Shown: positions 1-47,477 of the stretch, piece after piece | Numbering within the stretch: the first letter of the stretch is position 1 | Layout of the letters: each line of letters starts with the position of its first letter | Assembly (NCBI GenBank): GCA_035353595.1 | Contig: DAOPZW010000002.1 | Location: 1-47,477, forward strand | Length of the DNA stretch: 47,477 bases | Direction: 5' to 3' | Source: Elusimicrobiales bacterium | GTDB taxonomy: Bacteria > Elusimicrobiota > Elusimicrobia > Elusimicrobiales > UBA9959 | The notes under the pieces: model-generated | What the model saw: the letters and a program-made list of their open reading frames with translations, nothing else | Database searches by the model: none | What the model was told of the DNA's origin: nothing | Program-made: the position numbers and the translations under genes

Positions 1-3000
1 CCTGGACGAAGAGCAGCGGGACTATAACGGCGGTCTACCCGTCATCTATAACTTGGACCGCGCCCGATCTTACCGGTCTGTTCCGCGTCACTTGCGAAGT
101 GGGCGTGGAGGGGCGCGGCAGCGTCTTTGAGAGCAGGGATATCCTGGTCAACACCAAGCCTGCGGTCAACGCTGTAACGGCCTCGCCGTCAATAATTTCT
201 ACCGGCTCCGTTTCGCTGATAACGTGCGCGGCTTCCGATGCGGACCTGGACGCGCTGACTTACAGCTGGTCTTCGGTGGAAGGCAGCACGCTGGTCGTCA
301 GCGCTGATTCCGCTACCTGGACCGCGCCGGTATCCACGGGACTGTATTCTGTCACCTGCTCCGTATCGGACAACAGGCCCGGAGGCACGGCCGAGAAGAG
401 CGTGTCGGTGCAGGTGGCTACCGGTCCGCTGATAACGAATATGAGCGTGTCGCCGGGAACGGTGCCTAAGCTCGGCCAAACCTACATAGTGTGCGAGGCT
501 ACGGCCCCGGATAACGGCGCGATGGCGTATTTCTGGAGCGTCAGCAGCGGCACTATCGCCGCCGCCTATGCCTCCTCCGCGGCGTGGACGGCCCCAGACG
601 CCACGGGTACTTATGTCGCCGGCTGCGAAGTGCGCGTGGCGGGGCGTGACAGCGCCTTTGCGTACGGGGAACTGGTAGTTAACACCCCTCCTACGCTTAG
701 CGCGCTGACGGCCGCGCCTTCCCTGGTCTCCACGGGGTCCGTTGCCGCGCTGACCTGCGCGGCGTCCGACCCCGACGGAGACGAACTGGTCTACACCTGG
801 ACCTCGGTCGAGGGCAGCACCCTGGTCGTCAGCGCGGATTCCGCTACCTGGACCGCGCCCGTGTCCACGGGTTCATACTCGGTAACCTGCGCGGTGTCCG
901 ACGGCAAAGCGGACGGCACGGCCCAGCTGAGCGTAGCGGTGCGCGTGGCCACGGGGCCGGTGATAACCCTGATGAACGTGAACCCGGACCGGGTGCCAAA
1001 GCTTGGCAGCAGCTATGTGATCTGCGAGGCAACGGCCCCCGACTCCGGCGCGCTGGTCTATACCTGGACCAAGAGCGGCGGTACCATAACGGACGTCTTC
1101 CCGTCGTCCGCGGCCTGGCAGGCCCCCGACTCCACCGGGACTTACAGCGTCGGCTGCGAAGTGGCGGTGACAGGGCACGGGAGCGTTTTTGACAGCAGGG
1201 CGATAGTGGTCAACACTCCGCCGGTAATGAACTGGGTGACCGGCCAGCCGGACTTCATTTCTACCATGACGGTCTCGACAATAACCTGCTCGGCGTCCGA
1301 CGCCGATGGCGATACGCTGAGCTACGAGTGGACCGCGCTTTCCGGCAGCACCAAAGCCGTGGCGGGGGACGGTTCCCAGGTTGAATGGACCTCGCCCGCG
1401 TCCAGCGGCACCTATGCGATAACCTGCAAGGCGCTGGACGCCCAGGGCGGCGAAGCCCAGCTGGACGAAAATATAGAGGTCAGCAGTATTCCTGTCATCG
1501 ACAGCCTGACCGCGGACACCGCCATACAGCCGCCGAGCCTGTCGACCGGCGCCCAGACTACGCTGGATTGCGCGGCGCGCGGCCCCGGCGGCGAAACCGT
1601 CGCTTACGACTGGTACGCGTCCAGCGGCAGCACGCAGAGCGTGGCGGGCAATGGGCATAACATGCTGTGGACGGCTCCGGTTTCTACCGGCACCTATAGC
1701 GTGACGTGCGCCGCCCGCGGCGGCGCGGGGTTCGCGCAGCAGAGCCTGCCGATACTGGTCAATAATCCGCCAAGGATACTTTCTGTCAGCGCGGATCCCG
1801 CAACGGTATCGAGCGGGACGGTCTCCACTATAACCTGCGTTGCCGTACATCCTGACGGGCCTATAACTTATGCCTGGTCCAAATCGACGGGAACCTTTAA
1901 TCTGCTTGATCCCTGGCGGGTGGAGTGGACCGCTCCCGCCGCCGCCGGGACCTATAATATCGGCTGCAAGGCTACCGACGAGGACGGGGGCTTCGACGAC
2001 GACAGCGCAGCCGTGACCGTGACCGTCCGCCTGAACCTGGCGCCGACCATCAGCCTGGTGGCCGCGGATCCCGAGGTGGTTTCAAAGGGCGCTGTTTCGA
2101 CCATAACGTGCACGGCCGTGGATCCGGAGAATTCGGCGCTCGCTTATGACTGGTATGCGAGCGGCGGCAGCACCGGGACCATAGCGGGCGGCGTTTCTTC
2201 CATAACCTGGACCGCGCCGCTGGTTATCGGCACCTATACGGTCGGCTGCACCGTCTCGGACGGCGAGGGCGGCACCGACAGCGATGTGGGGCTGGTAACC
2301 GTAAGCACGATGCCGGTCATCAGCACGGTGACCGCGACGCTCGACTGGGTAACTCCGGGGAGCAGCGTAATGCTGACCTGCGTCGCAAAAGGGCCGGACA
2401 AAGAGATCCCCAGCTATACCTGGCATGCGGATAACGGCAGCCTGGAAGCGGTATCGGGGCACCTGGAGCAGATCACCTGGACCGCGCCCGTATCCAGCGG
2501 CACTTATGCCGTGCGGTGTACGGCTACCGGCGCCGGCGGCTTCGCGGAAGCTGACAAGCATATCCTGGTCAATACCCCGCCCTATAAGAAAGCGCCGTTG
2601 TCGGCCGCGCCGTCGCTGGTTTCGCCGCTGGGCATTTCCACCGTCACCTGCACGGTTGAAGACGCGGACAGCGATCCGCTGACCTACACCTGGCAGGCGC
2701 AGGACGGCAGCACCTCGCCCCTCTCCGCCGATGCTTCTACCGTCGCCTGGAGAGCTCCGGCCTCTTCCGGGACCTATACTATAACCTGCACCGCGTCCGA
2801 CGGCAAGATCGGCGGAGTGGTGACCGGCAGCGTGGACGTGCTGGTCGGCACGGCTCCCGTTATAACCGGGCTGACAGCCGATCCTTCCAGCGTGCTGGCC
2901 GGCGGCGTCTCCACCGTAACCTGCAGCGCTTATGACCCGGACAGCAATGACCCGCTGACCTATAACTGGTCCGCATCGGGCGGCAGCTTAAAGGCCTATG

Positions 3001-4310
3001 TTTCATCCGCGGCCTGGACGGCGCCCGCCTCCAGCGGCACTTACTCGGTTACCTGCGAGGCGCAGTCGGGCGGCGGCAGCGCCGTGGCGGCAGTGAATAT
3101 TACAGCCCGCTTCTCCAGGCTCTGGACCAGGCAGCCCGGTTCTGTCGCTAATGATGCAGGTTATGCCGTGGCGGTGGATACTACTTCCGGGAATGTCTAT
3201 ATAGCCGGTGAGGTAAATGAGCATCTCGAGTTTGGCACCACTTGGTACGGCTCCAACGACGCGTTCCTCTCTAAGTACGATACAGACGGCAGCGTTTTGT
3301 GGTCGGTGCAGCTCGGGTCGGCTAATGTCGACCAGGGCCGCGCGGCCGCGGTAGATACTCACGGCAATGTAATTATAGCGGGCAACTCCGACAGGCCGCT
3401 GCTGCTGAAGGACGCTTTTATTGTGAAGTATGATCCCGCCGGCAATATGGTGTGGTTCCGCTCCACCGGGACCGATACGGATGACACCGCTTATGGCGTG
3501 GCCGTAGATTCCGCAGGCAGCGTCTATGTGGTCGGCGAGACCGCCGGCGCCTTCACTAAGCCTTATGCCGGCGGTGCGTCTGATATCTTTATGGTGAAGT
3601 ATAGTTCCGCGGGCGCGCTGCTCAAGAAATATCAGTACGGCACCACCGGCAACGATTCGGCCTACGCTGTAGCGATTGATACCTCCGGGTACGTATATGT
3701 AACCGGGCGAACCGGCGGGCGGCTTGTTCCCGGGGCAACTTATTACGGGGGACTGGACTCGTTCCTTTCTAAGTTCGATAACTCCCTGAACCCGGTGTGG
3801 ACGGTACAGCTGGGCATATCTGCGGCTGATATCGCACGCGGTGTTACCGTGGATTCCGACGGTAAAATATGGGTTACCGGGTATACCAACGGTAATCTTG
3901 CGGGGCCGACCAACGGCGGCACCGATATCTTCCTGGCCAGGTACGATGCGAACGGTTCCACGCTGACGCTGAAACAACTGGGGACCACGGCGGAAGACCG
4001 GGGCTGGGCGATAGCCGCCTATCCCGGCTATGTTTATATTTCCGGAGAAGTGGGCGCCGCCTTCCCCGGCAATACCTATGCCGGAGACGCGGATATATTC
4101 CTTGCTAAATACAATAACAGCGGCGTTGAGGCTTGGGCGCAGCCCCAGCAATACGGCTCGAGCGCGGTCTCTTTGGATATTTCCTACGGCTTAGGCGCGG
4201 ACCATGACGGGAACGCGTTCCTTGCGGGTAAAACAATGGGAGAGATTGACGGGAATTCACAGAATGGCCTCTCTGATATCTTCGTGACGAAGTACTCGCC
4301 GGATAATTAG
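1..4310 (+). CDS. Large secreted/surface protein, 5'-truncated by the window edge: at least 12 two-cysteine Ig-like (PKD/Big-like) modules followed by a 7-repeat SBBP-type beta-propeller region
   Basis: The track gives 99..4310, but the same frame stays open back to nt 3. Nt 3-98 translate to WTKSSGTITAVYPSSITWTAPDLTGLFRVTCE, the same module seen downstream, so GTG-99 is not the true start. Modules of ~90-100 aa each carry ..TC.ASD.D.D.L.Y.W... and ..W(T/Q)AP.S.GTY.V.C. The C-terminal third has 7 repeats such as DAFLSKYDTDGSVLWSVQLG and DIFLAKYNNSG, typical of SBBP beta-propeller repeats. Confidence 0.85.
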   Translation, partial: WTKSSGTITAVYPSSITWTAPDLTGLFRVTCEVGVEGRGSVFESRDILVNTKPAVNAVTASPSIISTGSVSLITCAASDADLDALTYSWSSVEGSTLVVSADSATWTAPVSTGLYSVTCSVSDNRPGGTAEKSVSVQVATGPLITNMSVSPGTVPKLGQTYIVCEATAPDNGAMAYFWSVSSGTIAAAYASSAAWTAPDATGTYVAGCEVRVAGRDSAFAYGELVVNTPPTLSALTAAPSLVSTGSVAALTCAASDPDGDELVYTWTSVEGSTLVVSADSATWTAPVSTGSYSVTCAVSDGKADGTAQLSVAVRVATGPVITLMNVNPDRVPKLGSSYVICEATAPDSGALVYTWTKSGGTITDVFPSSAAWQAPDSTGTYSVGCEVAVTGHGSVFDSRAIVVNTPPVMNWVTGQPDFISTMTVSTITCSASDADGDTLSYEWTALSGSTKAVAGDGSQVEWTSPASSGTYAITCKALDAQGGEAQLDENIEVSSIPVIDSLTADTAIQPPSLSTGAQTTLDCAARGPGGETVAYDWYASSGSTQSVAGNGHNMLWTAPVSTGTYSVTCAARGGAGFAQQSLPILVNNPPRILSVSADPATVSSGTVSTITCVAVHPDGPITYAWSKSTGTFNLLDPWRVEWTAPAAAGTYNIGCKATDEDGGFDDDSAAVTVTVRLNLAPTISLVAADPEVVSKGAVSTITCTAVDPENSALAYDWYASGGSTGTIAGGVSSITWTAPLVIGTYTVGCTVSDGEGGTDSDVGLVTVSTMPVISTVTATLDWVTPGSSVMLTCVAKGPDKEIPSYTWHADNGSLEAVSGHLEQITWTAPVSSGTYAVRCTATGAGGFAEADKHILVNTPPYKKAPLSAAPSLVSPLGISTVTCTVEDADSDPLTYTWQAQDGSTSPLSADASTVAWRAPASSGTYTITCTASDGKIGGVVTGSVDVLVGTAPVITGLTADPSSVLAGGVSTVTCSAYDPDSNDPLTYNWSASGGSLKAYVSSAAWTAPASSGTYSVTCEAQSGGGSAVAAVNITARFSRLWTRQPGSVANDAGYAVAVDTTSGNVYIAGEVNEHLEFGTTWYGSNDAFLSKYDTDGSVLWSVQLGSANVDQGRAAAVDTHGNVIIAGNSDRPLLLKDAFIVKYDPAGNMVWFRSTGTDTDDTAYGVAVDSAGSVYVVGETAGAFTKPYAGGASDIFMVKYSSAGALLKKYQYGTTGNDSAYAVAIDTSGYVYVTGRTGGRLVPGATYYGGLDSFLSKFDNSLNPVWTVQLGISAADIARGVTVDSDGKIWVTGYTNGNLAGPTNGGTDIFLARYDANGSTLTLKQLGTTAEDRGWAIAAYPGYVYISGEVGAAFPGNTYAGDADIFLAKYNNSGVEAWAQPQQYGSSAVSLDISYGLGADHDGNAFLAGKTMGEIDGNSQNGLSDIFVTKYSPDN
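147..1208 (+). repeat. Two exact-period 531-bp tandem units (147-677 and 678-1208) inside the surface-protein gene, each encoding a type-A plus type-B Ig-like module pair
   Basis: Both units begin at the codons for VNT(K/P)P (gtcaacacc at 147, gttaacacc at 678; the next is gtcaacact at 1209). Long near-identical runs occur, e.g. ctggtcgtcagcgc(t/g)gattccgctacctggaccgcgcc. Nt 1-146 look like the tail of a preceding unit. Confidence 0.8.
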
Positions 4311-4339
4311 CGGTCAAGTTAAAGGTCGAAGCGGGATAT

Positions 4340-5329
4340 ATGAAAAGATTGTCGTTTATAATTTTCGCGCTGCTGCTCTTGCCGGCGGCGGCCCATTCCG
4401 GGGACCTCAGCCTCGGTTTCGGGTATCCCTATGTCTCGATAAAATACGATTTCCCCGTGCTGGCGGCGGAGGGCCGTTATGTCACCGGCAGCGGGATACA
4501 GGTTTATTCGGCGAGAGGCTACTGGAATTTCCACCGGACGGAGGCGCTCAAGGGTTTTGCCGGCGTGGAGGGCGGCTATATAAAATTCAACACCCTGGGC
4601 CTGCGGGGCACCGGCTATGAGGGGGCTTTGTTTATCGGCGGAGAGTACCGCCTGACCGGGGATTTTTATCTGCTGATGGATTTCGCTCCCACGCTGATAA
4701 TGCTGCGGCACGCCGTCTACACGGACGTGACGGTGGCCGGCGTCGAATATGTGGTCAACGCCGCCGTCTATTACCGCTTTGGCGGGAGCCGGCGCGAGGC
4801 CGACGCGGAAGCGAAAAAGCCGGAGAAAGCGGAGGCTAAACCGGCTGCGGCTGGCAAGGCCCCTGATGCCGAGGCAAAAGACCTCAGCCTTTCCCCTTTT
4901 GTCTTCACGTCGAAAGAACTGGCTGACGTTGAAAAAAGTATCAGCCCGCAGGAGAAAGAACTGCTGAAAAAACTGGCTTCCGCTGACTGGGAGGAGCGCC
5001 GCGCCGGCGCTTTCGAACTGGGGAAAATAAGATCCGTGCCGGCCGCGCGGCAGTTGACGGCTCTGCTGTCGGACGAGAATGACAAGGTGCGCGGGGTGGC
5101 TGCCCTGGCGCTGGGCCGCATAGGCGATGCCCGCGCCCTGGCCCCGCTGCTGGAAAAACTGAAAGACGCTTCCCCCTATGTAAGGGCCTGCGCCGCCAAA
5201 GGAGTGGCAGGGCTGAAGGATACAAAGGCTTTGAAGGCGCTGAAACCTCTGCTCAAGGATAAGTCCAAAGAGGTGCGCCTGGCGGCCAAAGAGGCTATTG
5301 AAAAGCTGAAAGGCGCTAAAAACCGCTAG
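4340..5329 (+). CDS. Secreted protein: N-terminal small beta-barrel-like (OMP-like) domain, charged linker, C-terminal HEAT (PBS-lyase-like) repeats
   Basis: Signal peptide MKRLSFIIFALLLLPAAAHS. A ~140-aa alternating-hydrophobic region ends ..AAVYYRFG. The linker is EAKKPEKAEAKPAAAGKAP. HEAT-like repeats include DKVRGVAALALGRIGDARALAPLL, SPYVRACAAKGVAGLKDTKALKAL and SKEVRLAAKEAIEKL. Confidence 0.75.
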   Translation: MKRLSFIIFALLLLPAAAHSGDLSLGFGYPYVSIKYDFPVLAAEGRYVTGSGIQVYSARGYWNFHRTEALKGFAGVEGGYIKFNTLGLRGTGYEGALFIGGEYRLTGDFYLLMDFAPTLIMLRHAVYTDVTVAGVEYVVNAAVYYRFGGSRREADAEAKKPEKAEAKPAAAGKAPDAEAKDLSLSPFVFTSKELADVEKSISPQEKELLKKLASADWEERRAGAFELGKIRSVPAARQLTALLSDENDKVRGVAALALGRIGDARALAPLLEKLKDASPYVRACAAKGVAGLKDTKALKALKPLLKDKSKEVRLAAKEAIEKLKGAKNR

Positions 5330-5353
5330 GCTTGCCGCAGGCCCGCGGTTTTT
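5318..5353. terminator. Bidirectional hairpin terminator between convergent genes
   Basis: aaaaaccgc (5318-5326) pairs perfectly with gcggttttt (5345-5353). The A-tract and T-tract flanks allow function on either strand. It sits between the + gene stop (5327-5329) and the minus-strand ssnA-like stop (5372). Confidence 0.55.
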
Positions 5354-5371
5354 CAGCGCAGGGTGGAGAGG

Positions 5372-6694
5372 TTAAAACCGCGCCCAGAGTTTTTTAGCCA
5401 GCTCCGCGGATTTCCTGGCCACTTCTTCTTCGTCTATTCCCAGCTTGAGTTTTTTACCTTCCATCAGCACGCGGCCCGCGGCTATGGTGGTGTCCACGGC
5501 GCTCTGGCTGAGGCCGAACACCAGGTGCCCGGCGAAGTTGGACGCGTCCATCGGCGTGGGGGGGAAATAGTCCAGCAGGATGACGTCGGCGGCAAAGCCT
5601 TCTTTCAGCTCGCCCAGGCCTTTGAAATAGCGGTTGGCTATGACGGCGTTGTTCACCGTGAGGGCGTTGACCGCCTCCATGAAGCCCTGGGACGGGTCGT
5701 GCTTGAGATGCTGCAGCCAGAGGGCCGCGCGCAATTCCTCGAACATATTCACCGTCATGGCGTCGGTACCCAGGCCTACCAGTACGCCCTGCCCCATCAT
5801 CTTTACTATATCCGCGATGCCCACGGAATTGTTGGCGTTGGACTGGGGGTTATGCACCACGGCGGTGCCGGTTTCCTTTAAGATCCTGATCTCCTCGTCG
5901 TTGACATGCACGCAGTGGGCGGCTATAGACTGCTTGCCCAGGACGCCGAAGCCGCGCAGGCGCTCCAGCACCCGCAGCTTGTGCTGCGATTCGGAATGCA
6001 GCTGGTCGGCCTGCGACTCCGCGGTATGGATATGGAAGCCGGCGCCCAGCTTGTGGCCGCGGTAAGCAGCCTCTTCCAGCGTGCCGTCCGTAAGGGTAAA
6101 GGAGGCGTGCAGGCCGAACAGCGCTTTTATCGTGTTGTCGTCCGCGGCGGCCGCCCGCCGTATGAATTCTGAATTTTCCTCAAGCCCCGCTTTGGCGGTT
6201 TCCGTGCCGTCCCGGTCCGAAACCTCGTAGCACAGGCTGGCGCGCAGGCCGGTTTCCCGGACCGCCTTTTCAATGGCCGTCAGCGAGCCTTTGATGGCGA
6301 AGGGGCTGGCGTGGTGATCGATGAGGGTGGTGGTGCCTTTTCTTACGGCGTCGATAAGGGGGACGACGGCGCTGTAATAGGAATCCTCGTTGGTCAGCTT
6401 CTTGTCCAGCCGCCACCAGAGGTTGTTGAGGATATCGGTGAAGTTTCGCGACGGGTCGGCCTTGCCCAGCCCGCGGGCGAAAGTGCTGTAGAAATGCATG
6501 TGGGCGTTGATGAAGCCGGGCAGCACCACTTTTCCCGCCGCGTCTATGACTTTGGCGTATTTGCCTTTGAAGTTTTTCTGCGGCGCTATTTTCTTTATCA
6601 GCCCGCCTTCGATGAGCAGGGCGTGGCCGGTCAGGACCTTGTTCTTCTCGCCGAGAGTCACTATCGTGCCGTTCTTGATCAATATGTTTTTCAT
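5372..6694 (-). CDS. ssnA: SsnA-type putative aminohydrolase (amidohydrolase superfamily, chlorohydrolase/deaminase branch)
   Basis: 440 aa. Metal-binding HxH motif in PGFINAHMHFYS. Blocks NLWWRLD, LIDHHASP, HIHTAES and GTDAMTVNMFEE match what I recall of E. coli SsnA. AAGGA lies 7 nt upstream of ATG 6694. Confidence 0.8.
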   Translation of the reverse strand: MKNILIKNGTIVTLGEKNKVLTGHALLIEGGLIKKIAPQKNFKGKYAKVIDAAGKVVLPGFINAHMHFYSTFARGLGKADPSRNFTDILNNLWWRLDKKLTNEDSYYSAVVPLIDAVRKGTTTLIDHHASPFAIKGSLTAIEKAVRETGLRASLCYEVSDRDGTETAKAGLEENSEFIRRAAAADDNTIKALFGLHASFTLTDGTLEEAAYRGHKLGAGFHIHTAESQADQLHSESQHKLRVLERLRGFGVLGKQSIAAHCVHVNDEEIRILKETGTAVVHNPQSNANNSVGIADIVKMMGQGVLVGLGTDAMTVNMFEELRAALWLQHLKHDPSQGFMEAVNALTVNNAVIANRYFKGLGELKEGFAADVILLDYFPPTPMDASNFAGHLVFGLSQSAVDTTIAAGRVLMEGKKLKLGIDEEEVARKSAELAKKLWARF

Positions 6695-6722
6695 GGTCGA
6701 TCCTTGATCTTTTGAATATTTT

Positions 6723-9173
6723 TTATTCCGGGCAGACCGCAGTTTCTTTGGCGGTGCGCCGGCGCATTTTCAGGGCTCCCGAGAAGCACTTCTTAACGCA
6801 CAGCGAGCAGCCTATGCATTTGGAGGCGTCGAACTGCGGAACTTTGTCGGCGTCCAGTTTTACGGCCAGGTAGCCGCAGCGTTCGCAGTTGCCGCAGTGG
6901 CGGCACAGGTCCGCGTCCACGCCGGGTATATCCTTTACCGGGGTAAGTTCCATGAAGCCGGTGACGGGTGCGGGCAGCGCGCAGCCCGTGAACTCCGCCA
7001 CGGACTTATAGCCCTTCTCCTCGAGCATATGGCTGAGGCCCCAGTTCAGTTCGTTGATCACGCCGAAGCCGTACTTCATCACCACGGTGCAGAATTGCAC
7101 CGACCGCGCGCCCAGCGCCAGGAAATGCGCCGCGGCTTTATAGTCCATCGGCCCGCCGTTGCCCGAGATGGGAACGCCCAGGTTCACGGCCTTGGCGATG
7201 GTGAGGTTGCTGATGGGCGCCACGCCTTCGCCGCTCATGCCTACTATCATGCCCTCTTCCCAGTTGCCTTTGCCTGACAGGCGGTCCCTGAAAGCCAGCG
7301 CCGGGAAGGAGTTGGCCAGCGTGATGCCGGCTTTCTTGTGCGGGTATTTGGCGTAAACCTGTTTTATGGCGTTGACCACCTGCCAGATGGCGGTGACCGC
7401 GCCGGTCAGCTTGAACAGTTTGGGGATCTCCGGGTTGGAAACTTCCATCACCCAGTCGATGATCTTGGCGGCCAGTTCTGGGTCCTGCGAGACTATGTCG
7501 CCCTTGGTGCCGTCGCCGCCCTGGGGGCAGGAGAGGGAGTATTCCACGGCCATGGCGCCCGCTTTTTCCAGCTTCAGGGTGTTGGACTGCCAGGCCTTTT
7601 TGTCGGCCGCGTCATTGCCCGTAACGGGCCCGCCGGTGGAGGCGGCGGTCAGCCGGTCGGGGTATTCCTTGACCAGCCGCGCCACTTCTTTGCAGACGCG
7701 GTCCAGGGCGTGGCCGGAAACATTGTCGGAATTGCCGTATGTGTCCTTGGTGAAGGTCACCATGTACTGCGAAGGGATATGGATGTCCAGCCCGTCGAAG
7801 GCGGTCTTCATCACCACGCCGGGCCAGCCGGCCTCGTAAGCGGCTTTCACCTGGTCGTAGCCGTCGCTGTGGGGGGAGGCCGAGATGATGAACGGCGAGC
7901 GCAGCTTGCGGCCGAAGAAGTCGGTTTCCAGGGAGACGGGCAGCAGGTCCAGGCCGGCCAGCGTTACGGCGCTCTTCTGGTTGTCGGGGATGACGGGGGC
8001 TTTAGCGCCCTGCATGAAAGCGTGGGCTTCCATGGCGGCGTTCTTGCCGGAGGCCGAGCCTTGCACCACGGTGGCCGCGCCGCAGCGGCAGTCGCCGGCC
8101 AGGAACACGCCCTTCTGTTTCTTGTCTTCGAAGACCGGCAGGTTCTTTATGGCCAGCACGGTAAAGTCTATATCGGAGCGGACCTGCTCGGTGCCGGGCA
8201 CGTCCTTGGATTTGTCGTCCAGGCGCACCACCTTTATTCCCTTTTTGAGTATGGCGGTGAGGCGGCTGCGGCCGTTTATGTTTATGCCTTTTTCCAGGAG
8301 GTCGCGCATTTCGTGCTCGGGCAGCTGTATGTCGCCTATGTTCTTGCGGGTGAAGATCTCCGCGCGCGCGGCTCCGCGCTGCAGCGCTATCATGGCGCAG
8401 TCCGCCGCCACCGCTCCGCCGCCGACGACGGCCACATTTTTACCTTTTACATTGTGCCTGGCCGCGTTGCGCAGGTATTCCAGGCCTTCGATCCCGGCCG
8501 CCTCGTTGTCTATATTCAGCTTGAGCTGCTTTTCCACGCCCGCGGTCACTATTACCGCGTCATACTTGTTGAGCAGGGATGCCGGCTCTTTTACCGGGAT
8601 CCCGGTCTTTATCGCTATACTGCCCAGCGTCTTTATGAATTCTATCTCCGTGCGCAGCACTTCCTTGGGAAAGCGCGCGTCGGGGATCAGGTTGCAGGCG
8701 CCGCCGGCTTTCTTGTTCTTCTCGAAAATGTCCACCTTGTAGCCCAGCTGGGCCAGGGTCCCGGCGGCGGCGAAGCCCGCGGGTCCGGCGCCCACGACGG
8801 CCACTTTTTTGCCGTTGAGTTTGGCCTTTCTGAACTTGGGCATCACGCCCAGTTCCTTGGCCCGCTGCACCACCGCGGCCTGTACGGCCGGGATGTTTAT
8901 GGGATTGTCGAAGAGCTTGCGCGAGCAGGCTTTGACGCAGAACCAGTCGGGGCAGACCGCGCCGCAGACGCCGCCGAAAGTGTTGTTGCCCATGATGAGG
9001 GCGGCCGAGCGCTTGAAATCCGATCTGGCCATACGGCGTACGGCCATTATGAAGTCCGCCGGAGAGCAGTCGGCCGGGCAGGCTGTCTTGCAGGGTTTTT
9101 CTTCGCAGTAGAGGCAGCGGTTAGCCTCGGCCTGCAGCTGCGCGTCGGTCAGGAAAGTAATTTTGTTTTTCAT
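6723..9173 (-). CDS. Fused PreT/PreA-type (dihydropyrimidine-dehydrogenase-like) Fe-S flavoprotein oxidoreductase
   Basis: N-terminal GltD/PreT-like half: CLYCEEKPCKTACP, GGVCGAVCP, and two dinucleotide folds VAVVGAGPAGFAAAG and VAVVGGGAVAADCA. Central DHODH/PreA-like TIM-barrel half: RSPFIISASP, YSLSCPQGGDG. C-terminal 2x[4Fe-4S]: CRHCGNCERC, CIGCSLCVKKC. The start is moved to ATG 9173 (MKNKITF..), preceded by GAGGTG. The track's 9188 is a TTG that lies upstream of that SD. Confidence 0.8.
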   Translation of the reverse strand: MKNKITFLTDAQLQAEANRCLYCEEKPCKTACPADCSPADFIMAVRRMARSDFKRSAALIMGNNTFGGVCGAVCPDWFCVKACSRKLFDNPINIPAVQAAVVQRAKELGVMPKFRKAKLNGKKVAVVGAGPAGFAAAGTLAQLGYKVDIFEKNKKAGGACNLIPDARFPKEVLRTEIEFIKTLGSIAIKTGIPVKEPASLLNKYDAVIVTAGVEKQLKLNIDNEAAGIEGLEYLRNAARHNVKGKNVAVVGGGAVAADCAMIALQRGAARAEIFTRKNIGDIQLPEHEMRDLLEKGININGRSRLTAILKKGIKVVRLDDKSKDVPGTEQVRSDIDFTVLAIKNLPVFEDKKQKGVFLAGDCRCGAATVVQGSASGKNAAMEAHAFMQGAKAPVIPDNQKSAVTLAGLDLLPVSLETDFFGRKLRSPFIISASPHSDGYDQVKAAYEAGWPGVVMKTAFDGLDIHIPSQYMVTFTKDTYGNSDNVSGHALDRVCKEVARLVKEYPDRLTAASTGGPVTGNDAADKKAWQSNTLKLEKAGAMAVEYSLSCPQGGDGTKGDIVSQDPELAAKIIDWVMEVSNPEIPKLFKLTGAVTAIWQVVNAIKQVYAKYPHKKAGITLANSFPALAFRDRLSGKGNWEEGMIVGMSGEGVAPISNLTIAKAVNLGVPISGNGGPMDYKAAAHFLALGARSVQFCTVVMKYGFGVINELNWGLSHMLEEKGYKSVAEFTGCALPAPVTGFMELTPVKDIPGVDADLCRHCGNCERCGYLAVKLDADKVPQFDASKCIGCSLCVKKCFSGALKMRRRTAKETAVCPE

Positions 9174-9208
9174 AGCACCTCTTTTCAATATAATAGATTC
9201 TAGTAATT

Positions 9209-11782
9209 TTATGGCCGTTTATGCCGCAATCTGGCGGCAAGGCGGAAATGTTCGCCGTCGTAGAAAAAGCGGCGCCAGACCAGGAAGCGCCAGCCTCCTC
9301 TCTTGAGCTCCTCGTCCGCTCTGGCGGAAAGCTCTATCATTTCAGAGTCCTCGGGCAGGGCCAGGATATGGCAGCGCTGGCCCTGTCCCCGGAAGCTTTC
9401 GTCGAGGCGCAGGTCCAGCACGCCGCCCTGCCGTTCCTTGCAGGGCCCTTCCATATCCAGCCGGGCTTCTACCGAGTTCAGGGCCAGGTGGCGCAGCGGC
9501 ACCGCATGCTCCACCGTCGCCATATATCTGCCGCATTCTGTCTGGACCCTCGTGAATTCCGCCTTCAGCGCGCTGCCGCGGGAATCCATAAAGGAGGACA
9601 GCGGCAGCGCCGGCAGGAACAGTTTTTCCGTTTCGCGCGCTTTCAGATCGCTCTCGTTGAAGAACAGCCAGTTGCGCACCGCCAGTGGCTCGGAATCCTT
9701 GCCGAAAATATAGACGGTGGACGTGGTGTCGGCGTAGTTCCATTTCGCCGAGAACAGGTTGTCCAGCAGGGCCTGCCTGGCTTTGCGGTGGTTCAGTTCC
9801 AGGCAGGCTGCGGGCAGTTCTGCGAACGCGGGCCGGTATTCCAGGGCGCCGTCCACCAGCGCGGCCAGTTCCTCGTTGGTCTTGAAATTGTATTCGGGCG
9901 CCAGGTTCCGGCCGATCTCGATGTGCCGCAGCGCCTCTTTCCTGTCGCCGCGCAGGGCATAGAGCTTGTTGAGCAGGTAATAGGAGTAGGCCAGGGAGTC
10001 TTCCCGCTCCGAGCCTATCAGTTTGCGGACGGTAACGCAGGCCGTCTTGTAATCCTTCTGCTGCACGGCCAGTCTCATCCGCAGGAAAAGGAAAAGGTAG
10101 CTGCCGGGCGCCAGGTTTTCGGCGTCGCGCAGCGCGCTTTCGGCCTCGGCCAGCTTGCCGGCGTAGAGCAGGTTTTCTATGAAGGCGGTCCGGAGCATGT
10201 GGTTGCCGGGGTGATGCCTGAGCTCTTCGGCGGTTATCTCCTGCGCCCGGTCGCGCCGGCCCAGCCAGGCGTAATGGTAGGATTCGACGAACCAGGTGAA
10301 CAGCCCGGAGCCCGGCACCGCCCTGTTGATGCGCCTGGCGTAGGCGGTGGCGAGCTTATGATCGTTCATGTTCAGCCTGGCCCGGGCGCAGATGGCGAGC
10401 AGCGCGGGGTCGTCCGCCTGGCCGCCCAGATAATGTTCCATCTTCTTCAGCCAGTCTTTGGCGCCGTCCAGGTATTCAGCCAGCAGGCCGGCGTAAAGGC
10501 GCAACGCCGCGTCGGGGCCTGTGGCGGCCGCCCGCCGCATCCGCGCGCCCGCCTTGCGCAGCGCGGAATCGCTGCCCATATGCGGCGCCAGCACTATCAG
10601 CATGGCGGTGGCGTCCACGGAGGATGGGTCCAGCTTCAGCGCGTCCGATATAAGCACTTGCGCGTGATCCACGGAAAGGTCCGTAAAGTAAGCCAGCGCG
10701 GCCTCGCCGGCCAGCCTGGCGGCTTCCTTGCGGGCTGCCTCCGTTACCGGCGGCGCGTCCCCGCTTTTTCGGGGCCCGGGCCCGGTCTCCGCGGGCCGCA
10801 GCAGGCCTTTTATTCCGTCGAAGATCTGCGTTTTCAGCCCCTTGGGGCGCGCGGCGAGCCGGATCGCGTCGGCCAGTTCGCGGGCGTCGCCGAAGCGGCG
10901 CCCGGGGTCCTTCTCCAGGCAGCGCAGCACTACCAGGCCCAGCGCCGGGGAGAGCTGCGGATTGAACTTCGACGGGGGCGGGCAGCGGTCCTGCGTGACG
11001 GCGCGTATGAAAGCCGCGGTGCTGTCGGTCTCGAAAGGGTGGGCCAGCGTCAGCAACTCGTAGAAGACGGTTCCCAGCGCGTAGATGTCGGAGGCGCGGC
11101 CGCCGCCGGAGTTGGAAAAGATCTCGGGCGCCATATACTTCATGGTCCCGAGCCTGGGCTGGCCCGTGGTGATGTCGCCGGAACCGCTCAGCTTGGCCAG
11201 GCCGAAGTCCGCCAGCTTGGGCAGGCCGGTCTTGCCTAGCAGGATATTGGAAGGTTTTATGTCCCGGTGCAGGATGCCCAGCGAATGCGCCTCGTACAGC
11301 GCGTCGGCCACGCCGGCGATGAGGGCGGCCGCGTGGTTCTCGTAGTCGCCGTCCGCCAGCGGGGAGGCGGCCAGCGGCCGCAGGAAATAAGGCAGGTCCT
11401 CGTCGCCGGGAACGGGGGGCTGGATGTACCCGTACCTTTTCAGCTCTTCGAGGTCGCCCGCGTTCTTTATCGTGCGGGAGAGTTCGAGGAAAGAAAGCAG
11501 CGGCCGGCCGTCGACGAATTCCATCGCGAAGTAAGGCAGCCCGTCGTGCTCGCCGTAGGAATAGATCTTCACGATGCCGGGATGGCCGCACCGGGCTATG
11601 GCGGAGGCTTCGCGGATGAAGCGCTTTTTGTTGGTGTCGGTGGCCTGTTCCGGCAGGATGATCTTTATGGCGGCCTCCCTGCCCAGCGCGGCGTCGTGCG
11701 CCCGGTAGACTACGCCCATGCCGCCGCGGCCCAGTTCCCCGGTTATGGAATAGCCTCCTATTTTGTCGCCTTTTTTTATCAT
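9209..11782 (-). CDS. Hanks-type Ser/Thr protein kinase with TPR-like repeats and an uncharacterised ~230-aa C-terminal domain
   Basis: Kinase motifs [36 protein letters not shown] and GTMKYMAPE. Helical TPR-like repeats in the middle. No TM segment is evident. ATG 11782 ([11 protein letters not shown]..) is preferred; the track's TTG at 11803 remains possible. Confidence 0.85.
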
Positions 11783-11814
11783 CGGTGCCTGGAAAACCTG
11801 CAAATTTATTTTAC

Positions 11815-11820
11815 TATAAT
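11815..11820 (+). promoter_or_regulatory. Candidate -10 box (TATAAT) in the AT-rich divergent region between the kinase and deaminase genes
   Basis: Exact TATAAT lies 31 nt upstream of ATG 11852. No convincing -35 was found (best is GAAAAC). Confidence 0.3.
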
Positions 11821-11851
11821 AATGCTTCAGTCTCTATCTTAAGGACCTCAT

Positions 11852-13222
11852 ATGAAAACACTCCTGGTAAAGAACGCGCTGGTGCTGGCCACGATGGACG
11901 GAAAAAACCGCGAGATAAAGGGCGGAGACGTATATATTGAAGGTCCTGAAATAAAGAAGGTCGGCAAAGGCCTCAAAGTCAAAGCCGATACCGTCATAGA
12001 CGCCAAAGGCTGCGTGGTGCTGCCCGGTTTCGTGAACACCCACCACCACCTTTACCAGACGCTCACCCGCAACCTGCCCAAGGCCCAGGATTCCAAGCTG
12101 TTCGACTGGCTGATCTATCTCTACGATATCTGGAAGCACATAAACCCCGAGGCTGTTTACGCCAGTACGCAGACCGGCCTGGGCGAACTGCTGCTGACCG
12201 GCTGCACCACCAGCACCGACCACCTTTACCTTTTCCCGCGGAAGAACAGCGGTTTCTTTATCGATACGCAGATAGAGGCCGCCCGCGAGCTGGGCATCCG
12301 CTTCCACCCCACGCGCGGCTCCATGTCCCGAGGCCGCTCCAACGGCGGGCTGCCGCCCGACAGCGTGGTGCAGACCGAAGACTTCATCATGAAGGATTGT
12401 GAGCGCCTGGTGCACAAATACCATGACGCGGATAAATTCGCCATGACGCAGGTGGCGCTGGCGCCCTGCTCTCCTTTCTCCGTGACCACGGAGCTGCTGA
12501 AGCTCACCGCCGTGATGGCGAAGAAATGGGGCGTGCGCATGCACACCCACCTGGCCGAGACCATCGACGAGGAAGCGTTCTGCAAAAAGCTCTTTAAAAT
12601 GCGCCCGCTGGAATATATGGAATCGGTGGGCTGGGTTTCCGAGGGGAATGCCTGGTTCGCGCACTGCGTGTATATAAATGAGGCCGAAGCTAAAAAGATG
12701 GGTAAAACCAAAACAGGCGTGGCGCATTGCCCCTGTTCCAATTTGCGCCTGGGCTCCGGCATCGCTCCCATACGGATGTTCCTTGACCACGAGGTGCCGG
12801 TGGGCCTGGCCGTGGACGGCTCCGCCTCCAACGACGCATCCGACATGCTGGGCGAGGCGCGCCAGTGCATGCTGGTACACCGCGTAAAAAGCGGCGTGGG
12901 TTCCATGCCGGCGCGCGACGTCTTTAAGATAGCCACCCGGGGCGGCGCCGCCGTGCTGGGACGCGCGGATATCGGCTCCCTCGAACCCGGCAAAGCCGCC
13001 GACCTGGCCATCTTCGACGTGAGCGGCCTGGATTTCGCGGGTTCCCATTCGGACCCGCTGGCTGCGCTGCTGTTCTGCGGCGCTTCGCACCGGACAAAAT
13101 ACACGGTGGTGAACGGCAAGGTGGTAGTAAAGAACGGCCGCCTGGTGAACGTGGACGAGACTAAATTGACGGAAAGGGCCAATAAGGCGGCCGCGGCGCT
13201 GTACAGGAAAGCGGGTTGCTGA
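11852..13222 (+). CDS. 8-oxoguanine deaminase-like amidohydrolase
   Basis: 456 aa. LPGFVNTHHHLYQTLTR (HHH.YQTLTR is characteristic of the 8-oxoguanine/isoxanthopterin deaminase group), HTHLAET, AHCV and GLAVDGSASND. AAGGA SD before the ATG. Confidence 0.75.
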   Translation: MKTLLVKNALVLATMDGKNREIKGGDVYIEGPEIKKVGKGLKVKADTVIDAKGCVVLPGFVNTHHHLYQTLTRNLPKAQDSKLFDWLIYLYDIWKHINPEAVYASTQTGLGELLLTGCTTSTDHLYLFPRKNSGFFIDTQIEAARELGIRFHPTRGSMSRGRSNGGLPPDSVVQTEDFIMKDCERLVHKYHDADKFAMTQVALAPCSPFSVTTELLKLTAVMAKKWGVRMHTHLAETIDEEAFCKKLFKMRPLEYMESVGWVSEGNAWFAHCVYINEAEAKKMGKTKTGVAHCPCSNLRLGSGIAPIRMFLDHEVPVGLAVDGSASNDASDMLGEARQCMLVHRVKSGVGSMPARDVFKIATRGGAAVLGRADIGSLEPGKAADLAIFDVSGLDFAGSHSDPLAALLFCGASHRTKYTVVNGKVVVKNGRLVNVDETKLTERANKAAAALYRKAGC

Positions 13223-13244
13223 ATTGCGGGGAACAGGGGGAAGC

Positions 13245-14354
13245 ATGAACGGCAAGGCAATTAAAAAAATAGCGATAAATACCGGCGGCGGCGATGCGCC
13301 GGGACTCAACGCGGTCATCAGGGCTGTGGTCATCTCGGCGCTGAACAAGGGCTGGGAAGTGGTAGGCATCCGCGACGGCTATAACGGCCTGCTGATGCCG
13401 GAAGAATATCCGGAGGGCGGCCTTATCCCCATGACGCGCGGCCGCGTGCGCGGGATAACCCACCTGGGCGGCACCATTTTGGGCACCACCAATAAAGGCA
13501 ACCCGACCAAATATCCCACTCTGGGCAAGGACGGGAAGATGTACGAGAAGGACCGCACCGACGAACTTATTGCGGCCTTCAAAAAGAACAAGATAGACGC
13601 CCTGGTGGCGCTGGGCGGCGACGGGTCGCTGGGTATCGCCAATGCGCTGGCGGAAAAAGGGCTGCGCGTGGTGGGCGTGCCCAAGACCATAGATAATGAC
13701 CTGGAAAAGACTGTGGCCACTTTCGGTTTCGACACGGCCGTCTCTTTCGCCACCGAATGCGTGGACCGGCTGCATTCCACCGCCGAGGCGCACCGCCGCA
13801 TAATGGTTATAGAAGTGATGGGCCGTTACGCCGGCTGGATAGCCCTCAATACCGGGGTTTCCGGCACGGCTGACGCCATCCTGATACCAGAGATCCCCTA
13901 CGATATAAAGAAAGTGGCCGAGGCGATGAAAGCGCTGGAGCACCGGAAAAAATTCTTCGCCATCATAGCGGTGGCGGAAGGCGCCCGGCCCAAAGGCGGC
14001 GACGTTTCGGTGGTGTGCAAGGAACTGGGCCGCCAGGAAAAGCTGGGCGGCGCCGGCGAGCGGGTGGCCAAAGAACTGCAGGAGCTGACAGGGCGCGAAT
14101 GCCGCACCGTGGTGCTGGGGCATCTGCTGCGCGGCGGCACCCCGACAACGTTCGACAGGCTCATCTCGCTGCGCTTCGGCGCGGCGGCGGTGCGGGCGCT
14201 GGCGGAGGGTTATTCCGGAGTGATGGTGGCGCTGGACCCGCCCACGGTGCGCTATGTGCCGCTCAAGGAAGCTACCAGGCGCATGAAAGTGGTGCCGCTG
14301 GACTGCGACACCGTGCGGACCGCCCGCGACCTGGGGATCTGCTTCGGGGATTGA
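13245..14354 (+). CDS. pfkA: 6-phosphofructokinase (PfkA family; ATP versus PPi dependence not resolved)
   Basis: INTGGGDAPGLNAVIRAVV, ALGGDGSLGIA, GVPKTIDNDL and VMGRYAGWIAL. The start is moved to ATG 13245, which has a GGGGGAAG SD; the track used TTG 13224. Confidence 0.9.
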   Translation: MNGKAIKKIAINTGGGDAPGLNAVIRAVVISALNKGWEVVGIRDGYNGLLMPEEYPEGGLIPMTRGRVRGITHLGGTILGTTNKGNPTKYPTLGKDGKMYEKDRTDELIAAFKKNKIDALVALGGDGSLGIANALAEKGLRVVGVPKTIDNDLEKTVATFGFDTAVSFATECVDRLHSTAEAHRRIMVIEVMGRYAGWIALNTGVSGTADAILIPEIPYDIKKVAEAMKALEHRKKFFAIIAVAEGARPKGGDVSVVCKELGRQEKLGGAGERVAKELQELTGRECRTVVLGHLLRGGTPTTFDRLISLRFGAAAVRALAEGYSGVMVALDPPTVRYVPLKEATRRMKVVPLDCDTVRTARDLGICFGD

Positions 14355-14438
14355 CATCCCGGGCCGGGCTCAGATCGTTCTTGCGGACTTCCGGCGCTAT
14401 TTCCTATTATTTTTCTATTAAGGGGATTAGGGAGGATT

Positions 14439-15230
14439 ATGAAAAAACTTATACCTGTTCTGTTCGCGCTGGTTCTGTTCTCGCCAGCCGTTTGCCGCGC
14501 CGACGACGGCGGCGGGGACGATAAAAAACTTCTAACGCGCAGCGAGGTCACGGTCTTCAAGAAAAAGCTGGTGGCCGTACTGGACGCCATGGGGCTGCCG
14601 CCTGCCGGCTTTGCGCAGGAAAAAGATGATTTTAACCTGCCTACCGAATGGTACAAGGACGGGAAGGGGAAACTTAATGGCAGCCATGCCAGCGCCACGC
14701 GCCGCCTGGCTATAAAAGGCGTCAAGGACGCCGAGAAAGGCAATAAGCAGCTGGGCGTGGATTACCAGAAGAAAATGATGGAGGCGCAGGCCAAGGGCGA
14801 TTACCAGGCTATTATGGCGCTGAGCCAGGAAATGCAGCAGAAGGTAGGCAAGACCGCGCTCTCCGGCGTGCAGGCCCAGGAAGATAAAAAACTTCCCATC
14901 GAAGTTCAGGTGGGCTTGAATGATTCCGCCTACCAGACCATAGACCCGGACATGGTCGTATTTGAGAAGCCCGGCGTCATCGCTATAAAGACGCAGGTGG
15001 GCGAAGAGGGCGACCCCAAAATTACCATCTCCGTCTACTTTCAGCCCGTGGTGCTGAAAGACACTAAAGACCTTTCGCGGGTGGAAATAAAGAGCGGCGC
15101 CGTTCCCGCCAAGACCAGCGTGGCTTCCGTAGTGATACAGCTGGAAGGGCCGGCCGCCGATGTAGAAGCCTGGGCGAAGCGGATCGACACCAAGGCGGTC
15201 CTGGCGCAGATAGACGCGACGGTCAAATGA
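14439..15230 (+). CDS. Secreted hypothetical protein
   Basis: Signal peptide MKKLIPVLFALVLFSPAVCRA. GGGAGG SD. Codon usage resembles its neighbours. No recognisable motif. Confidence 0.6.
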   Translation: MKKLIPVLFALVLFSPAVCRADDGGGDDKKLLTRSEVTVFKKKLVAVLDAMGLPPAGFAQEKDDFNLPTEWYKDGKGKLNGSHASATRRLAIKGVKDAEKGNKQLGVDYQKKMMEAQAKGDYQAIMALSQEMQQKVGKTALSGVQAQEDKKLPIEVQVGLNDSAYQTIDPDMVVFEKPGVIAIKTQVGEEGDPKITISVYFQPVVLKDTKDLSRVEIKSGAVPAKTSVASVVIQLEGPAADVEAWAKRIDTKAVLAQIDATVK

Positions 15231-15265
15231 GCTTTTAGGCTGCCGCGCTTCAGGCCTTAATATTT

Positions 15266-15865
15266 ATGCTTTCAGCCATCATTCTTGCCGCCGGGGAATC
15301 GTCGCGGATGGAACGCCCCAAGGCGCTGCTTTCCTGGCGGGGCTTGCCGTTCATCGAGCATGTCTGCGCCGCGCTGCGCAAGGCCGGCGTGGAGGACCGG
15401 ATAGTGGTGCTGGGGCGGTCTTCGTCCGAAATACTGGCCGGCTGGACGTCGGTCGGAGAGAAAATAGCCCTGAACCCTAAGCCGGAGAACGGCCAGTTGT
15501 CTTCGCTGCGGGCCGGGCTGGCCGCGGTTTCGCAGTTCTCCGAAGCCTTTATGGTCTGCCTGGCGGACCAGCCCACCGTTTCCGCCGAGACCTATCAAAA
15601 ACTGATCTATTTCTGGCAATCCAATAAGGATTCCGTGATCATTCCCCGCACTTTCAGGACAGAGGATTCGCGGCTGAAGCGCGGCCACCCGATAATAATT
15701 CCGGCCGCGCACAAGAACCTCTGCTTCGAAGGCCCCCTGGATAAGGGCCTGCACTGGGTTACGCATCACCCGTCGGTAAAAATAGCCGACCTGGAAGTGG
15801 CCGACCCTGAGATAATCAGGGATTTCGACACCCCTGAGGATTACGCGCAACTGGAACCGGGCTGA
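15266..15865 (+). CDS. mocA: MobA-like NTP transferase, probably molybdenum-cofactor cytidylyltransferase (MocA-like)
   Basis: N-terminal AIILAAGESSRMERPKALL. A C-terminal IIRDFDTPEDY block resembles the ..DIDTPDDF end of MocA. An XDH system is present in the same array. Confidence 0.65.
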   Translation: MLSAIILAAGESSRMERPKALLSWRGLPFIEHVCAALRKAGVEDRIVVLGRSSSEILAGWTSVGEKIALNPKPENGQLSSLRAGLAAVSQFSEAFMVCLADQPTVSAETYQKLIYFWQSNKDSVIIPRTFRTEDSRLKRGHPIIIPAAHKNLCFEGPLDKGLHWVTHHPSVKIADLEVADPEIIRDFDTPEDYAQLEPG

Positions 15866-15883
15866 GGCGCGCCCGGCGCGAAT

Positions 15884-15912
15884 TTGTGCCGCCTGTTTTA
15901 AAATCGTACAAT
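15884..15912 (+). promoter_or_regulatory. Candidate sigma70-type promoter for purE-purC
   Basis: TTGTGC (15884-15889), a 17-nt spacer, then TACAAT (15907-15912), 47 nt upstream of the purE ATG. Confidence 0.4.
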
Positions 15913-15958
15913 CATTTCGCGGTCCTGCCGGCCGCTATTAGCCGCTCAAGAGGTGCGT

Positions 15959-16477
15959 ATGCTGAAAGCAGCCATCATCATGGGAAGCGATTCGGACCTG
16001 GAAGTAATGTCCGCCGCCGCCGGTGTCTTCAGCCATTTCTCCGTGCCTTTCGAGATCAAGATCCTTTCGGCCCACCGCACCACCGCGGCCGCGCTGGCTT
16101 TTGCCGCCGCCGCTGAGCGGAAGGGCTTCGGCGTCATCGTCGCCGGAGCGGGCGGGGCCGCCCATCTGCCCGGCGTGCTGGCCGCGGCCACTGCTTTGCC
16201 CGTTATCGGCGTGCCCGTGAACGCTACTTCTTTGAACGGCCTGGACGCCCTGCTGTCCATTGTGCAGATGCCGGCCGGCATCCCGGTTGCGGCCGTGGGC
16301 GTGAACGGCGCGAAGAACGCCGGCCTGCTGGCCGTGCAGCTGCTGGCGCTGCGCGAGCGTTCGCTCAGGACCAAACTTAAAATTTACAGGGAAAAGATGA
16401 AGAAGGAGGTCCTGGCCAAGAGCGCCAGGCTGGAGAAGCTCGGGTACAAGAAGTACCTGGAAGAAATGAAGAAGTAG
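15959..16477 (+). CDS. purE: N5-carboxyaminoimidazole ribonucleotide mutase (class I PurE)
   Basis: IIMGSDSDL, LSAHRT, AGAGGAAHLPGV and VIGVPV. SAHR plus GGAAHLPG is the class I signature. AAGAGG SD lies 5 nt before ATG 15959; the track's GTG 15953 overlaps the SD. Confidence 0.92.
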   Translation: MLKAAIIMGSDSDLEVMSAAAGVFSHFSVPFEIKILSAHRTTAAALAFAAAAERKGFGVIVAGAGGAAHLPGVLAAATALPVIGVPVNATSLNGLDALLSIVQMPAGIPVAAVGVNGAKNAGLLAVQLLALRERSLRTKLKIYREKMKKEVLAKSARLEKLGYKKYLEEMKK

Positions 16478-16518
16478 TTTTTACCTCGCGTTGTCTTAGC
16501 GGCGAAGCCGGAGGTTTA

Positions 16519-17397
16519 ATGGCTGAACTGAAATTGATACACAAGGGTAAAGTGCGGGACTTGTACGCGGCGGGGGAAAAGTATCTCCTTATAGTTTCAT
16601 CCGACAGGATATCGGCCTTCGATTTTATACTGCCTACGCCCATCCCGGGCAAAGGCGCCATCCTTAACCAGATCAGCTCCTTCTGGTTCGCCCGCACCGG
16701 GCATATAATAAAGAATCACCTCATAGCTTCCGAGATCGGGGAAATAAAGGCTAAGCTTGCCGGCTATTCTTCGGCGGGGCTGGACTGGGCGCAGCTGGCC
16801 GGCCGCGCCGTGCTGGTGCACAGGACCAGGCGGGTGGATTTTGAATGCATCGTGCGCGGTTATATTACGGGTTCCGGCTGGAAGGAATATCTTAAGCATG
16901 GCAGCGTTTGCGGCTTAAAGCTCCCGCCGGGGCTTAAGGAGGCGCAGCAGCTGCCGGAGCCGGTCTTTACGCCCACCAGCAAGGCGGACCGGGGGCACGA
17001 CGAGAACGTCACTTTCGAACAGATGGCCGCGGCGCTGCCGCCGGGCTTGGCTGAGCAGATAAGGGAGAAAAGCCTGGCGCTGTATAAATTCGCGGCGGCT
17101 TATCTTAAAGAGCGGGGCATACTGCTGGCGGATACCAAGTTCGAGTTCGGCGTACTGGACGGAGAATTGCTGCTGATCGACGAGGCGCTGACGCCGGATT
17201 CTTCGCGTTTCTGGGACGCGGCGCGGTATCAGGTGGGGACCGGTCCGGACAGCTACGACAAGCAGTATGTGCGCGATTGGCTGGGGGGGAGCGGGTGGGA
17301 CAAACTGTCCGCCCCGCCCGGGCTGCCTCCCGAAGTTGTGCGGGGCACCCTCGGAAAATACGAGGAAGCCCTGAATAAAATTACGGCGGCCGGGTGA
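16519..17397 (+). CDS. purC: SAICAR synthase
   Basis: GKVRDLY, VSSDRISAFD, ECIVRGYITGS, ADTKFEFG and DEALTPDSSRFW. GGAGG SD. Confidence 0.93.
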   Translation: MAELKLIHKGKVRDLYAAGEKYLLIVSSDRISAFDFILPTPIPGKGAILNQISSFWFARTGHIIKNHLIASEIGEIKAKLAGYSSAGLDWAQLAGRAVLVHRTRRVDFECIVRGYITGSGWKEYLKHGSVCGLKLPPGLKEAQQLPEPVFTPTSKADRGHDENVTFEQMAAALPPGLAEQIREKSLALYKFAAAYLKERGILLADTKFEFGVLDGELLLIDEALTPDSSRFWDAARYQVGTGPDSYDKQYVRDWLGGSGWDKLSAPPGLPPEVVRGTLGKYEEALNKITAAG

Positions 17398-17421
17398 AGT
17401 GTCACCCGGCTTCTTCTTTTT
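17389..17421 (+). terminator. Rho-independent terminator after purC
   Basis: gccgggtga (17389-17397) pairs with tcacccggc (17402-17410), loop agtg, then ttcttcttttt. Confidence 0.75.
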
Positions 17422-17448
17422 ATGAGAGAAAAGAACAGATGTGCGGGA

Positions 17449-17712
17449 GGGTTCGGGGCGGCCGGGGTTTGGGCTCAGCGGGCACGGGGTCGCGCACACC
17501 GTGCGCGCCCCTCCCCACTCAGGCTCGGCGCTTACGCAGCCACGCATAAACCGCATAGCGGTTTTGCGCGGCCCCGGCTCGGCAATTTTCGCTGTAAAAT
17601 TGCCTCCGCCCTTGCGGCCCGGACGCGAGGCATAATTATGCCTCGCTCTAAAGCCGGGCCTCACCTCGCCTTCCGTGAGGGCCCGCTGAACCCAAACCCC
17701 GGCCGCCCCTCC
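17449..17712 (-). repeat. Nested-palindrome intergenic element, copy A (full length, inverted relative to copy C)
   Basis: The reverse complement aligns end to end with 25471-25738. Terminal arms are ggggcggccggggtttggg and cccaaaccccggccgcccc. It contains the 22-bp perfect palindrome gcgaggcataattatgcctcgc (17625-17646) and the hairpin ggcaatttt..aaaattgcc (17581-17604). Confidence 0.85.
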
Positions 17713-17768
17713 AGTGAGATGATCTGGGTGCTCGAAGAAAGAGAAGTCTTAGTTTTTAGGAATAAATA

Positions 17769-18218
17769 ATGATTATTGAAATTTGGACTAAAGAGAAGTA
17801 TGCGGGCAACGAAGGGGGCGCTTTTATCGGGCGGATGGCGCATGCGGGGCTTAAGGTGAAGGCGGCCCGCTTGTCGCGGCTTTATAAGGTGGAGGGGAAT
17901 TTTAACAGGAAAGAATTCGGAGCCCTGGCCGCGGACCTGCTTACGGACCCGATAACGGAGCGTTGTTCGCTGACGCCCGGGCAGGGCGGTCTTAAGGGGG
18001 GCTGGCGGGTGGAGGTATGGCTGAAGGATTCAGTTACGGATGTAATTGGCGAGAGCGTTAAAGAGGCTATTGGCGGGGTGGCCGGCAAAGTGCCGTCGGT
18101 TGTCAGGTTCGGGCATGCTTACTATGTCCGCTGTGATTCTGAAGTGAAATTGAGGAATGCCGTGGTTAAAACCCTGGTGAACGGGATAGTGAATAAATTT
18201 AAAATAGAAAAAATATGA
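17769..18218 (+). CDS. purS: Tandem (double) PurS-like FGAM synthase subunit
   Basis: 149 aa, about twice a canonical ~80-aa PurS. The second half (WRVEVWLKDSVTDVIGESVKEAI..VRFGHAYYV..LVNGIVNKFKIE) fits the PurS pattern. The first half repeats the pattern more weakly (IIEIWTKE..LSRLYKVEG..LLTDPITE). An ATGA overlap joins it to purL. Confidence 0.7.
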   Translation: MIIEIWTKEKYAGNEGGAFIGRMAHAGLKVKAARLSRLYKVEGNFNRKEFGALAADLLTDPITERCSLTPGQGGLKGGWRVEVWLKDSVTDVIGESVKEAIGGVAGKVPSVVRFGHAYYVRCDSEVKLRNAVVKTLVNGIVNKFKIEKI

Positions 18219-20596
18219 ACGACATACTTTCTTTCAACTCGCTGACGGGAAAAGAACTTGAGGCTCTGGATAAGGCCTGCGGCTGGTCGCTCAACGCGCT
18301 GGAACTGGCCGAGGTACAGCGCCAGTTCAGGAAGATGGGCAGGCAGCCGGCGCGCGGGGAATTGGAAACCCTGGCGCAAACCTGGTCCGAGCATTGCAAG
18401 CACAAGACTTTCTCCGGGCCGGTGGCATTCAGGTCGGGCGGGAAGGTAAAAAAGTATAAGAACCTCTTTAAGGAAACGATAGTAAAGGCCACCAGGCAGC
18501 TGAATAAAAAATGGTGCCTGTCCGTTTTTACGGATAATGCCGGGATAGTGGAGTTCGGCAGCAAAGGAAAATGGGGGCTGGCTTTCAAGGCCGAGACACA
18601 CAATCACCCCTGCGCGGTGGAGCCGTACGGCGGGGCCGAGACCGGCGTGGGCGGCGTGGTGCGCGATATCCTGGGCGTGGGCCTGGGCGCCAAGCCCGTG
18701 CTGAATACCGATAATTTCTGCTTCGGTTCCCTGGACAGTAAAAAGAAGCTGCCTAAGAATTCCCACCCGCCGGAGCGCATCATGCGCGGCGTGGTGGAGG
18801 GCGTGCGCGATTACGGCAACCGCATGGGCATTCCCACGGCGTCCGGCGGCATTTATTTCGACGACGGCTACCTGTTGAACCCGCTGGTCTATGTGGGCTG
18901 CGCGGGGCTGATCCCGGCGGATAAAATAGAGAAGCGGGTGTTGCCCGGGGACCTGATAGTTTCGATAGGCGGGCGCACCGGCCGCGACGGCATACACGGC
19001 GCGACTTTTTCTTCCGCCAATATCGACGAGGAAACTTCAGCCTCGGCCGTGCAGATAGGCCACGCGATAAACGAGAAGAAGACGCTGGACGTGCTGATGC
19101 GCGCCCGCGACCTGGGCCTTTACAATGCGGTGACCGACTGCGGCGCCGGCGGTTTCTCTTCGGCCATAGGCGAGCTGGGCTCGGAGACCGGCGCCCGGGT
19201 GCGCCTGGAAGCCGCGCTGCTCAAAGAAACGCGCATCGAGCCCTGGGAGATCTGGGTTTCGGAGTCGCAGGAGCGGATGATCCTTTCGGTGCCGGCCGGC
19301 AAGCTTAAAAAGCTGGAGGCCATACTTAAGGCCGAGAGCTGCGAATATTGCGTGCTGGGGACTTTCCCGGGCGACGGGCGGTTGCTGGTGACCTATAAAG
19401 ACGAAAAGGTGGTGGACCTGCCGATGTCCTTCCTGCACGGCGGCGTGCCCAACCCAGAAAAGCAGGCGGCGCAGCGCAAGGTTAAGATCTGCTCAGGCGT
19501 GCCCGCGCGGCCTTCAAAACAATACGGCCGGATCCTGCGCGAACTGCTGGCGCATCCCAATATCTGCTCGCGCCATTCCGTTATAACGCAGTACGACCAT
19601 GAGGTGCAGGGCGGCACGGTGATAAAGCCGCTGCAGGGGCCCAATGGCGACGGGCCCGGCGACGCGGCCGTGATCTGGCCTGTAGCCGCCACGCTGGATA
19701 TGACCGACTTCTCCGGCTTTGCCGTAACGCACGGTTTCAACCCGGCCGCCGGGAAGATAGATCCTTACCAGATGGCGCTGCACTCGGTGGACGAGGCGGT
19801 GCGCAACCTGCTCTGCGTGGGCGCCGAGATCTCGCGCACGGCCATCCTCGATAATTTCTGCGCCGCCAGCCCGCGCGACCCCGAAGTGATGGCCGACCTG
19901 GTGCGGGCCGCCGAGGGCTGCTATGACGCCGCCATGGGCTATGGCGCGCCTTTCATTTCCGGCAAAGACAGCTTCTACAACCAGGCCCGGGACGCCGAAG
20001 GCCGGGAGTATCCCATCCCCATTTCGCTGCTGATCTCCGCCACCGCCCCGGTTGAAGACATTCGTAAAGCCATAACCATGAACTTCAAAGAGGCGGGCCG
20101 CCCGGTGTACCTGGCCGGCATTGCCCGGCGGGGCATGGGCGGCTCGGTCTATAACGACGTGTATGAGTCCGGCAATAATTTCATCAGCCCGCTGGACATA
20201 AAGGCTGCGGTCAAACTTTATACGGCTATCCTTAGGGCCATAAAAGCCGGCTGCGTCAGCGCGGCGCACGACGTTTCCCAGGGCGGGCTGGCCGTGACGC
20301 TGGCCGAGATGGCCTTCTCGGGCGGTTTCGGCGCTGAAATAGATCTTTCCGGAGCCGGCAGGGATAAGGGCCTCAGCGCGCTGGAACTGCTGTTCGGCGA
20401 GAGCCCCGCGCGGCTGGCGCTGGAGGTGGTAAAAGAGCGCGAGGTGGAATTCCTCAAGATCGTAAAAGACCTGCCGGTGTTCGAGGCCGGTTATGTGAAA
20501 GAGGAACCGCTGCTGGCGGTCAGCGACGGCGGCGCGGAACTGTTCAGGGAAGATATCCTCGCGCTGAAAACTTGCTGGAAGCAGGAGCTGATATGA
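18215..20596 (+). CDS. purL: Phosphoribosylformylglycinamidine synthase subunit PurL (small type)
   Basis: 793 aa. WSEHCKHKTF, ETHNHPCAVEPYGGAETGVGGVVRD, GRDGIHGATFSS and ISGKDSFYN. Confidence 0.93.
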   Translation: MNDILSFNSLTGKELEALDKACGWSLNALELAEVQRQFRKMGRQPARGELETLAQTWSEHCKHKTFSGPVAFRSGGKVKKYKNLFKETIVKATRQLNKKWCLSVFTDNAGIVEFGSKGKWGLAFKAETHNHPCAVEPYGGAETGVGGVVRDILGVGLGAKPVLNTDNFCFGSLDSKKKLPKNSHPPERIMRGVVEGVRDYGNRMGIPTASGGIYFDDGYLLNPLVYVGCAGLIPADKIEKRVLPGDLIVSIGGRTGRDGIHGATFSSANIDEETSASAVQIGHAINEKKTLDVLMRARDLGLYNAVTDCGAGGFSSAIGELGSETGARVRLEAALLKETRIEPWEIWVSESQERMILSVPAGKLKKLEAILKAESCEYCVLGTFPGDGRLLVTYKDEKVVDLPMSFLHGGVPNPEKQAAQRKVKICSGVPARPSKQYGRILRELLAHPNICSRHSVITQYDHEVQGGTVIKPLQGPNGDGPGDAAVIWPVAATLDMTDFSGFAVTHGFNPAAGKIDPYQMALHSVDEAVRNLLCVGAEISRTAILDNFCAASPRDPEVMADLVRAAEGCYDAAMGYGAPFISGKDSFYNQARDAEGREYPIPISLLISATAPVEDIRKAITMNFKEAGRPVYLAGIARRGMGGSVYNDVYESGNNFISPLDIKAAVKLYTAILRAIKAGCVSAAHDVSQGGLAVTLAEMAFSGGFGAEIDLSGAGRDKGLSALELLFGESPARLALEVVKEREVEFLKIVKDLPVFEAGYVKEEPLLAVSDGGAELFREDILALKTCWKQELI

Positions 20597-21333
20597 AACC
20601 CAAAGCTGTGATCCTGCGCGGCACCGGCACCAATTGCGACATCGAAACCTTCAACTCCTTCAAATATGTGGGAGCTGAACCCGAGCTGGTGCACATAAAC
20701 CAGTTGCTGGCCGGAGAAAAGAAAGTGCTGGATTATGACCTGATGGCTTTCCCCGGCGGCTTCTCTTACGGCGACGACATCTCGGCCGGCAAGATCTACG
20801 CCGTGAAGATGGCGGCGTTGGCGGCCGATTTCGTGGCGTTCATCAAAGACCGCAGGCCTGTAATAGGCATCTGCAACGGCTTCCAGATCCTGGTCAAGAC
20901 CGGCTTCCTGCCGGAGAACCGCGCCAACGCCCAGACCTCCACGCTTTACACCAATGACTGCGGGCATTTTATGGCCAAGTGGATAAAACTGAAGGTGAAC
21001 AGGCACAGCCCCTGCATCTTCACAAAGGGCCTGCCCGAAGAAATAGAACTGCCGATAGCCAACGGCGAGGGGAAATTCATCGTAGAGGATAAAAAAGTGC
21101 TGGCCTCTATAACGGGCCGCAACCTGCACGCGCTGACTTACGCCGAGAATCCCAACGGTTCCATGCTGGACATCGCAGGCATAACCAATGCCGCCGGCAC
21201 CTGCTTCGGCCTGATGCCGCACCCGGAGCGCAATTTCTTCGCCTGGCAGCATCCCGACCGCCCCGCCGTTGCCCGCGAGACCGAGGCTGTCGGCTGCCAG
21301 TTCTTCAAGAACGCGGTGGAGTATGTGCGGTGA
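20593..21333 (+). CDS. purQ: FGAM synthase glutamine amidotransferase subunit PurQ
   Basis: GTNCDIE, PGGFSYGDD, GICNGFQIL (catalytic Cys) and MPHPER. ATG 20593 overlaps the purL stop (ATGA) and is preferred over the track start at 20572. Confidence 0.9.
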   Translation: MKPKAVILRGTGTNCDIETFNSFKYVGAEPELVHINQLLAGEKKVLDYDLMAFPGGFSYGDDISAGKIYAVKMAALAADFVAFIKDRRPVIGICNGFQILVKTGFLPENRANAQTSTLYTNDCGHFMAKWIKLKVNRHSPCIFTKGLPEEIELPIANGEGKFIVEDKKVLASITGRNLHALTYAENPNGSMLDIAGITNAAGTCFGLMPHPERNFFAWQHPDRPAVARETEAVGCQFFKNAVEYVR

Positions 21334-21394
21334 TGCCCCCTGCCGGTCCCGCAAGCGTTCGGTTGCCGGGAGACCGGACTGACATAACTTTAAT

Positions 21395-21417
21395 GGCGGC
21401 CAAGGTTTGGGCGGGCC
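21395..21417. repeat. Orphan arm fragment of the nested-palindrome element family
   Basis: ggcggccaaggtttgggcgggcc resembles the copy A arm ggcggccggggtttgggctcagcgggc, with no partner arm nearby. Confidence 0.5.
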
Positions 21418-21434
21418 GGATTTATCGTTTCTTT

Positions 21435-21575
21435 GGAGCGGGTGACGGGGATTTGGTGGAGCAAACCCTCACGGAGGCCGACGCTTGCGTAAGCGCGGAG
21501 GCCGAGTGGGGAGGGGCGAGCACGGTGTGCGAGACCCCGTGTTTGCGCAACCAAACCCACGGCACCCGCGAACCC
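21435..21575 (+). repeat. Nested-palindrome intergenic element, copy B (short form lacking the ~130-bp core module)
   Basis: It shares the left arm ggagcgggtgacggggatttggtggagcaaaccctcacgga and the right part gcgtaagcgcggaggccgagtggggaggggcgagcacggtgtgcgagaccccgtgtttgcgcaaccaaaccc with copies C and D. Confidence 0.8.
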
Positions 21576-21603
21576 TTGACAGTTCTGTAAGTTAAAGGAA
21601 AAT

Positions 21604-22959
21604 ATGTGTGGAATATTCGGGATAACTGATACTAAAGACGCGTGCAACCTGGCTTATGTCGGGCTGTTCACGCTGCAGCACCGCGGCCAGGAATCCGCCG
21701 GCATGGTGACAGACGACGGCGGGCAGCTGCGCCAGCACAATGCCATGGGCCTGGTCAGCGAAGTTTTCAGCAAAGACGCGCTGGCGTGGCTCAAGGGCCG
21801 CAGCGCCATAGGCCATATCCGCTATTCCACTACCGGCTCCAGCCATATCAAGAACGCCCAGCCGCTGGTGCTGAGTTCCTGCCTGGGCCATATCGCGGTG
21901 GCGCATAACGGGAACATCACCAACGCCGACGAGCTCAAAGAGCGGCTGCAGCGGGGCGGCTCAATCTTCCAGTCCACCAGCGACAGCGAAGTGATACTGC
22001 ACCTGGCCGCGAAGTACCGCGGCAGGAACCTTGAAGACACATTGGCAAAGAATTTGCCCAAGCTGAACGGGGCGTACGCCTTTTTATTCATGACGCCGGG
22101 GAAGGTTATAGGCGCGCGTGATCCCAGCGGCTACAGGCCGCTGGTGCTCGGCAAACTTGGGAAATCCTTCATCCTGTCCTCCGAAACCTGCGCCATCGAC
22201 GTGGCCGGCGGCAGGACCATACGGGAGATAGAGCCGGGCGAGATGGCGATAATAGAAAAAGGCAGGGTCCGTTTCCGCCGCTTCGCCCCGGCCCGGAGTT
22301 TTACCCGCTGCATCTTCGAACAGGTGTACTTCGCCAGGCCGGATTCGCTGGTGGCGGGCAGGACGGTGCAGACCGCGCGCTATGAGATCGGCGCGCTGCT
22401 GGCGGAAGAACTTAAGGGCGTGAAAGCCGACATCGTATCGGGCGTGCCGGACTCCGGCACGGTTTACGCCCTGGGGTATTCCAAGGGGTCAGGGATACCG
22501 TACCAGACGGTTTTTATGCGCAACCATTATACCGGCCGCTCCTTCATACAGCCGGACCAGCGCCTCAGGGAGTTCACCGCCCGGCTCAAGCTCGCGCCTA
22601 TCCGCGACGTGATAAAAGGCAAGAGCATCATCCTGGTGGATGATTCCCTGGTGAGGGGGACCACCTCGCGCAAGATCGTGAAAAGCCTTAAGGAGGCCGG
22701 CGCGAAAAAGGTGGCGATGGCCATCGCCTCGCCGCCTATTATCTCGCCGTGCTTTTACGGCATAGATACCCCGAATAAAGGGGAGCTTATCGCCAATAAA
22801 CTGTCGAAAGACAAGATCCGGAGGTTTATCGGCGCCGACGCGCTGCATTACCTCGGGCTTGAGAGCCTGGTCGCCGCCTGCGGAGAGCGCCGCGACAGTA
22901 ACTTCTGCACGGCCTGCTTTACGGGCAGGTACCCGAAGCCCGGCAAAGGGACTTTATGA
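21604..22959 (+). CDS. purF: Amidophosphoribosyltransferase
   Basis: Starts MCGIFGI (N-terminal nucleophile Cys). QHRGQESAGM, the PRPP loop ILVDDSLVRGTT, and C-terminal Cys residues consistent with an Fe-S type enzyme. Confidence 0.93.
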   Translation: MCGIFGITDTKDACNLAYVGLFTLQHRGQESAGMVTDDGGQLRQHNAMGLVSEVFSKDALAWLKGRSAIGHIRYSTTGSSHIKNAQPLVLSSCLGHIAVAHNGNITNADELKERLQRGGSIFQSTSDSEVILHLAAKYRGRNLEDTLAKNLPKLNGAYAFLFMTPGKVIGARDPSGYRPLVLGKLGKSFILSSETCAIDVAGGRTIREIEPGEMAIIEKGRVRFRRFAPARSFTRCIFEQVYFARPDSLVAGRTVQTARYEIGALLAEELKGVKADIVSGVPDSGTVYALGYSKGSGIPYQTVFMRNHYTGRSFIQPDQRLREFTARLKLAPIRDVIKGKSIILVDDSLVRGTTSRKIVKSLKEAGAKKVAMAIASPPIISPCFYGIDTPNKGELIANKLSKDKIRRFIGADALHYLGLESLVAACGERRDSNFCTACFTGRYPKPGKGTL

Positions 22960-24206
22960 ATGTGCTGATAATAGGAGCCGGAGCGCGCGAACACGCGCTA
23001 GGCTGGAAACTCGCGCAAAGCCCGCTGCTGGAAAAATTGTACGCTATACCCGCCGCGGCCGGTATGGCCGGACTTTCAGAATGCGCGGAGATAGCGCAGG
23101 ATGATTTTGAGAAAATATATGTTTTTTGCCGCGACAAAAATATAACGCTGGCGGTTGTCGGGCCGGAAGCCCCGCTGGCCAAGGGGGTAAGCGACTTTCT
23201 GACGGCGAAGGGAATAAAGGTTTTCGGCCCGCCGCAACAGGGCGCCATGCTCGAGGCCTCCAAACAGTTCGCCAAGGAATTCATGGACAGGAATTCCATC
23301 CCCACCGCCGCATTCTCCGTGCTTTTTTCCGCCGAGTTCGCGAAAGAAAAAATAAAAGCCAACAAGAAATACCCGGTGGTGGTAAAAGCCGACGGGCTGG
23401 CCGCCGGAAAGGGCGTGCGTATCTGCCGCAGCGAGGCCGAGGCGCTGGAGGCCGTTTCAGATTTTATGGAGAAAAGGATTTTCGGCTTTTCAGGCTCCAA
23501 AGTGGTGCTGGAGGAATTCCTGACCGGCAGGGAAGCTTCCGTCATGGCCCTGGTGGACGGCAACACCTTCCTGATGCTGCCGCCGGCCAGGGACCATAAG
23601 CGGCTGCTCGACGGCGACGCCGGCCCGAATACAGGGGGAATGGGCGCCGTCTGCCCCGTTGGTATTTCTCCTGCCGATCTTGAGACCATAAAAACCGAGG
23701 TGTTGCAGCGGTTCGTGGACGGTTTGAAAAAGGAGCGCATCCCCTTCCGGGGCGTGATCTTCGCCGGGCTGATGTTCACTCCGGGAGGGGTTAAGGTCCT
23801 GGAATTCAATGTCCGCTTCGGCGATCCGGAAACGCAGGCCATAATGCCGCTGGTAAAATGCGATCTGTTGGCACTGCTGGACGCCTGCGCAGACGGCCGG
23901 CTGGCCGGCAAGCAGCCGACGGTCTCGGCGGAGACCTGTGTAACGGTGGTGCTGGCCTCAGAAGGCTATCCTGAAAGCCCGGTGAAGGGGAAACTGATAA
24001 CCGGCCTGGACCAGGTCCCTCCCGGCGTCCTGGTCTTCCACTCCGGCACCGCCAAAAGAGACGGCGCCTGGCTAACCGCCGGCGGCCGCGTTCTTTCCAT
24101 AACCGCCACCGGTCCGGATCTGGAAAAGGCCCGCGCTAAAGTTTACAATGCCGTATCAAAGATACACTTTGAAGGAATGCAGTACAGAAAGGATATCGGG
24201 TTGTGA
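22956..24206 (+). CDS. purD: Phosphoribosylamine-glycine ligase
   Basis: MNVLIIGAGAREHAL, VVKADGLAAGKGV, GPNTGGMGA and EFNVRFGDPE. ATGA overlap with purF. Confidence 0.93.
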   Translation: MNVLIIGAGAREHALGWKLAQSPLLEKLYAIPAAAGMAGLSECAEIAQDDFEKIYVFCRDKNITLAVVGPEAPLAKGVSDFLTAKGIKVFGPPQQGAMLEASKQFAKEFMDRNSIPTAAFSVLFSAEFAKEKIKANKKYPVVVKADGLAAGKGVRICRSEAEALEAVSDFMEKRIFGFSGSKVVLEEFLTGREASVMALVDGNTFLMLPPARDHKRLLDGDAGPNTGGMGAVCPVGISPADLETIKTEVLQRFVDGLKKERIPFRGVIFAGLMFTPGGVKVLEFNVRFGDPETQAIMPLVKCDLLALLDACADGRLAGKQPTVSAETCVTVVLASEGYPESPVKGKLITGLDQVPPGVLVFHSGTAKRDGAWLTAGGRVLSITATGPDLEKARAKVYNAVSKIHFEGMQYRKDIGL

Positions 24207-24250
24207 GGCGAGATAGAATTATTTGTGGTCCTCAGCTTGTGAGGTTCTGT

Positions 24251-24377
24251 CGGGGCGGCCGGGGTGTTCCCCTGCGAACCCGGGCAGAGGAAACCCTTGC
24301 GTCGGTTTCCCCCCAGCCGCTGCGGCTGGGGCCCCCTTTCCGCAACGGGTTCGCAGGGGAACACCCCGGCCACCCCG
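24251..24377. repeat. 127-bp palindromic element (copy E): perfect 25-bp inverted repeat enclosing two short hairpins
   Basis: ggccggggtgttcccctgcgaaccc (24257-24281) is the exact reverse complement of 24347-24371. The stem extends to 24251/24377 with one mismatch. Inner hairpins are at 24289-24310 and 24312-24330. The termini (cggggcggccgggg) resemble those of copy A. Confidence 0.85.
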
Positions 24378-24455
24378 AGCCCAGATTGCCGACGGGTTAT
24401 GCAAATATGCGGTTGTCTCTAAAGCTGGATTTAAGATATTACATCAGGAGCATAA

Positions 24456-25427
24456 ATGACTACTTATAAAAAAAGCGGCGTGGATATTAAGCTGGCGGAT
24501 AAATTTACGGAATTTCTTGAGAAGAAGTCCAAGGCGATAGGCGGCTTCGCCGGGCTGCTGCCTATAGCGGAAACCAAAGATAAATACAGCCTGGTGGCTT
24601 CTACCGACGGGGTGGGCACCAAACTGAAACTTGCCTTCATGCTCGACAGGCATAATACCATCGGCATAGACCTGGTGGCCATGTGCGTCAACGACCTGCT
24701 GTGCTGCGGCGCGCGGCCGATGATCTTCCTTGATTATTATGCCACCGGCAAGCTCGACCTCGCAACCTCCAAGAAAATAATTGACGGCATACTGGAAGGC
24801 TGCCGGCAGGGCGAATCCGCCCTGCTGGGCGGAGAAACCGCCGAAATGCCCGGCTTCTACCAGCCCGGCGAATACGACCTGGCCGGCTTCTCCGTGGGCA
24901 TAGTAAAAAATTCCGAGGTCCTTGACGGAAAGAAAGTCCGCGCAGGAGACGCCGTCATCGGCCTGGCGTCCACCGGTTTCCACTCCAACGGTTTCTCGCT
25001 GATACGCAAAATACTGGACGATAAAAAGCTCCTGAAAAAATACGCCGCGCGCCTGCTTACGCCCACACGGATATATGTAAAGGACATAAACAAACTGCGC
25101 GCCGCCCTGCGCAAAGAGCGCCGCGACGTGCTGGCCCTCGCCCATATAACCGGCGCCGGCATCCCCGGCAACCTGCCGCGCGTACTCCCCAAGAACCTCT
25201 CCGCCGTCATCCACACCAATTCCTGGAAAGTGCCGCCCCTGATGCGCGAGATCCAGCGCCTGGGCAATGTCCCCGAAGCAGACATGTGGGATTCGTTCAA
25301 CATGGGCATAGGCATGATAGCCGTGGTCAAACGTGATGCTGTAAAGATCGCTTTGAAGACCATAAAAGGTTCCAAACTAATCGGCGAAATAGTGAAAGGC
25401 AACAACGAAGTGATCTTAAAGAAGTGA
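24456..25427 (+). CDS. purM: Phosphoribosylformylglycinamidine cyclo-ligase (AIR synthase)
   Basis: YKKSGVDI, VASTDGVGTKL, DLVAMCVNDL and GGETAEMPG. AGGAG SD. Confidence 0.93.
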   Translation: MTTYKKSGVDIKLADKFTEFLEKKSKAIGGFAGLLPIAETKDKYSLVASTDGVGTKLKLAFMLDRHNTIGIDLVAMCVNDLLCCGARPMIFLDYYATGKLDLATSKKIIDGILEGCRQGESALLGGETAEMPGFYQPGEYDLAGFSVGIVKNSEVLDGKKVRAGDAVIGLASTGFHSNGFSLIRKILDDKKLLKKYAARLLTPTRIYVKDINKLRAALRKERRDVLALAHITGAGIPGNLPRVLPKNLSAVIHTNSWKVPPLMREIQRLGNVPEADMWDSFNMGIGMIAVVKRDAVKIALKTIKGSKLIGEIVKGNNEVILKK

Positions 25428-25470
25428 TTAAATATAAGGGCTTTTGTAAGGAAATGGCAGGCAAATAATC

Positions 25471-25738
25471 GGAGCGGGTGCCGTGGGGGTGGTGCAGCAA
25501 ACCCTCACGGAAGGCGAGGTGAGGACCGGCTTTAGAGCGAGGCATAATTATGCCTCGCGTCCGGTCCGCAAGGGCGCAGGCAATTTTTACAGCGAAAAAT
25601 TGCCGAGCCGGGGCCGCGCAAAACCGCTATGCGGTTTATGCGTGGCTGCGTAAGCGCGGAGGCCGAGTGGGGAGGGGCGAGCACGGTGTGCGAGACCCCG
25701 TGTTTGCGGAACCAAACCCCCGGCAGGCCCCGCGAACC
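25471..25738 (+). repeat. Nested-palindrome intergenic element, copy C (full length, used as the reference orientation)
   Basis: 268 bp. It has left and right arms, the 22-bp palindrome at 25537-25558, the hairpin ggcaattttt..aaaaattgcc at 25579-25604, and an aaaccgc-tat-gcggttt hairpin. Confidence 0.85.
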
Positions 25739-25776
25739 TGCAAGCCTGCCATTTCACTTTTCTTCCAGGAGACCTA

Positions 25777-27945
25777 ATGAAAAACATCGTCGTATTTGCT
25801 TCGGGCGGCGGCAGCAATCTTCAGGCATTGATAGACGCCGTTAAAACCGGACAGATAAAAGGCCGCATAAACCTTGTCGTAGCCAATAAAAAAGACGCCG
25901 GCGCGCTGGAACGCGCGCGCCAAGAGGGCATACCGGCGCAACTGGCAGACCCTAAAGATTTTGAGAACCCTGAAGCATACGACAAGCGCCTCGCCGAACT
26001 CTGCTTGACGCACCAGGCCGACCTGGTCTGCCTCGCCGGCTTCCTGCTCAAGCTCGGCCCCAAAATGCTCTCGACCTTCAAAGGGAAAATAATTAACATC
26101 CATCCCGCCCTGCTGCCCGCTTTCGGCGGCAAGGGCTTCTATGGCCTCAAAGTCCACGCGGCCGTCATAGCGTCGGGCGCCAGGCTCAGCGGCGCCACCG
26201 CCCATTTCGTCGACGAAAATTACGACCAGGGGCCCATCATACTGCAGCAGTCCGTCCCCGTATTCCAGGACGATGCTCCCGAAACGCTGGCCGCCAGGGT
26301 GCTGGCGGTGGAGCATTCCATCTATCCCGCCGCCGCAGCCCTGTTCTGCGCCGGCCGCCTCAGCCTTGAAGCCGGAAAGGTCAAAGTCTCCGGCCCTGTC
26401 CCTGAAAGCGGCAAAGTCCGCCGGGCCCTTATCTCTGTGTCCGACAAAACCGGCGTAGTAGACTTCGCCCGAGGCCTGGCCGCGCAAGGCGTGGAGGTGG
26501 TTTCCACCTCCGGCACCTTCAAACTGCTGAAGGAATCCGGCGTGCCCGTGCGCGCGCTTGAAACGTTTACCGGCTTCCCGGAGATGCTCGACGGGCGCGT
26601 CAAGACGCTGCACCCCGCGGTGCACGGCGGCATACTGTACCGGCGCGACAATCCGGCGCACGTGGAGACCGTCTTTAAATTCGGCATCGAGCCCATAGAC
26701 CTGGTGGCGGTGAACCTGTATCCCTTCGCCGAGACGGCGAAGAAAGCCGCGCCCTGGTCCGAAGAGCTGATTGAGAACATAGACATCGGCGGCGTGGCGC
26801 TGCTGCGGGCCGCGGCAAAGAACTACGGCGCGGTAACAGTAATAACCTCGCCTTCAGATTACGGCCGCAGCCTGGCAGCCCTGTGCGCTAACGGCGGCGT
26901 TATGCCGGAGGAACTGAAGAAAGAATTCGCCGTCAAAGCGTTCGCGCATACCGCGGCTTACGACGCCGCGATCAGCGGTGCGCTGTGCGGCGAGGTTGAG
27001 GCGCCTTTCCCCGCAAAGCTGGACATGAAGCTGAATAAAATAAGCGCGCTGCGCTACGGCGAGAACCCGCATCAGGCCTGCGCTCTATATTCCAGGAAAC
27101 AAAGCCTGCCTTTCACCCAGATGCAGGGCAAGGAACTCTCCTATAACAATATCCTGGACGCCTACGGCGCCTGGCAGGCCGTGCGCGAGTTCTCCGGACC
27201 CGCCGCCGTCATCTTCAAGCATGTCACGCCCTGCGGGCTGGGCACAGGGGCAGACATAGCCGAAGCCTTCGAGCGCGCCTGGAGCACCGACCCGCTGTCA
27301 GCCTTCGGCGGCATCATCGCGGTCAACCGGAAACTGGACGGCCGCATAGCCGGGTTCCTGGCTAAAAAATTCATCGAGGTCATCTGCGCCCCGGATTATG
27401 ACGGGCCGGCGCTGGAAGTGCTCTCTAAAAAACCAAACTTGCGCCTGTTGAAATGGGGGGAGTTCCCTAAGGACAGCATGGTCCTGAGGTCGGCGGGCGA
27501 CGAAGTGCTGGTAAGCGGCGACGATAACAGGCTGCTGGGAGATAAATGGGCGGTTCCGACGCGAAAAAAACCTTCCCAAGAAGAGGAAGAGGCGCTGCGC
27601 TTCGCCTGGGCCGCCGTTAAATACGTTCGCTCCAACGCCATTGTGCTGGCCGATAAAGACCGTGCCGTCGGGATAGGCGCAGGCCAGATGTCGCGCGTGG
27701 ACGCCGTGTTCATGGCCGGCCACAAGTACGGGGAATTCCTTAAGGCCAATCCCAGGCCCGGGCTGTTGGTGCTGGCTTCGGACGCTTTCTTCCCTTTCCC
27801 GGATTCAATAGAATCCGCCGCAAAACTGGGCGTGTCCGCCATAATACAGCCCGGGGGCTCGGTAAAAGACGCTGAAGTTGTAGCCGCCGCCGACCGGCTG
27901 GGCCTGGCCATGGTGCTGACCGGCATGCGCCACTTCAGGCATTGA
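25777..27945 (+). CDS. purH: Fused GAR transformylase (PurN) and AICAR transformylase/IMP cyclohydrolase (PurH)
   Basis: Residues ~1-200: VFASGGGSNLQAL, INIHPALLP and HFVDENYDQGPII (PurN). Residues ~215-722: ALISVSDKTG, GGTFKLL-like STSGTFKLL, LDGRVKTLHP, the MGS-like domain and the AICARFT domain (GENPHQ, GIGAGQMSRVD). A single uninterrupted frame. Confidence 0.9.
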   Translation: MKNIVVFASGGGSNLQALIDAVKTGQIKGRINLVVANKKDAGALERARQEGIPAQLADPKDFENPEAYDKRLAELCLTHQADLVCLAGFLLKLGPKMLSTFKGKIINIHPALLPAFGGKGFYGLKVHAAVIASGARLSGATAHFVDENYDQGPIILQQSVPVFQDDAPETLAARVLAVEHSIYPAAAALFCAGRLSLEAGKVKVSGPVPESGKVRRALISVSDKTGVVDFARGLAAQGVEVVSTSGTFKLLKESGVPVRALETFTGFPEMLDGRVKTLHPAVHGGILYRRDNPAHVETVFKFGIEPIDLVAVNLYPFAETAKKAAPWSEELIENIDIGGVALLRAAAKNYGAVTVITSPSDYGRSLAALCANGGVMPEELKKEFAVKAFAHTAAYDAAISGALCGEVEAPFPAKLDMKLNKISALRYGENPHQACALYSRKQSLPFTQMQGKELSYNNILDAYGAWQAVREFSGPAAVIFKHVTPCGLGTGADIAEAFERAWSTDPLSAFGGIIAVNRKLDGRIAGFLAKKFIEVICAPDYDGPALEVLSKKPNLRLLKWGEFPKDSMVLRSAGDEVLVSGDDNRLLGDKWAVPTRKKPSQEEEEALRFAWAAVKYVRSNAIVLADKDRAVGIGAGQMSRVDAVFMAGHKYGEFLKANPRPGLLVLASDAFFPFPDSIESAAKLGVSAIIQPGGSVKDAEVVAAADRLGLAMVLTGMRHFRH

Positions 27946-28064
27946 GCCGGGCCGGTCTTAATCGCCCTGCCGCCTGTTGATCGTTGAAATTCCCGCCCCC
28001 TGCTTCTGAGCGGCGCGAAGCCGGGATCCTTCGCGGGGGTTCCAAATATCCACTGCGGTTCAGT

Positions 28065-28085
28065 CTGGAGCTGCTCCGGCTTTTT
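28065..28085 (+). terminator. Weak candidate terminator after purN-purH
   Basis: ctggag-ctg-ctccgg forms a 6-bp stem including one G:T pair, followed by cttttt. Confidence 0.3.
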
Positions 28086-28100
28086 CCTCTGAGGACTGGT

Positions 28101-28129
28101 TTGATAGCCTTCCGGCAGTTATATATACT
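28101..28129 (+). promoter_or_regulatory. Candidate sigma70-type promoter for the PQQ-like propeller gene
   Basis: TTGATA (28101-28106), a 17-nt spacer, then TATACT (28124-28129), 44 nt before ATG 28173. Confidence 0.45.
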
Positions 28130-28172
28130 GTACCTGGTGTGACAGTTTGGGGAATATTTAAAGGAGGCGCAA

Positions 28173-30431
28173 ATGCGCACAATTGTAAAACTTATACTGG
28201 CCGGCCTGGTGGCGGCGGGGGCGAATTCCGCGGCGTCGGCCGAGAACGCGCCGCAGAAACTTTTCCATATTGAGAACGACAAGCGGGTGGGCAACTTCAG
28301 CCTGCTGCAGGACGATTCCATAATAGCGATCCGGGAAAGAACGCGCCTGTGGAGCTATGACGGGAATACCGGCGCTAAACTCTGGGAGACCAAGGTCAAG
28401 GGCGGCGTGGACGACGGCATGCACCTGGTCTGGAACGATAAGCTTTATCTGATGCCCCTAAAGAAAGGCATGGTAGCTTTTGATGTCAACACCGGCAAGC
28501 AGGTCTGGGAAACGAAGCTCGACGTCAAGATGAAGGATTTCTACAAATCCTACAGCTACAAGGATAATTTTTTGCTGGAATTCGAGAAGGACATGATCTC
28601 GCTGAACCCGGATACCGGCGAGGTAGCCTGGCGAACTTCGGACATGGAATATTCCAAGGCGGCCGGCAAAGCCGGGGCGCAGCGGCTGTATTATATCAGC
28701 AAGGACTGGGGCAGCAGGATACTGCTGCTGGGCAAGAAAGGCCCGAGCCTCATAGACGCCAAGACCGGCAAGGTGCTGTGGAAGTCCGAGCATGACTTCT
28801 CCGACGAAATTGAAAAGCCGGTGCTGTTTACCAGCGCCGGCCAGGAGGCGGCGCTGCTGCTTTACGAGGAAGGCGCTTCCAGCATTGACCTGAAGACCGG
28901 CCAGGAAGCCTGGTTCATCAAGGACGAGTTCGAGGACGCCACCGGGCTGGTCCAGTTCGAGAAAGACGGCGGCAAATACTGCCTGTTCGCCTTCGGCAAA
29001 GAGCTGGTCATGTTCGACGCCCTGTCCGGAAAGATCCTCTGGCGGACCGGCAAGGACTCCGACCTGAAGGGGCGGCCTTACATGGTGCAGGCCGACGGCG
29101 GTAACCTGCTTATCCTTACCACGCGCAACCTGGGGACGAAGGGCGGCCTCCTCACCCTGTTCCGCGCCAGTTTCGATACCGGCGGCGTCGCGTGGAAGCG
29201 CGACCTGGCGTTCAGCAAGCAGATGCACATGAACTTCAAGATCCCCATCTTCGGGATCCGGATGCGCAACAGCGGCATCTGGTACCGGGACCCGATCAAG
29301 ACCCCCAACGGGCTGCTTTTTCAGACCTGGGGCACGGCGACCAGAAAGCTCGACGATAAAGGCGAGCCGGGAGAGAAGGAGGGCGAAGGCCTTATCATGG
29401 TCAACCCCGAAACCGGGGACGTGGTGTGGCGCAGTTACTTCAAAGTGTTCGACACCGTTTCCGCCGACGCGCAGAAAATACTCGCCGGCGAGAGCGAGGC
29501 CGGCATAGCCGGCAAAGGCCGCAACGCCATGTCGGCCAACGACGTCGGTTATCAGAACATGATCCCCGCGCCGGTAATAACCGGGGACGTCGTCTACGCC
29601 ATGGGCAATGAAGGCGTGCTTAAACTGGAGCTGGCTACCGGCAAGACCCTCTGGGAATCCCCCAAGTACGGGTATGTCTCTAAGATAATGGTGGACAACG
29701 GCGTTGTTTACGGTTTCCAGGGCAGCGCTTCCTGGGCTTATACCGCCGACGCAAAAAAGGAAAAGGCCGACGACGTTATCATCCAGTCCAAGAAGCAGGG
29801 CTATTTCAGCCTGGACGCCGCCAGCGGCAAGGAACTGTGGAATATCAAGAGCTCGAAAAAGCCGTATTCCATCTTTAACGCCATCGTCGGTAAGGATGGG
29901 AAGGACCTGTTCCTGTGCGACGGCAGGTACCTGCGCCGCCTGGACCTGACGCCCGCTACCAAGGGCTTCGCCTGGGAGCTGGACCTGAAAAAGTCAGATA
30001 TCGGCGAAATAGGCGCCGAAGAGGGCGTAGTCTTCAAGGAGAGGGGCACCACCTTCTCCAATTACGGCAGCTACACTGAAAAAACCACCTCCTACGACGT
30101 GAGCATGCAGCACGGCGCCTGGCAGCTGGCCAACGGCGACCTGCTGGTGATCGCGGCCGAAGGCCCGGCCCGGATCAGCGCCGACGGCAAGATAAAGTGG
30201 AAGACCGAATGGGACTGGAAGCGCAACAAGATCAACTTCACCCCCACCAGGCTGCAGGCCGACAAGTACCTGGTTTACCAGTACAAGAAGAAGATCTTCT
30301 GCCTGGACCTGGAGACCGGCGAGATAAAATGGATGACCAAGGAAGCCAAGAACTCGGAGATAGAGTTCGACGCTAAAGAACAGAAGATGTTCATCGTTGA
30401 CGACGACGAGGTCAGCGCCTACGCCATTTAA
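28173..30431 (+). CDS. Secreted PQQ-like (BamB-like) beta-propeller repeat protein
   Basis: Signal peptide MRTIVKLILAGLVAAGANSAASA. At least 10 recurrences of the (T/S)G(K/E/Q)..W motif (TGAKLWET, TGKQVWET, TGEVAWRT, TGKVLWKS, SGKILWRT, TGDVVWRS, TGKTLWES, SGKELWNI, TGEIKWMT). AAGGAGG SD. Confidence 0.8.
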   Translation: MRTIVKLILAGLVAAGANSAASAENAPQKLFHIENDKRVGNFSLLQDDSIIAIRERTRLWSYDGNTGAKLWETKVKGGVDDGMHLVWNDKLYLMPLKKGMVAFDVNTGKQVWETKLDVKMKDFYKSYSYKDNFLLEFEKDMISLNPDTGEVAWRTSDMEYSKAAGKAGAQRLYYISKDWGSRILLLGKKGPSLIDAKTGKVLWKSEHDFSDEIEKPVLFTSAGQEAALLLYEEGASSIDLKTGQEAWFIKDEFEDATGLVQFEKDGGKYCLFAFGKELVMFDALSGKILWRTGKDSDLKGRPYMVQADGGNLLILTTRNLGTKGGLLTLFRASFDTGGVAWKRDLAFSKQMHMNFKIPIFGIRMRNSGIWYRDPIKTPNGLLFQTWGTATRKLDDKGEPGEKEGEGLIMVNPETGDVVWRSYFKVFDTVSADAQKILAGESEAGIAGKGRNAMSANDVGYQNMIPAPVITGDVVYAMGNEGVLKLELATGKTLWESPKYGYVSKIMVDNGVVYGFQGSASWAYTADAKKEKADDVIIQSKKQGYFSLDAASGKELWNIKSSKKPYSIFNAIVGKDGKDLFLCDGRYLRRLDLTPATKGFAWELDLKKSDIGEIGAEEGVVFKERGTTFSNYGSYTEKTTSYDVSMQHGAWQLANGDLLVIAAEGPARISADGKIKWKTEWDWKRNKINFTPTRLQADKYLVYQYKKKIFCLDLETGEIKWMTKEAKNSEIEFDAKEQKMFIVDDDEVSAYAI

Positions 30432-30460
30432 ACGGCGGGCCGGCGCAACCGGCTGAAGAA

Positions 30461-30490
30461 AAAGCCCCGGCCGCAAGCCGGGGTTTTTTC
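30461..30490 (+). terminator. Rho-independent terminator
   Basis: ccccggc (30465-30471) pairs with gccgggg (30477-30483), loop cgcaa, then tttttt. It is preceded by an A-tract and a second small hairpin, gccgg-cgcaa-ccggc. Confidence 0.8.
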
Positions 30491-30583
30491 TGGGTAACTA
30501 TCGCCGGGACCGCGCCGCGGTAATTGCGGCGATCCGCCCGGTGTTTACTATAACTCAGGTTTTGTGTTAGAATTAATCGCAAG

Positions 30584-30632
30584 ACCCCTGTGCGGGCTGT
30601 TCTTGCGAACAGTGCGACAGGGGTAATTTTTT
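30584..30632 (+). promoter_or_regulatory. Terminator-like hairpin plus U-tract in the purB leader (possible attenuator)
   Basis: acccctgt (30584-30591) pairs with acaggggt (30617-30624). An inner stem ctgttc/gaacag follows, then taatttttt. It ends 2 nt before the GGAGG SD of purB. A candidate promoter, TTGCGG-N16-TACTAT, lies at 30524-30551. Confidence 0.4.
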
Positions 30633-30646
30633 GCGGAGGCGCGACT

Positions 30647-32050
30647 ATGCCGGCACAACGCAACCTGGAAGCGGTGAACCCTTTGGACGGGCGCTACGCC
30701 TCTAAAATGGGCAGGCTCGGCGCCCTCACCGGGGAGGGCGGGCTGGCGAGGTACCGCACCCTGGTAGAATGCCGGTACCTGGCGAAGCTGGCCGCCACCC
30801 GCGGCCTGAAAATACGGCGGCTGACCCGCACTGAACTCTCCTTCCTTGAGAAACTCCCGCTGCTCGGCGAAAAGGACGTGCGGCATATCGTAGCCATCGA
30901 AGAAACCGGCGCGGGCGGCGTCGCGGCCACGCGGCACGACGTCAAAGCCGTGGAATATTTCATCAAAGAGAAGCTTTCGCGCACTTCGCTGCGCGATATA
31001 AAAGAGTTCGTTCATTTCGGCCTTACCTCCGAGGACGTAAATAATATTTCCTACGCGTTGATGCTGCGCGACTGCCTGGCCGTTGAAATTATTCCGGCCT
31101 TCGAGGAAATACTGGCCGCGCTGGACGCGCTGGCGCTGAAATACGCCGACACACCGCTGCTGGCCCGCACGCACGGCCAGCCCGCGGTGCCCACCACCTT
31201 CGGCAAGGAATTCCGCGTCTTCCACGCCCGGCTGCTGCGGCAGACGGAGCAGCTGAAGGCCGCGCATATCTGCGCCAAGCTCAACGGCGCCTCCGGCAAT
31301 TATAACGCGCACGCGGCCGCCTTTCCCGGGACTGACTGGGAAAAGTTCTCGCGGGAATTCGTGGAAAGTTTCAACACCGGCCGCGGCCCCGCGCTGAGCC
31401 ATAACCCTTTCACCACGCAGATAGAGCCGCACGACAGCTACGCCGAACTTTTCGACGCGCTGCGGCGCGCCGATACCATCCTGCTGGCTTTCTGCCAGGA
31501 TATGTGGCGTTATATCTCCGCCGGGCTGGTGGTGCAGCGGGCCGTGGCGGGGGAAATAGGCTCTTCCACCATGCCGCAGAAGGTGAACCCGATCCACTTC
31601 GAGAACGCCGAGGGCAACCTGGGGCTGGCCAACGCCCTGCTCGGTTTCTTTTCGGCGAAGCTGCCGGTTTCGCGCCTGCAGCGCGACCTGTCGGACTCTA
31701 CCGTGGAACGCAATTTCGGCGCGGCCTTCGGTTACAGCCTGGCCGCCTGCCGTTCGGTCCTGACCGGCCTGGGGCGTGTTTCGGTGAACGCGGCGGCGGC
31801 CCGCCTGGAGCTGGAGAGCCATCCCGAAGTGCTGGCCGAAGGCATTCAGACCATCCTGCGGCGCGAGGGCGAGACCGGGGCCTATGAGCTGTTGTGCAAA
31901 TTTACGCGCGGGCGCAGCGTCGGCGCGGCGGAACTGGGGACTTTTATCGACGGGCTTAAACTTAAACCCGCGGTAAAAGCGGAACTTAAGCGGCTTTCGC
32001 CCCTGAACTATACGGGGCTAGCGGCCAAACTTGCGAAATTCAAGCGTTAA
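30647..32050 (+). CDS. purB: Adenylosuccinate lyase
   Basis: NPLDGRYASK, HFGLTSEDVNN, ARTHGQPAVPTTFGKE and GSSTMPQKVNP (the fumarate-lyase signature). ATG 30647 has a GGAGG SD; the track start at 30590 lies inside the leader hairpin. Confidence 0.92.
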   Translation: MPAQRNLEAVNPLDGRYASKMGRLGALTGEGGLARYRTLVECRYLAKLAATRGLKIRRLTRTELSFLEKLPLLGEKDVRHIVAIEETGAGGVAATRHDVKAVEYFIKEKLSRTSLRDIKEFVHFGLTSEDVNNISYALMLRDCLAVEIIPAFEEILAALDALALKYADTPLLARTHGQPAVPTTFGKEFRVFHARLLRQTEQLKAAHICAKLNGASGNYNAHAAAFPGTDWEKFSREFVESFNTGRGPALSHNPFTTQIEPHDSYAELFDALRRADTILLAFCQDMWRYISAGLVVQRAVAGEIGSSTMPQKVNPIHFENAEGNLGLANALLGFFSAKLPVSRLQRDLSDSTVERNFGAAFGYSLAACRSVLTGLGRVSVNAAAARLELESHPEVLAEGIQTILRREGETGAYELLCKFTRGRSVGAAELGTFIDGLKLKPAVKAELKRLSPLNYTGLAAKLAKFKR

Positions 32051-32060
32051 GGAGAAAAAC

Positions 32061-33089
32061 ATGCCTGTTGATATAGTTGTCGGCGGCCAGGCCGGGGACG
32101 AGGGAAAGGGCAAGATCTCGGCTTATCTCGCCAGTAAAAACAATTACGAATATTCCATACGCGTGGGCGGCCCCAACGCCGGGCATACTGTTTTTTTTAA
32201 GGATAAGATCTATACCCTGAAGACCATGCCATCCGGCTTCGTGAACCCGCGCACCAAACTGGTGCTGGGCGCCGGCACTTACATTATTACCGACTGGCTG
32301 GAAAAAGAGATGCAGATGACCGGCGGCGCGGGCCGGCTGATCATAGACCCGCACGCGGTGATAATTGAACCGCGCCACACCGCGGCCGAGCGCGCCGACG
32401 CGCGTATGATGGGAAAAATAGGCAGCGTGGGCACCGGCCTGGGCGCCGCGGTGCGCGACAGGGTGGACCGCAAAAAACTGCGCTTCGCCAAGGACGAGCC
32501 GCGCCTTAAAAAATACGTCAAGGACGTTCCCGAACTGCTTAACAAGGCCCTGGCCAGAGGCGCCGGCCTGCTGCTGGAGGGCACGCAGGGCATGAAGCTT
32601 TCCGTGCTGCACGGCGAGTACCCTTTCGTCACTTCGCGCGACACCACTGCCGCCACCTTTATGGGCGAGGCCGGCCTCGGCCCCAAGTACGCCGGCGACG
32701 TGTACGCGGTGTTCAAGCCCTATGTCACCCGCGTTGGCCCCGGCCTGGTAGCCAGCGAGATGCGCGACAGGAAAAAACTAGCCAAGTACCACACCGCCGG
32801 CCGCGAGGTGGGCAGCGTCAGCGGCCGCCTGCGGCGGGTGGGGGGCTTCGAGATGGACGTGGCCCGGCAGACCGTGATGATAAATTCAGCCACGCAGCTG
32901 GCCATCACGCATGTCGACATGCTGGGCGGGGCGGATATTTCCAAGGGCGTAAAAAGCTTCACGGGCGAGGCGAAGAAATTCATGGCCACGCTGGAGAAGG
33001 TCTGCTCCGTCTACCCGTACCCCAAAGTGCGGCTGGTCTCTTACGGTCCCGGCCTGTTCGACGTGCTGGACCTGAAGCGGGGAAAATAG
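32061..33089 (+). CDS. purA: Adenylosuccinate synthetase, short (~340 aa, archaeal-like) form
   Basis: VVGGQAGDEGKGKI (P-loop), GPNAGHTV, GSVGTGLG and LLEGTQG. 342 aa from ATG 32061, with an AAGGAG SD. Confidence 0.85.
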   Translation: MPVDIVVGGQAGDEGKGKISAYLASKNNYEYSIRVGGPNAGHTVFFKDKIYTLKTMPSGFVNPRTKLVLGAGTYIITDWLEKEMQMTGGAGRLIIDPHAVIIEPRHTAAERADARMMGKIGSVGTGLGAAVRDRVDRKKLRFAKDEPRLKKYVKDVPELLNKALARGAGLLLEGTQGMKLSVLHGEYPFVTSRDTTAATFMGEAGLGPKYAGDVYAVFKPYVTRVGPGLVASEMRDRKKLAKYHTAGREVGSVSGRLRRVGGFEMDVARQTVMINSATQLAITHVDMLGGADISKGVKSFTGEAKKFMATLEKVCSVYPYPKVRLVSYGPGLFDVLDLKRGK

Positions 33090-33177
33090 TTCCAGGGCGG
33101 GCGCCGCCCGGAGCAGAGACAGCAATTAGTCTGAAAACTGTCTTTTATCCGGCCGCGGCGCGGTCCGTTAAGGCTCC

Positions 33178-34416
33178 ATGTTCGAAATATCAGTGCTTGC
33201 CGCAGTGTTCCTGCTCATAGCCGTGCGCCAGGTAGGGGCGCTGCGTTTTGAGATCTGGCAGGTCATGTGCGGCGGGGCGGCCGCCGTGTTGCTGGCGGGC
33301 GGGATAAGCCCCGCGGCGGCGCTGAGGGCCATAGACGCCGACGTGATGGTTTTCCTTTTCGGCATGTTCGCCGCCGGGCAGGTTTTAGAACTGAGCGGCT
33401 GGCTGGCCCACGCCAAGTACAATGTGTTCAAGCGGGCGCGCACTGAGGAAGGCCTGCTGCTGCTGCTGGTGTTCTTCATGGGCGCGGCTTCGGCCGCGCT
33501 GATGAACGACACGCTGGCAATAATCGGCACGCCGGTGGCGCTGCTGCTGGCCCGCAAGCACGGCATCTCCCCCAAGGCCCTGCTGCTGGCGCTGGCTTTT
33601 TCGATCACCGTCGGCAGCGTGATGAGCCCCATCGGCAACCCGCAGAACCTGCTGGTGGCGGTGAAGGGTGGGATCGCCGCCCCTTTCCTGACATTCCTGA
33701 AATACCTGGCCGTTCCCACCTTGCTGAACCTGTGCGCCGTATTCCTGCTGGTGCGGCATTTTTACCGGGAGGAATTCACCGCCGACAGGCTGGCCCATTC
33801 CCAGGAGCCGGTAAAAGACAAGGCGCTGGCCCGGCTGGCCAGGGTGACCGCCGCGGTGCTGGGCATCATGATAGCGGCGAAAATAGCACTGGCCTATATT
33901 TCTCCCGCGCTGGATTTCCGCCTTACCTGGATAGCGCTGGCTGCCGCGGCGCCCGGGCTGCTGTTCAGCCCGCGCCGCCTGGAGCTGCTGCGCCGGACGG
34001 ACTGGAGCACGCTGGCTTTCTTCGCGGCCATGTTCGTCCTGATGCAGGCCGTCTGGGATACGGGCGTCTTCCAGGGGCTTATCGCCGGTTCCGGCGCGGA
34101 ACTTCACGGGGTGGGGCCCGTTATGGCGGTAAGCGTGGTCCTGAGCCAGTTCATTTCCAACGTGCCGCTGGTGGCGCTTTACCTGCCCGTGCTGAAGCAT
34201 TCCGGCGCCGGCACACCCGAGCTGATGGCGCTGGCGGCCGCTTCAACTTTTGCCGGCAACCTGTTCATCCTGGGCGCGGCCAGCAACGTGATAATAATCC
34301 AGAACGCCGAGAAAAAGGCCGGCCAGACCATAACCTTCACGGAGTTCGCACGCATAGGGATACCGCTTACTTTCATAAATGGCATAATATACTGGCTCTG
34401 CATAAAGTTCACCTGA
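33178..34416 (+). CDS. ArsB/NhaD-superfamily anion permease (YbiR/CitMHS-like)
   Basis: About 10-12 hydrophobic helices. An SPIGNPQNLL motif. Internal two-fold repeat architecture. Confidence 0.7.
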   Translation: MFEISVLAAVFLLIAVRQVGALRFEIWQVMCGGAAAVLLAGGISPAAALRAIDADVMVFLFGMFAAGQVLELSGWLAHAKYNVFKRARTEEGLLLLLVFFMGAASAALMNDTLAIIGTPVALLLARKHGISPKALLLALAFSITVGSVMSPIGNPQNLLVAVKGGIAAPFLTFLKYLAVPTLLNLCAVFLLVRHFYREEFTADRLAHSQEPVKDKALARLARVTAAVLGIMIAAKIALAYISPALDFRLTWIALAAAAPGLLFSPRRLELLRRTDWSTLAFFAAMFVLMQAVWDTGVFQGLIAGSGAELHGVGPVMAVSVVLSQFISNVPLVALYLPVLKHSGAGTPELMALAAASTFAGNLFILGAASNVIIIQNAEKKAGQTITFTEFARIGIPLTFINGIIYWLCIKFT

Positions 34417-34428
34417 AAAGGGCAAAAA

Positions 34429-35946
34429 ATGACCGTTCCCACCGGGAAAGACGAGCGCAGGAAGGACATGAAAGAGTTCTTTAATTTCATGGTCTTTCCC
34501 TTTTCGTTGGCAGTAATAAATTCCGCTTTTTTTAAAATGGCCATGGTCAGTTTAACCGGGCTTCCCGGCAGCCAGAAATACCTGGTGCATGTCAGTTCCG
34601 CCGGCTGGCTGGGGTCCGATTTCGGCTTTTCATTCGCCCTGATGATCTGCCTGGTCTATCTCTGGGGCCGGCCGGCTTATTTATATGTGCGGCAGCCCAC
34701 GGAACAGCTCAAAGAGATCCTGCGGCGCAGGATCGGCAATGTTTACCGGGACGCCCTGCTGATGCTGGTGCTGGTGCAGGCTGCCGCGTTCGCTATGCTT
34801 TCTGTAACGCCCGGCCTGGTCTCAAGAGCGGAACTTGCCGCCGCCGGGGTGTCCTTCTTTGCCCAGGCCGCCATGCTGGTGGTCTATATCGATTATCATC
34901 TGTCCGGTCAAAAGAACCTGATGCAGGCGCTGTACTCGGCCGAAGAATTATCCCGCCCCAAAGGCGGATTTTCCATCCCGGTATACATAAAACTCTCCAT
35001 GCTGATAATCGGGTTCGCGATAATCCCGTTCCTGCTGGTGGGCATTGCGGCCTCCAAACAGGTGCCCTGGGAACAGCTTAATCCGTACCTGATCTGGATG
35101 CTTTTTATTTCCGGCATCGTGCTGCTGCACGGTATCAATAACGTTTATTGCGGCATACAGAAACCCCTGGACGGCCTTATAGGCAGGATGAAGAACGTCG
35201 CCGGGGGCGATTATTCCAAGACCCGCATCTATTTCTCCGATGAAGTGGCCGCCCTGAAGACCGGCTTCAACGAGATGGTGGACGGGCTCAGGGAGCGCGA
35301 AGAGCTGCAGGACACCTTCGGCAAGTATCTTTCGATAGAAATAGCCAGGGAGCTGCTAAATAACAAGAAGGTGAACCTGGGCGGGGAGGACATGGAGGCC
35401 GCCGTGATGTTCTGCGACATCCGCAACTTCACCCCGCTCAGCGAGAAGCTTTCCGCCGCCGGGCTGGTAGAGTTCCTGAATAATTATTTCCGGTATGTGA
35501 CGCCGGCCATCACCGCCCACAACGGCGTCATAAACAAGTTCATCGGCGACGCCGTAATGGCTATCTATACCCCGATGCTCGGCTCGCATAACTTCGCGCT
35601 GGACGCCGTGCGCTCCGCCGTGGAGATGCGCACGGCGCTGGCGGAATACAACGCCTCCGGCGGCGCGCCGGGCAGGGTGGAGTTCGGCATCGGCATACAT
35701 TCCGGCAGGCTGGTGGGGGGTAATATCGGCACCCTTTCGCGGCTGGAATTCACTTTTATCGGCGACACCGTGAATATCGCTTCCCGCCTGGAATCTAAGA
35801 CCAAGGACCTGGATACCGATATCCTGGTTTCTCAGCCGGTGCTCGGGGGCCTGGGCGCGGACCGGGCCGGGTTCAGCTTTGAAAGCGTCGGCCGGGTCGC
35901 GCTGAAAGGCAAGGCCGAGCCGATGGAACTTTACAAGGTCCTCTGA
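34429..35946 (+). CDS. Membrane-anchored class III adenylate/guanylate cyclase with HAMP domain
   Basis: Six predicted TM helices. HAMP-like PLDGLIGRMKNVAGGDYS..EVAALKTGFNEMV. Cyclase core VMFCDIRNFTPLSE, FIGDAVMAIY, GIHSGRLVGGNIG and FIGDTVNIASRLES. Confidence 0.85.
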   Translation: MTVPTGKDERRKDMKEFFNFMVFPFSLAVINSAFFKMAMVSLTGLPGSQKYLVHVSSAGWLGSDFGFSFALMICLVYLWGRPAYLYVRQPTEQLKEILRRRIGNVYRDALLMLVLVQAAAFAMLSVTPGLVSRAELAAAGVSFFAQAAMLVVYIDYHLSGQKNLMQALYSAEELSRPKGGFSIPVYIKLSMLIIGFAIIPFLLVGIAASKQVPWEQLNPYLIWMLFISGIVLLHGINNVYCGIQKPLDGLIGRMKNVAGGDYSKTRIYFSDEVAALKTGFNEMVDGLREREELQDTFGKYLSIEIARELLNNKKVNLGGEDMEAAVMFCDIRNFTPLSEKLSAAGLVEFLNNYFRYVTPAITAHNGVINKFIGDAVMAIYTPMLGSHNFALDAVRSAVEMRTALAEYNASGGAPGRVEFGIGIHSGRLVGGNIGTLSRLEFTFIGDTVNIASRLESKTKDLDTDILVSQPVLGGLGADRAGFSFESVGRVALKGKAEPMELYKVL

Positions 35947-35951
35947 CCGCT

Positions 35952-36785
35952 ATGCTCCCGCTGCTTTACCTTACCGACGGCAGGAACAGGGACCTTATCC
36001 CCGACGAGGCCGGCATTGACCGCGCTTTCAGGGCCGCCGGGATCGAAATTGCCGTCAAGGTCTGGGACGAGACCGACTGGAACTCCTACGCGAACATCCT
36101 GATCCGGACCCCCTGGGATTACGCTTTGAAGACGGGGCTTTTCCTGGAGAAGCTCAGCGGCGCCGCGCAGCGGGGGGCGAACATCCTCCATCCCGAAAAG
36201 ACCGTGAGATGGAACATCGACAAGAGCTACCTCGTCGAGCTGTACCGCAAAGGGCACAAGGTGGTTCCCACCTATATCGAAGATGAGTTCGGGCCGGCAA
36301 CGCCGGGAAAATACTTCAAAAAGCACGGGACCCTGGTGCTGAAGCCGCGTATCGGCGCCGGCGGCAGGGATACGTTCAAAGTGTCCCCTGAAAGCGCTCC
36401 GTCGTCGTACGCGGCCTTGCGCGGCCGTTCCGTCCTGGTGCAGCCCTTCATCCCGGAAATAGAGACCGGCGGAGAGTACTCCTTCATATTTTTCGGCGGG
36501 GAATTCTCCCACGCGGTGCTGAAAAAAGCCCGCGGCGGAGAATTCCGCGTGCAGGACAGGCACGGCGGCACGGTGGAGGCTTACTCCCCGTCAGCAGCCG
36601 AGATCGGTGAGGCCGCGGCCCTGCTGCGCGGCGGCCCGGATACAGTTTATGCCCGGGTGGACGCCGTTAAACGCGGCGGGGAACTGCTGCTGATGGAGCT
36701 TGAGATCCTCGAGCCGGAGCTGTTCTTCAGGTTTTCCCGCGACGGCATGGCCCGCTTCGCCGCCGCCGTGCGGAAGAGATTATGA
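35952..36785 (+). CDS. ATP-grasp domain protein (RimK/glutathione-synthetase-like fold), substrate unknown
   Basis: LKPRIGAGGRDTF, LVQPFIPEI..GEYSFIFF, FRVQDRHGG and LLMELEILEPELFF. No clear SD; the ATG is 5 nt after the cyclase stop. Confidence 0.65.
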   Translation: MLPLLYLTDGRNRDLIPDEAGIDRAFRAAGIEIAVKVWDETDWNSYANILIRTPWDYALKTGLFLEKLSGAAQRGANILHPEKTVRWNIDKSYLVELYRKGHKVVPTYIEDEFGPATPGKYFKKHGTLVLKPRIGAGGRDTFKVSPESAPSSYAALRGRSVLVQPFIPEIETGGEYSFIFFGGEFSHAVLKKARGGEFRVQDRHGGTVEAYSPSAAEIGEAAALLRGGPDTVYARVDAVKRGGELLLMELEILEPELFFRFSRDGMARFAAAVRKRL

Positions 36786-36840
36786 AAATGGACTAAAAAG
36801 GCCCCAAACCTTCCGGTTACTCCCCATATTCAGAGAAAAC

Positions 36841-37101
36841 GGAGTGGCAGCCGGGGTTTGGTGGAGCAAACCCTCACGGAGGCCGACGCTTGCGTAAGCG
36901 CGGAGGCCGAGTGGGGAGTGGCGGCCACGGTGAGGCCCGGCTTTAGAGCGAGGCATAATTATGCCTCGCGTCCGGGCCGCAAGGGCGGAGGCAATTTTTA
37001 CAGCGAAAAATTGCCGAGCCGGGGTCGCGGAAAACCGCTATGCGGTTTATCCGTGACTGCGCGACCACGTGTTTGCGCAACCAAACCCCGGTTGCCACGA
37101 C
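36841..37101 (+). repeat. Nested-palindrome intergenic element, copy D (full length, rearranged module order)
   Basis: Arms gtggcagccggggtttgg and ccaaaccccggttgccac. The 22-bp palindrome is at 36948-36969 and the hairpin at 36990-37015. The gcgtaagcgcggaggccgagtggggag module precedes the core here, whereas it follows the core in copies A and C. Confidence 0.85.
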
Positions 37102-37182
37102 TGAGATCCCGCCGCTTTGCGGTTCTAGTAAAATTTCCCCGGACGCTAAAACAAAACCGAATAAGGTAAAATATCGTTTATT

Positions 37183-37992
37183 ATGAAAGAAACGCGCAAC
37201 CTTATAAAAATCCTTGCCGAAGCCATTGACAGCGGCCGAACCGCGGCCTTTGTCACCGTAATCGCGGTGGATGGTTCCACGCCCCGGGAAGCCGGCGCGA
37301 AAATGCTGGTGTACGAGGACGGTTCCATAGAGGGCACCGTGGGCGGCGGCACCATAGAGGCGCTGACCATAAAAAAAGCCGTGGAATGCCTTAAGCAGGG
37401 CGCGGGCGGGAAATTTGTTTTCGACTTGAAGCCCAAGGGCAATACGGGCATGATCTGCATGGGCAAGATGGAAGTTTTCGTGGATGTTTATAAAAACCCC
37501 TTCAAAGTGCTGATCCTGGGCGGCGGCCATGTGGCGCTGAAAATAGCCGAGGCCTGCCGCCTGGCCGGCTATCCTTACTCGGTGGCCGACGACAGGCCGG
37601 AGTTCGCCAACGCGGACCGCTTCCCGGCCGCCCTGGCTGTAATTAACGAGCCGCCGCATAAAGCCGTAGCGTCGGCCGGCGTGGACAAGGATACGTACGC
37701 GGTAATAGTCACCCGGGGCCACGCGCTGGACAAGGAATGCCTTGAAGCGCTTATGAAAACTCCGGCGGCCTATATAGGCATGATAGGCAGCGCCCCCAAG
37801 GTGGGCGAGATATTCCGCCTTTTAGGGAAAAAGAAGCTTTACCCGCTGAAAGACCCGCGCGTGCATTCTCCCGTAGGCCTTAACCTGGGGGGGAAGGCGC
37901 CGGGCGAAATAGCCGTCTCCGTGCTGGCCGAGATAATTAAGGTCCACTACCGGCGCGACGGCGCGCACATGCGGCTGTCTGAAAAAGCCTGA
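37183..37992 (+). CDS. xdhC: XdhC/CoxI-family molybdenum-hydroxylase maturation factor
   Basis: AFVTVIAVDGSTPREAGAKMLV..DGSIEGTVGGG (XdhC N-terminal domain) followed by a Rossmann-like VLILGGGHVALKIAE (XdhC C-terminal domain). Confidence 0.85.
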   Translation: MKETRNLIKILAEAIDSGRTAAFVTVIAVDGSTPREAGAKMLVYEDGSIEGTVGGGTIEALTIKKAVECLKQGAGGKFVFDLKPKGNTGMICMGKMEVFVDVYKNPFKVLILGGGHVALKIAEACRLAGYPYSVADDRPEFANADRFPAALAVINEPPHKAVASAGVDKDTYAVIVTRGHALDKECLEALMKTPAAYIGMIGSAPKVGEIFRLLGKKKLYPLKDPRVHSPVGLNLGGKAPGEIAVSVLAEIIKVHYRRDGAHMRLSEKA

Positions 37993-38230
37993 AGCCGCTT
38001 TGCCGGCGGGTACAGCGGCTGCCGCGGATAACCCCGGCCATATATATAGCTTTCGCGAAAAAGTTATAATAAGGGCGGGGCTTGCAGGCCAAAGCCGGGG
38101 GGCTTCTTGATCGGCGCAGCTTCGGCTATAGCCGGCGCGGTAAGGACGCTGCCGGAGCGCGCGTGAATTCGGCGCGCCGCTGCCGGGAAAGATGAAAGGA
38201 ATTTGAAAAAATCAGGCGCGGGAGAGCACT

Positions 38231-39538
38231 ATGAAAAATGTATTTAAAGTTCTGCTGACGGGGTTTCTGTTCCTGTCCGCATTTTCCGCCAGGGCATACG
38301 CCGAGGATAAATACTCGCAGCTGGCCTCTGAAATAAGCACCGCCGGCTCGGAGATCTACGGCAAGAAAATAGCCATCATCCCCTTCTCCTACGCCGACGG
38401 CCGGGCAGGCGCCACCAAGGACGGCTCAGTGATCTCCGAGCGGCTCACCATAAAGATGATCAATATGCACAAGTTCGAGATAATCGAACGCAGCGTGCTG
38501 GACAAGGTGATGAACGAATTGAAACTGCAGTCCTCCGGCGTTATAGACGCCTCCAGCGCCAAGCAGCTGGGCAAGGTGCTGGGCGTGGAAGCCATCGTCA
38601 CCGGCACCCTGGTGGAAATGCAGGCCGGGGAGATAGAGGTCAACGCCCGCCTGATCAAGACCGAGACCGCGCAGGCCATAGGCGCTTCGCAGATCGCGGT
38701 TAAAAAAGACTGGGTCGGCGACGCCACCACCGCCCAGCAGCGGCCCGTTTACCAGGAGGCTCCCCAGCAGCAGTACCAGCAGCCGGTCTACCGGGAGGCA
38801 CAGCAGCCGGTTTACCAGCAGCCGGTGTCCAAAAATTACGTACGGCAGAAAGGCCAGTATGAATACGGCTATTTCGATATCTTCATGGGTTTGGGCTCAC
38901 CCAATATCGCGCTGGAATTCGAGAACCCGAACAACACCATCTACCTTACGGCCCTCGATATTACCGGCCCGTCCAACGGCCCTTACCGGTCCGTGAAATG
39001 GGATAAACTGGAAACGGCGGGTTTTGGCCCGCTGTCGATGCGCGTCGGCGGCTATGGCAACGGCAATGTCGGCGGGGCTTTTGAGTTCGGCGTGGAAAGG
39101 CGGAATATCAAGCCCCAGACCACAACCTGGAGCCTTAACGGCCACGCCCCGGGGACTTTTACTTTCAGCAGGGAGGATTACCTTACCGTCACCTCGTTCT
39201 ATATGGCCGGAAACCTTATGGTCCGGTTCACGAAAAAGACCGTGGTGGAGCCGTACATGGGGCTCGGGCTCGGTCTTTCGCTCAACGCTATCAGCCTGCC
39301 GTATGTTAAAGGGTATACCAACACTTCCACTTTCTCCACCCCCACGGACGATTTCGGGCTGGGCCTGGTTTTTAATGTGCCTTTCGGTGTAAGGATAAAG
39401 ACCGGCACCATGCAGCTGGTGGCTGAAATGCGGTTCCAGCTCAATACGATGTCCTTTGACAGGGGCATAACCGGTGAAAGCGACACCATTACCGTCAGCG
39501 GCGGGTATTTTAACGTCGGGCTGGGCTTTAACTTCTAG
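38231..39538 (+). CDS. Outer-membrane protein: FlgO/LpoB/CsgG-like N-terminal domain, Gln/Pro/Tyr-rich linker, C-terminal beta-barrel
   Basis: Signal peptide ..FLSAFSARAYA. KIAIIPFSY..ISERLTIKMI..FEIIERSVLDKVMNELKLQ..VEAIVTGTL. The linker is QQRPVYQEAPQQQYQQPVYREAQQPVYQQPV. The alternating beta-strand C-terminus ends GLGFNF. Confidence 0.7.
   Translation: MKNVFKVLLTGFLFLSAFSARAYAEDKYSQLASEISTAGSEIYGKKIAIIPFSYADGRAGATKDGSVISERLTIKMINMHKFEIIERSVLDKVMNELKLQSSGVIDASSAKQLGKVLGVEAIVTGTLVEMQAGEIEVNARLIKTETAQAIGASQIAVKKDWVGDATTAQQRPVYQEAPQQQYQQPVYREAQQPVYQQPVSKNYVRQKGQYEYGYFDIFMGLGSPNIALEFENPNNTIYLTALDITGPSNGPYRSVKWDKLETAGFGPLSMRVGGYGNGNVGGAFEFGVERRNIKPQTTTWSLNGHAPGTFTFSREDYLTVTSFYMAGNLMVRFTKKTVVEPYMGLGLGLSLNAISLPYVKGYTNTSTFSTPTDDFGLGLVFNVPFGVRIKTGTMQLVAEMRFQLNTMSFDRGITGESDTITVSGGYFNVGLGFNF
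38735..38828 (+). repeat. Short in-frame tandem repeats encoding the (Q)QQPVY(Q/R)E linker
   Basis: cagcagcggcccgtttaccaggag, cagcagccggtctaccgggag and cagcagccggtttaccagcag. Confidence 0.6.
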
Positions 39539-39674
39539 CGGAGGTCTTTCTTCAGCTCCCGGCCGGAGCAGGGGATGAAAGATTCGCGTCGTCCCGCCGG
39601 CTTGCGTCCCGGACAGTCTGCGTAGAAGCCGGGCGGGTCCGTCCGGGCAAGTTTTTACTGAGGCTTGGGAAAAA

Positions 39675-41366
39675 ATGAAAAAATTGCTTGCCGCAGCTCT
39701 TTTTGCCTGGCCCTGCGCCGCCGCGGCGCAGACCGCCGCCGCCGACCCGCTGCTGGCCGCGCTGAAAACGGAATTAGCCCGCAGCGTGGCCGGCCTTAAG
39801 AACGCCGAACCCGCGCCGCTTTACTACCTGGGTTACGAAGCTTACGACCGGACCAATTATTCCTTATCCGCCCGCCTCGGGTCGCTGTCCAACGAGGATT
39901 ACCGCCGCAGCCGCCAGCTGGATGTGGACGCGCGCGCGGGTTCCGCGGCGCTGGATAATACGCACGAATTCAAAGGCGGGAACTCCTCCGGCAATTCCAA
40001 ACAGCAGCGCTATTTCTCCCTGCCGGTGGAGGACGACGCCGCGCCGCTGCGCGCCGAGATCTGGAGCCTTACCGACCAGGCTTACAAGACCGCCCAGGAC
40101 CAGTACGCGAAAGTGCAGATGAACAAAAGCGTGACGGCCGAGGAGGAGGATAAGTCCGCGGATTTCTCTTCGGCGCCGGTGGCCGGTTTCTACGAGAAGG
40201 CAGTATTCCCGGATATCGACAAGGCCCGGTTCCGGGCTATGGCGCGCCGGCTTTCAGAGAAATTCAAGCCGTACGATTTTATCTACAACTCCGAAGTAAG
40301 CCTGATGGCGGAGACCGTAAACCGCTATATGGTCAATTCCGAGGGCGCCGGCATCGTTACCGGGAACACCTACGTGCGTTTCATCTATTCGCTCTATACC
40401 CGCACTCCCGACGGAATGGACCTGTCACGCGTGAAGATCTACGACTCTGATACCCCGGGCGAAATACCGGGCGAAGCCGTGATAGGAAAGGATATCGACG
40501 CTTCCATCTCCGAGCTTAAGGCTCTGCGCGACGCGCCTCCGGAACAGCCCTACAGCGGCCCGGTACTGCTTGAGAGCCGCGCTGCCGGGGTGTTCTTCCA
40601 CGAAATACTGGGGCACCGGCTGGAAGGCCACCGTCAGAAAAGCGAGGATTCCGGGCAGACCTTCGCAAAAAAAGTCGGCCAGCCCATAATGCCTTCTTTC
40701 CTGAGCGTCTTCGATGACCCTTCGCAATACCGCTACGGCAGCCAGTTCCTGCGCGGCTTTTACCGCTACGACGACGAGACCGTGCCCGCGCAGAAGGCCG
40801 AGCTGATCACCGGCGGCGTCCTGAAAGGCTTTTTGATGAACCGCTCGCCTATCAGGAATTTTCCCGTCTCCAACGGGCATGGCCGCCGCAGCGACGGGCG
40901 CGGCCCCGTTGCCCGTATGGGCAACCTTATAGTCGTTTCCACGAAAACTGTTCCTTATCCGGAGCTGCGCGCCGCGCTTATCGGCGAGGTTAAAAAAGCG
41001 GGCAGACCTTACGGCCTGGTGGTGACCGACATTTCCGGCGGGTTCACCATTACCGACCGGTACCTGCCCCAGAGCTTTTCTGTGAACGTTACGCTGGGTT
41101 ATAAAGTTTACGCCGACGGCCGCCCGGACGAGGCCGTGCGCGGGCTTAACCTTATAGGCACCCCGCTGCAGACTTTCTCGCGCATAGTGCTGACCGGCGA
41201 CGACTACGGCGTATTTAACGGCACCTGCGGCGCCGAATCCGGCTGGGTGCCGGTGTCGGCGGTGGCCCCGAGCCTGCTTTTTTCCGAAATGGAAACAGAG
41301 AAAGTGCAGAAGGCCAACGACAAGCCGCCCGTGCTGAAACCGCCTTTTACGGACAAAGGCTTATGA
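39675..41366 (+). CDS. TldD-like metallopeptidase with N-terminal signal peptide
   Basis: MKKLLAAALFAWPCAAAAQ. HExxxH in FFHEILGHRLEGHR. GHGRR..GPVARMGNL. TldD/PmbA family length. Confidence 0.8.
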   Translation: MKKLLAAALFAWPCAAAAQTAAADPLLAALKTELARSVAGLKNAEPAPLYYLGYEAYDRTNYSLSARLGSLSNEDYRRSRQLDVDARAGSAALDNTHEFKGGNSSGNSKQQRYFSLPVEDDAAPLRAEIWSLTDQAYKTAQDQYAKVQMNKSVTAEEEDKSADFSSAPVAGFYEKAVFPDIDKARFRAMARRLSEKFKPYDFIYNSEVSLMAETVNRYMVNSEGAGIVTGNTYVRFIYSLYTRTPDGMDLSRVKIYDSDTPGEIPGEAVIGKDIDASISELKALRDAPPEQPYSGPVLLESRAAGVFFHEILGHRLEGHRQKSEDSGQTFAKKVGQPIMPSFLSVFDDPSQYRYGSQFLRGFYRYDDETVPAQKAELITGGVLKGFLMNRSPIRNFPVSNGHGRRSDGRGPVARMGNLIVVSTKTVPYPELRAALIGEVKKAGRPYGLVVTDISGGFTITDRYLPQSFSVNVTLGYKVYADGRPDEAVRGLNLIGTPLQTFSRIVLTGDDYGVFNGTCGAESGWVPVSAVAPSLLFSEMETEKVQKANDKPPVLKPPFTDKGL

Positions 41367-43072
41367 AAAAATTTACCGCGAACCTGTTCTTTATTTTTTT
41401 AGCGGCCTGCCCGGCGGCGGCCGCCGAAGACGTGGTGCTCAAAGCCATGTCGGACGAGATGCAGCGCACCGTGCAGAAACTGCAGATGGACAGCCTGGAT
41501 AAGCCGTATTTCGCGTCCTACTACGTAATGGATTCCACCGAAAGCTCCATTTCGGCGGTGTTCGGCTCCCTGCGCGACGATACCGCTTATATTTCGCGCA
41601 ACGCCGCGGTGGACCTGCGCGTGGGGACCATGGCTTTCGACAGCTCCGGTTATATCGGCCAGGATTTCAACGGCTATAAGCCCGGCTCCGATCCCCTCAA
41701 CGAGGAGGACGGCTACGACGCGCTGCGGTTCTCGCTGTGGTCGCTGACGGACGAAGTCTACAAGAAAGCGCTGGAAAAGTATTCGCAGAAAAAAGCGTAC
41801 CGGAATAAAAAGAACATTACCGAACTTTACGGCGACCTGTCGGCGGAAAAACCGGAGTCTTACTTCTCCGACCGGGAAAGCCCGGAGCCTTACGACCCCG
41901 CGGCCTGGCGCGAGAAGATAAAAGAGCTCTCCGCCGTTTTCCGCGCCTATCCCAAGGTGCAGGGCTCGCAGGTCTCTTTCGACAGGGCGCTGCGCACGGT
42001 GCGCTTCGTGAACAGCGAAGGCACGCGCTACCGCTACTGGTGGGATAAGGTCAGCATGGACGTCCGGGCCACGGTGCAGGACAGGACCGGGCTGCGCATA
42101 GCCGACGAAAAAAAATTCGCCTGGCGCTCCCTGGCCGCGGTGCCGCCTTTAAAGGAACTGGCCGCCGAGATAGAGACCTTCGCCAGGAATATGAGCTACA
42201 TGGTGGATTCTTCCACCGCCGAGGTTTACCTGGGGCCCGTGCTCTTCGAAGACCAGGCGGCGGCGGAGTTCCTCAACCAGCTGTTCGTCCGCAACATCTC
42301 TTTCGCCCGCACTCCCTGGGCCGACCGCGAGGAATGGGTGCATTATTATATAGATTCCGGGGAACTGACAAAGAAGCTCAATATGCGGGTGCTGCCGGCG
42401 TTCATGCAGGTTTCCGATAACCCGCTGGCGGACTCCTACGCCGGCGTGCAGCTGAACGGGAGCTACCCTGTGGACAACGAGGGCGTGCGGCCCGCCCCGC
42501 TGGAGCTTGTGAAGAACGGGAAGCTGACCGGTTTTTATATGGGCCGCGGCCCGGTAAAGGAATTCCGCAATTCGAACGGGCACGGGCGGGGTTTTTACAA
42601 TGAATTCTCCTCGCCGCGCCCCGGCAACGTCTTTTTCTCGGCGAACCCGGATAAGCGCGCCGCCCCGGCGACCCTGAAAAAGGAACTGCTCAGGCTGGCC
42701 GCCGAGAACGGGCTCGACTACGCGCTGCTGGTCCGGCGCCTGGATACGGAAGACCAGAAAAAATCCGAGGACCTGCTGGCGGGCCCGGTGCTGGCTTACA
42801 AGGTGAGCGTTAAGGACGGGTCTGAAACCGTTCTCGGCGGGGCGGAGTGGACCGGCGTCACTTTCCGGGCGCTGCGCGACATCCTGCTCGTTTCCGACGC
42901 GGACTACGTCTACAACTATTACCAGCCGGGGCCGTTCCTGTACAACCGCGGCTATGTCCCGGCTTCCATAATAGCGCCCGGCGCGCTGCTGGTGCAGGAA
43001 ATGGAACTGAAGCCGACCGACAGCAAGCCGGACCGGCAGCCTTACCTGCCGCACCCGTACTTCGCTAAATAA
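41363..43072 (+). CDS. PmbA/TldE-like (TldD/PmbA family, no HExxxH) protein with lipoprotein-type signal
   Basis: MKKFTANLFFIFLAAC (lipobox LAAC). Colinear with the preceding gene (GPVLFEDQAAAEFL, NGHGRG..PRPGNV) but lacking the zinc motif. ATGA overlap with the upstream gene. Confidence 0.75.
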   Translation: MKKFTANLFFIFLAACPAAAAEDVVLKAMSDEMQRTVQKLQMDSLDKPYFASYYVMDSTESSISAVFGSLRDDTAYISRNAAVDLRVGTMAFDSSGYIGQDFNGYKPGSDPLNEEDGYDALRFSLWSLTDEVYKKALEKYSQKKAYRNKKNITELYGDLSAEKPESYFSDRESPEPYDPAAWREKIKELSAVFRAYPKVQGSQVSFDRALRTVRFVNSEGTRYRYWWDKVSMDVRATVQDRTGLRIADEKKFAWRSLAAVPPLKELAAEIETFARNMSYMVDSSTAEVYLGPVLFEDQAAAEFLNQLFVRNISFARTPWADREEWVHYYIDSGELTKKLNMRVLPAFMQVSDNPLADSYAGVQLNGSYPVDNEGVRPAPLELVKNGKLTGFYMGRGPVKEFRNSNGHGRGFYNEFSSPRPGNVFFSANPDKRAAPATLKKELLRLAAENGLDYALLVRRLDTEDQKKSEDLLAGPVLAYKVSVKDGSETVLGGAEWTGVTFRALRDILLVSDADYVYNYYQPGPFLYNRGYVPASIIAPGALLVQEMELKPTDSKPDRQPYLPHPYFAK

Positions 43073-43161
43073 AACCTGGAAGGTCTTGCCCGGATGAACC
43101 CATATGGTGTCGTGAATACCAGCGCTGCCGCAACGCTCCGGGCCGCGCGCGGAGGCGTCCG

Positions 43162-44181
43162 ATGCTGAATGAGGGGCGCTATAAGCGGCAGGCCGCGCTG
43201 GGCGTGATCGGGCCGGTCGGCCAACGCAAGCTCGCCGGCAGCACCGTGCTGGTGGTAGGGTGCGGGGCCCTGGGCAGCATGCAGGCCGAATTCCTGGCCC
43301 GCGCCGGAGTCGGCCGGCTTATTCTCGCCGACAGGGATATTCTTGAGCTCCACAACCTGCAGTCCCAGCTGCTCTACGACGAGAAAGATGTGGCCGGGCG
43401 GCTGCCCAAAGCCGAGGCCGCGGCGCGGCGCCTGCGCGCGGTTAATTCTTCTATAAAGATCGAGGCCGTGATAACGGATGTTAACGCCGCGAACATCGAA
43501 GAACTGGCGGGGCCGGCGGATATCATCCTCGACGCCAGCGATAATTTCGGGACACGCTACTTATTGAACGACGCCGCGGTCAGGGCCGGCAAGCCCTGGG
43601 TGTACGGCGGCGTACTGGGCAAGGACGGCATGGTGCTGGCGGTGCGCCCCGGCCAGGGGCCCTGCCTGCGCTGTGTGTTTGAAGAACCGCCCGAGGGGCG
43701 CCGGCTGCAGACCTGCGACACACAGGGCGTTCTGAACACCGCCGTGGCCTGGACGGCCGCGCTGCAAGTTACGGAGGCGCTCAAGTTCCTCACCGGCGCG
43801 GCCGCGGAGTCCCGCCTGCATACGCTGGACGTGTGGAGCTGCTCGGCCGGTTCCATCGCCGCGCAGCGGCGCGCCGGCTGCGTTTGCTGCGGCCTGCGCC
43901 GGTTCGAATTTCTCGACGCCGCGCCGGGCGCGGCCCCCACGCTTTTATGCGGCAGGCACGCGGTGCAGCTTGTGGCGCGCGCAAAGCCCGGCCCGGACTT
44001 CGCGCGGCTCAGCGAGAAGCTGGCGCCGCTGGGCGCAGTTACGGCCAACGGGCTGCTGCTGGAATTCACCTGCGGCGCCCACCGCCTGGTGGTCTTCGCC
44101 GACGGCCGGGTGCTGGTAATGGGCACCGCGGACACGGACGAGGCGAAGCGTCTCGCGGAAAAATATATCTGGAACCTGTAA
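43162..44181 (+). CDS. ThiF/MoeB-family E1-like adenylyltransferase (long ~340-aa form with C-terminal extension)
   Basis: RYKRQ..LGVIG..GQRKL, VLVVGCGALGS, ADRD..ELHNLQSQ, and two Cys pairs (CLRC, CVCC). GGAGG SD. Confidence 0.8.
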   Translation: MLNEGRYKRQAALGVIGPVGQRKLAGSTVLVVGCGALGSMQAEFLARAGVGRLILADRDILELHNLQSQLLYDEKDVAGRLPKAEAAARRLRAVNSSIKIEAVITDVNAANIEELAGPADIILDASDNFGTRYLLNDAAVRAGKPWVYGGVLGKDGMVLAVRPGQGPCLRCVFEEPPEGRRLQTCDTQGVLNTAVAWTAALQVTEALKFLTGAAAESRLHTLDVWSCSAGSIAAQRRAGCVCCGLRRFEFLDAAPGAAPTLLCGRHAVQLVARAKPGPDFARLSEKLAPLGAVTANGLLLEFTCGAHRLVVFADGRVLVMGTADTDEAKRLAEKYIWNL

Positions 44182-44191
44182 GGAGTCACGA

Positions 44192-45589
44192 ATGCTGAGC
44201 TTTATCCTTAATCAGACGCTAGTCCGGACGGAAGAACGCCCGGGGCTGACCCTGCTGGAATATATACGCGGCGTCGCCTGCCTGTCGGGCACCAAAGACG
44301 CCTGCCATGAAGGCGAATGCGGCGCCTGCACCGTGCTGGTGGGCTCCCGCCAGGCCGACGGCACCGTGGCCTACAAGGCCTGCGCTTCCTGCCTGCTGCC
44401 CCTCGGCGGCGCGGATGGCTGCCACGTCGTCACCGTGGAAGGTCTGAGCGGGGATAAACTCACCCTCGTGCAGCAGCTCATAGTAGACCATAATGCCTCG
44501 CAGTGCGGTTTCTGCACGCCCGGCATAGTGCTGTCCCTGACCGGCTTCTGCCTGGGCAGCCCGGCGCTGACCTATGAAAAAGCGGTGGACGCGCTGGACG
44601 GTAATATCTGCCGCTGTACCGGCTATGTCTCCATCCGCAGCGCCGCGCGCGCCCTGTGCGAAAAGCTGGCGGCCGCGGCTGCCGCGCCCGGCGGCCGTAC
44701 TGCCGCGCTGACCGCCGCCGGCGTGCTGCCCGCCTGGTTCGCGGAGATCCCCGGCCGCCTGGCGGAGTTGAAGACCGGGCCCGCGCCGGCCGCGAAGGCC
44801 GCGGTGCTGGTTGCCGGCGGTACCGACCTGTTCGTGCAGAAACCTGAACAGTTGCTCGAAAACGAGCTCTGCTTCCTGTCGCAGCGCCGCGACCTGGACT
44901 ATGTCCGCGTGGATGGCGCTGTGCTGCGCGTCGGCGGGGCGGTCACTATCGAAGATTTCCGCAACGCTGAAGCCGTGCGCGAACATTTCCCGGGCCTGAC
45001 CCGGGACCTGCTGCTGCATTCCTCCGCCATCCTGCGCAACAAGGCCACGCTCACCGGCAATATCGTCAACGCCTCGCCCATCGGCGACGCGGCCATCATC
45101 CTGCTGGCGCTGGGCGCGCGGCTGGTCATAGAAGGCTCCGCCGGAGAACGCGAAGTGTCGCTCTCTAAGTTCTTTCTCGGCTATAAGAAAACCGACCTGG
45201 CTTGCGGCGAGCTAGTCCGCGAGATCGTTATCCCGCTGCTGCCTGCCGGCGCCAGCTATCACTTTGAGAAAGTGTCCAACCGGACCACGCTGGATATTGC
45301 GGCGGTAAATACCGCGCTGCGTCTTACAACAGGCAGCGGCGGCGCTATCACCGGCCTGAGCCTGGCCGCCGGCGGCGTGGGGCCCGTTCCTTTGCTGGTG
45401 GGCGGCCTTGAAAGGTTTCATGGCAGCAAGCCGGATTCGGCTACGGCGGACGCCATAGCCAAAGCCGCCGAAGCCGCGGCCAAGCCTATCGACGATATAC
45501 GCGGCCGAGCGGCGTACAAGAAGCTGCTGCTGGGCCAATTGGTGCGCGCCCATTTCCTTGCGTTCGCCGCAGCGGGGGAGGCCGTATGA
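44192..45589 (+). CDS. xdhA: Xanthine dehydrogenase small subunit (2x[2Fe-2S] plus FAD domains)
   Basis: CHEGECGACTV, CGFCTPG, CRCTGY, the FAD site LVAGGTDLFV and the CO-dehydrogenase flavoprotein C-terminal domain. AAGGAG SD. Confidence 0.9.
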   Translation: MLSFILNQTLVRTEERPGLTLLEYIRGVACLSGTKDACHEGECGACTVLVGSRQADGTVAYKACASCLLPLGGADGCHVVTVEGLSGDKLTLVQQLIVDHNASQCGFCTPGIVLSLTGFCLGSPALTYEKAVDALDGNICRCTGYVSIRSAARALCEKLAAAAAAPGGRTAALTAAGVLPAWFAEIPGRLAELKTGPAPAAKAAVLVAGGTDLFVQKPEQLLENELCFLSQRRDLDYVRVDGAVLRVGGAVTIEDFRNAEAVREHFPGLTRDLLLHSSAILRNKATLTGNIVNASPIGDAAIILLALGARLVIEGSAGEREVSLSKFFLGYKKTDLACGELVREIVIPLLPAGASYHFEKVSNRTTLDIAAVNTALRLTTGSGGAITGLSLAAGGVGPVPLLVGGLERFHGSKPDSATADAIAKAAEAAAKPIDDIRGRAAYKKLLLGQLVRAHFLAFAAAGEAV

Positions 45590-47477
45590 AGAACGAAGAC
45601 ATGAACATGCACGTGCGCGGCGCTTCGCGCTTCGTGGACGACATCCCGGTGGCCGAGACCTGCCTGCACGCGGTGCTTTATACTTCGCCCGTGGCCCGCG
45701 GCAAAATAATTTCTTTGGATGTCTCCAGGGCCGCCGCCGCCGAGGGCGTGGCGGCGGTGTACACGCACCGCGACGTGCCCGGCCTTAACCAGGTGGGGCA
45801 TGTGCTGAAAGACCAGCCGCTGCTGGCCATAGACAGCGTGGAATACATCGGCCAGCCCATAGCGCTGGTGGTGGCCGACACGCGGCGCAACGCGCAGCGC
45901 GCGGCTAAACTCATTAACGCCGACATCGAAAAGCTCGAGGCGGTGTTCGACCCGCGCGCGGCGGCCGCCAAAGGGCTGGTGCACGGCGCAAAGCGTGTTC
46001 TCGTGAACGGCGAGCCCGAAGCGGCTTTCAAGAAGTGCAAGTATATCGCTGAGGGGCGGCTTTCCAGCGGCCCGCAGGAGCATTTCTATTTCGAAACCCA
46101 GCGCGCGCTGGCGGTGCCGGGCGAGCACGACACTATCAAGGTGCACGCCAGCGCCCAGTCGCCGGGCACTTTCCACCGCCACATTGCCGAGGTACTGGGC
46201 ATACCCATGCACAAGGTGGAGCTGGACATCAGGCGCCTCGGCGGCGGTTTCGGCGGCAAGGAGTCCACGGCCGTCTGGATAACCGCGCCGGCCATGGCGG
46301 CTTTCCTGCTTAAGCGCCCCGTAAAACTGGTGCTGGGCCGCAACGAGGACATAGCCACTTCCGGCAAGCGCCACGCCTACGAGTACGACTACAAGCTGGG
46401 CCTGGACGCCGACGGCAGGATCATGGCCTACCAGATAGACCTGTTCCAGCATGCCGGCGCCTGCGCTGACATTTCGCTGGCGGTGCTCGGGCGCTCCTTC
46501 CTGCACGTTTCAGGTTCGTACAATATCCCCAATATCCGCGTCACCGGGATAAGCTGCCGCACCAATATTCCGCCCAACAACGCTTTCCGCGGTTTCGGCG
46601 TGCCGCAGGGCACCTTCGCTATAGAAGCCGCGCTCAACCACGCCGCCGAGCTGATGGGCGTGGATGCGGAAACTATCAAGCATAAGAACCTGCTGCGCGA
46701 CGGGGATACTCTGCCCTACGGCGTAAAACTGGAGGCCGTGAACGCCGGTCGCTGCTGGGAGACGCTGGATAAGAAGGTGGACCTGGCCGCCCGCCGCGCC
46801 GCGGCGGAAAAGTATAACCGGACGCATACCGACACCAAGCGCGGCCTAGCCGTAGTGCCGGTCTGCTTCGGCATCTCTTTCGCGCAGATGGCCTTGAACC
46901 AGGCCAGCTCGCTGGTGAATATTTACGTCGACGGCAGCGTTTCGGTGAGCACCGGCGCGGTGGAGATGGGTCAGGGCGTAAACACCAAGATCCGTATAAT
47001 AGCCGCGCGCACGCTGGGCATCCCCGTGGAGAAAGTGCGGGTGGATACCACCAACACCTCCCGCATCCCCAACGCTTCCCCGACGTCGGCCAGTTCCGGC
47101 GCCGACCTGAACGGCATGGCCACCAAAATGGCCTGCGAGAAGCTGCGCGACCGCCTGCGCGAGTTCGCCGCCAAGCATTTGGCTTGCGGCGACCCCGCTT
47201 CTGTAGCCATCCGCGACGGCGACGTATGCGTGGCCGAGAAGCGCTCCGACCTGGGCTGGGACAAGCTTGTGGCCGCCGCGCAGTGGGCGCGCGTGGACTT
47301 GTCCGAACACGCTTTCTACGCAACGCCCAACCTGCATTATGACCTCAAAGCCGAACGCGGCCGGCCCTTCGCTTATTACAGCTACGCCACGTCGCTTACC
47401 GAGGTGCTGCTGGACTGCGTGCGCGGTACCTATACCATCGAGTCCGTGGACGTGGTGCAGGATGTGGGGGAATCCCC
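45586..47477 (+). CDS. xdhB: Xanthine dehydrogenase molybdopterin-binding subunit, 3'-truncated by the window edge
   Basis: Absent from the ORF track because no stop occurs in the window. ATG 45586 overlaps the xdhA stop (ATGA) and has a GGGAGG SD. My translation: MKNEDMNMHVRGASRFVDDIP.., GPQEHFYFETQ, RRLGGGFGGKE, NAFRGFGVPQG, VEMGQGVNTK. The frame is open to the last base. Confidence 0.9.
   Translation, partial: MKNEDMNMHVRGASRFVDDIPVAETCLHAVLYTSPVARGKIISLDVSRAAAAEGVAAVYTHRDVPGLNQVGHVLKDQPLLAIDSVEYIGQPIALVVADTRRNAQRAAKLINADIEKLEAVFDPRAAAAKGLVHGAKRVLVNGEPEAAFKKCKYIAEGRLSSGPQEHFYFETQRALAVPGEHDTIKVHASAQSPGTFHRHIAEVLGIPMHKVELDIRRLGGGFGGKESTAVWITAPAMAAFLLKRPVKLVLGRNEDIATSGKRHAYEYDYKLGLDADGRIMAYQIDLFQHAGACADISLAVLGRSFLHVSGSYNIPNIRVTGISCRTNIPPNNAFRGFGVPQGTFAIEAALNHAAELMGVDAETIKHKNLLRDGDTLPYGVKLEAVNAGRCWETLDKKVDLAARRAAAEKYNRTHTDTKRGLAVVPVCFGISFAQMALNQASSLVNIYVDGSVSVSTGAVEMGQGVNTKIRIIAARTLGIPVEKVRVDTTNTSRIPNASPTSASSGADLNGMATKMACEKLRDRLREFAAKHLACGDPASVAIRDGDVCVAEKRSDLGWDKLVAAAQWARVDLSEHAFYATPNLHYDLKAERGRPFAYYSYATSLTEVLLDCVRGTYTIESVDVVQDVGES

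Follow-up and report, generated by a model that had tools for sequence, protein, structure and literature searches.

The 47,477-nt window analysed here (the whole stretch of DNA, from an Elusimicrobiales bacterium) contains a series of pur genes whose intercistronic gaps hold strongly folding repeats. What are these repeats, and do they serve the genes between which they lie? The first-pass annotation had described five related copies, denoted A–E, of a single element made of inverted arms and an internal core, and had suggested that they could be determinants of mRNA processing or stability, or partial terminators by which the stoichiometry of the pur enzymes is set. All five copies were confirmed in the sequence at its coordinates, given below, and the gene names that it had assigned in the pur region were correct on checking.

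Repeats in and around the pur genes

The repeats are built on long-hairpin elements, here called scaffolds, that belong to two sister families, X-type (copies A–D) and E-type (copy E). Scaffolds are 125–160 nt in size, with a long outer stem leading to a three-way junction with two small hairpins. Copy B (21435–21575, plus strand), in the purQ–purF gap, is an empty X-type scaffold that lacks the ≈125-nt core. It consists of outer arms, an inner stem (GCAAAC/GTTTGC) and a three-way junction bearing the hairpins Xa (21476–21503, loop TTGCGTAA) and Xb (21513–21538, loop CACGGTGTG), and holds an unoccupied site, CACGGTG^TGCG, at 21521–21531 for a second element, denoted Y. The orphan arm-like fragment GGCGGCCAAGGTTTGGGCGGGCC that had been noted upstream of copy B (21395–21417, plus strand) exists, and is part of ≈100 nt of extra sequence that relatives lack.

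The other three X-type scaffolds are filled with Y. Copy A (17449–17712, minus strand) lies in the purC–purS gap, inverted relative to the pur genes, and carries Y in the Xa loop (17539–17661, minus strand; 123 nt, AGG...GTGGC), with GTG just before it at 17664–17662. In copy C (25471–25738, plus strand), located in the purM–purNH gap, Y also occupies the Xa loop (25522–25646, plus strand; 125 nt), preceded by GTG at 25519–25521; the copy is flanked by an additional outer inverted repeat, AAATGGCAGGC/GCCTGCCATTT, at 25452–25462 and 25744–25754. Copy D (36841–37101, plus strand), between the ATP-grasp gene and xdhC, has the same modules as the other copies in a different order: its Y (36933–37057, plus strand; 125 nt, AGG...CCGTGAC) is in the Xb loop and occupies CACGGTG^TGCG, which in B is unfilled. 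By blastn, copy A (minus strand) was 88% identical to C over 260 nt, while B was 95% identical to C over 92 nt and 91% identical to D over 93 nt.

Copy E (24251–24377, strand not assigned), in the purD–purM gap, is an empty E-type scaffold with a 26-bp outer stem (inverted repeat I7) and two inner hairpins at 24289–24310 (loop CTTGCGTC) and 24311–24331. It has in common with A only a terminal motif of 14–16 nt (GGGGCGGCCGGGGT; also given as GGGGCGGCCGGGG). Copies A–D share X-type modules, and E represents the sister family, with further copies in other loci (designated by L numbers): L063, which is 91% identical to E, L042, L061 and L025, where the copy also sits in the purD–purM gap. E-type copies that carry Y were found in L028, L034, L063 and L069.

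The folding and recurrence of these elements are not due to chance. DNA-fold z-scores were −5.0 for B, −11.0 for E and −8.2 for Y, and the RNA-fold z-score of C was −5.9. A covariance model of the Y core found exactly three copies in the window, with E-values of ≈1e-29 (A, matched at 17539–17664, 149 bits, E = 2.7e-29; C, 150 bits, E = 1.7e-29; D, 152 bits, E = 6.4e-30). The elements had also been held to account for every unusually long gap; this is true of the four gaps from purC to purNH, but no member of the family was detected in the 227-nt gap 3′ of purNH or the 238-nt gap 3′ of xdhC.

Scaffold stems and the Y element

The X-type core was 88% paired, with compensatory changes in 20 of 30 pairs, and the loops TTGCGTAA and CACGGTGTG were invariant across copies. 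The inverted arms of the scaffolds (25–45 bp) differed almost completely in sequence between copies, orthologous sites included, while their complementarity was kept. Scaffolds, which are small, non-coding and multi-copy, enter into mosaics in which X-type, E-type, type-3 and type-4 scaffolds, Y and a small Z module are combined in various ways.

These features allow one rival explanation to be weighed, namely that the scaffolds are classical MITEs, deletion derivatives of DDE-type insertion sequences that move as double-stranded DNA by cut-and-paste via their terminal inverted repeats. The inverted arms, the small size, the lack of coding capacity and the copy number would all agree with such an origin, as would the recurrent terminal motif GGGG(C/T)GGC, accompanied in several copies by an outer (C)GAGATGCCAAGTC, and the fact that copy B is lineage-specific. 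However, if a transposase bound the repeats as double strands, their sequence would be conserved and not their pairing, which is the reverse of what is seen in the arms. No target-site duplication was visible at A, B, C, D or E or in relatives, and the scaffold ends are not sharply defined; comparison with orthologous empty gaps did not define a target or duplication for the scaffolds either, because the surrounding spacers are unalignable. The window and ≈560 kb of related loci yielded no insertion sequence that could be the parent, and Y had neither inverted repeats nor a duplication in any of 34 contexts. With sequence-conserved inverted repeats and target duplications found neither in scaffolds nor in Y, we consider a MITE origin unlikely.

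Y itself is not the core of a single arms-and-core element, as first annotated, but an independently inserted one, which also occurs alone, in other scaffolds and within genes. It is a discrete element of 123–127 nt with three hairpins, and includes the 22-nt palindrome. Among the 34 distinct flank contexts, in which the 3′ flanks were unrelated, the triplet 5′ of Y was GTG in all except one, which had GCG; the longer sequence was usually GGTG. Three pairs of empty and filled sites (B, CACGGTG^TGCG, vs. D; L077, GGGGTG^TATG, vs. L054; and L025, CACGGTG^TGGCC, vs. L084) placed the insertion point directly after GTG and showed neither a duplicated target nor terminal inverted repeats.

Covariation in Y was very strong: 99.2% of cells were paired and 18 of 43 pairs had changed on both sides, a level that none of 500 shuffles reached. 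The loops were invariant while the stems varied by compensatory change, as in stem P1 of the Y in copy C, which has the variant GGACCGG/CCGGTCC. Hairpins H1 and H3 are conserved and covary, the middle hairpin is variable, and the hairpins abut the ends of the element directly. An alternative pairing of CCCGGC with GCCGGG, which would close H1 and H2, found no covariation support in the GGCGGGG subfamily. A GNRA-like GCAA and a recurrent GGA/GA internal loop were seen in both X and Y; a canonical kink-turn was considered for the GGA/GA loop and rejected, since the bulge is too short.

Some strand asymmetry was seen. In 24 X-type copies there were 46 G.A/A.G mismatches compared to 13 pyrimidine–pyrimidine mismatches, and the forward strand folded ≈9 kcal/mol better per copy. 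In hairpin H3 of Y, a G.T wobble is invariant and an A is bulged. This asymmetry is compatible with a single-stranded form, and in Y it rests on a few fixed positions, since the sporadic mismatches are balanced (G.U, 11; A.C, 9).

We considered the possibility that Y is a group II/III-like intron, as suggested by its 5′ GUGAG, a bulged A 8 nt from the 3′ end, the terminal AC, and an in-frame length of 126 nt where it lies at conserved motifs of helicases. An intron of this kind should have its own 5′ GUGYG, a 3′ AY, a bulged A 7–8 nt from the 3′ end and a catalytic domain V. The reading was ruled out by the empty sites, in every one of which the GTG is left, so that GTG is the target and not part of Y; protein alignments likewise keep the Val codon. 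Furthermore, Y lacks a hairpin resembling domain V, and genes contain antisense copies of it.

The 22-bp palindrome is perfect, has an AT-rich centre, and is still perfect after the double changes that convert GCGAGG..CCTCGC to GCACGG..CCGTGC. Moreover, species with 70–87% identity in PurM have Y copies that are ≥90% identical, which could reflect a host function under selection. These observations would suit domesticated host DNA sites that bind a nucleoid protein, gyrase or a recombinase; such a role has been proposed for BIMEs, and selection, not mobility, would maintain the sites. That IHF, gyrase and Pol I bind REP/BIME elements (PMC6006769) was counted on the same side. Against this stand the patchy presence of the elements at orthologous sites, their occurrence in genes and gene remnants, the modest copy numbers recovered, and the lack of any pointer in the data to a particular host protein, and we regard host sites as very unlikely.

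Copies in relatives and inside genes

A search of 185,579 species-level genomes found the 22-nt palindrome at 18 loci in 12 of them, and all carriers with a taxon in the record title were Elusimicrobia. With a looser Y pattern, a further 60 loci were obtained from metagenomes, giving ≈80 copies of Y in all from these and the 12 Elusimicrobia genomes. The objection that the repeat could lack copies elsewhere and conservation in relatives thus falls away, because there are many further copies and the family is conserved in relatives. Thirteen Y copies were cut by contig ends, as expected, because repeats break assemblies, and the copy numbers recovered were modest (e.g., six in the loci of one large MAG). 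The Y of copy D was identical in sequence to copies in other genomes (L015, L029 and L045). The Y subfamily tracks the type of its host scaffold, and many copies have therefore spread as composites; there were perhaps ≈15 independent Y insertions, not 80.

Scans of viral contigs and blastn against plasmids gave no match to the elements. There were no Rfam matches in the window at the gathering score, and permissive scans of the elements and three loci gave only sub-threshold chance matches; literature searches on Elusimicrobia palindromic repeats and on core sequence strings returned nothing relevant. Going by Rfam and the literature searched, these Elusimicrobia-specific repeats therefore appear not to have been described before, in agreement with the first-pass annotation, which had not recognised them as any known family.

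The same pur gaps in relatives were filled, differently filled, or empty (3–62 nt). The purC–purS gap holds an inverted X-type scaffold without Y in L025 and L026 and an inverted X-type with Y in the other loop than in A in L087, and has no element in L024 (62 nt) and L088 (37 nt). The purQ–purF gap is only 3–19 nt in five relatives, so copy B is specific to the lineage of the window. In the purD–purM gap, L025 has its E-type copy, whereas the gap measures 9–38 nt in L024 and L087. Forward X-type scaffolds occupy purM–purNH in five related genomes, without Y in L024, L025, L026 and L087, while L088 has an empty gap of 46 nt and the two genes overlap in L089. Each of the purC–purS, purD–purM and purM–purNH gaps is thus empty in at least one relative.

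As had been noted, the elements occur in both orientations, with A inverted relative to C and D, and the same was found elsewhere. No T-run follows any of the elements and none was called terminator-like; a true terminator-like hairpin, unconnected with the element, is present at the stop codon of purC. A role in pur enzyme stoichiometry, through mRNA processing or partial termination, is unlikely, because the gaps are empty in close relatives, both orientations occur, and there is neither a T-run nor a terminator call.

A broader alternative is that the elements are functional structured RNAs, either cis-acting sites for mRNA stability or processing in the pur polycistron or, in the case of Y, a multi-copy small RNA gene. 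It would account for the strong covariation with invariant loops and junction bases, the GCAA and GGA/GA motifs shared by X and Y, the recurrence of forward X-type scaffolds at purM–purNH, and the near-identity of Y across species. However, hairpin covariation is equally expected of single-stranded DNA substrates, and an RNA function is at odds with the two orientations relative to flanking genes, the empty gaps in relatives, the presence of Y inside coding genes and other repeats, the absence of a T-run terminator 3′ of the elements, and the lack of a matching Rfam family. We judge structured RNAs to be distinctly unlikely.

Within the window the elements are indeed never inside a gene, as first stated, but this does not hold elsewhere: Y is strikingly over-represented in Schlafen-like nuclease-helicase genes, where it lies at several positions, and also occurs in gene remnants. 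These genes are insertion targets, and are the only recurrent gene family flanking Y. The 123-nt subfamily forms an open 41-codon insert in them, and in L064 the reading frame continues past Y; the other helicase genes bearing Y are truncated or frameshifted.

The window contains no transposase of any kind and, as reported before, no RAYT or integrase. None was seen in ≈560 kb around the Y copies of 78 other loci, nor a transposase whose ends match the arms, by a weak check that consisted of BLAST, ORF clustering and spot Pfam checks. BLAST near the copies with approximate IS608 TnpA and E. coli YafM queries gave chance matches only, and clustering of ORFs from the 78 loci yielded no recurrent gene apart from translated-Y artefacts, large paralogous families (ABC transporters, Omp85) and the Schlafen-like helicases. 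Among the loci, neither Y-like left and right ends separated by a gene nor a RAYT flanked by repeat copies was seen. A TnpA (Y1 HUH) or TnpB gene carrying Y ends was not seen in the loci either, in a weak test, and MAGs are often devoid of insertion sequences. A doubtful but possible reading of the loop-colonised scaffolds and of the insertion of Y after GTG is a previously unrecognised mobilisation system of Elusimicrobia that reads folded single strands, with an enzyme that is not a recognisable transposase; such a system may be tied to the Schlafen-like nuclease-helicases, whose genes would be either preferred targets or defence genes that the element knocks out.

A two-layer model and its relation to known systems

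The elements are most readily understood as mobile DNA that is defined by its structure and non-autonomous, akin to REP/BIME or to derivatives of IS200/IS605. We consider it probable (roughly 60%) that the window contains two layers of non-coding repeat DNA specific to Elusimicrobia, scaffolds and Y, both defined by structure and both non-autonomous mobile passengers. The first layer would be the X-type and E-type scaffolds, with their long outer stem and three-way junction. The second would be Y, entering 3′ of GTG, often in an exposed loop of a scaffold hairpin, after which the composites would spread as units. Movement would take place in trans, as folded single strands, and the agent would most likely be a structure-specific enzyme of the HUH/Y1 type whose gene lies at another place in the genome; IS200/IS605 derivatives and REP/RAYT systems provide the precedent. 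The copies in the pur cluster would then be tolerated passengers of the intercistronic spacers, and if their RNA hairpins influence mRNA decay at all, this would be an incidental by-product.

Several known systems resemble parts of this arrangement. In IS608, the hairpins lie ≈10–19 nt from the cleavage sites, set inside the element, whereas those of Y reach its very ends. The hallmarks of the IS200/IS605 family are subterminal hairpins, a conserved target tetranucleotide flanking the left end, and single-strand “peel and paste” transposition (PMC6006769). Like derivatives of this family, Y has no terminal inverted repeats or target duplication and leaves seamless empty sites; it enters exactly 3′ of a fixed motif of a few nucleotides (GTG, usually GGTG), which remains in the flank, has conserved hairpins at both ends, and prefers sites that can become single-stranded, such as hairpin loops. 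It differs from them in its third, variable middle hairpin and a target of apparently only 3–4 nt, and no TnpA/TnpB partner was found.

The formal likeness to REP/BIME- and MITE-type elements that had been proposed was supported by the comparison. A REP unit is a short hairpin (20–65 nt) with a GT[AG]G tetranucleotide 0–2 nt 5′ of the stem (PMC6006769), and the RAYT gene that mobilises the repeats is usually present once, distant from most of them (PMC3116915; PMC6006769). Both here and in REP/BIME/REPIN systems, extragenic palindromic units form multi-module mosaics in which structure is kept more than sequence, and occur in both orientations, between co-transcribed genes and at gene ends. 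Unlike REPs of 20–40 nt, the units here are branched and 125–270 nt long, and they are not short tagged hairpins: Y has no GT[AG]G tag, its stem P1 being preceded by GTGA, the GTG of which belongs to the target. REPs typically number in the hundreds, far above the copy numbers recovered here, and no RAYT was seen flanked by the copies.

Rickettsia palindromic elements (RPE) are palindromic repeats of ≈100–150 bp that can sit in frame in protein-coding genes (PMC10969869). Y is likewise a palindromic repeat able to form an in-frame insert; however, RPEs occur in many unrelated genes, whereas Y is in one gene family, most members of which are truncated, and the two differ in lineage and are unrelated in sequence. 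The BOX, Correia and ERIC families keep their sequence from copy to copy, and TA duplications are a feature of Correia elements; in contrast, the stems described here drift by compensatory change, and one element is nested in the loops of another. In other respects, pneumococcal BOX and the Correia/ERIC-type MITEs are similar, being modular, strongly folding intergenic repeats within operons (PMC10969869). The attC sites of integrons are likewise recognised as folded single strands, through their structure and not their sequence, with unpaired bases defining the active strand; here there is no integrase, cassette array or R′/R″ core site, and the elements are branched and dispersed.

These elements add a well-defined repeat ecosystem to a poorly studied, mostly uncultured phylum. 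They should not be taken for regulators of the pur operon. In practice, they break short-read Elusimicrobia assemblies and create spurious ORFs, and the covariance model and consensus now make their annotation possible. The exact empty and filled sites, the structure-only conservation of the stems and the invariant loops provide a clean case of a “parasite of a parasite”, and the stems and loops point to a candidate enzyme that reads structure. If that enzyme is new, it would be of interest for the chemistry of single-strand DNA insertion.

Scaffold and insert in the window copies

The five stretches A (17449–17712, minus strand), B (21435–21575), E (24251–24377), C (25471–25738) and D (36841–37101) lie where the first-pass annotation had placed them, and its names for the pur genes (purE, purC, a PurS-domain ORF of 149 aa, purL, purQ, purF, purD, purM, a purN-purH fusion, purB and purA) and for the neighbours of D (an ATP-grasp gene and xdhC) were correct. 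As it had also stated, the window contains no ORF matching transposase, RAYT or integrase families. In blastn comparisons against the window, A aligned with C at 88% identity over 260 nt, B matched both ends of C and D at 91–95% identity without ≈125 nt, D contained the same pieces as C in a changed order, and the only similarity between E and A was a terminal motif of 14–16 nt. Folding was far stronger than in shuffled sequences: B, E and the core had DNA-fold z-scores of −5.0, −11.0 and −8.2, respectively, and C had a z-score of −5.9 when folded as RNA.

The copies had been described as a single element of arms and core. Alignment of B, C and D instead separated a scaffold (X-type), in the order left arm, hairpin Xa, hairpin Xb, right arm, from an insert (Y), a block of 123–125 nt that includes the 22-nt palindrome. 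Y interrupts the Xa loop in C and A and the Xb loop in D, at CACGGTG^TGCG (the caret marks the insertion point); the same site is intact in B. A covariance model found three Y copies within the window. Elsewhere, window 99–4310 encodes a 1403-aa protein with PKD/Ig-like and SBBP beta-propeller repeats, and the DNA of this gene contains many diverged direct repeats spaced by ≈260–280 nt or multiples thereof.

In the fold of the X-type core (24 copies from many genomes), an inner stem, Xa and Xb meet at a three-way junction. Twenty of its 30 pairs were compensatory, and no variation occurred in the junction bases or in the loops TTGCGTAA and CACGGTGTG. The outer arms differed almost wholly between copies with complementarity kept. 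The forward strand folded better than its complement, with 46 G·A versus 13 pyrimidine-pyrimidine mismatches. Conserved loops, drifting stems and a mild strand asymmetry fit recognition as a folded single strand; a transposase acting on terminal repeats in double-stranded form would not account for this pattern. That the scaffolds are classical MITEs of DDE-type origin is unlikely, since arm sequences are variable and no duplications are visible.

Boundaries and fold of Y

The ends of Y were fixed by three pairs of empty and filled sites: B and D; an empty scaffold of a third type at locus L077 (GGGGTG^TATGCC) and filled copies (GGGGTG[Y]TATTCC); and the purC-purS scaffold of L025 (CACGGTG^TGGCCGAGCG) and L084. 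From these pairs, Y spans AGG to GTGAC. In all three it was inserted 3′ of GTG, with neither duplication nor inverted termini. GTG directly preceded Y in 33 of 34 distinct contexts, and GCG did so in the remaining one; G stood at position −4 in 22 of the 34, and the 3′ flank showed no conservation. We also considered a group II/III-like mini-intron, which was rejected because GTG remains in the empty sites.

Alignment of 54 distinct Y copies supported a fold of three hairpins (H1–H3) and a short stem. Overall, 99.2% of cells were paired and 18 of 43 pairs had changed on both sides; none of 500 shuffles equalled the pairing statistic, and slid controls were ≈40% paired. Even the perfect palindrome showed double compensation (GCGAGG..CCTCGC to GCACGG..CCGTGC); a domesticated protein-binding site is a possible reading of it. 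Within H3, a G·T wobble and a bulged A, the latter eight bases before the 3′ end, were both invariant. The base of Xa in the scaffold and the base of H2 in Y have in common an asymmetric internal loop, 5′-GGA/3′-GA (B, 21474–21476 and 21504–21505; Y in D, 36987–36989 and 37016–37017). This loop was invariant or almost so in both alignments and may be a recognition feature common to X-type and Y.

The pur gaps in relatives

PurM homologues at 71–88% identity came from Elusimicrobia wherever named. Synteny of the pur region is kept down to 79% PurM identity (L024–L026, L087, L088), and the cluster is broken up at 71–72% (L089, L090). The purQ-purF gap, which holds B and ≈100 nt extra in the window, is just 3–19 nt in the five syntenic relatives, making B lineage-specific. 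Between purC and purS, the window has A, an inverted X-type scaffold with Y in the Xa loop; L025 and L026 have an inverted X-type without Y, L087 has Y in the Xb loop, and L024 (62 nt) and L088 (37 nt) are empty. Between purM and purNH, C is a forward X-type with Y; L024, L025, L026 and L087 have a forward X-type without Y, L088 is empty (46 nt), and in L089 the genes overlap. The purD-purM gap holds E in the window, an E-type scaffold in L025 and an inverted X-type in L026 and L088, and is 9–38 nt in L024 and L087. In the pur regions of L024–L026, the covariance model found no Y copy. Scaffolds and Y come and go, and two lineages acquired Y independently in orthologous scaffolds.

At 149 aa, the product of the purS ORF (17769–18218) is roughly double the normal size, with the PurS domain confined to residues 80–147; its length is 148–149 aa in all relatives examined. 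Between purNH and purB, the window carries a plus-strand PQQ-like beta-propeller gene (28173–30431, 752 aa), in whose place an opposite-strand PAS/histidine-kinase gene is found in five relatives, indicating local gene replacement.

The elements are not intrinsic terminators: no T-run occurs at any of them, and the terminator scan called none. The best terminator-like hairpin of the pur region (GGCCGGGTGAAGTGTCACCCGGCT, then TCTTCTTTTT; 17388–17421) overlaps the purC stop codon, and is kept in five relatives with or without a repeat element downstream. The suggestion that the elements act as partial terminators setting pur enzyme stoichiometry is opposed by both orientations and patchy presence, which argue against a designed role. 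As stable transcript hairpins they could slow 3′ exonucleases, as REPs do, as an incidental by-product. Just past the right edge of B, directly upstream of purF, is a promoter-like TTGACA-16-GAAAAT (10/12 matches; 21576–21603), whose −35-like box may have been brought or created by the insertion of B.

Distribution and nature of the elements

Among species-representative genomes, the palindrome occurred at 18 loci in 12 genomes, all Elusimicrobia where the record title gives a taxon. A looser Y pattern gave 60 metagenome loci; the viral contigs and plasmids searched had no match. All Y copies were complete, with H1, H2 and H3 in ≈125 nt, and no recovered copy was split by a gene; contig ends cut 13, in keeping with a repeat at which assemblies break. 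Y resides in X-type scaffolds (Xa or Xb loop), E-type scaffolds (of which E is an empty member), two more scaffold types, plain intergenic DNA and coding genes. The Y subfamily follows the scaffold type, so composites spread as units; there were perhaps ≈15 independent insertions, not 80. A third, smaller module, Z (≈24 nt, hairpin GTCGCTNCGCTCCAC), is nested within Y directly 3′ of H2 and also within X-type scaffolds (L009 5239–5388; L019 6892–7041; L031 3651–3800; L007/L016 near 3911/6850; L087 10970–11189), so nesting reaches three levels or more.

Y is enriched at Schlafen group 3-like helicase genes (DUF2075, PF09848): 11 of the 78 Y loci (L006, L012, L021, L033, L051, L052, L064, L077, L020, L046, L080) are inside such a gene or next to one, at no fewer than seven different positions, such as immediately ahead of the P-loop strand, following the P-loop helix or following the Walker B motif VDE. 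These copies are mostly in sense orientation, as an open insert of 41 codons. The reading frame runs on past Y in L064; the remaining genes are truncated. In L077, the empty type-3 scaffold (≈8960–9100, minus strand, ≈140 nt) is an in-frame insert of 47 codons directly before the P-loop strand of such a gene, which also bears Y farther downstream.

Functional RNA is the main alternative, given the very strong covariation and the high conservation of Y between species; the orientation of copies, their location in genes and their patchy presence speak against it. The elements are best read as mobile DNA that is non-autonomous and defined by structure, in two layers. Y resembles products of IS200/IS605-type single-strand transposition (PMC6006769) in its short fixed target retained by the flank, seamless insertion and end hairpins, and in having neither inverted repeats nor duplication. 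The whole set is mosaic, extragenic and structure-conserved like REP/BIME/REPIN elements, for which the RAYT is typically single-copy (PMC3116915, PMC6006769). We can only infer a mobilising enzyme for Y and the scaffolds; no candidate lies within the window, and a weak search of the ≈560 kb surrounding the 78 remaining Y loci yielded none.

The original observation of the repeats was confirmed, and its interpretation was supported in part. We assign the set to the REP/BIME and IS200/IS605-derivative kind, and, judged by Rfam, the collections and such literature as was searchable, this repeat ecosystem of Elusimicrobia is previously undescribed. It would gain in interest should its mobilising enzyme, or the link to Schlafen-like helicase genes, turn out to be new.
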